Source of the DNA: a bacterium
GTDB taxonomy: Bacteria; Zhuqueibacterota; Zhuqueibacteria; Residuimicrobiales; Krinioviventaceae
Assembly (NCBI GenBank): GCA_963675755.2
Contig: CAXXMD010000003.1
Location: 3,424,001 to 3,488,000, forward strand
Length of the DNA: 64,000 nucleotides
Direction of reading: 5' to 3'
Part shown: positions 1-64,000 of the stretch, piece by piece
Layout of the letters: the number at the start of each line of letters is the position of its first letter
How positions within the stretch are numbered: the stretch's first letter is position 1
Made by a program: the position numbers and the translations under genes
The notes under the pieces: generated by a model
Databases searched by the model: none
Seen by the model: only the letters and a program-made list of their open reading frames with translations
What the model was told of the DNA's origin: nothing

Positions 1-1348
1 CAGAAAATACGCCAAGACCGCTGCCCATAGTAGTTTGGTCATCTATCAGTGTCGGTGGATTGGTAGTGCCATAGCAGACGCCTCGTCGCTGTGGGGGGAC
101 TCCATTGTGTTCATAGACATTTCCGCCAAGCTCGGCTGTGGTGGCGGTAATGCTTTCCGCGTCGTATGATGATATGCAGAATGCATTAATAGCATATGTA
201 CTGCCTTTTTTTATACCCACAATACCGTCGTTACTTCCAATCAACAGATCAACGTTCCCATCTCCGTTCAAGTCGGTTTGGGACAGAACAGATTTGTCGC
301 CTACATCAATGTCATTCCAATCTGTGGTTTCACTGTTAAAGGTATATGAACCTACACCTGACTGTTGATAAAGTTGGACCTTGCCGTCTTGATTGCCTAT
401 GAAAAATTCAAGTCTGCCATCGGAATCATAATAGCAAAACATGGGTGACGGCAGCCCGCCAATGTCAATGGAATTAAAGTTGTCGCTAATCAGGGTAAAG
501 GATGTTGAAGTTCCATTGACCTGTTCATAATGGTATATAGCGCCGCCCAGGTTGCCCACCAGCAGATCAAGTCGGCCATCCAGATCGAGATCGGTAAAAG
601 TAGGTTTAGAGTAACCGCCCACATCAATACCGCTCAAGGCGCCGACAAGGGTAAACGACGCGGAGCGGTCGCTGTCTTGTTCAAAATGACGCAGGGTACC
701 GTCGTCGCGGCCAATGATCAGGTCCAGCAGACCGTCATCATCCAGATCAACTATTGTGGGGAAATTACAGGTGCCTACATCGATACTGTTAAAGTATGAT
801 GTGACGAGATTTAACGAAAACGAGTTGACAGCCGTTTGTTCATAGCGCGTCAATCTGCCGTCTTTGTTGCCCACCAGCATATCCATCAGGCCGTCGCCGT
901 CAATGTCGGTCATGGTTGGGGCGGCGTTTTCACCCACATTGATGTTTGTCATATCTGATGTTTTAAAACTCCATTTATAACCATAGCTGCCCGTGCCGGC
1001 GCGGTTGGTGGCGCTCACCCGCCAATAATAGGTTGTGCCGGTGGCGGGCAGATCTGCAGTCCAGCATGTATCTGTAATTCCGGTGTATTCTCCCACAATA
1101 GAATTAAACTCCCAATCGGAGGCAATCTGAACATTAAAGGAAAAAGTATGGTCCATATCTTGCCAATACAACCGGGCCCGGCAGGAGAGTAGTACATCAT
1201 TTGGGTATTCAGGACTCGCCAGGTCCGGTGCACTTGGTGGTATAGATGTCAGGGGAAATGTTCCGGATATGGTCCTTTCCGATTGTGCGAGTCCCGTGTT
1301 GGCATAAGGTAAAACACATACTACCAAAAGAAAAAATATTTTTTTCAT
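1..1348 (-). CDS. Secreted FN3 + FG-GAP/VCBS-repeat protein (runs off the left edge; missing from the ORF track)
   Basis: Manual translation from ATG at 1348 (GAGG RBS upstream): MKKIFFLLVVCVLPYANTGLAQ signal peptide, FN3-like TTYYWRVSATNRAGTG, FG-GAP motif PTMTDIDGDGLMDMLVGNKDG and further similar repeats, then ITATTAELGGNV...RGVCYGTTTNP near the edge. Confidence 0.85.
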   Translation of the reverse strand, partial: MKKIFFLLVVCVLPYANTGLAQSERTISGTFPLTSIPPSAPDLASPEYPNDVLLSCRARLYWQDMDHTFSFNVQIASDWEFNSIVGEYTGITDTCWTADLPATGTTYYWRVSATNRAGTGSYGYKWSFKTSDMTNINVGENAAPTMTDIDGDGLMDMLVGNKDGRLTRYEQTAVNSFSLNLVTSYFNSIDVGTCNFPTIVDLDDDGLLDLIIGRDDGTLRHFEQDSDRSASFTLVGALSGIDVGGYSKPTFTDLDLDGRLDLLVGNLGGAIYHYEQVNGTSTSFTLISDNFNSIDIGGLPSPMFCYYDSDGRLEFFIGNQDGKVQLYQQSGVGSYTFNSETTDWNDIDVGDKSVLSQTDLNGDGNVDLLIGSNDGIVGIKKGSTYAINAFCISSYDAESITATTAELGGNVYEHNGVPPQRRGVCYGTTNPPTLIDDQTTMGSGLGVFS

Positions 1349-1400
1349 GTGTACCTCAATTAATTTATTATTTAATAAAAATTTGATTTTATAACATTGG

Positions 1401-2378
1401 TTAATCTTTGACCAAACGGATATAACCTCCCAATATTGATTCATTATAATATCTACTTATACCATCGTCTATACTAATCATTCGATTAAAACAATAACTC
1501 GAATTTGTCATCTCCGGGTGATAACTAGATATAAAAATAATTTGTCCATTCAGGCTTTGATAATTACCATTAGTGTACCTAAAGCCACCTGGTATAGCAG
1601 AAAACCCTGTTAAATTATTGCCATTACCCGGGCTCCAGCCTGTTATTGACTTTAATTTTGTGCCTTGGTCAGTACCACGAAGTCCAAATCCGTCTGCTTG
1701 AGTTTGTGTCATGCCCAAAAATATTTCCAGCTCTTTCCACTCATCATCTGTTGGTAGATGCCAACCATCGGGTGCAATCATACCGTTGTTTGCAGCGTGT
1801 CCATTATAAATATATCCATAAGTATCTGCATTTGATTCGTCATTATTATAAACACAACGCGCGGCTGTTTTAAAATCATAGCAATGTATCCATTCATAGT
1901 TATCAGTTATTACCTTTATTTCTGATCCATTGTTATATTTTGTCTCTTTTAAATTCTCAGCCATCCACCACTGGTTTCCAATTTTGACGGTTTTGTACAC
2001 CGTGCCGTCATTACCGGTCATGGTGCTGAAAAAAGAAGATAGCACACACACTTTGAACTGGCTGCCGCTGGTATTGGGGTTGTCAGCGTAAAAATCCCAT
2101 ACGATGTGATAGTCGGTTCCTGCGGTTATGTACTCACCAACATCGCCGGTGAGGCTGGTGCATTTCAAGTCCCAGGTTGCTCCGTTGTCGTCAGAGCCTT
2201 CGATTCCCAATATTTTTATATCATAACCTTCAGGATTGTTTAAATCGTACCAGATATCTACCATGAAATTGCCGTCTGTGCGTTGTGCCACACGTATGTT
2301 GGAAACCTGGGCGAACAGGCAGCAGGTCAGTGAAATCAATAATAAAGTTGTGAATAGTAATCTCATTGTTCTCCTCAT
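1401..2378 (-). CDS. FISUMP (Fibrobacter succinogenes major paralogous domain) secreted protein
   Basis: Signal peptide; YKTVKIGNQWWMAENLK, YGYIYN, APDGWHLPTDDEW, GFSAIPGG and terminal IRLVKD motifs. Confidence 0.9.
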   Translation of the reverse strand: MRRTMRLLFTTLLLISLTCCLFAQVSNIRVAQRTDGNFMVDIWYDLNNPEGYDIKILGIEGSDDNGATWDLKCTSLTGDVGEYITAGTDYHIVWDFYADNPNTSGSQFKVCVLSSFFSTMTGNDGTVYKTVKIGNQWWMAENLKETKYNNGSEIKVITDNYEWIHCYDFKTAARCVYNNDESNADTYGYIYNGHAANNGMIAPDGWHLPTDDEWKELEIFLGMTQTQADGFGLRGTDQGTKLKSITGWSPGNGNNLTGFSAIPGGFRYTNGNYQSLNGQIIFISSYHPEMTNSSYCFNRMISIDDGISRYYNESILGGYIRLVKD

Positions 2379-2595
2379 TCGTTATTTTAAAAACCAATGA
2401 TTAATTCTAAATACCCGGGCATTGCTATTCCATACCTTTTGAAAGAAATGCTTGTTACAGTCTCTGCCGCTACATATTGTTATTCCCTCAAAAAGGACAG
2501 GCATTGCTTTAGTATTCAGAACCTATTAAAATGATAATATTTGAAAAGTATTAGATTAAAGATAAGTTATTCTGCAATACAGTACCAAGCACACA

Positions 2596-2623
2596 TGTCG
2601 CAAAAAGCAGAACATTTGTCGCA
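2596..2623 (-). promoter_or_regulatory. Putative AraC-type operator: TGTCGCA direct repeat with 21-bp period
   Basis: TGTCGCA at 2596-2602 and 2617-2623, just upstream of a weak minus-strand -35/-10 (TGGTAC-17-TATCTT, 2587-2559) facing the FISUMP gene and next to the AraC-hybrid kinase gene. Confidence 0.45.
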
Positions 2624-2642
2624 TTTGGTGTTTTAAAACGTG

Positions 2643-5453
2643 TTATTTGGAAGTGTATTGCGAAGGAGATTTGCCAAACCGTTTTTTAAAGCAGCGTCTG
2701 AAATAGTCGGGGCTGCCGAATCCGGTTTGATAGGCAATTTCTGATATGGTTGCGGTTTTACTTTCCAGTATTTCAATAGCATGTTTTAGCCGGATTGATC
2801 GGATAAAATCAACTACGGTTTGATTGGTGAGAGCGTGTATCTTGCGGTGCAATTGTGAGCGAGACAAGGCCATCTTGCTGCTTAACCAGTCTACACTCAG
2901 ATCGGGATTGGTCAGGTGCATTTCAATCATATCTACTGCACGTTTTAAAAAAATCTCATCAGCGGGCATGACCGCAATATCTTCAATGGGGATTGTGATT
3001 TGTTTGTTGAAACGCTGGCGCAGTTTACGTCGCTGTTCGATTAGATTTTTGATCCGTACTTTGAGTTCGTCCGGTTCAAATGGTTTGGTAAGATAGTCGT
3101 CAGCACCCAAGGTTAGGCCTTCAATTTTACTGGCGCTGTCAGACCGGGCGGTAAGCAGCACAACTGGTATATGGCTGGTGCGTTCGTCTGTTTTCAGCTT
3201 TTCACAGAATTGGTATCCGTCCATATTGGGCATCATCACGTCGCTGATTACCAGGTCCGGTATACAATTGATTGCCTGTTCCAGACCATCTTTACCATCG
3301 GTGGCTTCTAAAATTTCATATTCATCTTCAATGATCTCGTGAATATAAGCGCGCAGATCTGAATGGTCTTCGGTAATGAGAATGATGGGGGCATCTTTTT
3401 TCTTTGAATGCCGAACAGGTACAGGTTTGACATCCTCATCAGAAATGTCTACAGTTGGTAATTTTAAAGTTTTTGAGTCCGGAGAGGGGACAGATGCAAA
3501 ATCTTGGTTTGAGAAATGGTCTTTTCCCAAAGGCAGGTGTACCGTAAAAGTACTACCCTTGTCAATCTCGCTTGATACTGTGATTTTACCATGATGCAGG
3601 TGTACCAGCTCGCGGGCCAGCGCCAGCCCAATGCCGCTGCCTTGCTGGTTTTGCGGGTATCCGTTTTCAACCTGGTAGAACCTATCGAAAATATGTTCAA
3701 GATGTTCATTGGGAATTCCAGGCCCGGTGTCTGATATGCTGATTTCCAGAGAATCGTTTTGGGAAACAGATACTTTAATCTCTCCACCTGAGGTTGTGAA
3801 TTTGACCGCATTTGATAATAAATTGTTCAGTACTTTGTCCATTTTATCCCTGTCAATCCAGATATAGGCTGCATTCAAACCGGTTTCATATATCAAACTG
3901 ATTTGATGGTGAACAACATGAGATTCGAATGTTTGGCATACCCCTTTAATAAGTGGCCATATATCTGTTTTTTCAACTTTTAATTCCATACGTCCTGATT
4001 CGATGCGGGACAGGTCAAGCAACTCGTTTACCAGATTTAAGAGCCGGTGTCCGTTTTTAATTTGTAATCGGGACCTTTTTCGTATACTTTTATCTTGCGA
4101 TTCATCCAGAATTTGCTGCGCTGTACCCAGAATTAAGGTGAGGGGGGTGCGGAATTCATGGGAAATGTTGGCAAAAAATCGGGATTTCATTCGGTCAATT
4201 TCTTTAAACTTTTCAGATTCAATGACTTTTTTCTGTGCTATCTCTTTTTGTCTATTGTTTTCAATATATCGATCAATGATAATAAAGGTCAAAAAGACGA
4301 CAAAGCCGAGAGTACCGAAATGAAGCAAGCTGACATTTGATGATATATGTATCACAAAATGCAGCAAAAGTTCAAGACCACCAAATAAATAAAAAATAAT
4401 CAACCCTATAAAAAGCAACTTAATCTCGCGCTTACCTTTGGGTGAACTCTTGATCACCAGAATAAAACTGGTTGTGGTGCTTGTTGAAGTCAATACGAAA
4501 AATAACTGATAAAACAGATCCGTAAAACGGTTCTTGAAAATTATCATTGACAAAATTGATAGTATAAAAAATAGCAGGTGGCCCTGCCAAAAACGCCTGA
4601 CGAAAGGTTTGAACTTTTTAGTGATAATCTGTTCCGTGAGATACAGTCCGCCAATGGGGGAGACCATTAATGAGTAAAAATCCAGTAGAAAAAAAAGCCG
4701 CGGTGAATAGATCATTGTTTGGAGAAAGTAAGAATTGCTTCCTGCAAATACACCAATTGAAATTAAAAAAGTAGCAATTCCAATCAATAGATTGTTTCTC
4801 TGCACAAGTAAATAAATAAATAATAGTACAAAACCAAGAATAATAAAAAGCGGGGCAAAGATGATTTCATCTATATCTTTGATAAATAGTTTTTTTAATA
4901 TAATGTCTGCCGGGGCAACCCAGATGGGTTGATTAAGACCTATAGTAGATTTATCAGACCAGATTCGAAAATAAAGAATGCCATTGGAATAATCATCGGG
5001 AAGACGTACCAGCATCATGTGCCAGCCAACAAACAGATCTTTGTTTCTTGTGAAATCACCAAATTGATAGATTTGCTGATCATTCAGGTAAATTTGTACG
5101 ATTTGGCGTACACTGGGAAAGAACAACGCAGGATTTGACACTTTTGTATCCGGAAGCTGTACACGTAACCATAAACTGCTATATCCTGTATTGGGGATGT
5201 CGTCAAATTTTTCTACGGATGTCCAGACTTTGGAATCAATACTATCATCCAGCCAGATCAAATGTCCATTTGCATCTTTAGGAGAATCCCCTGTACGATA
5301 CTGCCAACCGTTCTCAATATTGAATATCTCGGTTGACGCATTGGTATCATAGTTTATGATATTCTTTTCTTTGCTGAAACAAAGCGTTGAATATAATAAT
5401 AGTAGAGCAAACAAAATATATGTATAGACCAACGGTCGATTAGTCAGAATCAC
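2643..5453 (-). CDS. Hybrid two-component sensor: periplasmic domain + multi-TM + HisKA/HATPase + receiver + AraC HTH
   Basis: H-box FANISHEFRTPL, NLLSNAVKFT, DTGPGI, GSGIGL; receiver ISDVMMP; C-terminal AraC SEIAYQTGFGSPDYFRRCFKK. Confidence 0.95.
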   Translation of the reverse strand: MILTNRPLVYTYILFALLLLYSTLCFSKEKNIINYDTNASTEIFNIENGWQYRTGDSPKDANGHLIWLDDSIDSKVWTSVEKFDDIPNTGYSSLWLRVQLPDTKVSNPALFFPSVRQIVQIYLNDQQIYQFGDFTRNKDLFVGWHMMLVRLPDDYSNGILYFRIWSDKSTIGLNQPIWVAPADIILKKLFIKDIDEIIFAPLFIILGFVLLFIYLLVQRNNLLIGIATFLISIGVFAGSNSYFLQTMIYSPRLFFLLDFYSLMVSPIGGLYLTEQIITKKFKPFVRRFWQGHLLFFILSILSMIIFKNRFTDLFYQLFFVLTSTSTTTSFILVIKSSPKGKREIKLLFIGLIIFYLFGGLELLLHFVIHISSNVSLLHFGTLGFVVFLTFIIIDRYIENNRQKEIAQKKVIESEKFKEIDRMKSRFFANISHEFRTPLTLILGTAQQILDESQDKSIRKRSRLQIKNGHRLLNLVNELLDLSRIESGRMELKVEKTDIWPLIKGVCQTFESHVVHHQISLIYETGLNAAYIWIDRDKMDKVLNNLLSNAVKFTTSGGEIKVSVSQNDSLEISISDTGPGIPNEHLEHIFDRFYQVENGYPQNQQGSGIGLALARELVHLHHGKITVSSEIDKGSTFTVHLPLGKDHFSNQDFASVPSPDSKTLKLPTVDISDEDVKPVPVRHSKKKDAPIILITEDHSDLRAYIHEIIEDEYEILEATDGKDGLEQAINCIPDLVISDVMMPNMDGYQFCEKLKTDERTSHIPVVLLTARSDSASKIEGLTLGADDYLTKPFEPDELKVRIKNLIEQRRKLRQRFNKQITIPIEDIAVMPADEIFLKRAVDMIEMHLTNPDLSVDWLSSKMALSRSQLHRKIHALTNQTVVDFIRSIRLKHAIEILESKTATISEIAYQTGFGSPDYFRRCFKKRFGKSPSQYTSK

Positions 5454-5549
5454 TTTGTTCCTCAGACGATTACAAATGGAAGGATATTTTGTTTATATAA
5501 AATATAATAATTATTATAAAAAACATTATTTTTTTTAAGAATTGTTTGT

Positions 5550-5587
5550 AAAAAAACGCTGACAAGTGCCTTTGCTTTGCCAGCGTT
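5550..5587 (-). terminator. Intrinsic terminator of the 5642-6868 gene
   Basis: AACGCTG...CAGCGTT stem next to an A-run (U-tract on the minus strand). Confidence 0.6.
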
Positions 5588-5641
5588 AAAATATTATAAA
5601 TGACAGGCTACAAATACCTGTCTGTGAATATTGGATTCGAA

Positions 5642-6868
5642 TTATTTTATAAACAATACCTTTTGTACCTGAGAGGTATTTCCAGTCTGCATGCGTACCA
5701 GATAGGTACCACTTGGAGCGGCTATACCGGCATCTGTCGTGCCGTCCCATTGGATTGAATATTGTCCGGCGGATTGGTGTTGATTACTCAGTAATTTGAT
5801 CTGTCGACCCAAAACATCATAAACCGTTAATGTTACATGGCTGTCTTTAGCCAGATTATAGTTCAACATTGTTGAAGGATTGAACGGATTGGGGTACGCC
5901 GCGAGCAGCTGTGTGGTTGAGGGGATAGCTGCTACAACAGATGTTGTACCGATCTCTGATTTTTCTCCATTGATATTCACTTCTGACAGACGGTAATCGT
6001 AATCTGCTCCTGCAGATATAGTGTTGTCTATAAAAGCGTATTGAGATGGGGAAGAGGTGGTGCCTTTTCCTGCCAATTCCGAATGGGTCTGGTAGGATGC
6101 AAGCTGCTGCCATGTGCCATCGTTCGCTTTACGATCGATGATGAAGCCAAGATTGTCTTTTTCGCTGGCAGTAGTCCAATTTAGGTCAACGGAATTACCA
6201 TTACTTGAAGCGGTAAAAGCATCAAGTTTAACCGGCAATGAGGATTCTGTGCCTGAAACTCGGATATAATCAATTGCCAATTCCTCTGATCCTCCGTTGT
6301 ACATCCAGATTCGGATCTGAAGGCTGGAACCTGATCCGGGAATACTATATGTGAATTCCTGCATGGCTGGATTAATGTCAGAACCATCAACAGTTCCATC
6401 GGCATTGGCATCTTCAGTGTAATAGTTCCCATTGCCAAGGAACTGGGCCAAAGTTGTAAAGCCGCCACTATCAAATTGATATTGAATTTTGAGAAATTCT
6501 TCACCCTCTTTGTCATAACCACTTCCACATCCAGCTAATAGTAATTTGATTTGAAAAGATTCATAGCCGCTTACATTAATTGCATCACAAGTAACATAAT
6601 GTTTTGTTGTGCCGGTATCATAATCCAGATCTTCACCTGTAAAAAAGTATGAACCCTGACAGCCTGTAAAAGCTTCAGATGCATAAATTACAGGGGTTGT
6701 ACCATTGGTACGTATCCAATAGTCGGGATCGCTTGTGTTTGCATTTGTTTCTGTAGGAGAAACCGTGTAACCAGCCCCATTGGTTTCAAAATCTACGGTT
6801 TGCAGAATTGTTTGAGACAAAAGAAAATAGGGTGTGATAAAAAGTAGTATTATTAACAATTTATTCAT
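5642..6868 (-). CDS. Secreted protein with T9SS type A/FlgD-Ig-like C-terminal domain (array gene 1)
   Basis: Signal peptide; SLPVKL-F-A module, then AAYPNPFNPST...WDG...SGTYLVRM...QKVLFIK. Confidence 0.9.
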   Translation of the reverse strand: MNKLLIILLFITPYFLLSQTILQTVDFETNGAGYTVSPTETNANTSDPDYWIRTNGTTPVIYASEAFTGCQGSYFFTGEDLDYDTGTTKHYVTCDAINVSGYESFQIKLLLAGCGSGYDKEGEEFLKIQYQFDSGGFTTLAQFLGNGNYYTEDANADGTVDGSDINPAMQEFTYSIPGSGSSLQIRIWMYNGGSEELAIDYIRVSGTESSLPVKLDAFTASSNGNSVDLNWTTASEKDNLGFIIDRKANDGTWQQLASYQTHSELAGKGTTSSPSQYAFIDNTISAGADYDYRLSEVNINGEKSEIGTTSVVAAIPSTTQLLAAYPNPFNPSTMLNYNLAKDSHVTLTVYDVLGRQIKLLSNQHQSAGQYSIQWDGTTDAGIAAPSGTYLVRMQTGNTSQVQKVLFIK

Positions 6869-7015
6869 TTGTTACCCTCCTTTATTGAATAATCGTCAAT
6901 ATATAAATATTTGAATCACATTGATTCTATTTCAAAATAGCAATTTTTATTCCATATTCGTATTTTTTTCTAATATTTTGTTTTTTTGAAAAATATTTTA
7001 AATTTTATTCTCAAT

Positions 7016-7048
7016 AAAAAAGCCCTTTCGGAATATATCCAAAAGGGC
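7016..7048 (-). terminator. Terminator (groEL-terminator-like copy), separated from its gene by the IS
   Basis: AAAAAAGCCCTTTCGGA...TCCAAAAGGGC hairpin. Confidence 0.75.
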
Positions 7049-7078
7049 CAGGCTTTGTACAAATACCAGTAAATTATT

Positions 7079-8055
7079 TGTGATTTATCTTAGAGTTGTT
7101 TACAGTTTTCTATTGAATTGAATCCGTTCCTTTTAAAAGAGATAGGATTCAATTCAATAGAAGTGATTTAAAATGTTGTTTGCAATTTCGGGATTTCCTA
7201 TTTTTTATTAATAATACAGGAGATCCTATGGTTATTCACAAGCGAACTCGATTAACACCAATTCAAAGAGAAGAGATCTGTAAAGCCTATTTTGATGAAA
7301 GAAAAAGAGTATGTAACTTAGCAAGAGAATATCATGTAAGTCGACCTACAATTTATAAAATCATTCATCGTGGCAGACAAAAAGATTTCTCAGTTCACAA
7401 AAGTATAAACAAACGGTATCGTTGTTTAAAATATGGTATTAAACGACTGGCTAAAATTGAGAAAAAACTTGAAGAAAAACTGAAACGCCAGGCAAAACGA
7501 TACAATAAGGACTATCCAGGGCAAATGATACACGGTGACACCAAAAAACTGCCATTAATCAAAGGAGAATCACCTTTTGAGCGTACTGAATACCTTTTTG
7601 TTGCTATTGATGATTTTTCCAGAGAGCTATTTGCCGCTATTTTACCTGATAAAACTCAACATTCCGCTAAAAAGTTTCTGGAACAAGTCATAGAGGAGTG
7701 TCCTTATACCATTGAACAATACTATACGGACAACGGTCGAGAGTATCGTGGCGATCCGAATATCCATGAATTCATGAAATTGTGCAAAGAACAATGTATA
7801 GAACAAAAATTTACCAAAGTCAAAAGACCTCAAACAAATGGAAAAGCTGAAAGAGTCATTCGGACTTTGATTGAACTATGGCATAATAAAACTGTTTTTA
7901 ATTCTTCAGCTCATCGTAAAACAGAACTGAAAAGATTTATTCATTATTATAACGGAGTAAAACCTCATAAAGGCATTGAGGGTCTTACTCCTGAAGAAAA
8001 ACTAATTCAATATTTTTATCCCGATACTTTGTAAACAACGCTTGCAATTCTAACA
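7079..8055 (+). mobile_element. IS481-family insertion sequence, apparently complete (977 bp)
   Basis: Imperfect 26-bp terminal IRs TGT-N13-GTTGTTTACA (7079-7104) and TGTAAACAAC-N13-ACA (8030-8055); 7-bp direct repeat AATTATT at 7072-7078 and 8056-8062; single DDE transposase. Confidence 0.9.
7228..8034 (+). CDS. IS481-family DDE transposase (rve integrase core)
   Basis: ATG at 7228 after GGAG RBS (the ORF track starts at 7180); N-terminal HTH, HGDTKKL, IDDFSR, TDNGREY, PQTNGKAER, YNGVKPH. Confidence 0.93.
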   Translation: MVIHKRTRLTPIQREEICKAYFDERKRVCNLAREYHVSRPTIYKIIHRGRQKDFSVHKSINKRYRCLKYGIKRLAKIEKKLEEKLKRQAKRYNKDYPGQMIHGDTKKLPLIKGESPFERTEYLFVAIDDFSRELFAAILPDKTQHSAKKFLEQVIEECPYTIEQYYTDNGREYRGDPNIHEFMKLCKEQCIEQKFTKVKRPQTNGKAERVIRTLIELWHNKTVFNSSAHRKTELKRFIHYYNGVKPHKGIEGLTPEEKLIQYFYPDTL

Positions 8056-8057
8056 AA

Positions 8058-9545
8058 TTATTTCATAAACAATACCTTTTGTACCTGAGAGGTATTTCCA
8101 GTCTGCATGCGTACCAGATAGGTACCGCTTGGAGTGGATGTTCCAGCCTCTGTCGAGCCGTCCCATTGGATTGAATATTGTCCGGCGGACTGTTGCTGAT
8201 TGACCAGTGATTTTATTTCTCGTCCGAGTATATCATATACTGCCATAGTCACATGGCTGTCTTTTGCCAGACTATAGTTCAATGTTGTGGATGGATTAAA
8301 GGGATTGGGATACGCGGCGAACAATTGAGTTGTTGATGGTGTGGCTGCTACAACGGATGTAGTGCCAATCTCTGATTTTTCTCCATTAATATTTACTTCT
8401 GACAGACGGTAATCGTAATCTGCTCCTGCAGATATAGTGTTGTCTATAAAATCGTATTGAGATGGGGCAGAGGTAGTGCCTTTTCCCGCTAGTCTGTTGT
8501 CGGATTGGTATGAAGCGACCTGTTTCCAGTCAGTGTTTTCGGATTTACGCTCGATGATGAAACCGAGGTTATCCCTTTCGCTGGCGGTGGTCCAGGTTAG
8601 CTCAACAGTATTACTTTTACCTGTAGCGGAAAAGGAGGTCAGTTCCACGGGCAGGGAGGCATCTGTAGTTACATTGTCGGGATTGTCTGTGCCAGCATCG
8701 GCCAGATAAAGCTCGGAACCGGCACCTTCATTATACTCGCAAACATGAACACGATAGATTGTGCTTTCACTTAGACCACTTACCGAAACGCTGGTACCCG
8801 TTCCGTTGTACACACAATACCAGCCGGATGAACCGATTTGGTTACCAACCCCAAAGGTAACGCTTGCGGAATAGTTGGTATTGTCTACCGGGCTTGCGGT
8901 GCCTGAGGATGCAGCAGCCATAAAGACCGCGCGACTCGCTCCGTCACCATTGGTCCAGCTAATGGTCGTACCGGATGTTGAGGTGCCAGAGAATGATACT
9001 GCTGATGCCTGGGTGGTGGGAGCGGTACTGGAAGCTGCATCCTCATAAGTTAATTCATCAAAGTAAGCTGCCACATCAAGGGGATCACCAATTGCTGTGA
9101 ACAATACATAATCTGCTGCCGGAAAATTCAATGTTTTAATTTCTGCCGTACTTAATGTTACTATTGCATAATCTATTTCTGATCCATCATTATAGGCGCC
9201 AACTCTGTAGGAAGTGCTGCCAAATCCATCAGTGTCATCAAGATAGATTGAAATCAGGTTGAATTTATTGTCATTTGATCTTTTTATTTTAAAAGTGTTT
9301 ACAACGCCATTATCAAAATCTGGAAAAAGAGAGGGGGTGTTGTTGTATCCGTAATCTGTTTCATAGCCGACCCCAAGACCAGTGGATGTTTCAAAGTTAA
9401 ATCCTGAAATATCCATAGTTGAAGACAATCTTGTGTTTCGTGCATACCCAAGGGCATCAAAATTTACGGTTACTTGAACTGCATACAGTACAGAACTCAT
9501 AATAAAGCTTAAAATCAAACATTGTAATTTAATACCATTTTTCAT
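8058..9545 (-). CDS. Secreted protein with FN3-like domain and T9SS/FlgD-Ig C-terminus (array gene 2)
   Basis: Signal peptide; APTTQAS...ISWTNGDG...GLSESTIY FN3-like domain; SLPVELTSF module; YPNPFNP C-terminal domain. Confidence 0.9.
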   Translation of the reverse strand: MKNGIKLQCLILSFIMSSVLYAVQVTVNFDALGYARNTRLSSTMDISGFNFETSTGLGVGYETDYGYNNTPSLFPDFDNGVVNTFKIKRSNDNKFNLISIYLDDTDGFGSTSYRVGAYNDGSEIDYAIVTLSTAEIKTLNFPAADYVLFTAIGDPLDVAAYFDELTYEDAASSTAPTTQASAVSFSGTSTSGTTISWTNGDGASRAVFMAAASSGTASPVDNTNYSASVTFGVGNQIGSSGWYCVYNGTGTSVSVSGLSESTIYRVHVCEYNEGAGSELYLADAGTDNPDNVTTDASLPVELTSFSATGKSNTVELTWTTASERDNLGFIIERKSENTDWKQVASYQSDNRLAGKGTTSAPSQYDFIDNTISAGADYDYRLSEVNINGEKSEIGTTSVVAATPSTTQLFAAYPNPFNPSTTLNYSLAKDSHVTMAVYDILGREIKSLVNQQQSAGQYSIQWDGSTEAGTSTPSGTYLVRMQTGNTSQVQKVLFMK

Positions 9546-9880
9546 AGTCGCTCCAATTTTAGTTAATAGTAGTTATTAAAAAATAGTTAACTATATTAGT
9601 TTGACTACTTTTAATAGTATTTTTTTTATGATATTTTCAGTTGTCTGTTTTTTTTTACCATGTTTATGACTTTTTTAGCAAATAAACCGATATTTGCAAA
9701 TCCGCCAAGCTGAAAAAAGTGCGTACCAATAATATGATGTTGTCGTATATTATTCGTTTTATGCTTTTTTAAAAGATATTAAAAAGGTATTGAAAATTTA
9801 AGGTATGAAAGGGTATTGAATTAATTTACAAAAGTCAATTCTTTTTTAACGTAAAAAGTAATTGTAGAGAGAGATTTACC

Positions 9881-9914
9881 AAAAAGCCCTCCCGGAAGTC
9901 TCCGAAAGGGCTTT
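9881..9914 (-). terminator. Terminator (groEL-terminator-like copy)
   Basis: AAAAAGCCCTCCCGGAAGTCTCCGAAAGGGCTTT. Confidence 0.8.
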
Positions 9915-9940
9915 ACATAAATCGCTATTAAATATAAAAA

Positions 9941-11038
9941 TTATTTCATAAACAAAACTTTTTGCATTTGTGTTGTATTACCTGCTTTCATACGCACCAG
10001 GTAGGCACCGCTTGGCGCAGCTATTCCGGCATCTGTCGAGCCGTCCCATTGGATTGAATATTGTCCGGCGGACTGATGCTGATTGATCAATGATTTAACA
10101 TTCCGTCCGAGTATGTCATATACGGCTAACGAAACATGGTTATCATTTGCCAGATGGTATTTAATATTGGTTGACGGATTAAATGGATTGGGATACGCCG
10201 CAAACAACTGTGTTGTTGTGGGTACAGTTGCTTTCACGGATGTATTGCCGATCTCTGATTTTTCTCCATTAATATTTACTTCTGACAGACGGTAATCGTA
10301 ATCTGCTCCTACAGATATAGTGTTGTCTATAAAAGTATATTGAGATGGGGAAGAGGTAGTACCTTTTCCAGTTAATTCCGGATGGGTCTGGTATGATGCA
10401 ATCTGCTGCCATGCGTTATCGTGTGCTTTACGATCGATGATAAAACCGAGATTGTCTTTTTCGCTGGCTGTGGACCAGATCAAGTTCATAGTATTACCAT
10501 TTCCTGCTGCAGAAAAGGAGGTCAGTTCCACGGGTAATGAAGCATCACCTAAAATTAAATCGTCAAATGCAAAGCCACTTAATTCTTCGCTTTTTGTAAC
10601 TGTAAATGATGTTACATTTGTCCAATTAAGCGTGACTGTTTGCCCCGTTGCTTTAGAAATTGTATCAATTACCGGTGAATTAGAACCCCCTGTTGGTGTA
10701 AATGTCCAGGTACCATCATAATCTCCGCTTGCGTTAACGGCATATATTGTAAGGATATTTACAGATTCAGAAAAAGTAAAAGTAATTGTCTGAATATTTG
10801 TTACGGATGCCATAACAACATTTCCGGAAGCACCGCCATAACCACCAGATGCAAGAATTTGTATATATCGGCCGCCACCGGCATCCGCAGTAGTTACAGT
10901 AACTGTAATGTCACTAACAGTTTCCTGAACAATTGTTGCCTGATATTCACCAATTTCTGTTGCAGTTTCCCAGGTAAATGTTTGTGCAAAAAGTATGAAA
11001 GGTAGTAAGAGAAAAAGTGCCAATAACAATTTTTTCAT
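9941..11038 (-). CDS. Secreted protein with T9SS/FlgD-Ig C-terminus (array gene 3)
   Basis: Signal peptide MKKLLLALFLLLPFILFA; DASLPVELTSF; YPNPFNP C-terminal domain. Confidence 0.9.
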   Translation of the reverse strand: MKKLLLALFLLLPFILFAQTFTWETATEIGEYQATIVQETVSDITVTVTTADAGGGRYIQILASGGYGGASGNVVMASVTNIQTITFTFSESVNILTIYAVNASGDYDGTWTFTPTGGSNSPVIDTISKATGQTVTLNWTNVTSFTVTKSEELSGFAFDDLILGDASLPVELTSFSAAGNGNTMNLIWSTASEKDNLGFIIDRKAHDNAWQQIASYQTHPELTGKGTTSSPSQYTFIDNTISVGADYDYRLSEVNINGEKSEIGNTSVKATVPTTTQLFAAYPNPFNPSTNIKYHLANDNHVSLAVYDILGRNVKSLINQHQSAGQYSIQWDGSTDAGIAAPSGAYLVRMKAGNTTQMQKVLFMK

Positions 11039-11074
11039 TGTTTAACTCCAATTGTAAGGGGTAGAGATTTAGGA

Positions 11075-11186
11075 AAAGATTTTAAACAGACTGGTGATAT
11101 TATTATATCGGCAGGAATTATCAATACTTTAATTAAAAATGATATAAAAAAAGCCCTCTCGGAAAATTTCCAAAAAGGCTTTGTAT
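11075..11186. repeat. 112-bp direct repeat, copy 1 (terminator + upstream region)
   Basis: Identical to 12514-12625 except for 2 substitutions in the hairpin. Confidence 0.95.
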
Positions 11187-11202
11187 ATATGCAGTAAAAA
11201 AA

Positions 11203-12381
11203 TTATTTGATAAACATTACTTTTTGCATTTGTGTTGTGTTACCTGCCTGCATGCGTAACAGGTATGTACCGCTTGGTGCTGTTACACCGGCATCTGTTG
11301 AGCCGTCCCATTGGATTGAATATTGTCCGGCGGACTGATGCTGATTGACCAGTGATTTGATATTCCGTCCGAGTAAATCATAAACTGCCATAGTAACATG
11401 GCTGTCATTTGCCAGATTGTATTTTATGTTGGTTGACGGATTAAAAGGATTGGGATACGCTGCGAATAGTTGCGTTGTTTGCGGGATTGCTGATACGGAA
11501 ACAGTTGTAGAACCGATCTCGATTACATCACCGTTTGTGCTCACTTCCGAGAGGCGATAGGTATAATCCATTCCCGTGGATATTTTATTATCTGTAAAAG
11601 TGTATTGAGACGGGGAGGAGATAGTGCCTTGTCCCGCTAGTCTGTTGTCGGATTGGTATGAAGCGATCTGTTTCCAGTTAGTGCTTTCGGATTTACGCTC
11701 GATGATAAAACCGAGGTTGTCGATTTCGCTGGTGGTTGACCATTCAAGTTTAACTGCATTACTATTGTTGAATGCTGAAAAAGAAACGAGTTCAACAGGT
11801 AAGCTGGCATCAGCTTCAAATTGAAAATCATCTATCATTAGATAAACTATATCATTTGTTCCATACGGATCAATAATAAATTCAAGTTCATCCAAAGTGT
11901 ACAAAGAGTAACTGCTTAAATCAATAAAAGTATAATAATTGTTTGTAGAAGTCATGTTGATTTGGTTATAATACACTGTATGTGTAAATTGTGTTTCTCC
12001 ATCGAGTTTGCCTCTGATTAATATATTGTTATATTGTTCAACCAACTCTGAAGCGTTTAGAGTAATGAGATACAATTGATGGACTTTAAAATTATTGGTA
12101 GGATTGGTAAATGAACCTACTGTTCCTCCTCCAGTAACTGAATTTGCAAAATTGGATATGAAATAATCATCATCAAATCCCCAACCGGCTCTATAATCAA
12201 CTTCAAGCTGGCCGGTTATGTAAAAATTCAGTCCACCCTCTGAAAAAGATTTGTCCCCGTCAGAATTATCTGTAAATTTTTCAATAGTCTGTGAATAAAG
12301 ATTGGGTCCTATTAAAAGAACGAATGGAATAATGTGGAGTAAAAGTGCCCTCTTTATTGAATTGTTTAAATAATGTACCAT
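11203..12381 (-). CDS. Secreted protein with T9SS/FlgD-Ig C-terminus (array gene 4)
   Basis: Probable start MVHYLNN at 12381 (GGAGGG RBS; the ORF track extends to 12471); DASLPVELVSF; YPNPFNP C-terminal domain. Confidence 0.88.
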   Translation of the reverse strand: MVHYLNNSIKRALLLHIIPFVLLIGPNLYSQTIEKFTDNSDGDKSFSEGGLNFYITGQLEVDYRAGWGFDDDYFISNFANSVTGGGTVGSFTNPTNNFKVHQLYLITLNASELVEQYNNILIRGKLDGETQFTHTVYYNQINMTSTNNYYTFIDLSSYSLYTLDELEFIIDPYGTNDIVYLMIDDFQFEADASLPVELVSFSAFNNSNAVKLEWSTTSEIDNLGFIIERKSESTNWKQIASYQSDNRLAGQGTISSPSQYTFTDNKISTGMDYTYRLSEVSTNGDVIEIGSTTVSVSAIPQTTQLFAAYPNPFNPSTNIKYNLANDSHVTMAVYDLLGRNIKSLVNQHQSAGQYSIQWDGSTDAGVTAPSGTYLLRMQAGNTTQMQKVMFIK

Positions 12382-12513
12382 TTTCCCTCCTTTGCTTTTT
12401 CCAACGATAGCAGTTTCCAAGGTAAGAATTTGTGTGAAACGCATTACAGGTAATAAAAAAACAGTATCCATTTTCTTATTGTTTTCCCAATTGTATGGGA
12501 TTCTAATTCAGGT

Positions 12514-12625
12514 AAAGATTTTAAACAGACTGGTGATATTATTATATCGGCAGGAATTATCAATACTTTAATTAAAAATGATATAAAAAAAGCCCTCTCG
12601 GAAAATTTCCGAAAGGGCTTTGTAT
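12514..12625. repeat. 112-bp direct repeat, copy 2, containing the groEL terminator (12585-12621)
   Basis: AAAAAAAGCCCTCTCGGAAAATTTCCGAAAGGGCTTT, about 30 bp after the groEL stop. Confidence 0.95.
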
Positions 12626-12651
12626 TTTGAAAGGAAAGTAAGGTCTGTAAA

Positions 12652-14283
12652 TTAGTACATTCCACCCATACCACCCATGTCGCCAGGAGGCATTGGCATG
12701 GCTGATTTTTCTTCGGGTTTGTCTACAATTGTTGCTTCAGTCATGAGTAACAGAGATGCAACACTTGCGGCATTTTCCAAAGCAATACGGGTAACTTTGG
12801 TTGGGTCAATTACGCCGGCTTCATACAGATCTTCATAAGTTTCTGAAGCAGCGTTGAAACCAAAACCATCTTTGCCTTCTTTAACTTTTTGAATAACGAT
12901 AGAACCTTCAAGTCCTGCATTTTCAGAGATCTGACGCAGAGGTTCCTCAAGAACGCGTTTCAGGATGTTGATACCGATTTCTTCATCACCATCAACTTTA
13001 ACTTTATCCAGTGCAGGAAGTGCGCGAATGATTGCAACACCACCACCAGGGATGATACCTTCTTCAACAGCTGCGCGGGTTGCGTGCAGAGCATCTTCAA
13101 CGCGGGCTTTCTTTTCTTTCATTTCAACTTCAGTTGCAGCACCTACGTTCAATACAGCAACACCACCGGCCAATTTTGCCAGACGTTCCTGTAATTTTTC
13201 TTTATCATAGTCAGAAGAAGTGGTTTCGATCTGTTTTTTGATCTGTGCAATTCTACCTTTAATATCTTCGGTTTTGCCAGCGCCTTCAACGATAGTTGTG
13301 TTGTCTTTATCGATGGTAACGCGTTTAGCAGCACCCAGATCGGTTACAGTTGCGTTTTCCAGTTTGAAACCGGTTTCTTCAGAAACAACGCGTCCACCAG
13401 TCAGAATAGAAATATCTTCCAACATGGCTTTACGACGATCACCAAAACCAGGAGCTTTGATAGCTGCAACGCGCAGGGTACCACGCAATTTATTAACAAC
13501 CAGAGTTGCCAATGCTTCGCCTTCAATATCTTCGGCGATGATCAATAAAGGTTTGCCCATTTGAGCAACTTTTTCAAGAATTGGCAGCAAGTCTTTCATT
13601 GCGCTGATTTTTTTATCATGTATAAGGATCAATGCTTCATCCAAAACAGCTTCCATGGTTTCCTGGTCGGTTGCAAAATAGGGAGAGAGGTAACCACGAT
13701 CAAACTGCATACCTTCAACAACTTCAAGATATGTATCGGTTGTTTTGGCTTCTTCAACAGTAATAACACCGTCTTTACCAACTTTTTCCATTGCGTCTGC
13801 AATCAAGTCACCGATTTCTTTGTCGTTGTTTGCGGAAATAGAACCAACCTGTGCAATTTCTTTTTTGCCAGGAAGGGGTTTGCTCATGCTTTGTAATTCA
13901 TCGATAACGGCTTTAACGCCTTTTTCGATACCGCGTTTAATAGAAGTAGGGTTAGCGCCAGCGGTCACGTTTTTCAGACCTTCGCGACAAATTCCCTGAG
14001 CCAGAACAGTTGCAGTAGTGGTTCCATCACCGGCAATATCGCTGGTTTTGGAAGCAACTTCTTTAACCATCTGTGCGCCCATGTTTTCCAATGGATCTTC
14101 AAGTTCAATTTCTTTTGCAACGGTAACACCGTCTTTGGTTACTGTAGGAGCACCGAATTTTTTGTCGATAACAACATTACGACCTTTGGGTCCCAGGGTA
14201 ACTTTAACGGCATTTGCCAATTGATCAACGCCGCGTTTCAGGGCGTTTCTTGCCTCTACATCAAAGGTTACAATCTTTGGCAT
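12652..14283 (-). CDS. groL: Chaperonin GroEL
   Basis: [34 protein letters not shown]-terminal GGMGGMY. Confidence 0.99.
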
Positions 14284-14340
14284 GTTTAACTATCCTCCAT
14301 ACTTGTATGGTTAATTTAATGATTCAAAGTAATTTAAATA

Positions 14341-14625
14341 TTATATAACTGCCAGAATATCGCTTTCGCGCATAATCAGGTAATCTGTTCCATCGATAGT
14401 CACTTCTGTACCGGAATATTTACCGTACAATACTGTGTCGCCAACTTTGACTTCGAGGTCAACTTTGGAACCACTGTCAGCAACTTTACCAGGACCTACA
14501 GCAACGATTTTTCCCTGCATGGGTTTTTCTTTTGCTGTATCCGGAATGATAATGGTGCCCTGTGTTTGTTCTTCGGCTTCAGTAGGTTGTACGACAACGC
14601 GATCTGCCAATGGTTTGATGTTCAT
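14341..14625 (-). CDS. groS: Co-chaperonin GroES
   Basis: [38 protein letters not shown]. Confidence 0.99.
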
Positions 14626-14679
14626 AGATTATCCTCCTGTTTCAATATATAAGGTTTAAATGATATGTTTCACTTTTTG

Positions 14680-14706
14680 TTAGCACTCTCTTTTAAAGAG
14701 TGCTAA
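14680..14706. promoter_or_regulatory. CIRCE element (HrcA operator)
   Basis: Perfect TTAGCACTC-N9-GAGTGCTAA upstream of groES. Confidence 0.97.
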
Positions 14707-14715
14707 CAGCGTGCA

Positions 14716-14744
14716 AAGATAGAATATTCCCTCTAAAAAAGCAA
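14716..14744 (-). promoter_or_regulatory. Sigma70-type promoter of groESL
   Basis: TTGCTT-17 bp-TATCTT on the minus strand, immediately upstream of CIRCE. Confidence 0.6.
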
Positions 14745-14838
14745 GAAAAAATTTGTAAATTGAATGATTTTTTTATATAAATAAGCCGTAAAACTGGTAT
14801 AAATCCTGTTGCTTTTTACAATTTTTTACTTTTTTTTC

Positions 14839-14867
14839 TTGACATTTTTACATCATATGGATATATT
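14839..14867 (+). promoter_or_regulatory. Sigma70-type promoter for the KH-domain gene
   Basis: TTGACA-17 bp-TATATT. Confidence 0.65.
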
Positions 14868-15002
14868 CAGTCAGGGAGGCCTTACATAGTTGTTTAGTCT
14901 AACTTTAGGGAGGGTTGTGTTTCCACAAAGTGCCAAATCGTATGAATATCATCACGTTCGAATGGAAAATGACATTAATCCTATCAGAAGGGGATTTTGG
15001 TT

Positions 15003-15233
15003 ATGAAGGAATTTGTTGAACACATTGTTAAACACCTCGTCGATAATCCCGACGCTGTTAAAGTTACTGAAGTTTTTGGTGAAACAACTGTCGTCTATGA
15101 ACTTCGCGTTGATCAACCCGATATGGGTAAAGTAATAGGTAAAAACGGCAGAACCGCTCACGCAATTCGAGTAATTTTAAGCGCAGTAGCTAGAAAGGCT
15201 GGAAAACACGCCACCCTTGAAATATTAGAATAA
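15003..15233 (+). CDS. khpA: KH-domain RNA-binding protein KhpA (UPF0109)
   Basis: [19 protein letters not shown]...[17 protein letters not shown] (GxxG motif). Confidence 0.93.
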
Positions 15234-15320
15234 ATAGCAAAGATTACAATGTCTTTGTAGTACTATAGACTCAGGAAAATGGTTTTTAAAAAGACCATCG
15301 GCATCCGCATGATGGTTTTT

Positions 15321-15788
15321 TTATTTATGATATTTTTCTCCTCTTAGAATGGTATGCGCTCTGTAGATTTGTTCAAGCAGCATGACAGCTGCCAGTTCAT
15401 GTGGAAACGTCATTTTTGAAAATGATACTTTTTGTTCCGCTTTGCTGACAATCTCAGGCGCAAGCCCATGGGGACCCCCAATAATAATGGTTACAGATTG
15501 CCTTCCATTATTTTGCTGGTTTTGAATCCAGTTTGCAAATTCTGTTGAAGAGAATTGTTTACCCCCTTTATCCATGACAATGGTGTACTCTGTTGGAGAC
15601 AGTTTTTTCTCCAGTTTAATCTTTTCCCGCTCAAGTATTTCTGATTCTGACAGTTTAGCTATTTTTTCCGGCTTTATAAAATCCATTTCAATGGCAGTAT
15701 AGTGCTTGATTCGTTTGAGGTACATGTCAATTGCTGCTTTGAATTGCGGATTTTCGGGTTTACCGACTGTTAATAATCTGATCTTCAT
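15321..15788 (-). CDS. rlmH: 23S rRNA (pseudouridine1915-N3)-methyltransferase RlmH
   Basis: IIGGPHGL, SFSKMTFPHELA, LLEQIYRA, terminal YHK. Confidence 0.97.
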   Translation of the reverse strand: MKIRLLTVGKPENPQFKAAIDMYLKRIKHYTAIEMDFIKPEKIAKLSESEILEREKIKLEKKLSPTEYTIVMDKGGKQFSSTEFANWIQNQQNNGRQSVTIIIGGPHGLAPEIVSKAEQKVSFSKMTFPHELAAVMLLEQIYRAHTILRGEKYHK

Positions 15789-15794
15789 TTGACT

Positions 15795-16985
15795 CTATAA
15801 AAAGGATTTGATGGATTCTGCTACAAGCTCAACTCCGTGCGCTATTTTGTCTTCCGGAGTATTACAAAATGAAATTCGCATACAATTGTTACGTTCACCC
15901 AATGGATCAAAGGTGTTGCCAACCACAAATACAGCGCCTTTATCAATGGTCTTTTTCAATATTTCCATTGCGTTCAATTGTTCCGGCAAAGTAACCCAAA
16001 TATAGAATCCACCTTTAGGGTGTGTCCAGGTTACTCCCTCGGGCATAACAGCGTCCAAAGCGTCAAGCATCAGCTCCGATCTCTTTTTGTAGGCTCTTCG
16101 TAAGCGCTCCAAATAGTCCGGTAATCGGTTTTGTACCAGAAATTCATGTGCCAAAACCTGACTCAGAGTAGATGTACATGCATCTAGTGATTGTTTCGCC
16201 AGATCACATTTTTCAATGATCTCATTCGGGGCCAACAGCCAGCCAATCCGAAGTCCCGGACCGATGTATTTTGAAAACGATGACGTATAACAAATGGGCA
16301 CGGTCTCGGGGCCTGTTGCTTTGATGGGTACGGTTAATTCCTTATCCTTTTCATCGAAATAGAGTTCACCATAAGCATCATCTTCTATCACTATAATATC
16401 ATGCCCTTTCAGCGTTTGCATGAGCTCTTGTCTGCGTTGTTTGCTGTAAAGTATACCCGCGGGATTATGAAAATAGGGGGTTATATAAACAAACTTGGGC
16501 AACGGTTTGGACGAGTTTAAAATATTTTCAAGTTCCTGTATGTTAGCACCGTCATCATCCAGGGAGATGGTTTCAAAATCCGCCTGAAATGATTTAAATG
16601 CCGAGATGGCACCAATAAACGCGGGATATTCCGTAATCACCCGGTCACCGGGATCAATAAAGATTTTTGAAAGTATGCTAATAGCCTGCATGGAACCGGT
16701 GGTCACAATCAATCCATTATCTTCTACCGGCAGCCCTTTTTCTTTCAGAAACGCTTTTAATGATTCCAGAAAGGGCGGATAGCCACCAGTGGGCCCATAC
16801 TGCAGCGCCTGTTTTTTGACTGCGGGAGAAAGCGAGTTGTAAATCTCGTCAATTTCCTGTACGGGTAACAGATCATTATTGGGCATACCCCCGGAAAAAG
16901 AAATGATATCCGGTTTGGATGCAAGGCTCATCAACTCGCGTATTGCGGATGAGCGCATACTGGATGCACTGGTGGAAAATCGCAT
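15795..16985 (-). CDS. PLP-dependent class I/II aminotransferase (aromatic/2-aminoadipate-like)
   Basis: SAIREL, ISFSGGMP, LQYGPTGG, HNPAG, EDDAYGEL, SFSKYIGPGLRIGW. Confidence 0.93.
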   Translation of the reverse strand: MRFSTSASSMRSSAIRELMSLASKPDIISFSGGMPNNDLLPVQEIDEIYNSLSPAVKKQALQYGPTGGYPPFLESLKAFLKEKGLPVEDNGLIVTTGSMQAISILSKIFIDPGDRVITEYPAFIGAISAFKSFQADFETISLDDDGANIQELENILNSSKPLPKFVYITPYFHNPAGILYSKQRRQELMQTLKGHDIIVIEDDAYGELYFDEKDKELTVPIKATGPETVPICYTSSFSKYIGPGLRIGWLLAPNEIIEKCDLAKQSLDACTSTLSQVLAHEFLVQNRLPDYLERLRRAYKKRSELMLDALDAVMPEGVTWTHPKGGFYIWVTLPEQLNAMEILKKTIDKGAVFVVGNTFDPLGERNNCMRISFCNTPEDKIAHGVELVAESIKSFL

Positions 16986-17000
16986 TATAGGTGCCTTTCG

Positions 17001-17426
17001 TTATATTTCATAGATCTCACTGGCTTTGATCAGTTCTACTTTGTGTTCCTGCAATACGTCGATTGCCGCTTGCAGGGCTTCGGTACGGATGATAACCGAT
17101 GCTTTTTCTCCAAATTCGAACGCGTACATGTACTCAATGCCAATCTTTGCGTTTGATAGAATCTCGAGTGCTCTTGCCAGTCCGCCCGGAGTGTGAGGTA
17201 CAGTTAAACAGATCACATCTGTTGAATTGACGGTAAAGTTTCTCGCTTTTAAGGATTCTACAGCTTTATCCGGATTGGTTACAATCAAACGAAGGATACC
17301 GTATTCAGCCGTATCTGCAATGCTTAGCGCGGAAATGTTTATATTGGCTTCTTCAAGTGCTTTGGTCACTTCGGTCAACCGACCTGATTTATTTTCAAGA
17401 AATATTGACAACTGTTTAATGATCAT
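17001..17426 (-). CDS. ACT-domain protein (paaK-associated)
   Basis: QLSIFLENKSGRL, ADTAEYGILRLIV, PGGLA, IEYMYAF. Confidence 0.92.
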   Translation of the reverse strand: MIIKQLSIFLENKSGRLTEVTKALEEANINISALSIADTAEYGILRLIVTNPDKAVESLKARNFTVNSTDVICLTVPHTPGGLARALEILSNAKIGIEYMYAFEFGEKASVIIRTEALQAAIDVLQEHKVELIKASEIYEI

Positions 17427-17441
17427 GTGAGATCCTCCTGG

Positions 17442-18740
17442 TTACATGCTTCGTTTGTCGATGACACGTTTGGCCTTGCCTTCACTGCGCTCGATTGTTT
17501 TGTGCTCTACCAGTTTGACTTTGACACTGAGTCCCAGTGTGCTGTCAATGTTGTGTTTGATTTTTGCAGACAGTTCTTCCAGTTTGCGGATTTCGTCAGA
17601 GAAAAATTCATTTTCAACTTCAACCCAGACTTCCAGATTGTCAAGATTGTTGACACGGTCCACAATCAACTGGTAATGCGGTTTGGTCTCGCTCATTTCA
17701 AGCAGAACGCTTTCGATCTGAGACGGGAACACGTTCACACCGCGAATGATGAGCATATCGTCCGAGCGACCCAGACATTTTGCCATGCGCACCATGGTAC
17801 GTCCGCATTCACAGGTTTCGTAATTGAGCACGGTCAGATCGCGGGTTCGGTAACGCAGCAGGGGGAGTCCCTCTTTGGTGAGCGTTGTAAAAACCAGCTC
17901 GCCGATCTCGCCCGGGGGAAGGACCTCGAGCGTTTTGGGATCAATGATCTCGGGATAAAAATGATCTTCGAACACGTGCAAACCGGTCTTGTGCACACAT
18001 TCTGTGGAAACTCCGGGTCCAATAACCTCACTGAGTCCGTAAATATCAATCGCCAGTATGCCCAGTTTATCTTCAATTTCTTTGCGGATGTTCTCGGTCC
18101 AGGGTTCCGCGCCAAAGATACCTACACGCAGGGGCAGATCTTGTGGAGACAGGCCTGCTTCTTCCAGGGCTTCGGCCAGATAAAGCGCGTACGAGGGCGT
18201 GCATGCGAGCACGGTACTGCCAAAATCTTTCATCAACTGGATCTGGCGCTTGGTGTTGCCGCCGGAAATGGGAATGACCGTAGCACCGACTTTTTCCGTA
18301 CCATAATGAATGCCAAGTCCACCGGTGAACAATCCATAACCGTAGGCGATCTGGACAACATCGTCTTTGCCTGCACCGGCACAGTTGAGGGTGCGCGCAA
18401 CCACTTCGGACCACAGGTTAATATCGCGGCGGGTGTATCCCACCACCGTGGGTTTGCCGGTGGTACCGCTTGAAGCGTGCACACGCACAATATCGCTCAT
18501 GGGGGTGGCAAACAGGTCGAACGGGTAATTATCGCGCAGGTCCTGTTTGGTAGTAAAGGGCAGTTTTTTCAGGTCGTCGATGCTTTTTACATCTCCGGGG
18601 TCCATGCCCAGTTCCTGGAATTTTTTGCGATAAAAGGGTACGTTGTAATAGAGACGTTCAACCATATTGACCAGCCGTTCACTTTGCACACGGGTGAGCT
18701 CCTGGCGGTCCATACATTCAAAATGTTCATTCCAGATCAT
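17442..18740 (-). CDS. paaK: Phenylacetate--CoA ligase
   Basis: [63 protein letters not shown]. Confidence 0.95.
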
Positions 18741-18853
18741 TCTTTTCTCCGGTCATTGGTGTGTATATTGAGGAAACGCGTTGTATTCCGGTAGTTTGAT
18801 TTGCAGTTATAAAATAATTGAATCTATTGGATTATGCAAGGAACTTTTTTTCT

Positions 18854-18923
18854 ACGTGAGATGAAAGACGGAAGACGGGAGACGGGAGACGTGAGACGTG
18901 AGACGTGAGACGTGAGACGTGAA
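18854..18923. repeat. Heptamer tandem repeat, 10 units (consensus ACGTGAG)
   Basis: ACGTGAG ATGAAAG ACGGAAG ACGGGAG ACGGGAG (ACGTGAG)x4 ACGTGAA. Confidence 0.92.
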
Positions 18924-18954
18924 AAACTTGTCCTGATTGGGGAGAGATTTGCCT

Positions 18955-19037
18955 GGGCATTTGTCCTGATTCTTCAAGAATTGCATGGGACAAATGTTTC
19001 ATTTGAATATTCTGCGATGCAGGGAACTGATAACGAT
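18955..19037. repeat. Degenerate copy of the 135-bp multi-hairpin element
   Basis: GGGCATTTGTCCTGATTCTTCAAGAATTGCATGGGACAAATG...GAATATTCTGCGATGCAGG. Confidence 0.85.
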
Positions 19038-19308
19038 TGGTTAACCAAACCTGTAAATAATCAAGTTGGTTTCTGAATAGTAGTTTAAAAAATTACAAAT
19101 TTTATACTTTTTGATAAAAATTATATTCGTTTTTTTAACGATTTTTTTTAAATTTGTGATACGATAAATGGGGCAGCTTTTCATTTTTCATCAAAAATAT
19201 TGTCTATCAATTTATTCAAGTATCTGTATCAACAACATAACGTCTTTTTAATAGTACTAAAAATTTGAGTGTATTGCTTTGAATGCATTCAAAAATCAGG
19301 AGTTTTGG

Positions 19309-19938
19309 ATGAAAAAAATCTTTTTTGTAATCTTGTTTTTTTCAGTTATAGTCAATTCCAGTTTTGCGGAATACAATTTTGGTGTTGTTGCGGGGACAAA
19401 TATAGAAAAGATGACTTTTGAAAAGAGAACTATTTACAAGTATCACTATCCACACGGATATACGATTGGAGTATTTGGTGAATTTTGTCTTTCATCTAAT
19501 TTGTTAATACGATTTGAATTAGCAAAAAGTCATTCCATAAACAAATTCGTATATTATACAATTTTTGAAGATATGGAGCTATATGAATATGACAAACATT
19601 ATATTTCAATACCAATTTTGTTAAATTTTTATCCGAATGATGTTTTTTATATTCAAGGAGGTATTCAAATTCATTACAATAATAAAGTCAACTATCATTA
19701 TCGTAATATACTTTTAAGAAAACATCTCAATAATAAAACAAATATAACCTCTGACGTTTCAAAGTATGATACTTTTTTTTGTTTGGGAGTTGGTAAAAAT
19801 TTTAGTTTCATCAATAAAGAAATTGGAATTGTTTTCAGACTCTTAAAAGGAATGAATAATATGGAAGGTCAATGGTTTTTATATGATAAAGCAAATAGTT
19901 TACAGTTACAATTAATAATGAATCTACAATTGTTGTAG
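19309..19938 (+). CDS. Putative outer-membrane beta-barrel protein (PorT/OMP_b-brl-like)
   Basis: ATG at 19309 after AGGAG; signal peptide ending SFA; FGVVAGTN, YISIPILL, FYIQGG amphipathic strands; very AT-rich. Confidence 0.65.
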   Translation: MKKIFFVILFFSVIVNSSFAEYNFGVVAGTNIEKMTFEKRTIYKYHYPHGYTIGVFGEFCLSSNLLIRFELAKSHSINKFVYYTIFEDMELYEYDKHYISIPILLNFYPNDVFYIQGGIQIHYNNKVNYHYRNILLRKHLNNKTNITSDVSKYDTFFCLGVGKNFSFINKEIGIVFRLLKGMNNMEGQWFLYDKANSLQLQLIMNLQLL

Positions 19939-19986
19939 TAAAACTTGTTAAAAAGGAGAAGCAATTAAATGAAAATAAAAATATAT

Positions 19987-20121
19987 GATCGCCCGGTAAT
20001 CCGCCAGCTGGCGGATGCCGGGCGGAATATTTACAAGGACATTTGTCCTGATTCTTCAAGAATTGCACGGGACAAACGTCCCGGTTGAATATTCCGCGAT
20101 GCAGGAATCTGCATCGCGATC
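19987..20121. repeat. 135-bp multi-hairpin element, full copy
   Basis: GATCGC...GCGATC termini enclosing three internal palindromes. Confidence 0.93.
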
Positions 20122-20214
20122 AATGACCCACCAGGAAGAAAGTGAGGTTTTTAAGCAGATCAAAAATACTGTGACATCTGCTATAGTTAAAGAGAAATTA
20201 TTATTATATACAGG

Positions 20215-20943
20215 ATGGTAGTAATGAGAAAAGTATTTTTTTTAGTGATAATTATTCCACTGTCATTGTTCTCTTATGTAAATGATGGCCCGCCAAAAAA
20301 TGGTTATTTTGGTGGTTCAAGAGTTGCAAATTATTGTCATTTTAATATTCCTTTTTACATGAGTTATTTGGGGGACAATAATAATGCTTTTTCATTATTA
20401 TGGCCCGGACTTGCCAGTCCGATTGGTCAAATTCAATATACTAAAAGATATAATGAAAATTCTAAATTGGGCATAGGGCTAGGGCTCCCTTTTATTTCAA
20501 TATATGCTGATAGAGACTTCAATATCAGTAAAAATAAAAAAATTAATACCAGCTTTTTGGTTGGGATACCATTCTTCTCACTATCATCAAAAGTGTTCTA
20601 CCCCTTTGATGATGTTGGGAGATATAAGCAAGGAGTTTCATTTAATTATATCTATTATTCTGGATATTATAGCTGGTCTATGGTTGGAAATATGGATATT
20701 TATCCTGGATCACAAGTATTATCTTTAAATTATGAAGGTTTGATTACTCCAAAGAACAATGGCAAAGTTAATTTGTTCTTTTCTATTGGAGCTAATTATT
20801 TATTTTTGAGCTATGCGATTCGTCAAGCTGATAATGAAAATTATGGATTTAAGAATTTCGTGAATTTATATGATTATGCATTATCTGATGTTTCCTGGGA
20901 TAAAAAGATATGTTGGAGCCTGTCATTTGGGTTTAATTTTTAA
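20215..20943 (+). CDS. Hypothetical exported or outer-membrane protein
   Basis: Signal peptide, aromatic-rich, C-terminal WSLSFGFNF beta-signal-like end; AT-rich. Confidence 0.7.
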   Translation: MVVMRKVFFLVIIIPLSLFSYVNDGPPKNGYFGGSRVANYCHFNIPFYMSYLGDNNNAFSLLWPGLASPIGQIQYTKRYNENSKLGIGLGLPFISIYADRDFNISKNKKINTSFLVGIPFFSLSSKVFYPFDDVGRYKQGVSFNYIYYSGYYSWSMVGNMDIYPGSQVLSLNYEGLITPKNNGKVNLFFSIGANYLFLSYAIRQADNENYGFKNFVNLYDYALSDVSWDKKICWSLSFGFNF

Positions 20944-20952
20944 TAGAAACCT

Positions 20953-21058
20953 GATCGCTCAGATTATTTGATAGGATATTTGTCCTGATTCTTTAAGAAT
21001 TGTACGGGACAAATGTCCCACTTGAATATTCCGCGATACAGGAAACTGCATCGCGATC
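20953..21058. repeat. Short variant of the element (lacks the ATCCGCCAGCTGGCGGAT hairpin), between convergent genes
   Basis: GATCGC...GGATATTTGTCC...GGACAAATGTCC...GCATCGCGATC. Confidence 0.88.
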
Positions 21059-21075
21059 AGTCGATTAATAAAATT

Positions 21076-23001
21076 TTATTTCAAATATAGCATCTTTATT
21101 ATATCCACAAAATCACCTGTTTTGAACTTGCAGAAATAGATCCCGTTTGAATATTTTGATCCGTCCCATTTTACTGCATACTGTCCTGGTGATTGCCATG
21201 TGGAAGTAAGCATCTCGATCAATTGTCCGTTTGTGTTATATATCCCAAGCTCAACATAACTTGTATTGACAATATTATAGCGGATTGTGGTTGAGGGATT
21301 AAAGGGATTAGGGTAATTCTGTTCAAGACTGAATTTTTCAGGTACAATTGGAACCGACTGTTCAATATCAGTAACCAGATGTGAAATGAATTCTAACGTA
21401 TCGCTCCAATAAGTTTTGTCATCTGTATAAATATCTAGGGTGAATTTAATCGGATCATCCGTCGTACCTGTAAGAACCGATATACCATCCACGTTAAAAC
21501 AGATATTCTCCTGACATAAGACGGTTTTACCCGGGGGTATGTTGTAGAAATGGATTTTATCGTGATTTAAATTCACAACCCTTTCATCCATTGTCCCCAA
21601 TTTGGCGGTAACGTTTGGAATATTTGTTGTAGAGCCATAATTGTGTAGATACATCATAAAGGTAAGCATTTTTTCATCTGCATTGTATTCCAACTCGTGA
21701 TAAATCTCTCCTTCATTGGGTAATAATACCGGTCCACAGCTGGTAAACTGGGTGTTAAATGGACAATCGACTTTATAATTCATATCCAAATCAATAGTGC
21801 GTAATTTTATATCAAAGAAATCTTCTCCAATGTCGGTCAAATTAATTGTATTTCCCCAATTATTATCATTAGCTCCACTATCATCATGTAATCCGTCATT
21901 ATACAATTCTAATGAGTCCTTCAAGTCGGAATGCGTTCCCTCTATATACGCTTTTACGGATACTGCATGTTTCTCGGGGTTGGTCAGTTCAGCATAAATA
22001 TGAAAATCTCCACCTTTTTGTGTACAGTATCCCGGTTCTATTATTATATTTTTCCCAAACGCTAGGTCTATTAAAGGATTTTGATATTTTTTAAAGAAAT
22101 TGACAATTAAACTCCCGGTCTCAATGTCCATATTCCTGGGTTGCGCCCAACCGGGATCCAGTGCTGAGCCCGGCCAGCCGTGTCCGCCATTATTAACTTT
22201 ATATAAAATAAAACATCCATTCCCGTTGCAATTTGATATGGTTATTTTATCCACGGTGCTGGAATCTTCCGGTACCAGATCAGGCAGGGCGACTGTATCT
22301 GCGGGTAAAGCGCATTCATTTTTATCAATCCAGAAATCCATGGTTCTTTGCACAGACCATGAATAACTGAAATCCTCATCATAGGGTATTATATTATCTG
22401 CAGTACCATGAAAATGAAGTATGGGGAAAGGATGTGAATATCGATAGTGTTTTTCCTGAATATCATTTGGAGTACCGGCTACAGATGCTATGGCTGCAAT
22501 CCGGTGTCCCATTTCAGATGCAACGCGGTAAGTCATTTCACCACCCATAGACAATCCTGCACAATAGACCCGACCCAAATCAATATTATATTTAGAATCT
22601 ATTGTATCAATTAATGCGGAAAGATATCCCAGATCATTTGCCGTGGTATCTGATTTTATCCATGAATGATCAACTATGCCTGAATTCCAACCGGGATTAC
22701 CATCTTTGCTGCTACCTGTTGGATAAACAACTATTAATCCTGCTGTATCTGCATAAGCGTGTAAGCGTGTATATTTAGCCTGATACTGAGGTGTGTCCTG
22801 ATACCCGTGTAAATAAAGAATAAGCGGCATATTGGCCTGATAATTATGAGGAAGATATACCAGATAGGTTCTGGAGACTCCTTCGAAATCAAATTTTCCA
22901 ACATAATCTTGTGAAAATGTAATAGTGTTTATTAGGAATAATAAAAAGATGAGAATAACAAAATTACATTTCCTATTTTTCATGTTGACACTCTCAATCA
23001 A
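21076..23001 (-). CDS. Secreted PHB-depolymerase/LpqC-like esterase with C-terminal sorting domain
   Basis: LYLHGY, GLSMGG nucleophile, HFHGTAD, GGHGWPG; LYNDGLHDD..ANDNNW module; FSLEQNYPNPFNP; likely start at 22983. Confidence 0.88.
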   Translation of the reverse strand: MIESVNMKNRKCNFVILIFLLFLINTITFSQDYVGKFDFEGVSRTYLVYLPHNYQANMPLILYLHGYQDTPQYQAKYTRLHAYADTAGLIVVYPTGSSKDGNPGWNSGIVDHSWIKSDTTANDLGYLSALIDTIDSKYNIDLGRVYCAGLSMGGEMTYRVASEMGHRIAAIASVAGTPNDIQEKHYRYSHPFPILHFHGTADNIIPYDEDFSYSWSVQRTMDFWIDKNECALPADTVALPDLVPEDSSTVDKITISNCNGNGCFILYKVNNGGHGWPGSALDPGWAQPRNMDIETGSLIVNFFKKYQNPLIDLAFGKNIIIEPGYCTQKGGDFHIYAELTNPEKHAVSVKAYIEGTHSDLKDSLELYNDGLHDDSGANDNNWGNTINLTDIGEDFFDIKLRTIDLDMNYKVDCPFNTQFTSCGPVLLPNEGEIYHELEYNADEKMLTFMMYLHNYGSTTNIPNVTAKLGTMDERVVNLNHDKIHFYNIPPGKTVLCQENICFNVDGISVLTGTTDDPIKFTLDIYTDDKTYWSDTLEFISHLVTDIEQSVPIVPEKFSLEQNYPNPFNPSTTIRYNIVNTSYVELGIYNTNGQLIEMLTSTWQSPGQYAVKWDGSKYSNGIYFCKFKTGDFVDIIKMLYLK

Positions 23002-23204
23002 ATGATTTATTTAATAATAAATATTTGCAAGTTGATCAATTTCAGTCTGTGATTGGAAGAGTCGAATTCCGGGGGTATTCAACAATAATGTGGCTGTACG
23101 GAAAGCTGATTTTCAGTTACTATTTGTTTAATTACAACATATATTTATTGATTAATATTCAAGAGTATATATGTAGGTTTTTAGAAAAACGGACTCTGAC
23201 TGTA

Positions 23205-23960
23205 CGGAATATTTACCTGGACATTTGTCCTGAAACTCGGATAATTATACGGGACAAATGTCCCGTTTGAATATTCTGCGATGCAGGGATCTGCATCGCG
23301 ATCTGTTTTTTCTTAATTCTCCGAATCCACGTCAAAAATCCAGATTTTTAAAAGCTCCAGGTAGGCTGAAAATAATTGCCCGGCACCTCCGAGGTGCCGG
23401 GCAATTGGTTATACTTTTAAAATAAAGATGATCACGAGGCATATCTATGTTGTGCTGAATATATGATCGCCCGGTAATCCGCCAGCTGGCGGATGCCGGG
23501 CGGAATATTTACCAGGATATTTGTCCTGATACTCGGAAAATTGCCTGGGACAAATGTCCCGCTTTAATTTTCCGCGATGCAGGAATCTGCATCGCGATCA
23601 GTTTTTTCTTAATTCTCCGAATTAATGTCAAAAATCCAGTTTTTTAAAAGCTCCAGGTAGGCTGAAAATATTTGCCCGGCACCTCCGAGGTGCCGGGCAA
23701 TTGGTTGTACTTTTTAAATAAATATGATCACACGGCATGTTTATGTTGTGCTGAATATATGATCACCCGGTAATCCGCCAGCTGGCGGATGCCGGGCGGA
23801 ATATTTACCAGGACATTTGTCCTGATACTTCAAGAATTCTACGGGACAAATGTCCCGTTTGAATATTCCGCGATGCAGGGATCTGCATCGCGATCGGGTT
23901 TTTCTTAATTCTCCGAATTAATGTCAAAAATCCAGTTTTTTACAAGTTCCAGGTAGGCTT
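23205..23960. repeat. 296-bp tandem repeat (about 2.5 units): hairpin element + 3' end of the hydrolase gene + REP-like palindrome
   Basis: Element copies at 23205-23303 (partial), 23465-23599 and 23761-23895, with ends exactly 296 bp apart; palindrome TTGCCCGGCACCTC-C-GAGGTGCCGGGCAA at 23376-23404 and 23672-23700. Confidence 0.93.
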
Positions 23961-24738
23961 CGTATCCCATTATATCCGGGATGTCGGTGTGGTTAGCATC
24001 CTGGACCAGGATCATGGATTTGGGTTCGGGGGCGTTTGCGTATACCACCTTCCCATTGTCGCGATAGCGTACAAAATCGTCTTGAGCACCATGGATCAGC
24101 AGAAACCGGGTATTTATGTTTTGGATCTGCTTTGCATTGTCAAACGAACCGGTTGTGAGCCACTGCGAGGGGATATCCAACACCGTGCTGCCCTGTGTTA
24201 ACGAGTTTGCGGATGCAAATGGAGACTCGGCAATCAAACAGCGTGGATCTACTTTTTGTCCCGCAAGATAGATCGAGGCCACATTTCCCAGCGAATACCC
24301 GTAAATACAGAGCGAATCGGCGGGCACGTTCTGTTGGTTCATGACATAGTTGAGCGCAGCATCACTGTCCTGATAGAGTCCGGTTTCGGAAGATTTTCCC
24401 TCGGACTTGCCGTATCCACGATAATCATAGATAAATATATTCACACCCAGCTCGTACAACAGCATGACACGGTCCCAGTATTCATCAATATTGTGCTTGT
24501 TGCCATGACAATAAAGAATGGTTATACCGGGCCGTTCGCCATTGGATTCCACCCAATAACCGTAAATTTTATTACCGCCGCTGTTGAGAGTCACTTCCTG
24601 CAGATGGTCCTGCGGAATGGAATTGCCGGGCAGGGTGTATTCGTCCAATGATTCGGTGTTGAATAAAAATCCATCCAGTTCACAAGCGGTAAACATTGTA
24701 GAAAAGAGCAGTATGAAAAGCAGGTATAGATTTTTCAT
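23905..24738 (-). CDS. Alpha/beta hydrolase lipoprotein (ABHD17/BEM46-like)
   Basis: Lipobox FTAC; YCHGN, DYRGYGKSEG, GYSLG, IHGAQD, ANH. Confidence 0.9.
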   Translation of the reverse strand: MKNLYLLFILLFSTMFTACELDGFLFNTESLDEYTLPGNSIPQDHLQEVTLNSGGNKIYGYWVESNGERPGITILYCHGNKHNIDEYWDRVMLLYELGVNIFIYDYRGYGKSEGKSSETGLYQDSDAALNYVMNQQNVPADSLCIYGYSLGNVASIYLAGQKVDPRCLIAESPFASANSLTQGSTVLDIPSQWLTTGSFDNAKQIQNINTRFLLIHGAQDDFVRYRDNGKVVYANAPEPKSMILVQDANHTDIPDIMGYEAYLELVKNWIFDINSEN

Positions 24739-25400
24739 TTAAAACTCCTTTCCAGCGCAAACAGAGTGGTAATAGCGCCATAACCGGAGATGGGCAGATA
24801 ATCCACTGCCAGGTTCTCGCTGGCAATGTTGGAGCCGTTCCATTTAATCTCGGTAATGAGGCGGGTATTTCTGCCGAGTTTCCACTCGTAACCGACAAAG
24901 GGTGAAAAGATCAGGGACTCTGCATCGTCATCATAATCGGGATCAGAGATGGGTGCGGCCATATCCAGACCGCCAAAGAACTGTCCTTTTCCGGTCTGCC
25001 AGGCGGATGAAAAAGATACAACCGGGTAAACTCGATATTTCTCTTCAATATCGGATTTCAAGCTGGCAAAGCACATTAAAAACGGGTGAATACCAATGGT
25101 GGGTTTTAAACCATTTTGTTCTATGGGGTACCAGGAAAATCCGGCATCGAGTCCTGCCATTTTGTAAGCCAGTGGCAGCATATGCAGATTTGTAAACAGG
25201 TTGATGGATTCTGATGCGCCATATTCAAGCCCTCCGGTGAGATATGGAACCGGGATTTGCGTGCCCAGTGCCTTAATAATAGGGCCGCCAAAGCTTACAT
25301 TGGCATCCACATTGCCTTTACCCAGGGGCTGCAAATGTGTATGTGCCGCACAGGAAAAGAGTAGTAAACTGCTTAATAACAAGAGTATTGTTTTCTTCAT
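24735..25400 (-). CDS. Hypothetical lipoprotein / outer-membrane protein
   Basis: Lipobox LFSC; 4-bp overlap with the hydrolase gene; beta-rich. Confidence 0.75.
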   Translation of the reverse strand: MKKTILLLLSSLLLFSCAAHTHLQPLGKGNVDANVSFGGPIIKALGTQIPVPYLTGGLEYGASESINLFTNLHMLPLAYKMAGLDAGFSWYPIEQNGLKPTIGIHPFLMCFASLKSDIEEKYRVYPVVSFSSAWQTGKGQFFGGLDMAAPISDPDYDDDAESLIFSPFVGYEWKLGRNTRLITEIKWNGSNIASENLAVDYLPISGYGAITTLFALERSFK

Positions 25401-25519
25401 TCATACCTCAGATTAGGGGATTTTGGGGAGCTATTTCTACTAGAATTTGTTTTTACTGTGTCAAAAATCAGACCAGAATGAACCGGGGGATCCGGAAGCG
25501 TGTGCGAGAATTATATATA

Positions 25520-25558
25520 GTTAATATTCAGGCATTTTCAATTTACCTGAATATTAAC
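25520..25558. terminator. Inverted repeat downstream of the DUF5107 gene
   Basis: GTTAATATTCAGG...CCTGAATATTAAC. Confidence 0.55.
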
Positions 25559-25573
25559 TATTTGTCAAATGTT

Positions 25574-28500
25574 TTATTGTATCAATTGAAGCATCAGGTT
25601 AGCATCAATATTCAGCGGGTCTGTTTCCAGAGCTTTTTTGAATAATGAAATTGCCTGGTCTTTATCGCCCAGTCCCAAATGTCCCAGACCTTGCATATAG
25701 TATGACGAAACGTGCAGTTTTTTCCTCTGCAATTCTTTGTTGAGCTGGAAAATTCTGCCTGAATGTTCCTCATCTACAGTCACGGTAATGTGTCTGCTGT
25801 CTTTACCTTTATTAATGCGTTGCAGGCCATCCTCAATCAGTTTTTCAAAACGTTTTTCTGCTCCTGATTTATCACCCAGTTCAATTTGTGCCAGTGCTTT
25901 GTAATACTCTATTTCCGGGAAATCGCCGGCGCCCCAGCCCTTGTTGAATGTATAGTTGACCATCTTTTCATACCAGGATTTTGCGGCTTTTTTATCATTC
26001 GCCAATGCTGCATTTTGTCCCAGATAATAATAAGCTATACCAATTTTGCTGTTTCGTTCGGCTTCAAGATTTTTTGGGAATTCCATTGCCTGCATGAAAA
26101 AGGATTCTGCTTTTTTATAGTCTTTATTGTTCATGTATTGAATACCGGTTTGCAGGTTGGCATCGAACCATAGCACATGCGGATTAAATGTAGCGCCTTC
26201 TTTGATATGATAGTTTAGTTTGTTCAACAAACCAAGTGCTTTATCATAATTACCATAGTAATTGGCCAGTTTAATTTCCATTATTTGAATGTCTACAATG
26301 TCTTTACCCAGTGTTCCGTACTCCTCAAGAAATTGAGCAAGCTGTTCCGGTGACATGCTGGAATAAGACATGTAGAGATCTGCTTCGTTAAAATAGCGGG
26401 GCTCTGTGGGGTCTAGTGAAATCGCTTTAATTATGTTTGCTAACGCATTGGGCATATCCTGCAGATGATTTGCCTGAATGTATGCAATATTCCGGTAAAT
26501 TATGGATTCGCTGCTTTTGATTTCGGCTGCCATTTTCCAATATTTTATGGCATTTTCATGCTGATAGTCAGCCAATGCATTACCAAGCAGATAACATGCA
26601 GACGCATCCTGAGCATTTTGAGATACGGCATATTTCAATACCTTGATAGATTCACTGCCATAGGGAAAACAAAGATCCAGCGAAAGATTGCCGGCCTTGT
26701 TCAAGGCGTCTTTGGCCTTGTTGGGTTTTCCTGCTAAATCATAATACATAGCCAGATGATAATAGATCATGGGGTATGCATTCAACTCAACCAAAGGTGA
26801 GGATGCTGCAAGTTCAAGCACATTAGAAGCATCGGTATAGAGTCCCATTTCACTATAGCGTGTAGCAGTTTCAATATAGTTATAGGGTTCTGTGCGGAAA
26901 TGTTTAGTAATATCCATATAGTGCGATAGATTTGGATCGATATTGAGATGGGTCTCCAGCATCCGCAATTCGTTCATGGCAATCAGGCAAAGCGGATCAA
27001 CCGTAAGGGCATTTTGAATCGTTTCAAGGGCTTTGGGGTAATTACCCAGTTTTCGCAATATAATGGCTTTACTGACAAGTGCTTCAACATTCTGGGTGTT
27101 GGCTTTGCATGCCCGGTCCGCAGCATCGTAGGCTTTGTGCCAGTCATTTTGAAGCGCTTCGAGGTGCGATACAAGCGTATATCCCGCAGAAGTCCATTCA
27201 TAATCCCAGGTGGATCTGTACAGCATGTCTAATGCTTTATCAATCTGATCCTGCTGCATATAACAGATACCCAAATAGAAAAGTGAGGTGGCATCCTGGG
27301 CTTTTTTATGGTTACCGGTTACGATATTCACTGCTTTTTCAAGATGTTTTTGAGCTCTTCTATAATCTCCTCTTTTGAGATAGACGGTTCCGATTTGGGT
27401 GTTGGCCAGTACATTGTTCGGATCTCTTGCCAGTGCAGCTTTATAGTATGCCATATAATCATAATTGGTATTGCCAAACTGCTCCAGTTTTAATCCCGCA
27501 AAAAAGAGGTCCTGGCTGTTTGTATAAGAATCGGGAGTTGAGGGATCCTCATATGTTTCCGGAAAAGGTTCGTTCAGGGGCGGTTGTTTTTGCCATGACA
27601 GCATTTGAGCGCCTTGTGAAGAAGAGAGCGTTATCTGGAGGTCCTCATACGCTGTATCTTTATTAACCTTGATTTCGCTCTGAAAAGGTTTAACAGGTGA
27701 TATATCTAATTTTTTTGAAAATAACACCTGATCTTTGGCTTTGAGAATAATTTGGGTATTGTTTTGTACCGATGTTGCATTGATCTCTATTAACGCTTTT
27801 TGGTTCTCTAGTTCCAGGTTTACGGCAAAGTCTTTGTTGACCTCTTTCATGTTGCTGAGGTTTTTAATGCCATACATATACATGGTGCCATATTTGGTTT
27901 CGAAAGGAGCAACAAAGTTGTAATCGGGTTGATTGTCTGAATAGAATCCCATCATCAATTCTGCATAAGGGCCGTCGGCATCTGTTAGCTTTTCATCCCA
28001 GACTTTTTGGACTTCATTTTTGCCCCAGTTCCAGAGTTTTTTACCCTTGAATATACGATGGTCTCCCACAAAGGCTACACCAGCTTTTTTGCCGTGATCA
28101 ATACCACCCATAAAATCCTGATGAGACTTGGTAACAAAAAAGGATGTAGGCTGCTTGACAGCATTCCACCATGACAAATCTTCTCCGTGGGTATAATCGT
28201 ATGATTGATAGACCTGGTTCAGTATGGGCCACCGGGTAAATTCTGTTACATAGTGAAAATTCATCATCTCAACATCGGGTGGAAAGATGAATTGATAATC
28301 GTCATTTACATGTACTGCATTGTTTGCAAAAAACAAGGCAGGGTATTGAAATGGAGTAACATTCAGGGTTTTGAACTCCATTTTTACATAGGACTTGCCG
28401 GGTTCCAGCGTCATGCCGACCAGCCACCGGGTTTGGCTTCTTTTTTCATATTCTCCAACCCAAACTGTTTTACTGCCATCCGTATGTTCTGTTATGGTAT

Positions 28501-28945
28501 AATCCACCGGCAATAGACTGGTGGCCCTGTGGTGATGCGGTGTGTTCCACTCGGTTCCTCCGGATGTCCAGGCGCCAAGTGTTCCTATTAACGCGGGTTT
28601 AACAACGTGATTATTGTAAATCATGTCATAGTTGTTGGTTTTGTCAAGAGCGTAATACAGTCTGCCGCCCATTTCCGGGGTTACACATATTTTTATGTAT
28701 TCATTTTCCAAAACAACTGCTTTATAATCTATATCCGATTTGATCTCGGTCTGTACATTATAGAACGGATAGGGATAAATATGTCTTTCTGCAAGCTGAA
28801 CCTCTTCATTGCGAAAAAATAGCGGGATTTTATCCGGATCGGGGACTTTGTAGGTAGGTAATGTGAATGTTTCTTCCGAAACTGTTACCTGTGAAAAGCA
28901 GATTGAGCTAAATACTAGCAGCAAAGCATAAAGATGCAATTTCAT
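25574..28945 (-). CDS. DUF5107-domain + TPR-repeat protein
   Basis: IYPYP, LENEYIK...PEMGGR, YNNHVVKPALIG..GAWTSGGTEWN; long TPR C-terminus. Confidence 0.9.
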   Translation of the reverse strand: MKLHLYALLLVFSSICFSQVTVSEETFTLPTYKVPDPDKIPLFFRNEEVQLAERHIYPYPFYNVQTEIKSDIDYKAVVLENEYIKICVTPEMGGRLYYALDKTNNYDMIYNNHVVKPALIGTLGAWTSGGTEWNTPHHHRATSLLPVDYTITEHTDGSKTVWVGEYEKRSQTRWLVGMTLEPGKSYVKMEFKTLNVTPFQYPALFFANNAVHVNDDYQFIFPPDVEMMNFHYVTEFTRWPILNQVYQSYDYTHGEDLSWWNAVKQPTSFFVTKSHQDFMGGIDHGKKAGVAFVGDHRIFKGKKLWNWGKNEVQKVWDEKLTDADGPYAELMMGFYSDNQPDYNFVAPFETKYGTMYMYGIKNLSNMKEVNKDFAVNLELENQKALIEINATSVQNNTQIILKAKDQVLFSKKLDISPVKPFQSEIKVNKDTAYEDLQITLSSSQGAQMLSWQKQPPLNEPFPETYEDPSTPDSYTNSQDLFFAGLKLEQFGNTNYDYMAYYKAALARDPNNVLANTQIGTVYLKRGDYRRAQKHLEKAVNIVTGNHKKAQDATSLFYLGICYMQQDQIDKALDMLYRSTWDYEWTSAGYTLVSHLEALQNDWHKAYDAADRACKANTQNVEALVSKAIILRKLGNYPKALETIQNALTVDPLCLIAMNELRMLETHLNIDPNLSHYMDITKHFRTEPYNYIETATRYSEMGLYTDASNVLELAASSPLVELNAYPMIYYHLAMYYDLAGKPNKAKDALNKAGNLSLDLCFPYGSESIKVLKYAVSQNAQDASACYLLGNALADYQHENAIKYWKMAAEIKSSESIIYRNIAYIQANHLQDMPNALANIIKAISLDPTEPRYFNEADLYMSYSSMSPEQLAQFLEEYGTLGKDIVDIQIMEIKLANYYGNYDKALGLLNKLNYHIKEGATFNPHVLWFDANLQTGIQYMNNKDYKKAESFFMQAMEFPKNLEAERNSKIGIAYYYLGQNAALANDKKAAKSWYEKMVNYTFNKGWGAGDFPEIEYYKALAQIELGDKSGAEKRFEKLIEDGLQRINKGKDSRHITVTVDEEHSGRIFQLNKELQRKKLHVSSYYMQGLGHLGLGDKDQAISLFKKALETDPLNIDANLMLQLIQ

Positions 28946-29021
28946 ACATACCTCTGGCAGGTTGAATTTTTCTTTAATATTTATGATAAAAATAAAAATA
29001 TTTTTATTAAATCAAAGTGAT

Positions 29022-29962
29022 TTAAGATTGGTGGGTGTTGCTCCAGTCTAATCCGCCTTTGTGGTTGATATTGTGTGCAATGTCAGAAGCAATTTTGAAA
29101 TATTCTTGCATTTCTTTTGAATTGTGGGTTGTTTTGTAAAAATCATAAAGCGCTTGCGCACTGTTCATCATAGCAAATGGAGCATTTATATCAACTGCAA
29201 TATCATAGGCGGTAAGCAAATATTCCAATGCAGTTTCTGTATTACCCCTAGCTGATTCCAGCTGCCCCATGGTAATGTATGAAAATGGCAAGAACGGTTT
29301 TAATCCGATTTGCTGTCGAATTTCCAAAGAGCGTTTATGGAGAGGGTAGGCAGAGTCTGCATCTCCATTGCGTTGATGCGCTTTGCCCAAGTGCCGGATT
29401 GCAAAAGAAAGCTCATAATGATATTGAAAATCTTCTGCAATACTGCCTGCTCTGGTGAAATGTTCTACAGCCCTTTCAAACTGTTTTTCCTGTTCATCTG
29501 TCTGTCCCAGATGAATCAAGACCTTACATATCCCTATACTGTGCTTATATTGTTCATATATTTGTAGTGCGGTTTCGAAATGCTTTCGGATTTCGTCCAG
29601 GCTGCCGGCATGCTGGTGCTCAATTCGGTGCAGCATGGCATTACCAATCTCGTCATTGGAATCTGCAATTTCCAGGTCTGCATCAATCTGTTTTGCCAGT
29701 TCCAATGCTTTATTAAAAGAAAATAGAGCCTCATCATAACTGCTATTGTGCATAAAGGCAATCATTTCCTGAATACGTCCCAGCTGTACCCACAACGATA
29801 CCCGGTTCTGGCCCATTTGGCATATTCCGGAATGCTGCTGAGGGCGGTTTCTACCAGGATTTCTGCTTCTTTTAGCTGACCTGTATTATACTGGCGGCAG
29901 GATAGTTCATAGACGGACTGGTAATAGGTATAGAAATTATCGTTCTCATTAAAGCTGGTCAT
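29022..29962 (-). pseudogene. TPR protein split by a frameshift near 29817 (or a two-gene split)
   Basis: The ORF from ATG 29962 (GAAAGGA RBS) overlaps, in another frame, the TPR ORF 29816-29022. Confidence 0.6.
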
Positions 29963-30141
29963 TATTAATCCTTTCAAGTGTATGGGATACCTATTACAAC
30001 CAATATAAAATAACAATTCATCCATAAATCAATTCAGCTATACATTAAAATCCTTGACTTTGTAAATCGTGTTGCTGAAATTACAGGGTATTCAAACCTG
30101 AATACATTCAAGATTTTGCAGTACAAATTCCGGAGTTTGAA

Positions 30142-31659
30142 ATGAAGAAAACTTTAATGTTTTTGCTGGTTCTTTTTTTTCATGTAAACAGCTTTACGCA
30201 AACAAAAAATGAACTCCCCTATACAGCAGATTTGGGCAATGGAATGTATCAAAATCCCATATTGGCGGGCGATTATGCTGATCCTTCAATTTTAAGAGAT
30301 GGTGATGACTTTTACTTGACCCATTCATCGTTCTATTACTGTCCCGGATTGATGGTGTGGCATTCAAAAGATTTGGTGAACTGGCAGCCCATTGGGCATG
30401 CGTTGCGCCAATATCTGGGATCGGTATGGGCACCGGAATTGATCAAGCACAAGGATAAATACTATATCTATTTCCCCATTCAAGGTACCAATTATGTGGT
30501 TACTGCAGATTCCCCGGCTGGTCCCTGGAGTGATCCGGTTGAGATTAAGGTCGAAAAAATCGATCCCGGGCATGTTGTAGGCCCGGATGGCACCCGCTAT
30601 CTCTATTTTTCAGGCGGTTATTATGTAGAGCTGTCTGATGACGGTTTGTCTGCTGTCAGCGAGATGAAGCAGGTTTATGAGGGATGGCCTATTCCTCAGG
30701 AGTGGCTGATACAGTGCATGTGCCTGGAATCTCCCAAGATTATTTATCATGATGGATATTATCATCTTATTGTTGCCCAGGGAGGGACCGCGGGGCCGCC
30801 AACCGCACATATGGTGGTAACTGCCCGTTCCAAATCTCCCACAGGCCCGTGGGAAAACTCGCCTTATAATCCTATTGTGCACACCTGGAGCAGTAGTGAA
30901 AAATGGTGGGCAAAAGGACATGGTTCTATGGTGCAGGACCTGGATGACAAGTGGTGGATTGTTTACCATGGTTATGAAAATGGATATTATACGCTGGGGC
31001 GACAAATACTGATGGAACCCATTGAATGGACTGCGGATGGATGGCCGCGGGTACCTGCAACGATCCGGACTGATTTGCCTATTCAAAAGCCCGCGGGTTT
31101 GGAATCTCATCCGACTTTAACATTGTCCGATGATTTTTCCAATCAATCCCTGGGGTATCAATGGACTTTTTTTAAAGCCTGGGAACCGGACCGGTTTCGT
31201 ATCAAAAATGGCTCACTGTTTCTGGATGCGCGCGGAAACAGTCCCAAAGACAGTTCTCCCATGCTGTGTATGCCGGCGCATCATTCTTATGAAGCGCAGG
31301 TAGAGTTTGAGATTACCGGTGAGGCATCTGCAGGTTTGTTATTATTCTATAGTGAAAAAGCATACGCGGGAATTGCTACTGATGGACAAAAGATCAGTCA
31401 ATATCGTCGTGCTGTTAAGGGTAACGCCGGACAATGGCCCTATGGAAAGCATGGATTCCTCAAGCTGGTGAATAACACGCATACGGTTGCATTTTATTAC
31501 AGTCAGGACGGTAAAGTATGGAAAAAGCTGGACCGTTCTATTCAAACTGACAGCTATCATCATAATGCTTTTGGTGACTTTTTGGCGTTACGGATTGGGC
31601 TGGTATCCATGGGGAGTGGAACAGTACGTTTTGATAATTTTAAATATTACGGTTATTAA
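30142..31659 (+). CDS. GH43 glycoside hydrolase (beta-xylosidase-like) with C-terminal beta-sandwich
   Basis: NPILAGDYADPSILR, HSKDLVNW, WAP, IDP, LESPK, GPWENSPYNP. Confidence 0.93.
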   Translation: MKKTLMFLLVLFFHVNSFTQTKNELPYTADLGNGMYQNPILAGDYADPSILRDGDDFYLTHSSFYYCPGLMVWHSKDLVNWQPIGHALRQYLGSVWAPELIKHKDKYYIYFPIQGTNYVVTADSPAGPWSDPVEIKVEKIDPGHVVGPDGTRYLYFSGGYYVELSDDGLSAVSEMKQVYEGWPIPQEWLIQCMCLESPKIIYHDGYYHLIVAQGGTAGPPTAHMVVTARSKSPTGPWENSPYNPIVHTWSSSEKWWAKGHGSMVQDLDDKWWIVYHGYENGYYTLGRQILMEPIEWTADGWPRVPATIRTDLPIQKPAGLESHPTLTLSDDFSNQSLGYQWTFFKAWEPDRFRIKNGSLFLDARGNSPKDSSPMLCMPAHHSYEAQVEFEITGEASAGLLLFYSEKAYAGIATDGQKISQYRRAVKGNAGQWPYGKHGFLKLVNNTHTVAFYYSQDGKVWKKLDRSIQTDSYHHNAFGDFLALRIGLVSMGSGTVRFDNFKYYGY

Positions 31660-31680
31660 TCTTTTTTCAATACTAGAGGA

Positions 31681-32643
31681 TTGTTGGTAATGAAACATGT
31701 CATCATAGGCATTCACGGATTGGGAAACAAACCACCAAAGCCGGTTTTGAAAAAATGGTGGAAATTGTCCATGCGAGAGGGCTTGATCAAAGCGGGAAGA
31801 GAACGGCTGTTCATTCCCTTTGAACTGGTTTATTGGGCGGATTTGCTGCATGAAAAACCGCTTGAAATAAAAATGACAACCCACCAAAATCCATTGTTAG
31901 ACAGGGAGCCATACCTGCCGGGAACCATGCTGGCAGCGGAACCGCAGGCCAAACCCTCCTGGCTGCTGGGATTTATAGAGAACCAACTGGACAAGATTTT
32001 TCTGAATGATGACATGAGTCTCAACCTAAGAGGTGTGACAGACAAGATCATTCACAAATATTTTAAAGATTTAGAATCTTATTATACCGAATCCCGGTTG
32101 ACGCTGGATGAGCAGGAAACAATCAAAACCGCAATCCAGAATCGATTGTTCAAGGTGTTGCACAAGTACAGGCACTATAAAATTTTATTGATTGCGCATT
32201 CCATGGGATCCATAGTAGCATATGATGTCCTGAGTCCGCAGGAACAGCCCATGGTGCATTCAATGGTGACCATTGGTTCTCCATTGGGACTACCGGTCAT
32301 TGTAGGACGTATCCTGGCTGAACAAAAAGAGCGTGGTAATGATCTCGATAAACCCCGGGTGCCGGAAAGTATACGGGATACATGGGTAAACATGTCCGAT
32401 TATCGGGATAAGGTCGCACTGGACCATACGTTGGCAGACGACTATGAGAAAAACAGTCGGGGACTCTTGGTTGAGGACAAGTTTGTATATAATGATTACA
32501 GCGTGGATGGAGAAGCCAATCCTCACAAAGCCTATGGCTACCTGCGCACCAAAGAAATGACAGAGAGCATTGATACATTTCTACCGGACAGGATTTGGGA
32601 CAAGGTGTATCGGGCGGTGAGAGAGAAAAGAAGAAAGAATTAA
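31681..32643 (+). CDS. Alpha/beta-fold hydrolase-like protein
   Basis: IGIHGLGNK, IAHSMGS, TIGSPLG, NPHKAYGYL. Confidence 0.8.
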   Translation: MLVMKHVIIGIHGLGNKPPKPVLKKWWKLSMREGLIKAGRERLFIPFELVYWADLLHEKPLEIKMTTHQNPLLDREPYLPGTMLAAEPQAKPSWLLGFIENQLDKIFLNDDMSLNLRGVTDKIIHKYFKDLESYYTESRLTLDEQETIKTAIQNRLFKVLHKYRHYKILLIAHSMGSIVAYDVLSPQEQPMVHSMVTIGSPLGLPVIVGRILAEQKERGNDLDKPRVPESIRDTWVNMSDYRDKVALDHTLADDYEKNSRGLLVEDKFVYNDYSVDGEANPHKAYGYLRTKEMTESIDTFLPDRIWDKVYRAVREKRRKN

Positions 32644-32700
32644 CTTGATCAGAATACATGTTATTGTGTTAATTATCTTTTAATTTTGATATATTGAATT

Positions 32701-33372
32701 ATGAAAATAAAATTTTACATTTTTTATTTGTTTCTATTTTCAATTGTGATTGGTTGCAGCAATCTCAAACCATCATTCAAACTTGAGCCGGGGGATCTGT
32801 TGTTTCAGGATCTGGATGGCAGTCCTTTTTATGATGCTATTGAAAAAGTAACGCAGGGATATAAAGGCGCAAAATTCGCCCACATCGGGATAATTGTGGA
32901 TGGTTCTGACGGTGAACCGGTGGTACTTGAGGCTATTGGGCGGGGAGTTTACACCACACCGGTGGATACGTTTCTGGCGCGTAGTCATGACAATAATAAC
33001 CATCCCAAAGTGATTGTGGGGAGGTTAAAACCGCAATACCGTCACCTTATTGAACCAGCGCTGGAACGATTGAATGGGTACCTGGGTAAATCCTATGATC
33101 ATATATTTGATATCAAAAATGACTCTTATTATTGCTCAGAACTGGTTTATCTTTCCTATCTGGATGAATCAGGCGAATCCCTGTTTAAACTGTATCCCAT
33201 GACCTTTATCGACCCCGATACGCGTGAGACCTTTCCAGCCTGGGTGGACTATTATCAGGATTTGGGTGTAAACATTCCCGAGGGTGAACCGGGACTGAAC
33301 CCCGGCGGTATTTCACGCTCCCCGGTATTGGATATTGTCCACATGTATGGCAATCCGGATGGAATGAAATAA
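32701..33372 (+). CDS. YiiX/YebB-like permuted NlpC/P60 cysteine hydrolase lipoprotein
   Basis: Lipobox VIGC; GDLLFQ, FAHIGI, VLEA, GKSYD, YYCSELV. Confidence 0.9.
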   Translation: MKIKFYIFYLFLFSIVIGCSNLKPSFKLEPGDLLFQDLDGSPFYDAIEKVTQGYKGAKFAHIGIIVDGSDGEPVVLEAIGRGVYTTPVDTFLARSHDNNNHPKVIVGRLKPQYRHLIEPALERLNGYLGKSYDHIFDIKNDSYYCSELVYLSYLDESGESLFKLYPMTFIDPDTRETFPAWVDYYQDLGVNIPEGEPGLNPGGISRSPVLDIVHMYGNPDGMK

Positions 33373-33476
33373 TAATCTGTTCTGCAATCGTAATTAAATG
33401 ATGTAATTTTTATAATAATCAGGGTGTGATTATCTATCCAATCATGTACAGAATCGTTTAAAAAAGGGGTAATACA

Positions 33477-35444
33477 ATGAAACGGTTTATGTTAATATTA
33501 TTGGCTTTTCTTTCAACTGTTACTTTGGCAAAAGAAATTCAAACTGAATCTAAAGTGGTTTCTGCTACGGTCTTTCGTAACCGGGCAATGGTGGCCCGTA
33601 AGGCATCCGTCAATGTGAGCAAGGGGCAGAATACGGTCAAACTCTCCGAGATGACCAGTGATCTTTTGGATGAGACGGTACGTGTGTCTGTACAAGGGAA
33701 TTACAGGATTAAGATTCTGGATGTGAATGTGGAACGACAATTTACAACTGAAATCCAAAAAGAGCAAATCCGGGATATGCAGGCAAAAATCGATTCTTTG
33801 GAAGAATTGAAAAAAGTAGCATCGGACCAGCTTGCGATCCTTGAAAGTAAAAAGGTTTTTGTAGAGTCGTTAAAAGCAGAATCTGTCAAGATTGAAAACC
33901 AGAAAATGCTGTTGGAAAAATCCACAGTCCAGGACTGGTCCAACATGCTCGGTTTTGTAGATACCAATTTGAATGCTATTTACAAAGATGTGCGCAAGCA
34001 AAATCAACGCATCAAAGAACTGGATGAAGAAATCACCGCCATTCAACGGAACATGCGCCAAACCCAGCGGGATGAGGCCAAAGATTACAAGGAAATCTTT
34101 ATAGAATTGGATGCAGACAGAGCGGCCTCTATTGTTTTGGAAATATCATATATTACCCAAAGCGCGAGCTGGTATCCCACATATGATGCTAGAGTAGATA
34201 TTGATGATCAAACCATTGAGCTGTCTTATTACGCCATGGTACAACAATCCACCGGAGAGGACTGGCAGGATGTTGATCTGGTATTTTCAACTGCTGAACC
34301 CTTGTCTGTGAAATCTATCCCTGAACTGCAACGCTGGTATTTGAATACACGTACCCCGGCCCTGAGACGATCAAGACCCAGTGCTCCCAGTTCTCCCAGT
34401 GTGAGCTATCCGCGTATCAATGTGGATTATACTCCAAATTTTGGTTTGGCTAACGGCATTGGCGCCATATCCGGATACGTCAGATCGGCAACAAGCAGAG
34501 AACCTTTGCCAGGAACAAATATTACCTTGCAAGGATCCGGATTAGGATCTGCTACAGATTTGAATGGCAACTTTTTTATTGCAAATGTTCCTGCTGGGAA
34601 TTATCAACTTTATGTTAATTTGATTGGCTATGGGCGACAAGTCATAAGAGTAGATGTTCTTGCAAAACAAACAGCAAAGTTGAATATAGCCCTTGAAGAA
34701 CAGGCCCTTGAAGGTGAAGAAGTAATGGTCATGGCAGAAAGCGATATGCTTTTAGATCAGGCCAAAACTGTAGGTTCTGGCTCTGTCAAAAAGGAAAAAG
34801 CTGTATACACTCAGGTTGAACAAAGTGAGCTGGCAACCACATTCAAAGTTCCGGTTAAAAGTTCTGTGCCGGGTGATAATAACACCCATAAAGTGACACT
34901 TGCTATAGATGAACTGCCCGTATCATTTGATTATACCAGCATCCCCAAAAAAGTACCTGCAGTATTTCTCAAAGGCAAAGCCGCTAATACAAATGACTAC
35001 CCATTATTGGAAGGCAATATCAACGTATTTGTAGATAACGAGTTTGTAAATAAAACCTATTTAAAGAATATAGTGCCTACGGACACATTGGAACTGACAC
35101 TGGGCGTAGACAATCATATAACTGTAGAAAAGAACCTGATAAACAAGTTTACCGAAAACAAGGGTCTCATCAAAGGCAGTAGAAAAATTACCTATGAATA
35201 CGAGATTGTTCTTAAAAATAACCGCAAGACAGAAAAGACTATTAGCTTGTACGATCAATTGCCAATCCCCATGGATGAAAAGATAAAGGTTGAACTGATA
35301 GAACCGGATAAGGACATCAAGGAACTGGGTAATGATCGAAAACTGGACTGGACATTGAAAATTAATGCGGGTGAAGAAAAGAAAATTCCTTTAAAATATG
35401 TGGTTGAATTTCCACAAAATCTGTCTGTATATGGATTGGAATAA
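33477..35444 (+). CDS. Mucoidy inhibitor MuiA-like protein (DUF4140/DUF4139) with inserted carboxypeptidase-like regulatory domain
   Basis: ATVFRNRAMV, ASWYPTYDAR, QSTGEDW; EPLPGTNI...GSATDLNGNF insert. Confidence 0.88.
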   Translation: MKRFMLILLAFLSTVTLAKEIQTESKVVSATVFRNRAMVARKASVNVSKGQNTVKLSEMTSDLLDETVRVSVQGNYRIKILDVNVERQFTTEIQKEQIRDMQAKIDSLEELKKVASDQLAILESKKVFVESLKAESVKIENQKMLLEKSTVQDWSNMLGFVDTNLNAIYKDVRKQNQRIKELDEEITAIQRNMRQTQRDEAKDYKEIFIELDADRAASIVLEISYITQSASWYPTYDARVDIDDQTIELSYYAMVQQSTGEDWQDVDLVFSTAEPLSVKSIPELQRWYLNTRTPALRRSRPSAPSSPSVSYPRINVDYTPNFGLANGIGAISGYVRSATSREPLPGTNITLQGSGLGSATDLNGNFFIANVPAGNYQLYVNLIGYGRQVIRVDVLAKQTAKLNIALEEQALEGEEVMVMAESDMLLDQAKTVGSGSVKKEKAVYTQVEQSELATTFKVPVKSSVPGDNNTHKVTLAIDELPVSFDYTSIPKKVPAVFLKGKAANTNDYPLLEGNINVFVDNEFVNKTYLKNIVPTDTLELTLGVDNHITVEKNLINKFTENKGLIKGSRKITYEYEIVLKNNRKTEKTISLYDQLPIPMDEKIKVELIEPDKDIKELGNDRKLDWTLKINAGEEKKIPLKYVVEFPQNLSVYGLE

Positions 35445-35527
35445 CGTGATTCATGGGTAATACGCTTGTGGGAATCATACAGGATTTGTATATTACACGA
35501 GTAAGTAAAGTTGTATTGGAGGTCGTT

Positions 35528-37138
35528 GTGAAAAGATTATATGTATTGCCCTTGATTTTATTTTTATTCTTGAATTGCAGCAAACCCAAACTAACGTTGG
35601 ATGAAATGCTGCCTACCAAAGATGAGGTAGGAGCCGCAGTTATGCCGGCTGAGATTGCTCCTATAAACGCACCGTTTGACATGTCTGCGGTCAAACGTCC
35701 GGTATTTCCGGATCGCAGTTACAATATTACGGACTTTGGAGCTGTAGAGGGAGGAGAAACTCTTTGCCGGGATGCCATTCAGGCTGCTATTGACAAGGCC
35801 TGCGCGGATGGCGGTGGCAAGGTAATCGTTCCGGCGGGTAAATGGCTGACCGGACGTATTGAATTGAAATCCAATGTAAACCTGGAATTGGCAGAGGGTG
35901 CAGAGTTGCATTTTAGCGGAGAGATAAAAGATTACCTGCCGCCGGTATTTTGCCGTTCAGAAGGGCTGGAGGTTTACAGCCTGGGTGCGTTTATTTACGC
36001 GTACAAACAGGAAAATATAGCCATCACTGGAAAAGGTACATTGATAGGACCGGATGTAGGGCCTGCCCGTGAAAGTGTATTGAAAACCGTATCAGATAAA
36101 ATTGTATCCGTAGATACGCCGGTTAAAGATCGTATTTATGATGGTACTCACGATCCGGTTTACTTTCGGCCCTATTCAATCAGTCCTGTTGAATGCATGG
36201 GCGTTTTGGTTGAAGGTGTAACAATCGTTAATGGCGCGTTCTGGAATGTTGTACCGGTATATTGTGACAATGTGATTGTACGTGGTGTTCAGATCGAGAG
36301 TGTTGGAGTCGTAAATGGGGATGGTGTTAATATCGAATCCAGCCGAAATGTGTTGGTGGAATATTGTACCGTTCGTACAGGTGATGATAGCTATTGCTGT
36401 AAAGCCGGCAGAAACGAAGACGGTATTCGTACCAACCGTCCCGTTGAAAACGTGGTTTTCCGTAACCTGCTAACGTTGGGTGGTCATGGCGGTATTACCT
36501 TTGGCAGTGAGACAGCAGGACAAATACGAAATGTATATGTACATGATTGTGTCTTTGACCGTAATGACATGGGCATTCGCTTTAAAACCCGCAGACCCCG
36601 CGGCGGTGGAGGTGAGTTCCTGACCATTGAAAATATTCGTATGGATGTGAAAAAGAATGCCATAGAATGGGATATGCTGGGGCTTGCCATGTGGGTGGGC
36701 GAACTAGCCGAGCGGTTACCTTTGCGTCCTACAACACCGTTGACGCCATATTATCGTAATATCACAATTCGGAATGTGCTGGGAAAAACAGGCAGACATT
36801 GCATACAGATGGAGGGACTGCCCGAAAGTACGGCAAAAGATGTGCTCATTGAGAATATTCAATTGGAATGCCTGCGTGGAATTACACTCACAGATGGTGA
36901 GAAGATAGAACTTAAAAATATTGATATTTCGTTTACAGAAGAACCCGTATTTAATGTGCGTGACAGTTGGAACATAACAACAGAAAATGTTAAGATGAAA
37001 ACACCACTCGAACCCACAGTTAAAATCTTTGGTGAGCGCTGTGCAAATATCAATCTGGATGGATTGATAATAAACGACGGCCAAAAGCCAAAGCTCGTTG
37101 CCGAAGAACAGGCTGATCCGGCAACTGTTAAATTTTAG
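35528..37138 (+). CDS. GH28 glycoside hydrolase (polygalacturonase-like) lipoprotein
   Basis: GTG start after GGAGG; lipobox FLNC; ITDFGA, NGDG, GDD, GHGG, RFK motifs. Confidence 0.92.
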   Translation: MKRLYVLPLILFLFLNCSKPKLTLDEMLPTKDEVGAAVMPAEIAPINAPFDMSAVKRPVFPDRSYNITDFGAVEGGETLCRDAIQAAIDKACADGGGKVIVPAGKWLTGRIELKSNVNLELAEGAELHFSGEIKDYLPPVFCRSEGLEVYSLGAFIYAYKQENIAITGKGTLIGPDVGPARESVLKTVSDKIVSVDTPVKDRIYDGTHDPVYFRPYSISPVECMGVLVEGVTIVNGAFWNVVPVYCDNVIVRGVQIESVGVVNGDGVNIESSRNVLVEYCTVRTGDDSYCCKAGRNEDGIRTNRPVENVVFRNLLTLGGHGGITFGSETAGQIRNVYVHDCVFDRNDMGIRFKTRRPRGGGGEFLTIENIRMDVKKNAIEWDMLGLAMWVGELAERLPLRPTTPLTPYYRNITIRNVLGKTGRHCIQMEGLPESTAKDVLIENIQLECLRGITLTDGEKIELKNIDISFTEEPVFNVRDSWNITTENVKMKTPLEPTVKIFGERCANINLDGLIINDGQKPKLVAEEQADPATVKF

Positions 37139-37196
37139 AAAAAATGTCATTCGGATACCGACTTGCTCGGTATCCGTTTTTATATATGAGGAAGCA

Positions 37197-37643
37197 ATGA
37201 AAGAAATTGCAGAGCAGTTGAATGAATTAATAACAGATGTAAAACCCCGCTTGATGCAAATGGATCCTGGAATGGTTAAAAATAAACCCAAACCTGAAAA
37301 ATGGTCAAAACAGGAAATATTGGGGCACTTGATCGATTCGGCTTCCAATAATCATCATCGTTTTGTGAGGGCCGGTTATGATGCGGTTAAAGACTTTCCT
37401 CCATACGATCCGGATAGCTGGGTCCAATTGCAGCAATATAATGAGATGCCATGGAACAATATGGTTGAATTGTTTTGTCTCTATAATTTGCATCTGGTTC
37501 ATGTTATGAATATTTTTCCCGTTGAAAAATTGGGCAGCTTGTGTTACTTTGTCGGTAAAGATAATCCGGTTACCATTGAATATGTCATTCACGATTACCT
37601 TCGTCATTTAGAACACCATCTGAACCAAATTCTGGATAAATAA
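37197..37643 (+). CDS. DinB-family protein
   Basis: KWSKQEILGHLIDSASNNHHRF, DYLRHLEHHLNQI; ATG at 37197 after GAGG. Confidence 0.9.
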   Translation: MKEIAEQLNELITDVKPRLMQMDPGMVKNKPKPEKWSKQEILGHLIDSASNNHHRFVRAGYDAVKDFPPYDPDSWVQLQQYNEMPWNNMVELFCLYNLHLVHVMNIFPVEKLGSLCYFVGKDNPVTIEYVIHDYLRHLEHHLNQILDK

Positions 37644-37647
37644 TACA

Positions 37648-38541
37648 ATGACTAAAGAACCAAGCGAGTTCATAAAACGGTACAGTGTGCTGCCTTCGGT
37701 ATTTCAAAATATGCTTATAAAGGCATTAACAATTGTCAAAGATGAAAGTGAAAGGCAGGTTATTTGTGAACTGGCTTGTGCAGTCTCTAATAAAGCCTGG
37801 CAGGATTGGATAGCAGATAGAAAACCGGAAGACAATCGCAAAGAACATGAGTGGATCGTGTTTTTGAATTTAATGCGTATTGCTGAAAGTGAAGGATTGT
37901 CTCTTTCAGAAAAGCGTATTGCAACCGCATTCGCGTTTACCCATGATTCCTATTTTATCAAGCGGATCATGGAAGCCACCATTGAAAAGATAAAAGAGGA
38001 TGCAAAGCGATTACTCGAAATAGATCCTGTGCAAACTCAACAATTGATGACAAAAGCAGAAATGCTGGAAAAGGATAAAGCAGATCAACGGAACCAGCAC
38101 ATGATTAAAGGTGCTGAAAACGCCAGGATACTGCTTTATGGTTTATTCGGTTTTGAAAATAATCGGGAATTGATGACAAATCAGGAAATTGATCGTTGTT
38201 GCGAAATTATCAGAAATCACGACAAGTGGAAAACAGGTGAACCATACCCACTCGGTAATGATACACTTGCCGTTGCATGTGTAGAGGCGGACGCCCTCTG
38301 GCCCATGCATCCATTAGGAGTGCTTGCAGATATTGAACGACCTGATGAAAATGAGGAGGCACCAGATACTGATGATCCTAACAGTTGGCGGCAAAAGGTT
38401 GATGAAAGTTTGGGCACGCTTTTACGTTATCAGAAAAACTGGGATGGATTAGGGGAGTCTTTTCAAGACGCTGATTCCATATTCCGTACATCAGAAGGAT
38501 TTCGGATCTTTAATCAATGGAGAGGATTTTGGGGGATTTAA
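37648..38541 (+). CDS. Hypothetical protein, possibly HD-superfamily
   Basis: H...FTHD...H...NHD...EADAL spacing resembles HD phosphohydrolases. Confidence 0.6.
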   Translation: MTKEPSEFIKRYSVLPSVFQNMLIKALTIVKDESERQVICELACAVSNKAWQDWIADRKPEDNRKEHEWIVFLNLMRIAESEGLSLSEKRIATAFAFTHDSYFIKRIMEATIEKIKEDAKRLLEIDPVQTQQLMTKAEMLEKDKADQRNQHMIKGAENARILLYGLFGFENNRELMTNQEIDRCCEIIRNHDKWKTGEPYPLGNDTLAVACVEADALWPMHPLGVLADIERPDENEEAPDTDDPNSWRQKVDESLGTLLRYQKNWDGLGESFQDADSIFRTSEGFRIFNQWRGFWGI

Positions 38542-38789
38542 GGTAAAGTAGAGCGTTCATTGAAAAAGTTTTATATTTGAAATATTGTCGGTGTTTTTGT
38601 TTTTACTAAAAATTTTTTAAAAATTTAATTTATAGGTAATATTTGTTAAAAATTATTTTTTTCATACACTGTTTTATTTGAAAATATTTTTCTTGATTCT
38701 TAATAAATTCTGCTTTATACTATAAGTCGATAGGGAAGTTTTGGGTATCTTTTAGTAAAACTAGAAGTAAAAAAATAAAGTGGGACACC

Positions 38790-39902
38790 TTGGGGTTAGA
38801 TTTCAAAAACATAGACTTGGTGAGCAATCACGTTAGAGACGTACATGCGTTTTTTGCTCTAAACCGGGTAGCGGATTCTATACAAATTATGGATGAATTG
38901 GGGAAAAGTGTATTCCATAATGATTCATTTATCAATTTGTTTGGGTATACCGTTGATCAGTTGAACGAAGCTGGCGGTTTGTACGCTATCTTGAAAGATC
39001 CACAAATTGCCAATATTATTGTTAACGAGTTGGAAGTAAAACCCGGTTGGATGGGTAAAGTCCAAATATATACTTTAGCGGGGAATCTTGTTTCAGTTGT
39101 ATTACGGATTAATAAAGTAAAAACAGAACATCGTGAAAACCAGGGATACGTTTGTTTTTTCTCAAACAATCTATATCAGTATAATGTATATGCTGAAAAA
39201 GGCAAATATTACAGACACTTTGAAGAAGCAGAAAAGTTGGCAAGATTAGGGTATTTCTCTTCAGTTATATCTCATGAATTAAACAATCCTTTAAACATTA
39301 TCAATACAAAGATTTATTTTTTACAAAGAGAACTGGAATCGATCTCTAAAGAATCTGAAGTATGGGAGCATTTAACAAAGATAAAACAGCAACTCAAACG
39401 CTTAAAGAATTTAGCCACCAGTGTTTTGCAATATGCCAGACATGACGTGAAAAAAGATTATCTTGTAAATGTTAACCAGGTAATACAGCGAACTTTGGAA
39501 TTTTTTGATGATCAACTCACTGATGATATTGTTGTAGTAAATAGATTAGATAAATCCGTATCACTTGTACCTGCAGATTCTACTGGATTGGAGATTGTAT
39601 TCAAGAACCTGATTTCCAATGCAATTGAGGCTTTGGAAGAATCCGGTACAATCACAATATCCACTCGGAATGTAAATGAAAAATTTATTGAAATTACCAT
39701 TTCAGATTCCGGTAAAGGGATATCAGAAGATTTGCAGGAAAAAGTATTTGATCCTTTTTTTACAAGTAAAAGTAAAGAAGGGGGCTATGGACTGGGTCTC
39801 AGTATTTGTGAAAATATTATACATGAACACAATGGAATGATTAATCTAAGAAGCAGAATTGGCAGAGGAACAACTTTTGTCATACTATTACCCCGATTGT
39901 AG
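38790..39902 (+). CDS. Cytoplasmic PAS-domain sensor histidine kinase
   Basis: ISHELNNPL, NLISNAIEA, DSGKGI, FDPFFTSK, GYGLGL; no TM segment. Confidence 0.92.
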   Translation: MGLDFKNIDLVSNHVRDVHAFFALNRVADSIQIMDELGKSVFHNDSFINLFGYTVDQLNEAGGLYAILKDPQIANIIVNELEVKPGWMGKVQIYTLAGNLVSVVLRINKVKTEHRENQGYVCFFSNNLYQYNVYAEKGKYYRHFEEAEKLARLGYFSSVISHELNNPLNIINTKIYFLQRELESISKESEVWEHLTKIKQQLKRLKNLATSVLQYARHDVKKDYLVNVNQVIQRTLEFFDDQLTDDIVVVNRLDKSVSLVPADSTGLEIVFKNLISNAIEALEESGTITISTRNVNEKFIEITISDSGKGISEDLQEKVFDPFFTSKSKEGGYGLGLSICENIIHEHNGMINLRSRIGRGTTFVILLPRL

Positions 39903-39918
39903 TTAGGGATATATTTAT

Positions 39919-41295
39919 ATGTTCAAAGTACTGCTAGTTGACGATGAAATCGAGATTCTAAGAGATTACTCTCGTTTGATCATGGAGATGGGCTATCAAT
40001 GCATCATTGCCAGAAATGGTGAAGAGGCAATCGAGCTGTTGAAACAAGAACACCCGGATATAATTTTAACTGATCAGAAAATGCCCAAAAAGGGTGGAAT
40101 GTCTGTATTGCAGGAAGCATACGCGCTTGACAAATCCATACCGGTAATCATGATAACCGGTTATGGTTCTGTAAAGAATGCTGTAGATGCTATGAAGTAT
40201 GGTGCATTTGATTACCTGCAAAAACCTTTTGAGCCTGAAAAAATGCAGGAATTGTTGAAAAAGGCTGAAAAGTATCGTAAAGAAAAATTAAACATTCCAA
40301 TCGTTGAGCTGGACGGAGATTACAGTAAACCGCTTGAAGGAGTGATTGGGAAAAGCAAAGTTATTGCAGATATTACAAAGCGAGTATACAAAGTAGCGCC
40401 ATCTATTTCAAATGTATTAATATATGGGGAGTCGGGTACAGGTAAAGAATTGGTTGCCCGCAATATCCACTTGAACAGCAAACGTAAAGATCAGCCATTT
40501 ATTCCGCTGGATTGCAGCGCGCTCCCGGCGAATCTGTTGGAAAGTGAAATGTTTGGATATGAAAAAGGTGCATTTACAGGAGCAGACAGAGAAAAACCCG
40601 GGGTCATTGAGCTTGCGCATAAAGGCACCTTGTTTCTGGATGAGATAACAGAACTGGATGCCAGTTTACAATCAAAGTTGTTGCGTTTTATTCAGGAACG
40701 GCATTTCCGTAAAGTGGGTGGCCAAAAATTAGTCAAAGTTGATGTGCGGATCATTTCTGCTACAAATCGGAATCCTGAAGAAGCCGTAAAAGAGAAATTG
40801 TTACGTAGTGATCTTTATTATAGATTAAATGTAGTACCTTTCTTTATTCCCCCTTTGCGTGAGAGAAGCGAAGATGTTGCCATACTCGTTCAGCATTTCA
40901 TTGAAAAGTTTAATCCCTCATTTGCACGCGAGATTAAAGGTGTAAGCTCTGATGCCATGTTGTGCCTGAAGCGATTCAGCTGGCCGGGGAATGTGAGGGA
41001 ATTGCAGAATGTGATTGAACAAGCCATGTCTTTGGCGGATAAAAACATTATCGATTTATCAGACTTACCACCCCATGTACGAGAAAACCACAACAACTAT
41101 GTAGATCAGGTCCACCATGGACAAACATTCAAAGATGCAAAAGAGAAAATATTAAAGCAGTTTGGGAAAAAATACTTTCAGGATCTACTTGTTCAATGTG
41201 ACGGCAATATCTCAAAAACCGCCAAGATAGCAGGAATCAGTAGAAGTTCATTTTATCGAATACTTGATGAATTTGATATAAAACTGCCCGATTAA
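39919..41295 (+). CDS. Sigma54-dependent NtrC/AtoC-family response regulator
   Basis: Receiver domain; GESGTGKE, GAFTGA, LFLDEI, WPGNVREL; Fis-type HTH. Confidence 0.96.
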   Translation: MFKVLLVDDEIEILRDYSRLIMEMGYQCIIARNGEEAIELLKQEHPDIILTDQKMPKKGGMSVLQEAYALDKSIPVIMITGYGSVKNAVDAMKYGAFDYLQKPFEPEKMQELLKKAEKYRKEKLNIPIVELDGDYSKPLEGVIGKSKVIADITKRVYKVAPSISNVLIYGESGTGKELVARNIHLNSKRKDQPFIPLDCSALPANLLESEMFGYEKGAFTGADREKPGVIELAHKGTLFLDEITELDASLQSKLLRFIQERHFRKVGGQKLVKVDVRIISATNRNPEEAVKEKLLRSDLYYRLNVVPFFIPPLRERSEDVAILVQHFIEKFNPSFAREIKGVSSDAMLCLKRFSWPGNVRELQNVIEQAMSLADKNIIDLSDLPPHVRENHNNYVDQVHHGQTFKDAKEKILKQFGKKYFQDLLVQCDGNISKTAKIAGISRSSFYRILDEFDIKLPD

Positions 41296-41302
41296 TATTG
41301 AT

Positions 41303-41494
41303 TGTACCATTCTTGATACACCCTTCCTAGTACTTGTTTTTATTGTACATCCATCTAATAATCCTTTGTAATGTTCAATTCTTGAATCAATTTTCGCAAT
41401 TTTCGTTAATTGTATCGAAGTTTTATGTTTTTAACTGTTTTATTATCATAGTGTTACCTTGATTGCTAATATTAATTATGGCCCTTTTTTTGTT
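41303..41494 (+). promoter_or_regulatory. Putative sigma54 promoter with paired enhancer sites (upstream of the receiver gene)
   Basis: TGT-N12-ACA at 41303 and TGT-N12-TCA at 41372; TGGCCCTTTTTTTGTT at 41479 (correct -24/-12 spacing, -12 variant). Confidence 0.55.
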
Positions 41495-41526
41495 TATAGT
41501 GTCATAATTCATCGTGGGAAAATATC

Positions 41527-41937
41527 ATGTGTTCACTAGCGTTAATTTCTTCAACAGATATACAGTTGATAAATGAGATCAATTCTCTTTTATTGACCAG
41601 GAATTTTTCTGTACTGGTAGAAAAATCCAGAGTTTCTTTACTATATTTGATTCTAAAACATGATATTAATTTTATACTCCTGGATATTGGGTATATGGAC
41701 CCGGAAGCACTCAAGGTACTTTATATTATAAAGCAGTTACGTCCAAAACTGCCTGTTATTGTTCTGACCTCAGATAATTCTGTTGATCATAATCAGGTAT
41801 TAAAATCAATGGATGTGTTTTATGTAGGCATTAAGCCGCTGCATTACCAGAATTTTTCAATGATCATTGATACCTTACTTTTGTTACGTGGTAGAAAAAC
41901 AGAATATTTGTTGGATTCGATAGAAAAGGCATTGTAA
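41527..41937 (+). CDS. Stand-alone atypical receiver-domain protein
   Basis: FILLDI, RPKLPVIVLT, KP motif; lacks the N-terminal acidic pair. Confidence 0.8.
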   Translation: MCSLALISSTDIQLINEINSLLLTRNFSVLVEKSRVSLLYLILKHDINFILLDIGYMDPEALKVLYIIKQLRPKLPVIVLTSDNSVDHNQVLKSMDVFYVGIKPLHYQNFSMIIDTLLLLRGRKTEYLLDSIEKAL

Positions 41938-41950
41938 ATAACTGTTGAAA

Positions 41951-42152
41951 TGTACGTTTTTTAGTACAACGACGTAATTACTTTAAAATCAATGCTTTAA
42001 GCGTTATTATGGTTTTAAATGTCTGATTTTTAGTACAATTGTAGATTATTTCGATAATTTTTACGAATTTTTAATTTTCTTGCTCTTTAATTTACAGGTA
42101 TTTAGCTAATGAAATTGGTGAAATGAAAATGTGTTATGGCATAATCATTGGA
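41951..42152 (+). promoter_or_regulatory. Putative sigma54 promoter with paired enhancer sites (upstream of csgE)
   Basis: TGT-N12-ACA at 41951 and 42020; TGGCATAATCATTGGA at 42137. Confidence 0.6.
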
Positions 42153-42203
42153 TAAGTTATAGATATAATTTCATTTATAAAATTAAATGCTTTTTGGGGT
42201 AAT

Positions 42204-42815
42204 GTGGGCATGGGACTAGTAGGTTTATTATATAACCTTTTTAATGGCAAGCGAAAGCTTGATAGGGTATTGGTTTGTATAATTGTAATGTTGATGACAA
42301 ATATTAATCTGATTTACTCCCAGGAACAGGATTCTGCATCTGTTGATACTGTCAAGCAAAACAAGACACGTGCAATATTGCAGAAATTGTTAAATCAGGC
42401 CACTCAGGAATCCATCCAGGATGTAATGGAAAAGCAAAAAGCCATTGCTAAAAAAGATACCATTAAAGACAGTTCTGATGAGGGCCTGGAAATTGATGGA
42501 TTGTTGATCAATGAAACCAAAACTAAAATTGGCCAGGACTTTTACGAATTCTTTTTCAATTTTTGGCAGGCACCTGACAATGCTAAAGATTATACTTTGT
42601 TTGTGTCTGAGAGACCTACAGGTAATAGCGGAAGCTGGATCTGGGTGAATGTAAATGAGACCACAGTATTTCAAAACCGATTAACCCCCAAAGCCGACCT
42701 GATTGAGGAAACTGCATCAAGTGCTGTATCAATTATCACAAATTATTTGATAAACCTGGATCAAAACCAACGACAGCTTGCCGGCGATGAGATGGCTGGG
42801 ACTGGAATTTTTTAA
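42204..42815 (+). CDS. csgE: Curli assembly component CsgE (N-terminally extended)
   Basis: EIDGLLINETKTKIGQDFYEFF, SERP, GSWIWV, C-terminal DEMAGTGIF; upstream of csgF. Confidence 0.88.
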   Translation: MGMGLVGLLYNLFNGKRKLDRVLVCIIVMLMTNINLIYSQEQDSASVDTVKQNKTRAILQKLLNQATQESIQDVMEKQKAIAKKDTIKDSSDEGLEIDGLLINETKTKIGQDFYEFFFNFWQAPDNAKDYTLFVSERPTGNSGSWIWVNVNETTVFQNRLTPKADLIEETASSAVSIITNYLINLDQNQRQLAGDEMAGTGIF

Positions 42816-42827
42816 GGAGACGGATGA

Positions 42828-43253
42828 ATGCCTCGGATAGTTAAATGTTTTATACTTTTTATTTTATTTGCAAGCAGTGCATTTGCTACTGAATTGGTTT
42901 TTACGTTTGTTAACCCTGCTTTTGGCGGTTATTATTATAACGCTACCTGGCTATTGAATTCAGCTCAATTACAAGATGATACCGGTGAATCTTCAAGTTC
43001 ATATACCAGCAGTTATTATTCAGCATCATCCCTTGAAGACTTTGAGGAAAGTATTAATCGTCAGATTCTGAGCCGTTTGTCCAGCAAGCTAGTTACACAG
43101 ATATTTGGGGAAGAAGATCTTGAACCAGGCCATTATGAAATTGGTGATTTTCAGATCGATGTAACCCCATCAGATAATGGAATACGCGTGGAAATAAATG
43201 ATCCGGTAAATGGCGGCGAAACAATTATAGAATTACCCTATTATGGTGACTGA
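42828..43253 (+). CDS. csgF: Curli assembly component CsgF
   Basis: Mature N-terminus TELVFTFVNPAFGG...NATWLLNSAQLQ; GETIIELP. Confidence 0.93.
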   Translation: MPRIVKCFILFILFASSAFATELVFTFVNPAFGGYYYNATWLLNSAQLQDDTGESSSSYTSSYYSASSLEDFEESINRQILSRLSSKLVTQIFGEEDLEPGHYEIGDFQIDVTPSDNGIRVEINDPVNGGETIIELPYYGD

Positions 43254-44685
43254 GAGTAGTGCAAAGATGAAAATGAGACCTGTAATTTATTCAATTTTTA
43301 TAATTATTATGATTTTAATGGGGTGTGCACCCTATTTACATCAAAGTAATCCTGTGCATACAACCCCGGCTACATTGGGGTATACCACAGCTATACATAG
43401 TGATTTACTTTCTTTACCTGAACCACGTGAAAAGATTGTTATTGCAGTATACAAATTTAGAGACCAGACCGGACAGTACAAAGCTTCGTCAAGTGGCATG
43501 ACATGGTCCACTGCTGTTACCCAGGGTGCTACATCTATGCTGCTAAAGGCTATGGAAGAATCAGGCTGGTTTATTGTCGTTGAACGTGAGGGTATTTCAA
43601 ACCTGCTGAATGAAAGAAAAATCATTCGCTCTACTCGTGAAAATTATACGGATGATCAAGGGCAGCAGTTACCCCCATTGCCTCCATTGCTCTATGCCGG
43701 AGTTACAATAGAGGGCGGAATTATTTCGTACGAAACAAACACTTTAACCGGTGGTTTTGGTGCACGTTATTTTGGTATTGGTGGGAATAACGAGTTCCGC
43801 AGTGATCAGGTAAATATTTATTTACGTTCTGTTGCTACAAAATCCGGTCGGATTTTAAATCAGGTAAATACTACAAAAACTATATTGTCTCAAGCTGTTG
43901 ATTTTAGTGTATATAAATTTGTACGAGAAAGCCGTTTATTAGAGATTGAAAGTGGTTATTCTACCAATGAACCGCCACAAATGTGTGTGCTGGAAGCAAT
44001 AGAGAAAGCAGTACTGGCCCTTGTTTGTGAAGGTATTGTATCAAAGAGCTGGGAGTTGAAAAATCCTGCAGATATTAAATCTCCGGTAATTCAAAGGTAT
44101 CTGGACGAAAAGCAAAGTACAACAAGATATACATTGCAGAATAGTATGCTTAACAGCAGATATGCAAAACCTCAATATGGTTATGATAAGGGATTAGGAC
44201 TTACCTTGAATGTGGGTAGTCATTTATACCAGGGCGATTACTCAAATCCCGAAATTCGCCCCATGGGTGATGCTTCTATTTTATGGGGCCTGCATCCCAA
44301 TGTCTTGTTGGAATTGAATGGTAGTATAGGGCGGATTGCAAATAAAGAAAACTTTTATACTGATTTGGGTTATTTGAATTTACAAAGCCGTTTTACATTT
44401 TGGTCAAATTCAAGATTTCGACCATTTGGAATTTTGGGCGCGGGAGCAATGAATTTTAGAGCTCGGGATAAAGCGGGAGTGTACATTCCACGTAAGAAAC
44501 GGTTTAAGGGCTGGGAGCCTGTTATGATTTCTGGTTTAGGCGTTGAATATTTTATCAATCCCAGTCTAAGCATGAATTTGAGTTTTATAAATCAATATAC
44601 CTTTACAGATTACCTGGATGGGGTTATCCATGGAAGTTATGATGACTATTTCTGGGGATTCAAGCTGGGGTTTAGTTATTACTAA
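43243..44685 (+). CDS. csgG: Curli secretion channel CsgG with C-terminal beta-barrel extension
   Basis: Lipobox LMGC; AVYKFRDQTGQYK, STAVTQGA, VEREGISNLLNERKIIR, EGGIISYE, NEP; about 190 extra residues ending FWGFKLGFSYY. Confidence 0.96.
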   Translation: MVTESSAKMKMRPVIYSIFIIIMILMGCAPYLHQSNPVHTTPATLGYTTAIHSDLLSLPEPREKIVIAVYKFRDQTGQYKASSSGMTWSTAVTQGATSMLLKAMEESGWFIVVEREGISNLLNERKIIRSTRENYTDDQGQQLPPLPPLLYAGVTIEGGIISYETNTLTGGFGARYFGIGGNNEFRSDQVNIYLRSVATKSGRILNQVNTTKTILSQAVDFSVYKFVRESRLLEIESGYSTNEPPQMCVLEAIEKAVLALVCEGIVSKSWELKNPADIKSPVIQRYLDEKQSTTRYTLQNSMLNSRYAKPQYGYDKGLGLTLNVGSHLYQGDYSNPEIRPMGDASILWGLHPNVLLELNGSIGRIANKENFYTDLGYLNLQSRFTFWSNSRFRPFGILGAGAMNFRARDKAGVYIPRKKRFKGWEPVMISGLGVEYFINPSLSMNLSFINQYTFTDYLDGVIHGSYDDYFWGFKLGFSYY

Positions 44686-44921
44686 GATCAGTTGAATACT
44701 GAAAGCTATCTGGTTGGGATCTGGTAAGGGCAGATAGATAAATGAACATCACGTAGATGTAAAAAAAACAAACGTATTTTGACAATTTCGTTGCATTAAC
44801 AGGCAATCATTAAATTATTATGTCTAAATGATTCTCTGTTGATACCAGTGGAAATGTATTGTTCATTTCCCAATGTAAACAATTGCTACATGAAAAATGC
44901 AATGCAAAGCGTAGTTGAGGA

Positions 44922-46241
44922 GTGAGGATGAGAATTTTCATGTCTGTTCTACTGGCACTGTTATTATTTTCAAGTGTTGGTATTGGCGCAGAAAACAGTG
45001 TAACTGCTAATGTAAATGGTAATTACAATCAATCAACAGTTACACAAGATGGATCAGCAAACACAGCTTCTGTTGACCAAAACAGTGCTGCAACCAAAGC
45101 AGCAGAAATGAATACTGTTGCTGTCACTCAAAAAAGTGATGATAATACCGCAACAGTTAATCAAGGTTCTGTATTAAAAACAAAGTATGTAAAGAATACG
45201 ACTGCAATTGTCACTCAGGCAGGCACAGGCGGAAACAGTGCAATTGTGAACCAGGGTACCGAAATCCATAATGGTTCAGTTGTTTCCAATGCAAAAGCGA
45301 ATATTAATCAAACTGGTGGATCCGGAAACAGTGCCGAGATAAATCAAAAATCCTGGAATTCGAATGCTTCTCCTACCAAATGGAGTAAACCGGATGATAA
45401 TACTGCAACTATTATTCAGGATGGATCTGGAAATACTGCAAGTTCAATATCTGACGTGACTCGTGGATCAACATTTATTCTTCAAGAGGGTAATGAAAAT
45501 ACAGCAACCCAAAAACAGGATGGAGAAAGAGATTTTACAGCCAGAATCACTCAGGAAGGTAACCATAATACTGCATCTCAGTTTCAACATGGTGACGCAA
45601 ATGCCAATGCGGAAATTGTTCAAAAGGGTATGGGGAATACTGCATCACAATGGCAGAAAAAAAATAATAATAGTTTGATCTATCAGGATGGTGTGGATAA
45701 TACCGCAGATGTTGAACAAAAATCTGCTGGTAATATCAAAGCCAATATTTATCAATATGGAAGTTATAATGGTTCTGCCGTTGATCCGGTTTTAATTGAA
45801 CAAAAAGGTGGATCAGGGAACTCTGCTGTGATTTATCAGGGTGATCCTACTTTGAATGTTTATAACAATAGCGCAATGATCTATCAGGATGGAACACTGA
45901 ATCTGGCAGCTATTCAACAATATAGTAATGAGAATGAAGTCATTTTATTTCAAAATGGGGTAGGGAATGAACTCCATGCATTACAAAAAGGAGGTGATGG
46001 GAACATTATCAATCTGACCCAGGATGGCGGTTCAACAGCATCTATTACTCAGGATGGCAGTGATAATGTCTTGAAAGGGGTAGGGGCAGGAAATACTATG
46101 GGACAATCATTAAATGGCAGCAGTCTTGATTTAACTCAAACAGGTACGGGAAACGTGTTAGAGTTGTTTCAGACCAATGGTGCTGCAGTCAAAGTTCTAC
46201 AAAATGGTATGACAAATAAAGTAACAATAATACAAAATTAA
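44922..46241 (+). CDS. Curlin-repeat amyloid subunit 1 (CsgA/CsgB family)
   Basis: Signal peptide followed by many N-x-A-x3-Q-x-G-x2-N repeats. Confidence 0.92.
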   Translation: MRMRIFMSVLLALLLFSSVGIGAENSVTANVNGNYNQSTVTQDGSANTASVDQNSAATKAAEMNTVAVTQKSDDNTATVNQGSVLKTKYVKNTTAIVTQAGTGGNSAIVNQGTEIHNGSVVSNAKANINQTGGSGNSAEINQKSWNSNASPTKWSKPDDNTATIIQDGSGNTASSISDVTRGSTFILQEGNENTATQKQDGERDFTARITQEGNHNTASQFQHGDANANAEIVQKGMGNTASQWQKKNNNSLIYQDGVDNTADVEQKSAGNIKANIYQYGSYNGSAVDPVLIEQKGGSGNSAVIYQGDPTLNVYNNSAMIYQDGTLNLAAIQQYSNENEVILFQNGVGNELHALQKGGDGNIINLTQDGGSTASITQDGSDNVLKGVGAGNTMGQSLNGSSLDLTQTGTGNVLELFQTNGAAVKVLQNGMTNKVTIIQN

Positions 46242-46253
46242 GGGAGTAGGGTA

Positions 46254-47393
46254 ATGAAAAGGTTGTTTGTTTTTTTGCTGGTGTTATGCATGTCAACATT
46301 TTTGATGGCTGCAAGTAATACCGCAACGATTAATCAATCAGGTAACACACACGAAGCTGATGTAACCCAATCCGGTTCTGATAATAGCGCAACAGTTATT
46401 CAGGGGAGTGGAAATGGAAATGAGCTTGGTTCTCCGGATGCAGGTGATCCAGGAATTGGCGCATATGGTGAAAGTGATGACCTCTCTAAAGCAAAGGGAT
46501 TGGTGCAGAGTGGTGATAATAATGTTGCTTATATTTCTCAATTAGGCAATAATAATGCAATACAGCAATTTCGTCAATTACGAGGTGTTTTAAATTCAGT
46601 CCAACAAATTGGTAATGCAAATGATATTTCTGTATTACAAGCCGGTGGCAACAATGTAGTAGGTCAGGCTAGTTCAGAATACAACAGTCTTGAACAAGTA
46701 GGAAATGGAAATGATGCAACAATTGGACAATCTGGAAATAATAACAAACTTGCTGTATTTTACCAGTTGAATGATGACAATTATGCAAACATTAATCAGG
46801 TTGGTGATAATAATTATATTGCTAGTGCTACGCAAAAGCCACTCGGAGGCTCTCCTGCAAATAATTCATTGACCATTCTTCAGGATGGAAATAATAACCG
46901 TATCGATAACGCAGGTGAAGAAGGAATTGATATTTTGGGTTCAATCACACAAGATGGTGATCAGAACCGTGCAAGTATGCAATTGAGTCGCACTGCTGCG
47001 TTTGGTGATATTGATCAGATTGGTGATGACAACCGTGCAACTATCACCATTAATAAAAGTTATATCGGCAATTCAAATAGTGGTGATATTGATCAACTTG
47101 GTAATGGTAATGTTGCAACTCAGGTTATCAGCCAAGTGGATCCCGGTATTACTTCTTCAAACAATACGATGACAACATTTCAATCTGGTGATGGAAATGA
47201 TGCTGATATATTAGTATTAGGTTCTGACAACCAGGCAACTATAAACCAAACCGGTATTGGTGGCCATATTGCTGATATTACACAGAGTGGTGATTTGAAT
47301 ATTGCATCTATCAGTTCAGATGGTTCTGGTCATGTTGGTTCAATTGTTCAAACAGGAAATCAAAACAATGCATTGATAACACAGCAACCATAA
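46254..47393 (+). CDS. Curlin-repeat amyloid subunit 2
   Basis: Signal peptide; repeats such as NTATINQSGNT, NDATIGQSGNN. Confidence 0.92.
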   Translation: MKRLFVFLLVLCMSTFLMAASNTATINQSGNTHEADVTQSGSDNSATVIQGSGNGNELGSPDAGDPGIGAYGESDDLSKAKGLVQSGDNNVAYISQLGNNNAIQQFRQLRGVLNSVQQIGNANDISVLQAGGNNVVGQASSEYNSLEQVGNGNDATIGQSGNNNKLAVFYQLNDDNYANINQVGDNNYIASATQKPLGGSPANNSLTILQDGNNNRIDNAGEEGIDILGSITQDGDQNRASMQLSRTAAFGDIDQIGDDNRATITINKSYIGNSNSGDIDQLGNGNVATQVISQVDPGITSSNNTMTTFQSGDGNDADILVLGSDNQATINQTGIGGHIADITQSGDLNIASISSDGSGHVGSIVQTGNQNNALITQQP

Positions 47394-47485
47394 TATAATT
47401 TACCCAATAATTGTATGTGTTTGGGTGATTAAAACAAATGACTTGTTAGCTATAAATATCGAGAAACCTTTAAAGGAAATAAATT

Positions 47486-48595
47486 ATGAAAAATTTGTTT
47501 GTAGTTTTAATGTTACTGGCAATGACAGGTTTTGTTATGGCTGGAAGTGATGCAACCGTCACACAGGTTGGTGACAATAATGATGCTCAAGTTCAACAGA
47601 CGGGCACAAATCATACTGCTGAAGTAACCCAATACGGTAAAAACATTGCTGATGTTGAGCAAGTTGGGTCTACGAATGAAGCATACATCACGCAGGGTCA
47701 ATCTGGCTCTCCGGTAACAAATTTTGGTACAAATGTTTCCTGGAAATATGGTGCTTTTATTAAACAGGATGGTTCTGACAATGACGCAGCTCAAACAGTT
47801 AGAACAAATGATAATGGAATCAGCATTTATCAAAAAGGTGATCGAAATGACGCCGTTCAGGATGTCTATTCATATATCCATAAATCAACTGATTGGAATG
47901 AAATGGGTTTAGATATTGATCAAATAGGCAATGATAATTATTCCCAACAAAAAACAATCAAACAGTTTGGTAGTTATGGTATTCAAAAAATGGTTTCTAA
48001 ACAAGAAGGAAACATGAATAGTGCTTTTCAATACAGCATTGGTGGCAAAGTATCAGAAATGCGTGTTGTGCAAGTAGGCAACAATAATACAGGTGCAACT
48101 GCTGCAGATGTTGCTTCTACAACTATTAATCCCCTTTCATTACCTTGGGGAACAGAAAAACACCCAAGCCATCTGGATGGTATAGATCCTGTTTCAAATA
48201 TTACAGATGGTGTATATACACAATATCAAAATGGTATGTATAGCACTGCAAAGACCATTGTAACTGGTTCCTATAATAAAACAACTCAGGCTCAGGAATG
48301 GACTGATTATTTTGGTGCTGCTGGTTCAAATACTGAAACACTTGACATTTTTGGAGATACCAATGCTTCCATTCAGGGACAATTTGGTGAATACAATGAA
48401 TCCTATGTAAGTGTTTCTGGCTCATACAACCAGATTGCAACCAGTCAAAAAGGTGACAGTAATTTTGCCGATGTGGATTTACTGGGTGCCAGTGATAATA
48501 ATGTTGTGGGTATCGACCAAACTGGTGATTCAAATAGCGCTATTGTTAGTGTAAACGGTGCAAATAACATGGCAACTGTTATTCAACAACCGTAG
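47486..48595 (+). CDS. Curlin-repeat amyloid subunit 3
   Basis: Signal peptide; ATVTQVGDNNDAQVQQTG repeats. Confidence 0.92.
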   Translation: MKNLFVVLMLLAMTGFVMAGSDATVTQVGDNNDAQVQQTGTNHTAEVTQYGKNIADVEQVGSTNEAYITQGQSGSPVTNFGTNVSWKYGAFIKQDGSDNDAAQTVRTNDNGISIYQKGDRNDAVQDVYSYIHKSTDWNEMGLDIDQIGNDNYSQQKTIKQFGSYGIQKMVSKQEGNMNSAFQYSIGGKVSEMRVVQVGNNNTGATAADVASTTINPLSLPWGTEKHPSHLDGIDPVSNITDGVYTQYQNGMYSTAKTIVTGSYNKTTQAQEWTDYFGAAGSNTETLDIFGDTNASIQGQFGEYNESYVSVSGSYNQIATSQKGDSNFADVDLLGASDNNVVGIDQTGDSNSAIVSVNGANNMATVIQQP

Positions 48596-48741
48596 TGATT
48601 TTTTATCCATGGGAGCTTAGTGACTCCCCATGGATAATGTTGTGTTCTTTATAAATTTTTGTGTTTGTGGGTAGTCAAATTAATTGACTAATAGGGTATT
48701 AAAAAACAATTTAATCATAACCTTGAGAAAGGGGTAAGGAA

Positions 48742-51183
48742 ATGAAAAAAGTAGTAATTTTTTTGATGGTTCTTTTAATGGCTGGTTTTGGTTTTGCAGC
48801 AAATACCAGTACAACAACTCAAAGCGGTGATAACAATACTGCAGACGTAGATCAAACAGGAAGTAATACAGCTACAACAACACAAACAGGTGACAATGGT
48901 ACAATAGATATTGACCAGAATGGTGAAAACAGTGCAACAGTAACTCAGACTGAAACTGCAACAACAACACCTGTGGGTAGTCAGGCAGCAACAGTAGACC
49001 AGAATGGCTTGCGCAATACGGTTTCTATTGAGCAGACAGAGACAGGTGATGGTGGTCATACTTTTAACAGTGCTACAGCAGTTCAAGATGGAAATGATAA
49101 TACCATTACTCAATCAACCTATGCTCCGGGATATAATAGCGGTCAAAAGGTAGACGCATATCAGGAAGGTGATGATAATACTGCTACACAGACAATTACA
49201 GCAGGTTATACCAATTCTTTTGATGTTGATCAGATTGGTGATAATAATACTTCTACTCAAACTGGATCAGCAAACCATAGTCATGGAAACGTTTATACTA
49301 ACGGTAATAATAACTCTGCTACCCAGACACTTTCAGGCAGTAATCATGGATATTCTGGTGGTATTAATATTGATCAATATGGCGATGATAATGAAGCAGA
49401 ACAGACTTTTAGTGGCAGCGGATTGGGCCATGTTCAAAAAGGTGATATTTACCAGGACGGTAATTTTAATGATGCCCTCCAGACCAGTAATGGCCCGGAT
49501 AATGTTGCCAATACCTATCAGTTCGGTAATGAAAACGTAGCTGAAACATATATTGATGGTAGTGGAAATGATTCGGACATCGATCAAGTTGGCGATTTAA
49601 ATAATGCTGACATTAATCAACAAGGTGACGAAAATACTGGAAAAATCATTCAAGTTGGTGAAGCAAATGATTCTGATATTGATCAAACCGGTAATAACAA
49701 TACTGCATCTGTAGCATTGAGTGAACCAGCTTATACTTCTTCGTATAATACTACAGATATTGATCAAACCGGTAATAGAAATACTGCAACGCTTGGTACT
49801 TTGATGGGAGATAGAAATGTTACCACAATGAACCAGGAAGGTGATGACAATTATACTGAATATAATATTGGCTATGGTAACGATAATACCGCAACAATGA
49901 CTGTGAATGGTGATCGTAACAGAACCCGTATTGGTATATCAGCAGATTGGGGTTTAAAATCTAGTAATAACTCAATTGATATTACCAAAACTGGCGATGT
50001 TAACTATGTGTCAGGTGCAATTAAAGGTAACTATAATGATGTATACATCTATCAATATGGAAGTAATAACCGTGTTGGAACTTCCTGGTATACTTCTGAT
50101 GGTGTTAATATCTTGGGTGATCAAAATTACTCTTATGCGGCACAATTAGGCGATGCAAACGGTGCTTTAGTTGGACAAGTTGGTACAGGGAATTATGGGA
50201 TCACTGAACAGTATGGTAATTCCAACTCTGCACAAGTTAATCAAGATGGTTCGAGTAACTATGGACGTGCACGTCAGTTAAGTGGAAGTTCTAGCAATGA
50301 TGCTTCTGTAAGTCAAAACGGAACAAGCAATTCAGGATTTGTAGTACAAGGAATGATTGAGAATTATTATTCAGATCCAAAATATCAGCCAACAACTGAA
50401 ATGCAATCTTATAATAGCGAAGCTTCAGTTTCGCAAGTTGGTAGTGTAAATAAAGCGTATGCTTATCAAGTCGGTGATGCTAATAAAGGTTCAGTATCTC
50501 AAAATGGTAGTAATAACACCGCTTATTCATACCAAGGATGGTCATTCGGGTTCTGGGGAGAAACTCCCACTACTTCAGCCTTGGAAGCTACAAATAGTAA
50601 TGTAACTGTAACTCAAAACAGTAGTAATAATTATGGTGCTGTATGGCAGTATGGTGGAGATAATAACGCTGCATCTATTGATCAAAATACTGGTAATGGC
50701 AACAATGCTTCAATCTCACAAGGTTTTATTTATGTAGATGCAGATTATAATTTTCCACATCCGGTTTACAACACTAATAACAATAATGCTTCTATTAGTC
50801 AGGCGGGCGCAAGCAATACTGGCAAAGTGTTCCAGCTTGGTAATAGCAACCAATTTACATTAGCGCAAAATGGAGATGGTAATAAAGTTGGTTTAATTAG
50901 TGGTACAAGTGATTTGGGTCTAGTGCGTAATGCTTATTTTGATCAATCTGGAAATGGAAATATTTTCACTGGTACCCAGAATAATGGTGCTACTTTGGAT
51001 AATACCAGTTTTCAGCTTGGTGACGACAATGAAATTGATCTGATCCAGGGATCCGGAGATGTTGCTTTAATTCAACAAGATGGTGATTTAAATACTGCAA
51101 ACAATTATCAATATGGTGGTGCTAATTCATCCAGTATTATACAAACAGGTGATGGAAATACTTCAACAGTAACACAAAATTAA
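48742..51183 (+). CDS. Curlin-repeat amyloid subunit 4 (813 aa)
   Basis: Signal peptide; roughly 30 Q-x-G-x-x-N repeats. Confidence 0.93.
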   Translation: MKKVVIFLMVLLMAGFGFAANTSTTTQSGDNNTADVDQTGSNTATTTQTGDNGTIDIDQNGENSATVTQTETATTTPVGSQAATVDQNGLRNTVSIEQTETGDGGHTFNSATAVQDGNDNTITQSTYAPGYNSGQKVDAYQEGDDNTATQTITAGYTNSFDVDQIGDNNTSTQTGSANHSHGNVYTNGNNNSATQTLSGSNHGYSGGINIDQYGDDNEAEQTFSGSGLGHVQKGDIYQDGNFNDALQTSNGPDNVANTYQFGNENVAETYIDGSGNDSDIDQVGDLNNADINQQGDENTGKIIQVGEANDSDIDQTGNNNTASVALSEPAYTSSYNTTDIDQTGNRNTATLGTLMGDRNVTTMNQEGDDNYTEYNIGYGNDNTATMTVNGDRNRTRIGISADWGLKSSNNSIDITKTGDVNYVSGAIKGNYNDVYIYQYGSNNRVGTSWYTSDGVNILGDQNYSYAAQLGDANGALVGQVGTGNYGITEQYGNSNSAQVNQDGSSNYGRARQLSGSSSNDASVSQNGTSNSGFVVQGMIENYYSDPKYQPTTEMQSYNSEASVSQVGSVNKAYAYQVGDANKGSVSQNGSNNTAYSYQGWSFGFWGETPTTSALEATNSNVTVTQNSSNNYGAVWQYGGDNNAASIDQNTGNGNNASISQGFIYVDADYNFPHPVYNTNNNNASISQAGASNTGKVFQLGNSNQFTLAQNGDGNKVGLISGTSDLGLVRNAYFDQSGNGNIFTGTQNNGATLDNTSFQLGDDNEIDLIQGSGDVALIQQDGDLNTANNYQYGGANSSSIIQTGDGNTSTVTQN

Positions 51184-51305
51184 TTTATATGCCCGGGAAC
51201 GCTTTATTGTCGTCCCCGGGCACAAAGATCATTAGGGTCTTGATTTGGGATGGGCAGTGAAAAAGAGTAACTGTCAAAAACAATTATATTTGGGAGAGGG
51301 GTAAC

Positions 51306-52394
51306 ATGAAAAAAACTTTGATTTGTTTGCTAGTTTTGGCATTTGCAGGATTTTTATCAGCGGCTAATAATGCTGCTGTCACTACAACTGGATCAAATAA
51401 TAATGCAACTATTGATCAGGTTGGAAGTAACGGTGCAACTGCCACCCAGACAGGTGATTATAATCTGGTTGATGTTGATCAAACAGGTGATAATACTGCA
51501 TCAATTTCACAAGCAAGTATTAATGGTGGAACTGCCGGAAAAGGCAATCAAGCTGGTGTTATGCAAAATGGTAGCGGTAATGAAACTTTGATAAATCAGG
51601 ATAGAAGTGGCGGTCAGCAAAGCAAAGTTTCCTTAGCAACCAGTGAACAAACAGGTGATAATAATTTAGCAACAATTAACCAAACTGGAAATTATCAAGG
51701 TTCAAACAAATCTTCAGTTACACAACATGGTATAACTGGTGGTTTGGGTAACACTGCAGAAGTGAATCAAATGGGTTATGGTAATACCTGGGATATTAAA
51801 CAAGCTGGTGACCAAAATTATGCTTTACAACAGGCTAATAGTGTTGTTCATAGTGGAACTACAAATAAAATTGAGCAAGATGGATTAAGTAATGAAGCAT
51901 ATCAGTATACCAGTGGAAGCGATGCTATGAAAGCAACAATAGCTCAGGTTACAGGTGTAAATGATAATTATGCTATTCAGACTCAGGCAGGGTTAAAAGC
52001 AGAAGCTGTTATTAACCAGTTTTCAAATTCAAATACAGCAATTCAGGAACAATATCATGGTTCATACAAACATGATGGTGTATATGCCCGTTCACATTTA
52101 GCAGTTATTACTCAAACTGGTGGTGAAAACAACTATGCAAAACAATATCAGGATGAAACTGTTGGTGATAGTTTTGCAAACAGCCGAAATGAATCAACTA
52201 TTTACCAGAATGGTGGAGACAATACTGCAACTGTATCGCAATATGATGGTTTGAGTGTGGGAAATGTTACACAAACTGGCAATTTAAATAATGCCACTAT
52301 TGAACAGAGCGGTTTAATTAATAATGCAGATATCACTCAAACCGGTAATGGTAATACTGCGACAGTTACTCAGGCTGATGGTGTTGTGATATAA
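51306..52394 (+). CDS. Curlin-repeat amyloid subunit 5
   Basis: Signal peptide; NNATIDQVGS...NTATVTQ repeats. Confidence 0.92.
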   Translation: MKKTLICLLVLAFAGFLSAANNAAVTTTGSNNNATIDQVGSNGATATQTGDYNLVDVDQTGDNTASISQASINGGTAGKGNQAGVMQNGSGNETLINQDRSGGQQSKVSLATSEQTGDNNLATINQTGNYQGSNKSSVTQHGITGGLGNTAEVNQMGYGNTWDIKQAGDQNYALQQANSVVHSGTTNKIEQDGLSNEAYQYTSGSDAMKATIAQVTGVNDNYAIQTQAGLKAEAVINQFSNSNTAIQEQYHGSYKHDGVYARSHLAVITQTGGENNYAKQYQDETVGDSFANSRNESTIYQNGGDNTATVSQYDGLSVGNVTQTGNLNNATIEQSGLINNADITQTGNGNTATVTQADGVVI

Positions 52395-52484
52395 TTTCTT
52401 GAGATTATTAATAATTTCTTTCTGATATTTGAAAAGAATTCAGATAAAGTGTTGAAAAATTAACCTTTAAAAAGGGGTAAGAGG

Positions 52485-53861
52485 ATGAAAAAAATTGCAG
52501 TTTTATTGATGGTATTAGCAATGACAAGTTTTGTTATTGCAGCAAACAATGCAAATGTTACGTCAGAAGGTGATGGAAACAATGCTTCAGTAACTCAGAC
52601 AGGTTCTAATGTTGCCACAGTTGATCAGGTTGGAAATAATAATGATGTTGAAAATCTGTGGCAAAATGGAAATAATAATTCAGCATCGGCAACTCAAACC
52701 GGAAATGAAAATACTGGCCATTTTCGTCAAGGTGGTGGCGGTGTTTATGCTACATGGGGTATTCCTGATGCATATGACGATAATACTTTAACCAGTAATC
52801 AAACAGGTAATCAGAATTATGCTAAAGCGTCAGAATTTGGTAATAGCAATGCAGTTTCAATACAACAGACTGGTGACAATAATATTTCTCATAACTGGTT
52901 GTGGGGTCACACAAATACTTCAACTATAACTCAGGGCCCCTTGGCTGGAAGTACTAACGGTAATAATAACTATTCAGAAGTTGCTATTAATGGTCATACA
53001 AGCGTGGCAACAGTTACCCAGGTTGGTAATGAGAATACTGGATTAATTGGCCAAGGTTGGGCTGGGCGAAATTGGAGTGATAATACTGCTACTATTTATC
53101 AAGAAGGAAACCGCAATAAAGTTTCAAATGAAGTATGGCCAATGTCTGAATTACCAGGATATACATCTGACTTGCAAGGTATGGGAATTCAGCAATATGG
53201 TGGTTCTTCTAATTATGGTTCTGCCTCCCAAGTTGGTGATGATAATGTTACCTGGATTTATCAATATGGAAACAGTAACACCGCAACAAATAATCAAACC
53301 GGAAATAATAACAATGCAACTGTAAACCAGAATGGAAATGGTGATCTTAGTACCATCAATCAAAGCACATGGGGTACTGGTCATTCTGCTGTTGTAAATC
53401 AAATAAATGGTGACGCTAATGTAAGTGATATTTTACAAGACCAGCGAGGAGCTTCCGTTACTGTAGATCAAAATGGAAACAGTAATACTAGTGGAATTAA
53501 ACAATCCGGTCCTAATACTGCAGATATTGATCAGGTAGGTAATAATAATGTTTTAGGTCAATATAGTAATCTTGCTTCAAAAGCATTTCAGAAAAATGGA
53601 ACTTCTTTTTCTGATGATATGAATACACTTATAGTAGACCAACTGGGTGATGGAAACAAAGCAGGCGTGTGGCAAGAACATCATGCTGATGCTTTAATTG
53701 AACAAGGTGGAAATGGAAATGATGCCCGTGTATGGCAATCTGGTGCTGCTGGTGGAGATTTTAACAATGCAACTATTACTCAAACAGGTGATTTGAATGT
53801 AGGAAATATTCATCAAATGGGTGATGGTAATACTGCAGCTATATCACAAAATAGTTTGTAA
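52485..53861 (+). CDS. Curlin-repeat amyloid subunit 6
   Basis: Signal peptide; NNASVTQTGSNVATVDQVGNNN repeats. Confidence 0.92.
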   Translation: MKKIAVLLMVLAMTSFVIAANNANVTSEGDGNNASVTQTGSNVATVDQVGNNNDVENLWQNGNNNSASATQTGNENTGHFRQGGGGVYATWGIPDAYDDNTLTSNQTGNQNYAKASEFGNSNAVSIQQTGDNNISHNWLWGHTNTSTITQGPLAGSTNGNNNYSEVAINGHTSVATVTQVGNENTGLIGQGWAGRNWSDNTATIYQEGNRNKVSNEVWPMSELPGYTSDLQGMGIQQYGGSSNYGSASQVGDDNVTWIYQYGNSNTATNNQTGNNNNATVNQNGNGDLSTINQSTWGTGHSAVVNQINGDANVSDILQDQRGASVTVDQNGNSNTSGIKQSGPNTADIDQVGNNNVLGQYSNLASKAFQKNGTSFSDDMNTLIVDQLGDGNKAGVWQEHHADALIEQGGNGNDARVWQSGAAGGDFNNATITQTGDLNVGNIHQMGDGNTAAISQNSL

Positions 53862-53928
53862 AATTTAATACCCGTGAGAATATTTTAATCTTACGGGTAT
53901 TAAATTGCTATTATTGAAGGGAATTATA

Positions 53929-54909
53929 ATGAAAAAAGGTCTTATTCAACTTGTGTTGTTGATAATGGTCGGTTTTTTATTCGCAGCAGGAAATTCAACA
54001 GATATTGATCAGACAAATAATTTTAATCAAGCAAATGTAACCCAAACCGGAAATGATAATGTAGCTGATGTAGATCAAATTAGCACTGCTACAAGCAGTA
54101 GTGAGAGTAACATTGCAGAAATAACTCAAGCCAGTAATAATAATGATTTTATTATTGACCAAACCGGCAAGTCTAATGTTGCAATTATGAGTAATGAGAT
54201 CAGAGATGGTGCAGTCTCCAAAGTCTATCAGAATGGTGTTGATAACCGAGCTGAAGCAGAACTGATATCAAGTGGTGTCCTGGCAGGTAAAAGTTTTACA
54301 TCATTTCAAGAACAGATTGGAAATCATAATGTGACTTCCAGAATTAAAATGGATGGAATTAACAGTAGTACATATAATTTTCAATTTGGTGACTATAACC
54401 ACTCACATACTTCAATTGCAGGTGACAATAACTGGACCTTGGTAACCCAAGGTGTAAATTCTGCTGCTGCAAATCACAATTATGTTTATAGTGAGACCGA
54501 TGGTGACAATAATGATGTGATTGTTGATCAGGTAGGTGATTATAACAATACTATTATTGTGCAGGAATACCAATCTAATACAAGTATTGTTGATCTGGAT
54601 CAAACAAATGGTTCGAATGCAACAATTAAGCAGAATTCTCTCAATATGGACAAGAATTATCAAAATGTTGTAAAATTGAACCAAACCAACAGTTCCTTTG
54701 CTACAATTAACCAAGGTGGTAGCAATGGCGGTGGTTATAATATTGTTAAAGGATTAGGCACTGCGGAATTTGGACAATCGTTGAATGGTAGTATCTTGGA
54801 CATTGATCAAATTGGTAATCATAATGTTGTAAGCTTGTACCAGGATGATGGTATTGCTACTGTTAGCCAAACTGGTAACAGTAATGATGTAATTATACAT
54901 CAATATTGA
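53929..54909 (+). CDS. Curlin-repeat amyloid subunit 7
   Basis: Probable ATG at 53929 (MKKGLIQ); NQANVTQTGNDNVADVDQ repeats. Confidence 0.9.
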   Translation: MKKGLIQLVLLIMVGFLFAAGNSTDIDQTNNFNQANVTQTGNDNVADVDQISTATSSSESNIAEITQASNNNDFIIDQTGKSNVAIMSNEIRDGAVSKVYQNGVDNRAEAELISSGVLAGKSFTSFQEQIGNHNVTSRIKMDGINSSTYNFQFGDYNHSHTSIAGDNNWTLVTQGVNSAAANHNYVYSETDGDNNDVIVDQVGDYNNTIIVQEYQSNTSIVDLDQTNGSNATIKQNSLNMDKNYQNVVKLNQTNSSFATINQGGSNGGGYNIVKGLGTAEFGQSLNGSILDIDQIGNHNVVSLYQDDGIATVSQTGNSNDVIIHQY

Positions 54910-54994
54910 TTGCAAATTATTAAGATTTCTTTTTTAAGATTGTTTGCCATATGAAAGTGGATTATTCATGGTGAGCAAAACCGTAAGGGTAAAA

Positions 54995-55918
54995 ATGAAA
55001 TTACTAAAATTTATAATTGTTCTAATTTTTACAGTAACGTTGCATCTTTATGCACAATATGATGTTAAAGTTGAACAGGATGGAAATAATAATGAGATTC
55101 TTGTTAATCAATCCGGATTGTTCAACAAGATCAATGTTTTACAACGAACTGACAATTCCCGTTCCGTAATAAACCAGGACGGAACGGGTAATGTCATTGC
55201 TCAAATCAATGAAAATTCTGATTCGGGTGCAATAACCAAACAAAAAGTCGTTCAAGATGGTGATTTCAATTATGCATCCCAGGTATCGTTAAAGGGAACA
55301 GGCTGGGGAGAACAGAGAATTCACCAAACTGGCAGTTATAATAATGCAACTCAGCTGCGTTTGGGCGATGTTTCTTCTGCTATTATTACTCAAGCTGGAA
55401 ATAATAACAATGCATCTGAAAACTTATGGATCCATGCTGAAAATGCAACTGCCAAAATAATTCAAGATGGCGATTATAATTATTCAAGAATTGATATTGA
55501 TGGATCTCAAGCTCTTGCAGATTATAATGCTGCATTAATTGAAACACATGGTAACAGCAATGGTTGTGAATGTTCTCCTGTGAGGATTAATCTTGTAGGT
55601 GATAATCATTCAGCCAAGATATTGCAAGGAACAAAAGGCGATATTGATAACAATAATGCTGTAATTAGATTGGTTGGAATTTATAGTAATGCCGATACAG
55701 GAAATAAAGCTACTATTTCTCAGGAATATGGTAATGGCAATGAAGCACAAATTACTTCAATTGGTATGCAAAATGGTAGTAATACAGAAAACGGATTGCT
55801 GATTCAACAACAAGGATCAAATAATTATGGCGATTTGCAGGTTTATGGTATGGGGTTGGGAGGTAGTATAATACAGATAGGTGATAATATGTCCGTACGA
55901 GTTATTCGTACAAATTAA
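54995..55918 (+). CDS. Curlin-repeat subunit 8, candidate CsgB-like nucleator
   Basis: Probable ATG at 54995; curlin repeats; basic atypical last repeat IIQIGDNMSVRVIRTN; internal CEC motif. Confidence 0.85.
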   Translation: MKLLKFIIVLIFTVTLHLYAQYDVKVEQDGNNNEILVNQSGLFNKINVLQRTDNSRSVINQDGTGNVIAQINENSDSGAITKQKVVQDGDFNYASQVSLKGTGWGEQRIHQTGSYNNATQLRLGDVSSAIITQAGNNNNASENLWIHAENATAKIIQDGDYNYSRIDIDGSQALADYNAALIETHGNSNGCECSPVRINLVGDNHSAKILQGTKGDIDNNNAVIRLVGIYSNADTGNKATISQEYGNGNEAQITSIGMQNGSNTENGLLIQQQGSNNYGDLQVYGMGLGGSIIQIGDNMSVRVIRTN

Positions 55919-56053
55919 AATAGAATAATTCCAGCATATTTCTCAATATTATTGCCTGATGGTTTAATTCATGTCATTCACACACTATTATCTTGCCAAA
56001 ATAAATGAGTATGACAGAGTTTATGAACAGGTTTTACTAACTCTAATGAATAG

Positions 56054-57145
56054 ATGAGAAATTCAATTGGTAAATACATATATTATTTCATGCTTTTATC
56101 TTTTCCCTTTTCTACAACAACTGCGCAGGAAATTTTAACTGTAATTCCCAATACAATACAATTGGATCTGGTACCCGGCTATTTAGAAGTGGTTGATATT
56201 AAAGTAATGAATACATTTGAAAATGATCTGCAAATTCAAGTTGAATATGATACGACATGGGTAGATATTTCTCCATTCGAATTCAGTCTTTTACCTGGAA
56301 ATATGACTCAATTGCTTGTCTTTTTTTTCATTCCAACAGGTCAAACACCGGTTTCGAATGGTTCAATTGTTTTTAAAAATAAAAACAATCACCAGATTTT
56401 AAATAAAATCGATCTAATTCTAGACTCAACATTAGCCAAATCTCCATATACTGATGAACGAGATACACAGTACACGAATAATGATAATTATATTGATCCG
56501 AAAATACTAGAGCTGCAACAACAAATACAAAAAGACCAACTGATGATCTCTGACCTTCAAAGTCAATTAAACAAAAAAGATTTAGAAATTGCCAAGCTAT
56601 TAGATGCAAATGGATCAAACTCGGATGAATTCGTACTTGCTCCTTTTCCCAAGATTGCTGAAAATCAATCATTGGGTTTTGATGCGCTCAATTCATTATA
56701 CAAAGTATTGCTTCGGGAAATGAATTCTGATCTAAAAAATAATAAAGCAGTACTTGACTTTTCCCAAAATAAAATATATTTTTCTATCTCAGGAGAGATC
56801 GCATTTATTTCTGGTGGAAAGTATTTGAGATTGGAAGGGGAAAGGGTGTTGAATCGATTTTCAAGCGTGTTGAAAAATTTTTCATATAAAGATTTCAAGA
56901 TTATGGTTGTTGGGCATACGGATTCGGTGCAATATAAAGATGGTATGCAGCAAGAAACTTTTGGTAATTGGGAACTATCTGCCCTTAGATCTGTCAAAGT
57001 TATCAAGCATTTACAAAAAATGGCTGATTATCCTGGTACCAATTTGCTTGCATCAAGCCAGGCATCATATTCACCTATTGCCCCCAATAATACAAAAACT
57101 GGAAGAGTCGCAAATCGAAGAATTGAAATTATTATTTCCTATTAA
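56054..57145 (+). CDS. Exported Ig-like + coiled-coil + MotB/OmpA-like peptidoglycan-binding protein
   Basis: Signal peptide; VVGHTDS, NWELSALRS, PIAPNNT..GRVANRRIEI. Confidence 0.88.
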   Translation: MRNSIGKYIYYFMLLSFPFSTTTAQEILTVIPNTIQLDLVPGYLEVVDIKVMNTFENDLQIQVEYDTTWVDISPFEFSLLPGNMTQLLVFFFIPTGQTPVSNGSIVFKNKNNHQILNKIDLILDSTLAKSPYTDERDTQYTNNDNYIDPKILELQQQIQKDQLMISDLQSQLNKKDLEIAKLLDANGSNSDEFVLAPFPKIAENQSLGFDALNSLYKVLLREMNSDLKNNKAVLDFSQNKIYFSISGEIAFISGGKYLRLEGERVLNRFSSVLKNFSYKDFKIMVVGHTDSVQYKDGMQQETFGNWELSALRSVKVIKHLQKMADYPGTNLLASSQASYSPIAPNNTKTGRVANRRIEIIISY

Positions 57146-57176
57146 ATATATTTTGACTGTCAAACTCTGCCATTAA

Positions 57177-58679
57177 ATGAGGTACGAAATGAAACTGAAT
57201 GCAATGAAATGGATAATGCCTGTTGTGATAGCTCTGCTGGTTTTGATTAGTTGTACAGAAGATCCAATTGAACCTGAAACTACCGGAAGTATTAGCGGTC
57301 AGGTAATACATTCTGAAACATTAGAACCAATTTCTGGTGCAAACATTACGACAACACCTGCTACTATAGCAGTCAATACAGACAATTCCGGTAACTATAT
57401 AATTGAAGGAGTTGAAGAAGGAACAGTTACTGTTAAAGCTACGAAAACCGGATTTAAATCTTCTTCAATTAGTATACTGGTTGAACCCAGTAAGAATACA
57501 ATAGCCAATATACAGATGTCTGAATCCACACAGACCAATGATGCCCCCAATTCCCCATATAGCCCTGTACCTGCAAATGGAGCAAGTGATCAGGCCGCAA
57601 GTATTACTTTGACGTGGCGTGCAAGTGATCCCAATTCTGGCGATACATTGTATTACGATGTATATCTGGGTAATTCAGGCCCCATGCATTTAATTTCAGA
57701 AAATCAATCAGATACCACCCTGGGATTAACAGCTTTGAGTTATGGACACACCTATCATTGGCAGATTGTAGCCAAAGATCAGGAAGGTTTGGAAACCAAC
57801 AGCCCGGCATGGAGTTTTACTACTGCTGATTTTCCCAGGTATCCCATTGTTTTTGCATCCAATGTAGATGGTAACTATAATATCTTTACCGGTTCTAGTG
57901 ATGGAGCTGATTCAATTCGACTGACTATTGATCCGGGCAGAGATTGGTATCCGCGTTTTAGCCCGAATCGTGAGAAAATAGCATTTACTTCGAATCGTAA
58001 TGTTGAATCGCAACTGTTTATTATGAATTATGATGGAAGCGATCTTGAGCAAATATCGAGTATACCTGTTGTAGGATATAATAATTATGGAACAGGATTT
58101 TGTTGGGACCCGACAGGGCATAAATTATTATATGCAAATTATGAAAAATTATACAGGATTGATTCGGATGGAGATCAGTTAACACAGATTGCTACAGCAC
58201 CCGAAAATCGTAATTTTTACGAAATAGATTGGTCACCTGTTGGTGGAAAAATAGCGGCAATTACTGTGGGAAGTAATGTTTATGATACTGAGTTATATAT
58301 AATGAATGAAAATGGATCCAATATGACCTTGTTGCTTGATAATGCATCCGGCCGTATAGGACATCCGTCTTTTTCACCCTCCGGTGAAGAAATTGCCTAT
58401 TACTATGATGTTTCGGGATACGAAGCCGGTACCAACCGGATGCTGGACGCCCGAATCCATATTATAGATGTTGCATTGACCGATACTACGGATATTTCTC
58501 ATGGTAAACCGATCGGTACCAATGATATTGACCCTGTATGGACACCAGACGGTGCGCATATTATTTTCACCAATGTGCCCAACGACAATTCCGGCAATCC
58601 CTCGGTATGGATCATGAATACCAACGGCGAATCACGCGAGAAATTATTTGATAACGCGCAAATGCCGGACTGGAGATAA
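57177..58679 (+). CDS. Lipoprotein: carboxypeptidase-like regulatory domain + FN3 + TolB/PD40 beta-propeller
   Basis: Lipobox LISC; TGSISGQV..EPISGANI; TYHWQIVAKD; PRFSPNREKIAFTS and PVWTPDG repeats. Confidence 0.9.
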   Translation: MRYEMKLNAMKWIMPVVIALLVLISCTEDPIEPETTGSISGQVIHSETLEPISGANITTTPATIAVNTDNSGNYIIEGVEEGTVTVKATKTGFKSSSISILVEPSKNTIANIQMSESTQTNDAPNSPYSPVPANGASDQAASITLTWRASDPNSGDTLYYDVYLGNSGPMHLISENQSDTTLGLTALSYGHTYHWQIVAKDQEGLETNSPAWSFTTADFPRYPIVFASNVDGNYNIFTGSSDGADSIRLTIDPGRDWYPRFSPNREKIAFTSNRNVESQLFIMNYDGSDLEQISSIPVVGYNNYGTGFCWDPTGHKLLYANYEKLYRIDSDGDQLTQIATAPENRNFYEIDWSPVGGKIAAITVGSNVYDTELYIMNENGSNMTLLLDNASGRIGHPSFSPSGEEIAYYYDVSGYEAGTNRMLDARIHIIDVALTDTTDISHGKPIGTNDIDPVWTPDGAHIIFTNVPNDNSGNPSVWIMNTNGESREKLFDNAQMPDWR

Positions 58680-58726
58680 GGGGCCGTATTATCAGCCATC
58701 TGGAAGATTTGATAGTTATTATCTTC

Positions 58727-58753
58727 AAAGCCCCTTAAACTGTAAGGGGCTTT
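58727..58753 (+). terminator. Terminator closing the curli operon
   Basis: AAAGCCCCTTA-aactg-TAAGGGGCTTT followed by GTGTTTT. Confidence 0.8.
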
Positions 58754-58855
58754 GTGTTTTAGCAATATAATCAATCCCGGAAATGTAAAAGAAATTCCTG
58801 TTGTGCTATTCCTGTTTATCTATTATCTTGTAATTCACACAACATTATATAAAGG

Positions 58856-59377
58856 GTGAATCGTATGGCAAAAAAAGGAAAATTCAATTTCAGAGTTGTG
58901 CATCGTTACCTGGGATTCTTTTTAATGGGCATCTGGATCGTCTACGCCATAAGCGGAACAGTCCTGATATTTCGGGATACCGATTCTTTCAAGCAGGAAA
59001 AAGTAGTCACCAAAGATGTCAAGCCCAACGCCACGGAAAATGAACTGGGGCAGTTGCTGGGAATCAGACAATTCAAGGTTGAGCGGGTAGACGGGGATAT
59101 TTTATATTTTAAGAACGGCAGCTATAACAAAGTCACGGGAAAAGCGGAATACACGGTTTTGCAGCTCCCCTATATGCTTGACAGAATGACCCGCTTCCAT
59201 AAAGCCAGGTCTGCGAGTCCGTTGTTCTTTATGAACATCTTGTTTGCCGCGTCACTGCTGTTTTTTGTGATATCGGCTTTACGCATGTTTCCGCCCAAAT
59301 CCAATGTTTTTAAAAAGGGCATGATCTTTACAATTTGCGGGATTGTGTTGATGCTGCTGCTGGTGTTTTGGGGATGA
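58856..59377 (+). CDS. PepSY-associated TM-helix-like membrane protein
   Basis: RVVHRYLGFFL...YAISG, FHKA, three TM segments. Confidence 0.75.
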   Translation: MNRMAKKGKFNFRVVHRYLGFFLMGIWIVYAISGTVLIFRDTDSFKQEKVVTKDVKPNATENELGQLLGIRQFKVERVDGDILYFKNGSYNKVTGKAEYTVLQLPYMLDRMTRFHKARSASPLFFMNILFAASLLFFVISALRMFPPKSNVFKKGMIFTICGIVLMLLLVFWG

Positions 59378-59927
59378 TGGCATATATAATAAGAACTCTC
59401 AATATGACTTGCATTCCCGGAAGGATTCGAACCTTTAGCCAACGGAATGAAAGATTTTGGAATGATCTGCAAGCTGCGACAAGGTAATGATTGTATTGAG
59501 ATTGTAATTCTTGAAATCATTTATTTTGGGCTATACATTAAAGCATGCCGGATACTTGCAGCATTTACAATTTCTTCCCATTATGGCTTAATGTAGAGAA
59601 TTATAATAAAGCACGTTAGTGTAACAATATTATTACAATCGCAGAACCGGGGGGTGCTTCTGCAAGTTGCAATGCTGCTCGTTGGTTGATTATCGAACTT
59701 GATGTTTTAAATAAAGGTTAAGATCAGATAGTCAAATAGTAAATAACGTTAATTTCCCTCAGAATAATTCATTTTGAATGTATCCATGAACAAATTTGTT
59801 ATTATTAGTGAATAAATTTTTATAACTTGCAAAGTATGGAAAAGAAACTGGATCATTTCCGGAAATTTATTCCGTAAGATTATACCCCATGTGATAGTAT
59901 AGTTTGGCAACTTGAAGGAAAGATGTA

Positions 59928-60581
59928 TTGGATATACAAATATTATTAATCGAAGATAATGATTTTTTGCGAGAAGGAATTACCGCTATGCTTACCGATC
60001 GCAGTAATTTCAAAGTTGTCGCACGAGCTAAAGATGATGATGCCTTGGATCAACTTAAAAAATTGAAAAGCCCTCCCAATATTGTCCTGCTAGACCTGGG
60101 ACTGGAAAAAGTCAATAGTCTTAAGCTAATGGCCCTTTTGAGAAAAGAATTGCCTCATGTAAAGATCATTGCCATGGACATTCTACCCAACCAGGCTAAT
60201 ATTTTAGAATTTGTAAATGCCGGGGGCTCCGGGTTTATTCTTAAAAATGCTCCGTGGAATGACTGGATTGATACAATAAAGGCTGTAGCATCAGGAGAAA
60301 AGGTCTTACCCCCGGTTTTGACGCAATCGCTCTTTACCGAAATTGTCGAGTTAACACTTGAAAACGGTAAAACTATTCCGCCTGGTTCGACCCAATTTAC
60401 AAGCCGCGAACGTGAAGTTGTTGAACTGATTGCACAAGGTATGGGTAACAAGGAAATTGCTGAAACACTTCATATCTCTACTTTTACCGTTAAAAGTCAT
60501 GTTCATAATGTTCTGGAAAAGCTGGAACTCAGCACCCGTTTACAAATTGCTGCATATGTCCGCAACGAAGGTAACCAATGA
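59928..60581 (+). CDS. NarL/LuxR-family response regulator
   Basis: LLIEDN, VLLDL, GFILK; TSREREV..GMGNKEIA..LHIS..TVKSHV. Confidence 0.95.
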   Translation: MDIQILLIEDNDFLREGITAMLTDRSNFKVVARAKDDDALDQLKKLKSPPNIVLLDLGLEKVNSLKLMALLRKELPHVKIIAMDILPNQANILEFVNAGGSGFILKNAPWNDWIDTIKAVASGEKVLPPVLTQSLFTEIVELTLENGKTIPPGSTQFTSREREVVELIAQGMGNKEIAETLHISTFTVKSHVHNVLEKLELSTRLQIAAYVRNEGNQ

Positions 60582-60836
60582 TCAGGACTACTTTTTGATT
60601 GTTTATGCTGATCAATAATCCCCGTAAATAATATTTACTTCTCCCCAAAACATTGTTCAAATTCATGTTAGTTCAAAAATTCCTTAGAACTTGGTTTCTA
60701 ATTCCAAAGGATTAGTTCTTTTTTCATTCTTTTGGGTGATTGATTGTTTAGGGAATTATGCTTAACTACTATTAATGATTTATTTATAATAATAGATTAT
60801 GTTTTTATGACCGGATCTTTATAAAGAGGTAATACA

Positions 60837-61547
60837 ATGAAGTTAAGCACGCATTATTATATCCTCTCATTGAGTGTACAAAAGTGCATGCTTTTCGAGG
60901 GCTTTCGTGATAATCTGATTGATATTCAAAATACAAATTTTCCTTTTAATTCTTTTATTGATGTTGATGGTCCTGTTGACGAATCTGTTAGGGACACCCA
61001 ATTAAGAGAATTTTTCCGCCAAACAGACCAGCATTTTAACGTCTATTTCGATCAAGACCCGCTCCGTCTGGTAATTGTTGGCGAAATGAAAAATCTTTCT
61101 GTTTTTGAATCTCTTTTAACACATCGGGATGCATTGATTGGTCTGGTTAGAGGCAGCTTTATTTTAACTTCTCCTCAGGATTTGGGCAAGATTGTTTGGC
61201 CCTTAATTAAAAATGTAATGGCTGGTACTACAGACATTGCTCTCTGTGATCTGGCTGGTGCAGCTAGTGCAAATAATGTGGTTTTTGGAATTGATGCTGT
61301 GGGTTTGTCTGCGGAAATTAAAACAGGACTCACTTTATATGTTGAGGAAGATTATCAAGTCAAGGGAAGTATTCGTAAAGAGAACCAAAAGCTTGTACGT
61401 TCGAATCTAGTGGATATAAATGAAGTCATTGACGATGTGGTTGATCTTGTTATCGAGAAGGTATTGCAAATGGACGGAAACGTTATTTTTATGAATAATG
61501 GTTCATTATCAAAGTTTGAACGAATTGCATTAATTTTTTCAAATTAA
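60837..61547 (+). CDS. baeRF3-like (archaeo-eukaryotic release factor family) protein
   Basis: YYILSLS..C.LFEG, FFRQTD, PLRLVIVG, LYVEEDY, DDVVDLVIEKVL..DGNVIF..RIALI. Confidence 0.7.
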   Translation: MKLSTHYYILSLSVQKCMLFEGFRDNLIDIQNTNFPFNSFIDVDGPVDESVRDTQLREFFRQTDQHFNVYFDQDPLRLVIVGEMKNLSVFESLLTHRDALIGLVRGSFILTSPQDLGKIVWPLIKNVMAGTTDIALCDLAGAASANNVVFGIDAVGLSAEIKTGLTLYVEEDYQVKGSIRKENQKLVRSNLVDINEVIDDVVDLVIEKVLQMDGNVIFMNNGSLSKFERIALIFSN

Positions 61548-61581
61548 CAATTTTAATTGGAATATAGTAAGAGGTAGTAAT

Positions 61582-61854
61582 ATGAATAATAGTGACAGGC
61601 TTCTTTTTGTGGAACTTGCGATCACCCATATGGATAGTTTATACACCAATGCTATTCGTTTGACTCGTAGCGCTATTGGTGCTGAATATCTGGTACAGAA
61701 AACATATACATATGCATATTATTTTTTTACAGAGTTTGATACCAACTCTAATTTTTGTGAATGGATAAATGAGATTTTGATACTTGTTTATAAGAATGAT
61801 CACCCAAGTATTCATGAGCAGGAATATGTTAATTCAGTTCAAATTTGTGTTTGA
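61582..61854 (+). CDS. Truncated ECF sigma-factor region-2 protein (possible remnant)
   Basis: HMDSLYTNAIRLTR...AEYLVQKTY..AY..F...NFCEW; no region 4. Confidence 0.65.
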   Translation: MNNSDRLLFVELAITHMDSLYTNAIRLTRSAIGAEYLVQKTYTYAYYFFTEFDTNSNFCEWINEILILVYKNDHPSIHEQEYVNSVQICV

Positions 61855-61982
61855 ATATAGTATGTAAAAGGTTAGAACATAATAAGGAGAATCATATTAT
61901 TCCAGGTTTTTAAGAATGAGAATTTAATTCATGTTTGTCGATAGAAATATTTAACAATTTTTTTAAATTTAAGAGGTACAAT

Positions 61983-62108
61983 ATGGGCGACAAAGGCAAA
62001 AAAGATCTCGAAAAGAGAAAGTTGCAAAAGGAACAACAGAAAAAGACCAAAAATCGAAAAAAGCAGGAAAATAAAGCGCAAACAACTCTATTTGAAGATA
62101 AAAAGTAA
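61983..62108 (+). CDS. Small lysine-rich protein (41 aa; not in the ORF track)
   Basis: AAGAGG RBS; MGDKGKKDLEKRKLQKEQQKKTKNRKKQENKAQTTLFEDKK. Confidence 0.6.
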   Translation: MGDKGKKDLEKRKLQKEQQKKTKNRKKQENKAQTTLFEDKK

Positions 62109-62247
62109 TATCTGTCCCGAGGAACAAACTTTTGCTGATTATTTCCAGAAATTTGAAAAGGGAAAACTGTTAAATATTGCTTAAAATTAAAAAGCAGCAA
62201 GCCAATAAAAAATCAGAACATTAAAGATGTAAAAGAGAAAGAACAGA

Positions 62248-62568
62248 GTGAAAATGCATAGCGAGGGTAATCTTATTTTTGTAGGAATAAAAATCAGTGA
62301 AAAGCTTCAGGAACAGCTTGATGCAAGCAAGGATTCTGTAAAACCTTATTTTGGAGATAATAATCCGGAATTTCTTCAGATAACTCGAATCGACAATGAA
62401 GAATACATAGGAAAAGAGATTATGAGTGGATCTTCCCTGGAAAAATTAAGCAATATTCAAAAGAATGTAAAAACTATGCTTGGAATGATATGTCCCCGGT
62501 TTCAATTTACCGACAGTTCAATTGTTATAATGGCCATTCACTCTATATCCAGGAGCACTTTTTACTAA
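62248..62568 (+). CDS. Hypothetical protein
   Basis: 106-aa ORF, co-oriented with its neighbours. Confidence 0.65.
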   Translation: MKMHSEGNLIFVGIKISEKLQEQLDASKDSVKPYFGDNNPEFLQITRIDNEEYIGKEIMSGSSLEKLSNIQKNVKTMLGMICPRFQFTDSSIVIMAIHSISRSTFY

Positions 62569-62644
62569 TGAGTACCAGAGGTTGTTACTTGGATTCGAAT
62601 TATAAAAATGTAATAATGAACAATATAATTAAAAGGAAAATACA

Positions 62645-62926
62645 ATGAACATTTATGTTAGTAATCTATCATTCGATGTAACCGAAGATGATTTACGAGA
62701 ACCGTTTGAAGCTTTTGGCAAGATTGACTCCGTTAGAGTTGTTAAAGACAAATACAGTGGTGAATCGAAAGGTTTTGGATTTGTTGAAATGCCTTCAAAA
62801 AATGAAGGGCAGTCAGCAATCGATGGCTTACATGGTAAGGAATTGAAAGGAAAAAGTCTCAATGTTAATGAGGCCAGGTCCCGATCAGATAGAGATAAAC
62901 GTCATGGTGGCAAAAGTCGTTTTTAG
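62645..62926 (+). CDS. RRM (RNP-1) RNA-binding protein
   Basis: RNP2 IYVSNL, RNP1 KGFGFVEM, LNVNEAR. Confidence 0.96.
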   Translation: MNIYVSNLSFDVTEDDLREPFEAFGKIDSVRVVKDKYSGESKGFGFVEMPSKNEGQSAIDGLHGKELKGKSLNVNEARSRSDRDKRHGGKSRF

Positions 62927-63156
62927 ATAATGAATCTATGAATAACATTACATCGTGAATCCCGAACACATTGCGTAGAAAAAAACTCATGGCTTACCTT
63001 TGAAAAAGTTTAAACCTTACAATAATAAAAAAACTTTGTTTGGTTTTTAAAAATCATGAGTTTAGACTTGAAAAGCAGAGTTGCGAGTAAGCTGTCTACA
63101 ATTTTCGTCAGAATATTTCACTGTCAGGTAAAATTTAAAAAAGAGGATTATAATTT

Positions 63157-63354
63157 ATGTCGAATTCAGAAAACATTCGAGGAGGATCACGTACTCCTGG
63201 TGGTCGAGTGAGAGATTTTTTTTCCTGGCTGAGTGGACTTTGGTCACCTAAATATACTCCCCAAAGATCACGCTATGGAGATAATGGTAGAAAATTCATG
63301 AACCGGAATTCAGATCCCGAAGCCAGGATACACGATAATGTAAAGGACCAATAA
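63157..63354 (+). CDS. Hypothetical small protein
   Basis: GAGGA RBS; 65-aa ORF. Confidence 0.45.
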   Translation: MSNSENIRGGSRTPGGRVRDFFSWLSGLWSPKYTPQRSRYGDNGRKFMNRNSDPEARIHDNVKDQ

Positions 63355-63535
63355 AGGATGTAACACAGAATTTGAATGATTACATTGAAAAAAATAAATA
63401 AAAAAAATGTCAATTATCAGGTGTGTTATTGTATCTCTTAACAGAATGCTGTTAATCTTGAGAAAAGGACAGTAGCTGATGAGTTACATTGGTATCTAAT
63501 CCAGTTTTAGCATTTAATAGACATTGGAGAGTGTT

Positions 63536-64000
63536 ATGATCTTTATTATATCGGTAATGGTAACCTTAACCGCTTTTTTTATGTGGCGACGTGCTGTACG
63601 AATGAAAAAGCAAAACAATAATGCATTTAAAACTGTTGCTGCCGGCAGCCTTTTTGCCTTATTTGTGTTTGGACTATTTTCGCTAATTCAATTTTTTACA
63701 CAGGTTCCGGCTGGCCATGTAGGCGTTATTGATGTTTTTGGTATTGTATCAGAGAGAACACTTCCGGCTGGAATTAATATAGTGAATCCATTTGCACGGA
63801 TTATCAAATTCTCAATCCAAACCAAAGAACATAAGGAAACAATGGAAGTACTGTCACGAGAAGGGCTCACCATTGGATTGGAGATTAGTGTGCTTTACCG
63901 ATTGAATCCTGATTCTGCGGCAAGTGTTTATAAAACTGTTGCAGGCGGTGATTATGAATCCATTATTCTCATTCCGCAATTCCGTTCCATCAGCCGCGCT
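63536..64000 (+). CDS. SPFH/prohibitin-family membrane protein (runs off the right edge; not in the ORF track)
   Basis: ATG at 63536 after GGAG; two TM segments, then QVPAGHVGVIDVFG...GINIVNPF...LSREGLTIGLEISVLYRL. Confidence 0.9.
   Translation, partial: MIFIISVMVTLTAFFMWRRAVRMKKQNNNAFKTVAAGSLFALFVFGLFSLIQFFTQVPAGHVGVIDVFGIVSERTLPAGINIVNPFARIIKFSIQTKEHKETMEVLSREGLTIGLEISVLYRLNPDSAASVYKTVAGGDYESIILIPQFRSISRA

Follow-up and report, generated by a model that had tools for sequence, protein, structure and literature searches.

Gene organization of the locus

A cluster of thirteen co-directional genes occupies positions 42204-58679 (+ strand) of the window, the whole stretch of 64,000 nucleotides that was analysed, and encodes CsgE, CsgF, CsgG, eight Curlin_rpt proteins, an OmpA-domain protein and a PD40 beta-propeller lipoprotein. 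The host is a little-studied environmental bacterium of the Calditrichota (FCB group), which agrees with the non-proteobacterial, FCB-like lineage suggested in the first-pass annotation. All thirteen genes claimed there were found in place on the + strand, and its identification of a curli (type VIII secretion) locus is borne out, as the Pfam matches of all machine parts (CsgE, CsgF, CsgG) and of the eight Curlin_rpt subunits exceed the curated cut-off (20.7 bits for Curlin_rpt). In the whole 6.48-Mb genome, 22 of 23 Curlin_rpt matches fall inside the eight-gene array.

The cluster ends, as had been proposed, at an intrinsic-terminator-like hairpin (58726-58754, +), which has a 12-bp GC-rich stem with 6 GC pairs and a T-rich tail and is the top terminator-like site of the region (fold z -3.3). 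The reported absence of csgC, csgH and csgD also holds; profile search of the genome (98% complete) gave no match to CsgC or CsgH. A NarL/LuxR response regulator at 59928-60581, 1.2 kb downstream of the cluster and not syntenic in the sister species G001, was rejected as CsgD, since it scores 55 bits against the CsgD cut-off of 250.

Export machinery

The 203-aa ORF of csgE (42204-42815, +; PF10627, 88.9 bits, E 3e-25) begins with a leader and a charged linker, which are followed by the CsgE domain (residues 97-196), and is 89% identical to that of G001 and 46% to that of G014, which belongs to another genus. csgF (42828-43253, +) matches PF10614 with 132.1 bits over 128 of the 132 profile positions. 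csgG (43243-44685, +; PF03783, 206.7 bits) encodes a lipoprotein channel with the lipobox LMGC, the cysteine of which (Cys28) is nearly invariant, and aligns to E. coli CsgG with E 2.6e-64 across residues 18-286. A decayed csgG fragment is present elsewhere in the genome.

The channel part of CsgG covers residues ~18-287, and the AF2 model places eight strands in residues 318-480 with a pLDDT of about 90. In Foldseek, the modelled N-domain matches CsgG 4uv2 (TMt 0.83), while the C-domain matches the OmpA, NspA, Ail and OmpW barrels (TMt 0.66-0.79, E to 1.5e-9). The model thus predicts an eight-stranded, OmpA-like outer-membrane barrel (residues ~318-480) fused to the C-terminus of CsgG. The alignment of CsgG reaches residue 478-480 in 79 of 80 related loci.

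Curlin subunits and their fold

The eight divergent curlin genes with signal peptides described earlier were confirmed, and inspection of each translation revealed an N-terminal leader of basic, then hydrophobic, then small residues. None of the eight ORFs is disrupted, and every one has a leader of its own and a GGG/GGA-rich ribosome-binding-like site. They stand where they had been placed; the starts given for the last two are probably internal, as the ATGs at 53929 (cur7) and 54995 (cur8), preceded by Shine-Dalgarno-like GGG/GGA runs, are the more likely ones, which gives lengths of ~326 and ~307 aa.

The first subunit, cur1 (44922-46241, +; 439 aa, 100 bits to Curlin_rpt), is kept between congeners, being 95% identical in G001 with a dN/dS of 0.058. 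It is followed by cur2 (46254-47393, +; 379 aa, 145 bits), the closest relative of which is a G014 curlin (36%), and by the degenerate cur3 (47486-48595, +; 369 aa, 100.4 bits), with 7 strict motifs and one inter-motif gap of 205 residues. The largest subunit, cur4 (48742-51183, +; 813 aa, 187.1 bits in 10 stretches), contains 27 strict N-x-psi-x-psi-x-Q motifs and is 50% identical to G001 curlins. Both cur5 (51306-52394, +; 362 aa, 99.8 bits) and cur6 (52485-53861, +; 458 aa, 116 bits) are devoid of a clear orthologue in G001 and G014, the top identity being 33%. The ORF of cur7 (53905-54909, +; 42.5 bits) is kept between congeners (86% identical in G001, dN/dS 0.11).

The terminal curlin, cur8 (54944-55918, +; 47.3 bits), has only 4 strict motifs and has orthologues in G001 (89% over about 177 aligned aa) and G014 (45%). 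Its C-terminus, SIIQIGDNMSVRVIRTN, is the C-terminal motif of short terminal curlins in FCB loci, and 27 of the 29 curlin ORFs bearing a motif of this type are 130-215 aa long. From the shared C-terminal motif and the gene position, cur8 is tentatively put forward as a candidate CsgB-like nucleator or anchor.

An AF2 model was made for cur5, one of the eight curlins (pLDDT 80.4, pTM 0.78), and consists of 28 short strands. Its best superposition is with CsgA of Pontibacter korlensis (8c50_A; Z 29.0, the next chain at 16.9) by VIA-align, a re-scoring of Foldseek's own list; plain Foldseek gave nothing significant (best E 0.15), with 8c50_A at rank 2 (E 0.42). The structure of this Bacteroidota fibre subunit has been solved (PDB 8C50; Sleutel 2023, PMC10192328), and phmmer relates it to cur5 with E 1.2e-17. 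For this one subunit, the model is in line with the beta-solenoid expected in the first-pass annotation. The strict-motif spacings concentrate at 10-12 and 21-24 residues.

Probable turnover of the inner curlin block

The DNA is 87-89% identical to that of G001 over 37975-46321, 53924-55276 and 55704-58679. Similarity stops at 46321, ~67 nt into cur2, and returns at 53924; the intervening 46322-53923, of which cur6 is the last gene, is unalignable except for two patches of 65-68%. None of cur2-cur6 exceeds 50% identity to any G001 curlin. In csgE, csgF, csgG, cur1, cur7, cur8, the OmpA-domain gene and the PD40 gene, dN/dS against G001 is 0.03-0.20, in keeping with genes that are maintained. 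The break in DNA similarity and the low identities of cur2-cur6 suggest, at lower confidence, that these inner five genes may have been replaced after the two sister species diverged, beyond mere mutation.

OmpA-domain and PD40 partner genes

The gene at 56054-57145 (+) encodes an exported OmpA-domain (peptidoglycan-binding) protein (PF00691, 41.5 bits, residues 251-355) with a beta-rich N-terminal domain and a coiled-coil-like middle. G001, G014 and G121 each have an orthologue in their curli locus, and L026 has a cut copy; the gene occurs in just 3 of 80 related loci and is confined to loci of the Calditrichia type. The last gene (57177-58679, +) encodes a lipoprotein with CarboxypepD_reg, fn3-like and PD40 beta-propeller domains (Pfam), with an invariant Cys26 that precedes a conserved x-E-D. 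A PD40 homologue is located 3' of the curlins in 57 of the 61 related loci with >=6 kb of downstream sequence; far from being incidental, the PD40 lipoprotein is almost always part of an FCB-type curli locus.

The names given to these two proteins earlier, MotB and TolB, are loose and were dropped, as both fall far under the family cut-offs (79 bits against 259 for MotB, and 85 against 343 for the TolB equivalog). In the Tol-Pal pair, the TolB beta-propeller binds the OmpA-like lipoprotein Pal, and a propeller gene likewise adjoins an OmpA-domain gene here. However, besides its low TolB score, the present propeller protein carries CarboxypepD_reg and fn3-like domains at its N-terminus instead, tolQRA is not adjacent, and most FCB curli loci do not have this pairing.

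Upstream region

Two candidate regulators precede the cluster: a PAS/HisKA/HATPase sensor histidine kinase (38790-39902, +; HATPase_c 96 bits, HisKA, PAS_9), syntenic and 96.5% identical in G001, and a sigma-54-dependent NtrC-type response regulator (39919-41295, +; Sigma54_activat 228 bits, Response_reg, HTH_8), the candidate activator. Homologues of the latter (>380 aa, E<1e-60) occur in 33 of the 65 related loci with >=6 kb of upstream sequence; in L020 and L022 the gene is flanked by csgG and csgE. Directly 5' of csgE is a small receiver-like protein (41527-41937, +; Response_reg 25 bits, under the cut-off of 30.2), which is 95% identical in G001; several Pontibacter loci have small receiver-like ORFs at the equivalent position.

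A candidate sigma-54 -24/-12 element, TGGCAT-N5-TTGG, is located at 42137-42152 (+), 52 nt before the csgE ORF. It is identical in G001, and TGGCAT-N5-TTGA precedes csgE in G014; the canonical C at -12 is replaced, by TTGG in this locus and TTGA in most relatives. Of 73 related loci, 15 have the loose motif TGGCAY-N5-TTGN 5' of csgE, as against 60 of 3563 background windows (1.7%), although the 15 loci are not independent because they are mutually related. Across the window the sigma-54 motif is not enriched (26 matches, 34 expected). The genome contains rpoN.

Distribution and comparison with known systems

This type of CsgG is carried by only 6 of the 167 Calditrichota genomes searched. G001, G014 and G121 share the order csgEFG, 5-8 curlins, OmpA-domain gene, PD40 gene, and the curlins number 8 in the present genome, 6 in G001, 7 in G014, 5 in G121 and 7 in G139, with tandem duplicates in G001 (367 and 368 aa) and G014 (300 and 306 aa). 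By our own motif and phmmer rule, which covered 80 of 502 related loci, eight is the maximum among 81 loci counted and two the commonest number; arrays closed by the PD40 gene hold two curlins in 29 of 61 cases.

Although eight thus tops the loci counted, the novelty implied earlier was overstated. In the parts consulted, Dueholm 2012 (PMC3521004) already describes Bacteroidetes curli devoid of csgC and csgD, where certain genera have as many as six csgA/B homologues, and Sleutel 2023 (PMC10192328) reports curlin copies per genome that fall off towards 14 and reach 30 at most, each protein having 4-62 repeats. The eight subunit genes make a large set, yet one with precedent, and their novelty is moderate.

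The plan csgE-csgF-csgG(+barrel)-curlins-PD40 is found in records of Pontibacter, Hymenobacter, Marinifilum, Labilibaculum, Ignavibacteria and Calditrichia. Loci of this Bacteroidetes type share the lack of csgC and csgD and the long multi-repeat curlins, but mostly have 1-3 curlins and, unlike those of the Calditrichia type, no OmpA-domain gene. The export machinery is a variant occurring across related phyla. The consulted sections of the Bacteroidetes surveys (PMC3521004, PMC10192328) mention neither the fused barrel nor the PD40 partner; in the parts of the literature covered by our search, no description was found of this machinery variant, of the fused CsgG barrel, of the PD40 partner gene, of inner-block replacement, or of a sigma-54 activator with a -24/-12-like motif at curli loci.

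The curli of E. coli and Salmonella (csgBAC-csgDEFG) have homologous CsgE, CsgF and CsgG, the CsgG N-domain being about 42% identical in structural alignment, and subunits of curlin repeats with Sec leaders; assembly by nucleation-precipitation is presumed to be common to both. In contrast to the two divergent operons and two subunits of about 150 aa in E. coli, the Calditrichota locus is a single co-directional cluster with eight subunits of 307-813 aa, lacks CsgC, CsgH and CsgD, has a 190-residue CsgG extension with the eight-stranded barrel, adds the PD40 lipoprotein and the OmpA-domain protein, and is likely under sigma-54 control. The E. coli pore loop ...ASNF... aligns to ...GMTW..., positions which we take to be the channel constriction. 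The Caulobacter HfaA/HfaB/HfaD system is also related, as HfaB, an exporter of small amyloid-like anchor proteins, is a CsgG-family member. The present CsgG scores 42 bits against holdfast_HfaB, for which the equivalog cut-off is 300, and the presence of CsgE, CsgF and true curlin repeats indicates curli rather than a holdfast anchor of the Caulobacter type.

Interpretation and alternatives

Judged from sequence, the locus is most probably (about 80%) a functional FCB-form curli (type VIII secretion) locus in a member of the Calditrichota. The CsgG machine might instead export curlins that act mainly as monomeric or short-oligomer solenoid adhesins, or as a coat, and not as long amyloid fibres. 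The proteins are long and partly degenerate (cur3 and cur8), beta-helices of adhesins and tailspikes (Z 14-17) make up the rest of the top structural neighbours of cur5 as modelled, and long solenoids can be stable as monomers. But the top structural match by far is a fibre-subunit curlin, the regular repeats at both ends of each protein would allow head-to-tail stacking, the locus has kept CsgF and a candidate nucleator, and long multi-repeat CsgA homologues fall within one fibre-forming solenoid continuum in the consulted part of Sleutel 2023 (PMC10192328), so that this explanation is quite improbable.

It is also unlikely that few genes matter (cur1, cur7, cur8 and perhaps one major subunit) and that the inner paralogues are redundant and turn over neutrally, in which case the count of eight would be devoid of functional meaning. 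Such turnover would agree with the copy numbers varying among relatives, the tandem duplicates, the lack of clear cur5 and cur6 orthologues, and the csgG fragment, which indicates that curli gene loss occurs. Against it, all eight frames are intact with leader and ribosome-binding-like site, the C-termini identify the cur2, cur3, cur4 and cur8 types in another genus as well, the intra-array DNA repeats are all <= about 80% identical, so that none is a recent duplicate still to be purged, and the dN/dS of cur4 against its nearest G001 relative (0.29) indicates constraint. That same value is the highest among the pairs measured and, with the surface exposure of the fibre block and the sharp boundaries at gene 5' ends, could point to divergence in place by fast diversifying selection, e.g. 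under phage or grazer pressure, and not to replacement or differential paralogue retention. There is little to commend this view, as cur4 and its best G001 match are separated by a dS of 1.44, compared with 0.25-0.74 in flanking genes, which protein-level selection does not explain; moreover, gene number differs (7.6 kb with five genes here, 4.0 kb with three in G001), and cur3 is nearer to a curlin of the other genus G014 (47%) than to those of the sister species (<=30%).

For a functional curli locus, a mechanism can be proposed by analogy with E. coli curli and from the homologies described above. The eight curlins would cross the inner membrane via Sec by means of their N-terminal leaders and exit unfolded through the CsgG lipoprotein channel, with CsgE gating the periplasmic side and CsgF capping the outside. 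Outside the cell they would fold into beta-solenoids of stacked 22-23-residue strand-arc-strand rungs and build amyloid fibres by end-to-end polymerisation. As suggested in the first-pass annotation, the eight proteins could give heteropolymeric fibres or several separate kinds. With lower confidence, the locus may be transcribed by way of sigma-54 under the control of the neighbouring histidine kinase/NtrC-type pair. Equally tentatively, cur1 and cur7 may be conserved structural subunits, while cur2-cur6 may serve as exchangeable major subunits that set the surface properties of the fibre.

Composition of the curli locus

Thirteen ORFs called in the window run in one direction with short gaps over 42204-58679 (+). 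Pfam searches identify CsgE (PF10627, 88.9 bits), CsgF (PF10614, 132.1 bits) and CsgG (PF03783, 206.7 bits), encoded by adjoining genes, together with eight curlin-repeat genes (cur1 to cur8), an OmpA-domain protein at 56054-57145 (PF00691, 41.5 bits against a cut-off of 27.2) and, at 57177-58679, a PD40 protein that combines a CarboxypepD_reg domain, a sub-threshold fn3 match and PD40 repeats. A terminator-like hairpin at 58726-58754, with a 12-bp GC-rich stem and a T-rich tail, closes the cluster. The thirteen-gene csgEFG, curlin and envelope-protein cluster described in the first-pass annotation is confirmed by these matches, and the Curlin_rpt, CsgE, CsgF and CsgG profiles all score over their curated cut-offs. 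E. coli CsgG chains match the window CsgG at E 2.6e-64 and its lipobox Cys28 is present; the locus encodes a CsgG-family outer-membrane lipoprotein channel with CsgE and CsgF alongside, as in curli (type VIII) secretion.

The enterobacterial csgBAC-csgDEFG type is organised as divergent operons and has the CsgD regulator and the CsgC inhibitor, whereas the locus in the window is a single co-directional cluster without either. The absence of csgC, csgH and csgD from the cluster, remarked on from the sequence alone, holds, and for csgC and csgH it extends to the source genome, which is 98% complete and in which a profile search gave no match to CsgC or CsgH anywhere. A nearby LuxR-type regulator (59928-60581) was considered as a stand-in for CsgD and rejected, as its best match is NarL, it scores 55 bits against the CsgD cut-off of 250, and it is not syntenic in the same-genus genome G001. 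Downstream of this regulator lies a bacterial archaeo-eukaryotic release-factor family 3 protein at 60837-61547 (+) (PF18845, 86 bits).

Curlin subunits and their predicted fold

The cur1-cur8 array occupies about 11 kb (44922-55918). All eight products exceed the Curlin_rpt cut-off of 20.7, with 100, 145, 100.4, 187.1, 99.8, 116, 42.5 and 47.3 bits in gene order, and of the 23 Curlin_rpt matches that the whole genome (6.48 Mb) contains, 22 fall inside the array. The remaining match, G000:C3:1845517-1845582 (-), lies outside the window and distant from the locus, in a 259-aa frame (25.9 bits), and has a counterpart in G001. The curlins are rich in Asn, Gln, Gly, Ser and Thr and carry 4-27 strict N-x-psi-x-psi-x-Q motifs each; the commonest spacings, 10-12 and 21-24 residues, correspond to half a canonical rung and to a full one. 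Every curlin, read by eye, begins with a basic-hydrophobic leader, cur7 and cur8 probably starting at internal ATGs (53929 and 54995); the eight products fit the pattern of exported curli subunits, which are built of curlin repeats with 22-23-residue rungs.

An expectation that these proteins would model as β-solenoids was borne out for cur5, the one curlin of the eight that was modelled. Its model (35 homologues) has a pLDDT of 80.4, a pTM of 0.78 and 28 short strands. Plain Foldseek returned no match for it at E <= 0.001; VIA-align, applied to Foldseek's 56 candidates, ranked the CsgA of Pontibacter korlensis (8c50_A) at the top with a Z of 29.0 over 303 aligned residues, the second-ranked chain being a generic β-helix with a Z of 16.9. 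The cur5 sequence also matches 8c50 (E 1.2e-17) and E. coli CsgA (E 7e-5), and cur5 is accordingly predicted to adopt the two-sheet β-solenoid fold of solved CsgA.

The reading frames of cur3, cur4 and cur6 are each followed at once by a stable RNA hairpin (48603-48637, 51190-51222 and 53862-53905), the last of which has an 18-bp stem and a z of -5.6, with 0 of 200 shuffles folding as well, and stands at the right-hand border of the variable block of inner genes (cur2-cur6). These hairpins are possibly intra-operon attenuators or mRNA stabilisers; that they tune subunit stoichiometry is a speculation.

CsgG barrel and envelope partners

The alignment of E. coli CsgG to the 480-residue window CsgG is restricted to residues 18-286. 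The AlphaFold2 model (57 homologues) shows a CsgG-like N-domain and a helical linker, then eight long strands at 318-479 with a pLDDT of about 90. In Foldseek the N-domain matches 4uv2 (TMt 0.83, E 8e-22), and the C-domain matches the barrels of OmpA, NspA, Ail, OmpW and OprF, with TMt of 0.66-0.79 and E values down to 1.5e-9. When one genome of each GTDB species was scanned, 502 stretches encoding a relative were recovered, the best 80 of which were analysed. Among these best 80 of 502, 79 relatives match through residue 478-480 of the window CsgG, the exception being broken by a contig end; the titles of the 80 name Pontibacter, Hymenobacter, Marinifilum, Labilibaculum, Fulvivirga, Saprospiraceae, Ignavibacteria and Calditrichia.

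A homologue of the PD40 protein follows the curlins in 57 of the 61 loci with at least 6 kb of downstream sequence (again among the best 80 of 502), and an OmpA-domain homologue in only 3 of the 80 and also in the Calditrichia genome G121. The window locus, with its barrel-fused CsgG and a CarboxypepD_reg/PD40 gene after the curlins, belongs to the class that is here called FCB-type, after the Fibrobacteres-Chlorobi-Bacteroidetes group. No description of the fused barrel, of the PD40 partner or of curli in Calditrichota was found in the papers searched; the supplements of PMC3521004 and PMC10192328 may contain operon maps and per-genome counts for FCB phyla.

The PD40 protein had been named a TolB lipoprotein, of which the lipoprotein part stands and the TolB part does not. 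Lipobox Cys26 is invariant among 38 homologues and is followed by a conserved x-E-D; with TIGR02800 the protein reaches 85 bits against a cut-off of 343.15, which no frame in the source genome attains. The Cys-x-E-D sequence resembles the signal by which Bacteroidota export lipoproteins to the surface, which would put the propeller on the outside of the cell. The neighbouring gene, called MotB/OmpA-like, similarly keeps its OmpA domain (41.5 against 27.2 bits) and loses its assignment to the MotB family (79 against 259). A TolB-Pal-like pairing, modelled as a complex of residues 215-500 of the PD40 protein and 225-363 of the OmpA-domain protein in a run without controls, obtained no support (score 0.00, mark 0.32), an outcome that speaks neither for nor against the pairing.

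The source genome contains 11 CsgG-family matches, most in 290-350-aa frames without curlin neighbours, and 34 of the 41 related genomes have matches of that kind as well, so that CsgG-like lipoproteins are common in this lineage whether or not curli is present. Outside the window, about 32 kb downstream of the intact gene, there is a decayed fragment of csgG (G000:C3:3500810-3501280; 12825-13274 of scan locus L013). It is 84% identical in DNA and 89% in protein to residues 74-223, has three in-frame stops, and is directly followed by a 127-nt, 70% match to csgF; the two are probably the leftover of a second curli machinery.

Distribution and array size

The source organism belongs to Calditrichota, as the guess of an FCB-like, non-proteobacterial lineage had anticipated. 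The curli system is patchy in this lineage: among 41 genomes of its order, Curlin_rpt was found in three, namely the source genome, the same-genus G001 and G014, which belongs to another genus. Of the 167 genomes of the phylum, 6 have a CsgG of the window type (E <= 1e-40), one of them as a contig-end fragment.

The window has eight curlins, G014 and G139 seven each, G001 and the scan locus L026 six each, and G121 five, perhaps six; the csgG locus of G139, a genome of the same class, is scan locus L056 (100% identical over 4,344 bases). Among the 61 loci with a PD40-closed array in the best 80 of 502, there are 0, 1, 2, 3, 4, 6 and 7 curlins in 2, 15, 29, 8, 4, 2 and 1 loci, respectively. Eight is thus the largest array observed, yet it lies within a known tail. 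Dueholm 2012 (PMC3521004) counts as many as six csgA/B homologues in Spirosoma and Rhodopseudomonas and describes Bacteroidetes curli systems without csgC and csgD; in Sleutel 2023 (PMC10192328) the copy numbers per genome tail off towards 14, the maximum being 30. Neither multi-copy curlin loci nor curli outside the Proteobacteria are new to the literature, and nothing in it is overturned by the window locus.

Probable replacement of the array interior

Comparison with G001 divides the locus sharply. DNA identity is 88.4% over 37975-46321 (through cur1 and the cur2 leader), 87.2% over 53924-55276 (cur7 and the start of cur8) and 88.8% over 55704-58679, and the flanking proteins are 87-98% identical with dN/dS of 0.015-0.20. 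Between these flanks, 46322-53923 comprises 7.6 kb and five genes against 4.0 kb and three genes in G001, and just two patches align, at 65-68%. The products of cur2-cur6 share at most 50% identity with any G001 curlin.

An origin by gene conversion or by a recent tandem duplication inside the array is rejected: it has no near-identical DNA repeats, and the direct repeats present (27-64 nt, 60-81% identical) are the curlin repeat itself. The dS of cur4 to its nearest G001 relative is 1.44 as compared to 0.25-0.74 for the flanking genes. The cur3 product shares 47% identity with a G014 curlin and at most 30% with those of G001, and C-termini tie cur2, cur3, cur4 and cur8 to G014 genes. The base composition of the variable block shows no anomaly, GC being 0.36-0.38 across the locus. 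Since the flanks are conserved, cur2-cur6 diverged, the dS of cur4 high, links to G014 evident and near-identical repeats absent, the sequences indicate that the genes between the conserved ends were replaced, or that old paralogues were differentially retained there, rather than recent duplication or simple fast drift.

The C-terminus of cur8 is SIIQIGDNMSVRVIRTN. The corresponding motif, Q-x-G-x(1-3)-M-x-[VIL]-x-[VIL], ends 29 of 152 curlin-like ORFs as compared to 14 of 1722 other ORFs in the 80 loci, and 27 of the 29 are short (130-215 aa) and usually last before the PD40 gene. The cur8 orthologue of G001 aligns over about 177 codons, the usual size of short terminal curlins, and the NCBIfam CsgB and CsgA models both match weakly, without discrimination. 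Because of the shared motif, the terminal position and the size of the G001 orthologue, we infer cur8 to be a candidate CsgB-like nucleator or anchor. About 430 bases of cur8 (55277-55703) are without a counterpart in G001, whose gene is about 130 codons shorter; the candidate nucleator has here gained or lost about six rungs in one lineage.

Upstream genes and sigma-54

Directly upstream of csgE, Pfam identifies a histidine kinase, an NtrC-type sigma-54 activator and a small receiver-like protein, all three syntenic in G001 and 95-98% identical. Of the 65 loci (among the best 80 of 502) that extend 6 kb or more upstream, 33 have a homologue of the activator, and two loci labelled Calditrichia carry it between csgG and csgE. 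rpoN is present in the genome. Scanning the whole window with the sigma-54 consensus gave 26 matches against 34 expected, without enrichment, and a sigma-70 promoter scan was uninformative (86 sites against 81 expected); the one sigma-54 site before csgE was traced further, by conservation. This site, TGGCATAATCATTGG, stands 52 nt before the csgE ORF, is without the C of the -12 element and is unchanged in G001, while the otherwise unalignable csgE upstream region of G014 contains TGGCATAGTGCTTGA. A relaxed version of the motif, TGG[CT]A[CT]-N5-TTGN, is present upstream of csgE in 15 of 73 loci as compared to 60 of 3563 background windows, the motif-bearing loci being mutually related. Judged from these sequences, control of the locus by sigma-54 is likely.

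Proposed mechanism and significance

By analogy with E. coli, the curlins would be exported by Sec and take the CsgE/CsgG/CsgF route to the outside, where the β-solenoid subunits would undergo nucleated polymerisation; we assign this reading a probability of about 0.8. With lower confidence, cur8 may be the nucleator, cur2-cur6 exchangeable major subunits and sigma-54 the switch of the locus. A broader picture, tentative and rather doubtful, is that of an FCB machine in which nine fused OmpA-like barrels encircle a CsgG nonamer, an indispensable PD40-propeller lipoprotein replaces CsgC/CsgH and sigma-54 replaces CsgD, with a cassette-like array in Calditrichia whose first and last curlins are conserved and whose inner genes are swapped between species. 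If true, the cells would wear an amyloid coat that varies, much as the middle part of pilin, flagellin or O-antigen loci does.

To our knowledge, mechanistic understanding of curli comes nearly all from Enterobacteria. The window locus and its about 500 relatives in Bacteroidota, Ignavibacteria and Calditrichota show that a large share of bacteria builds curli with a modified channel, other helpers and no counterpart of the known amyloid inhibitor of the periplasm. This raises the questions of how up to eight long amyloid subunits avoid toxic periplasmic aggregation, and what job the fused barrel and the propeller lipoprotein perform. Eight divergent subunits in a conserved frame with a swapped interior offer a natural test set for the rules of cross-seeding and co-polymerisation, which matter for biofilm ecology and for curli-based engineered materials.
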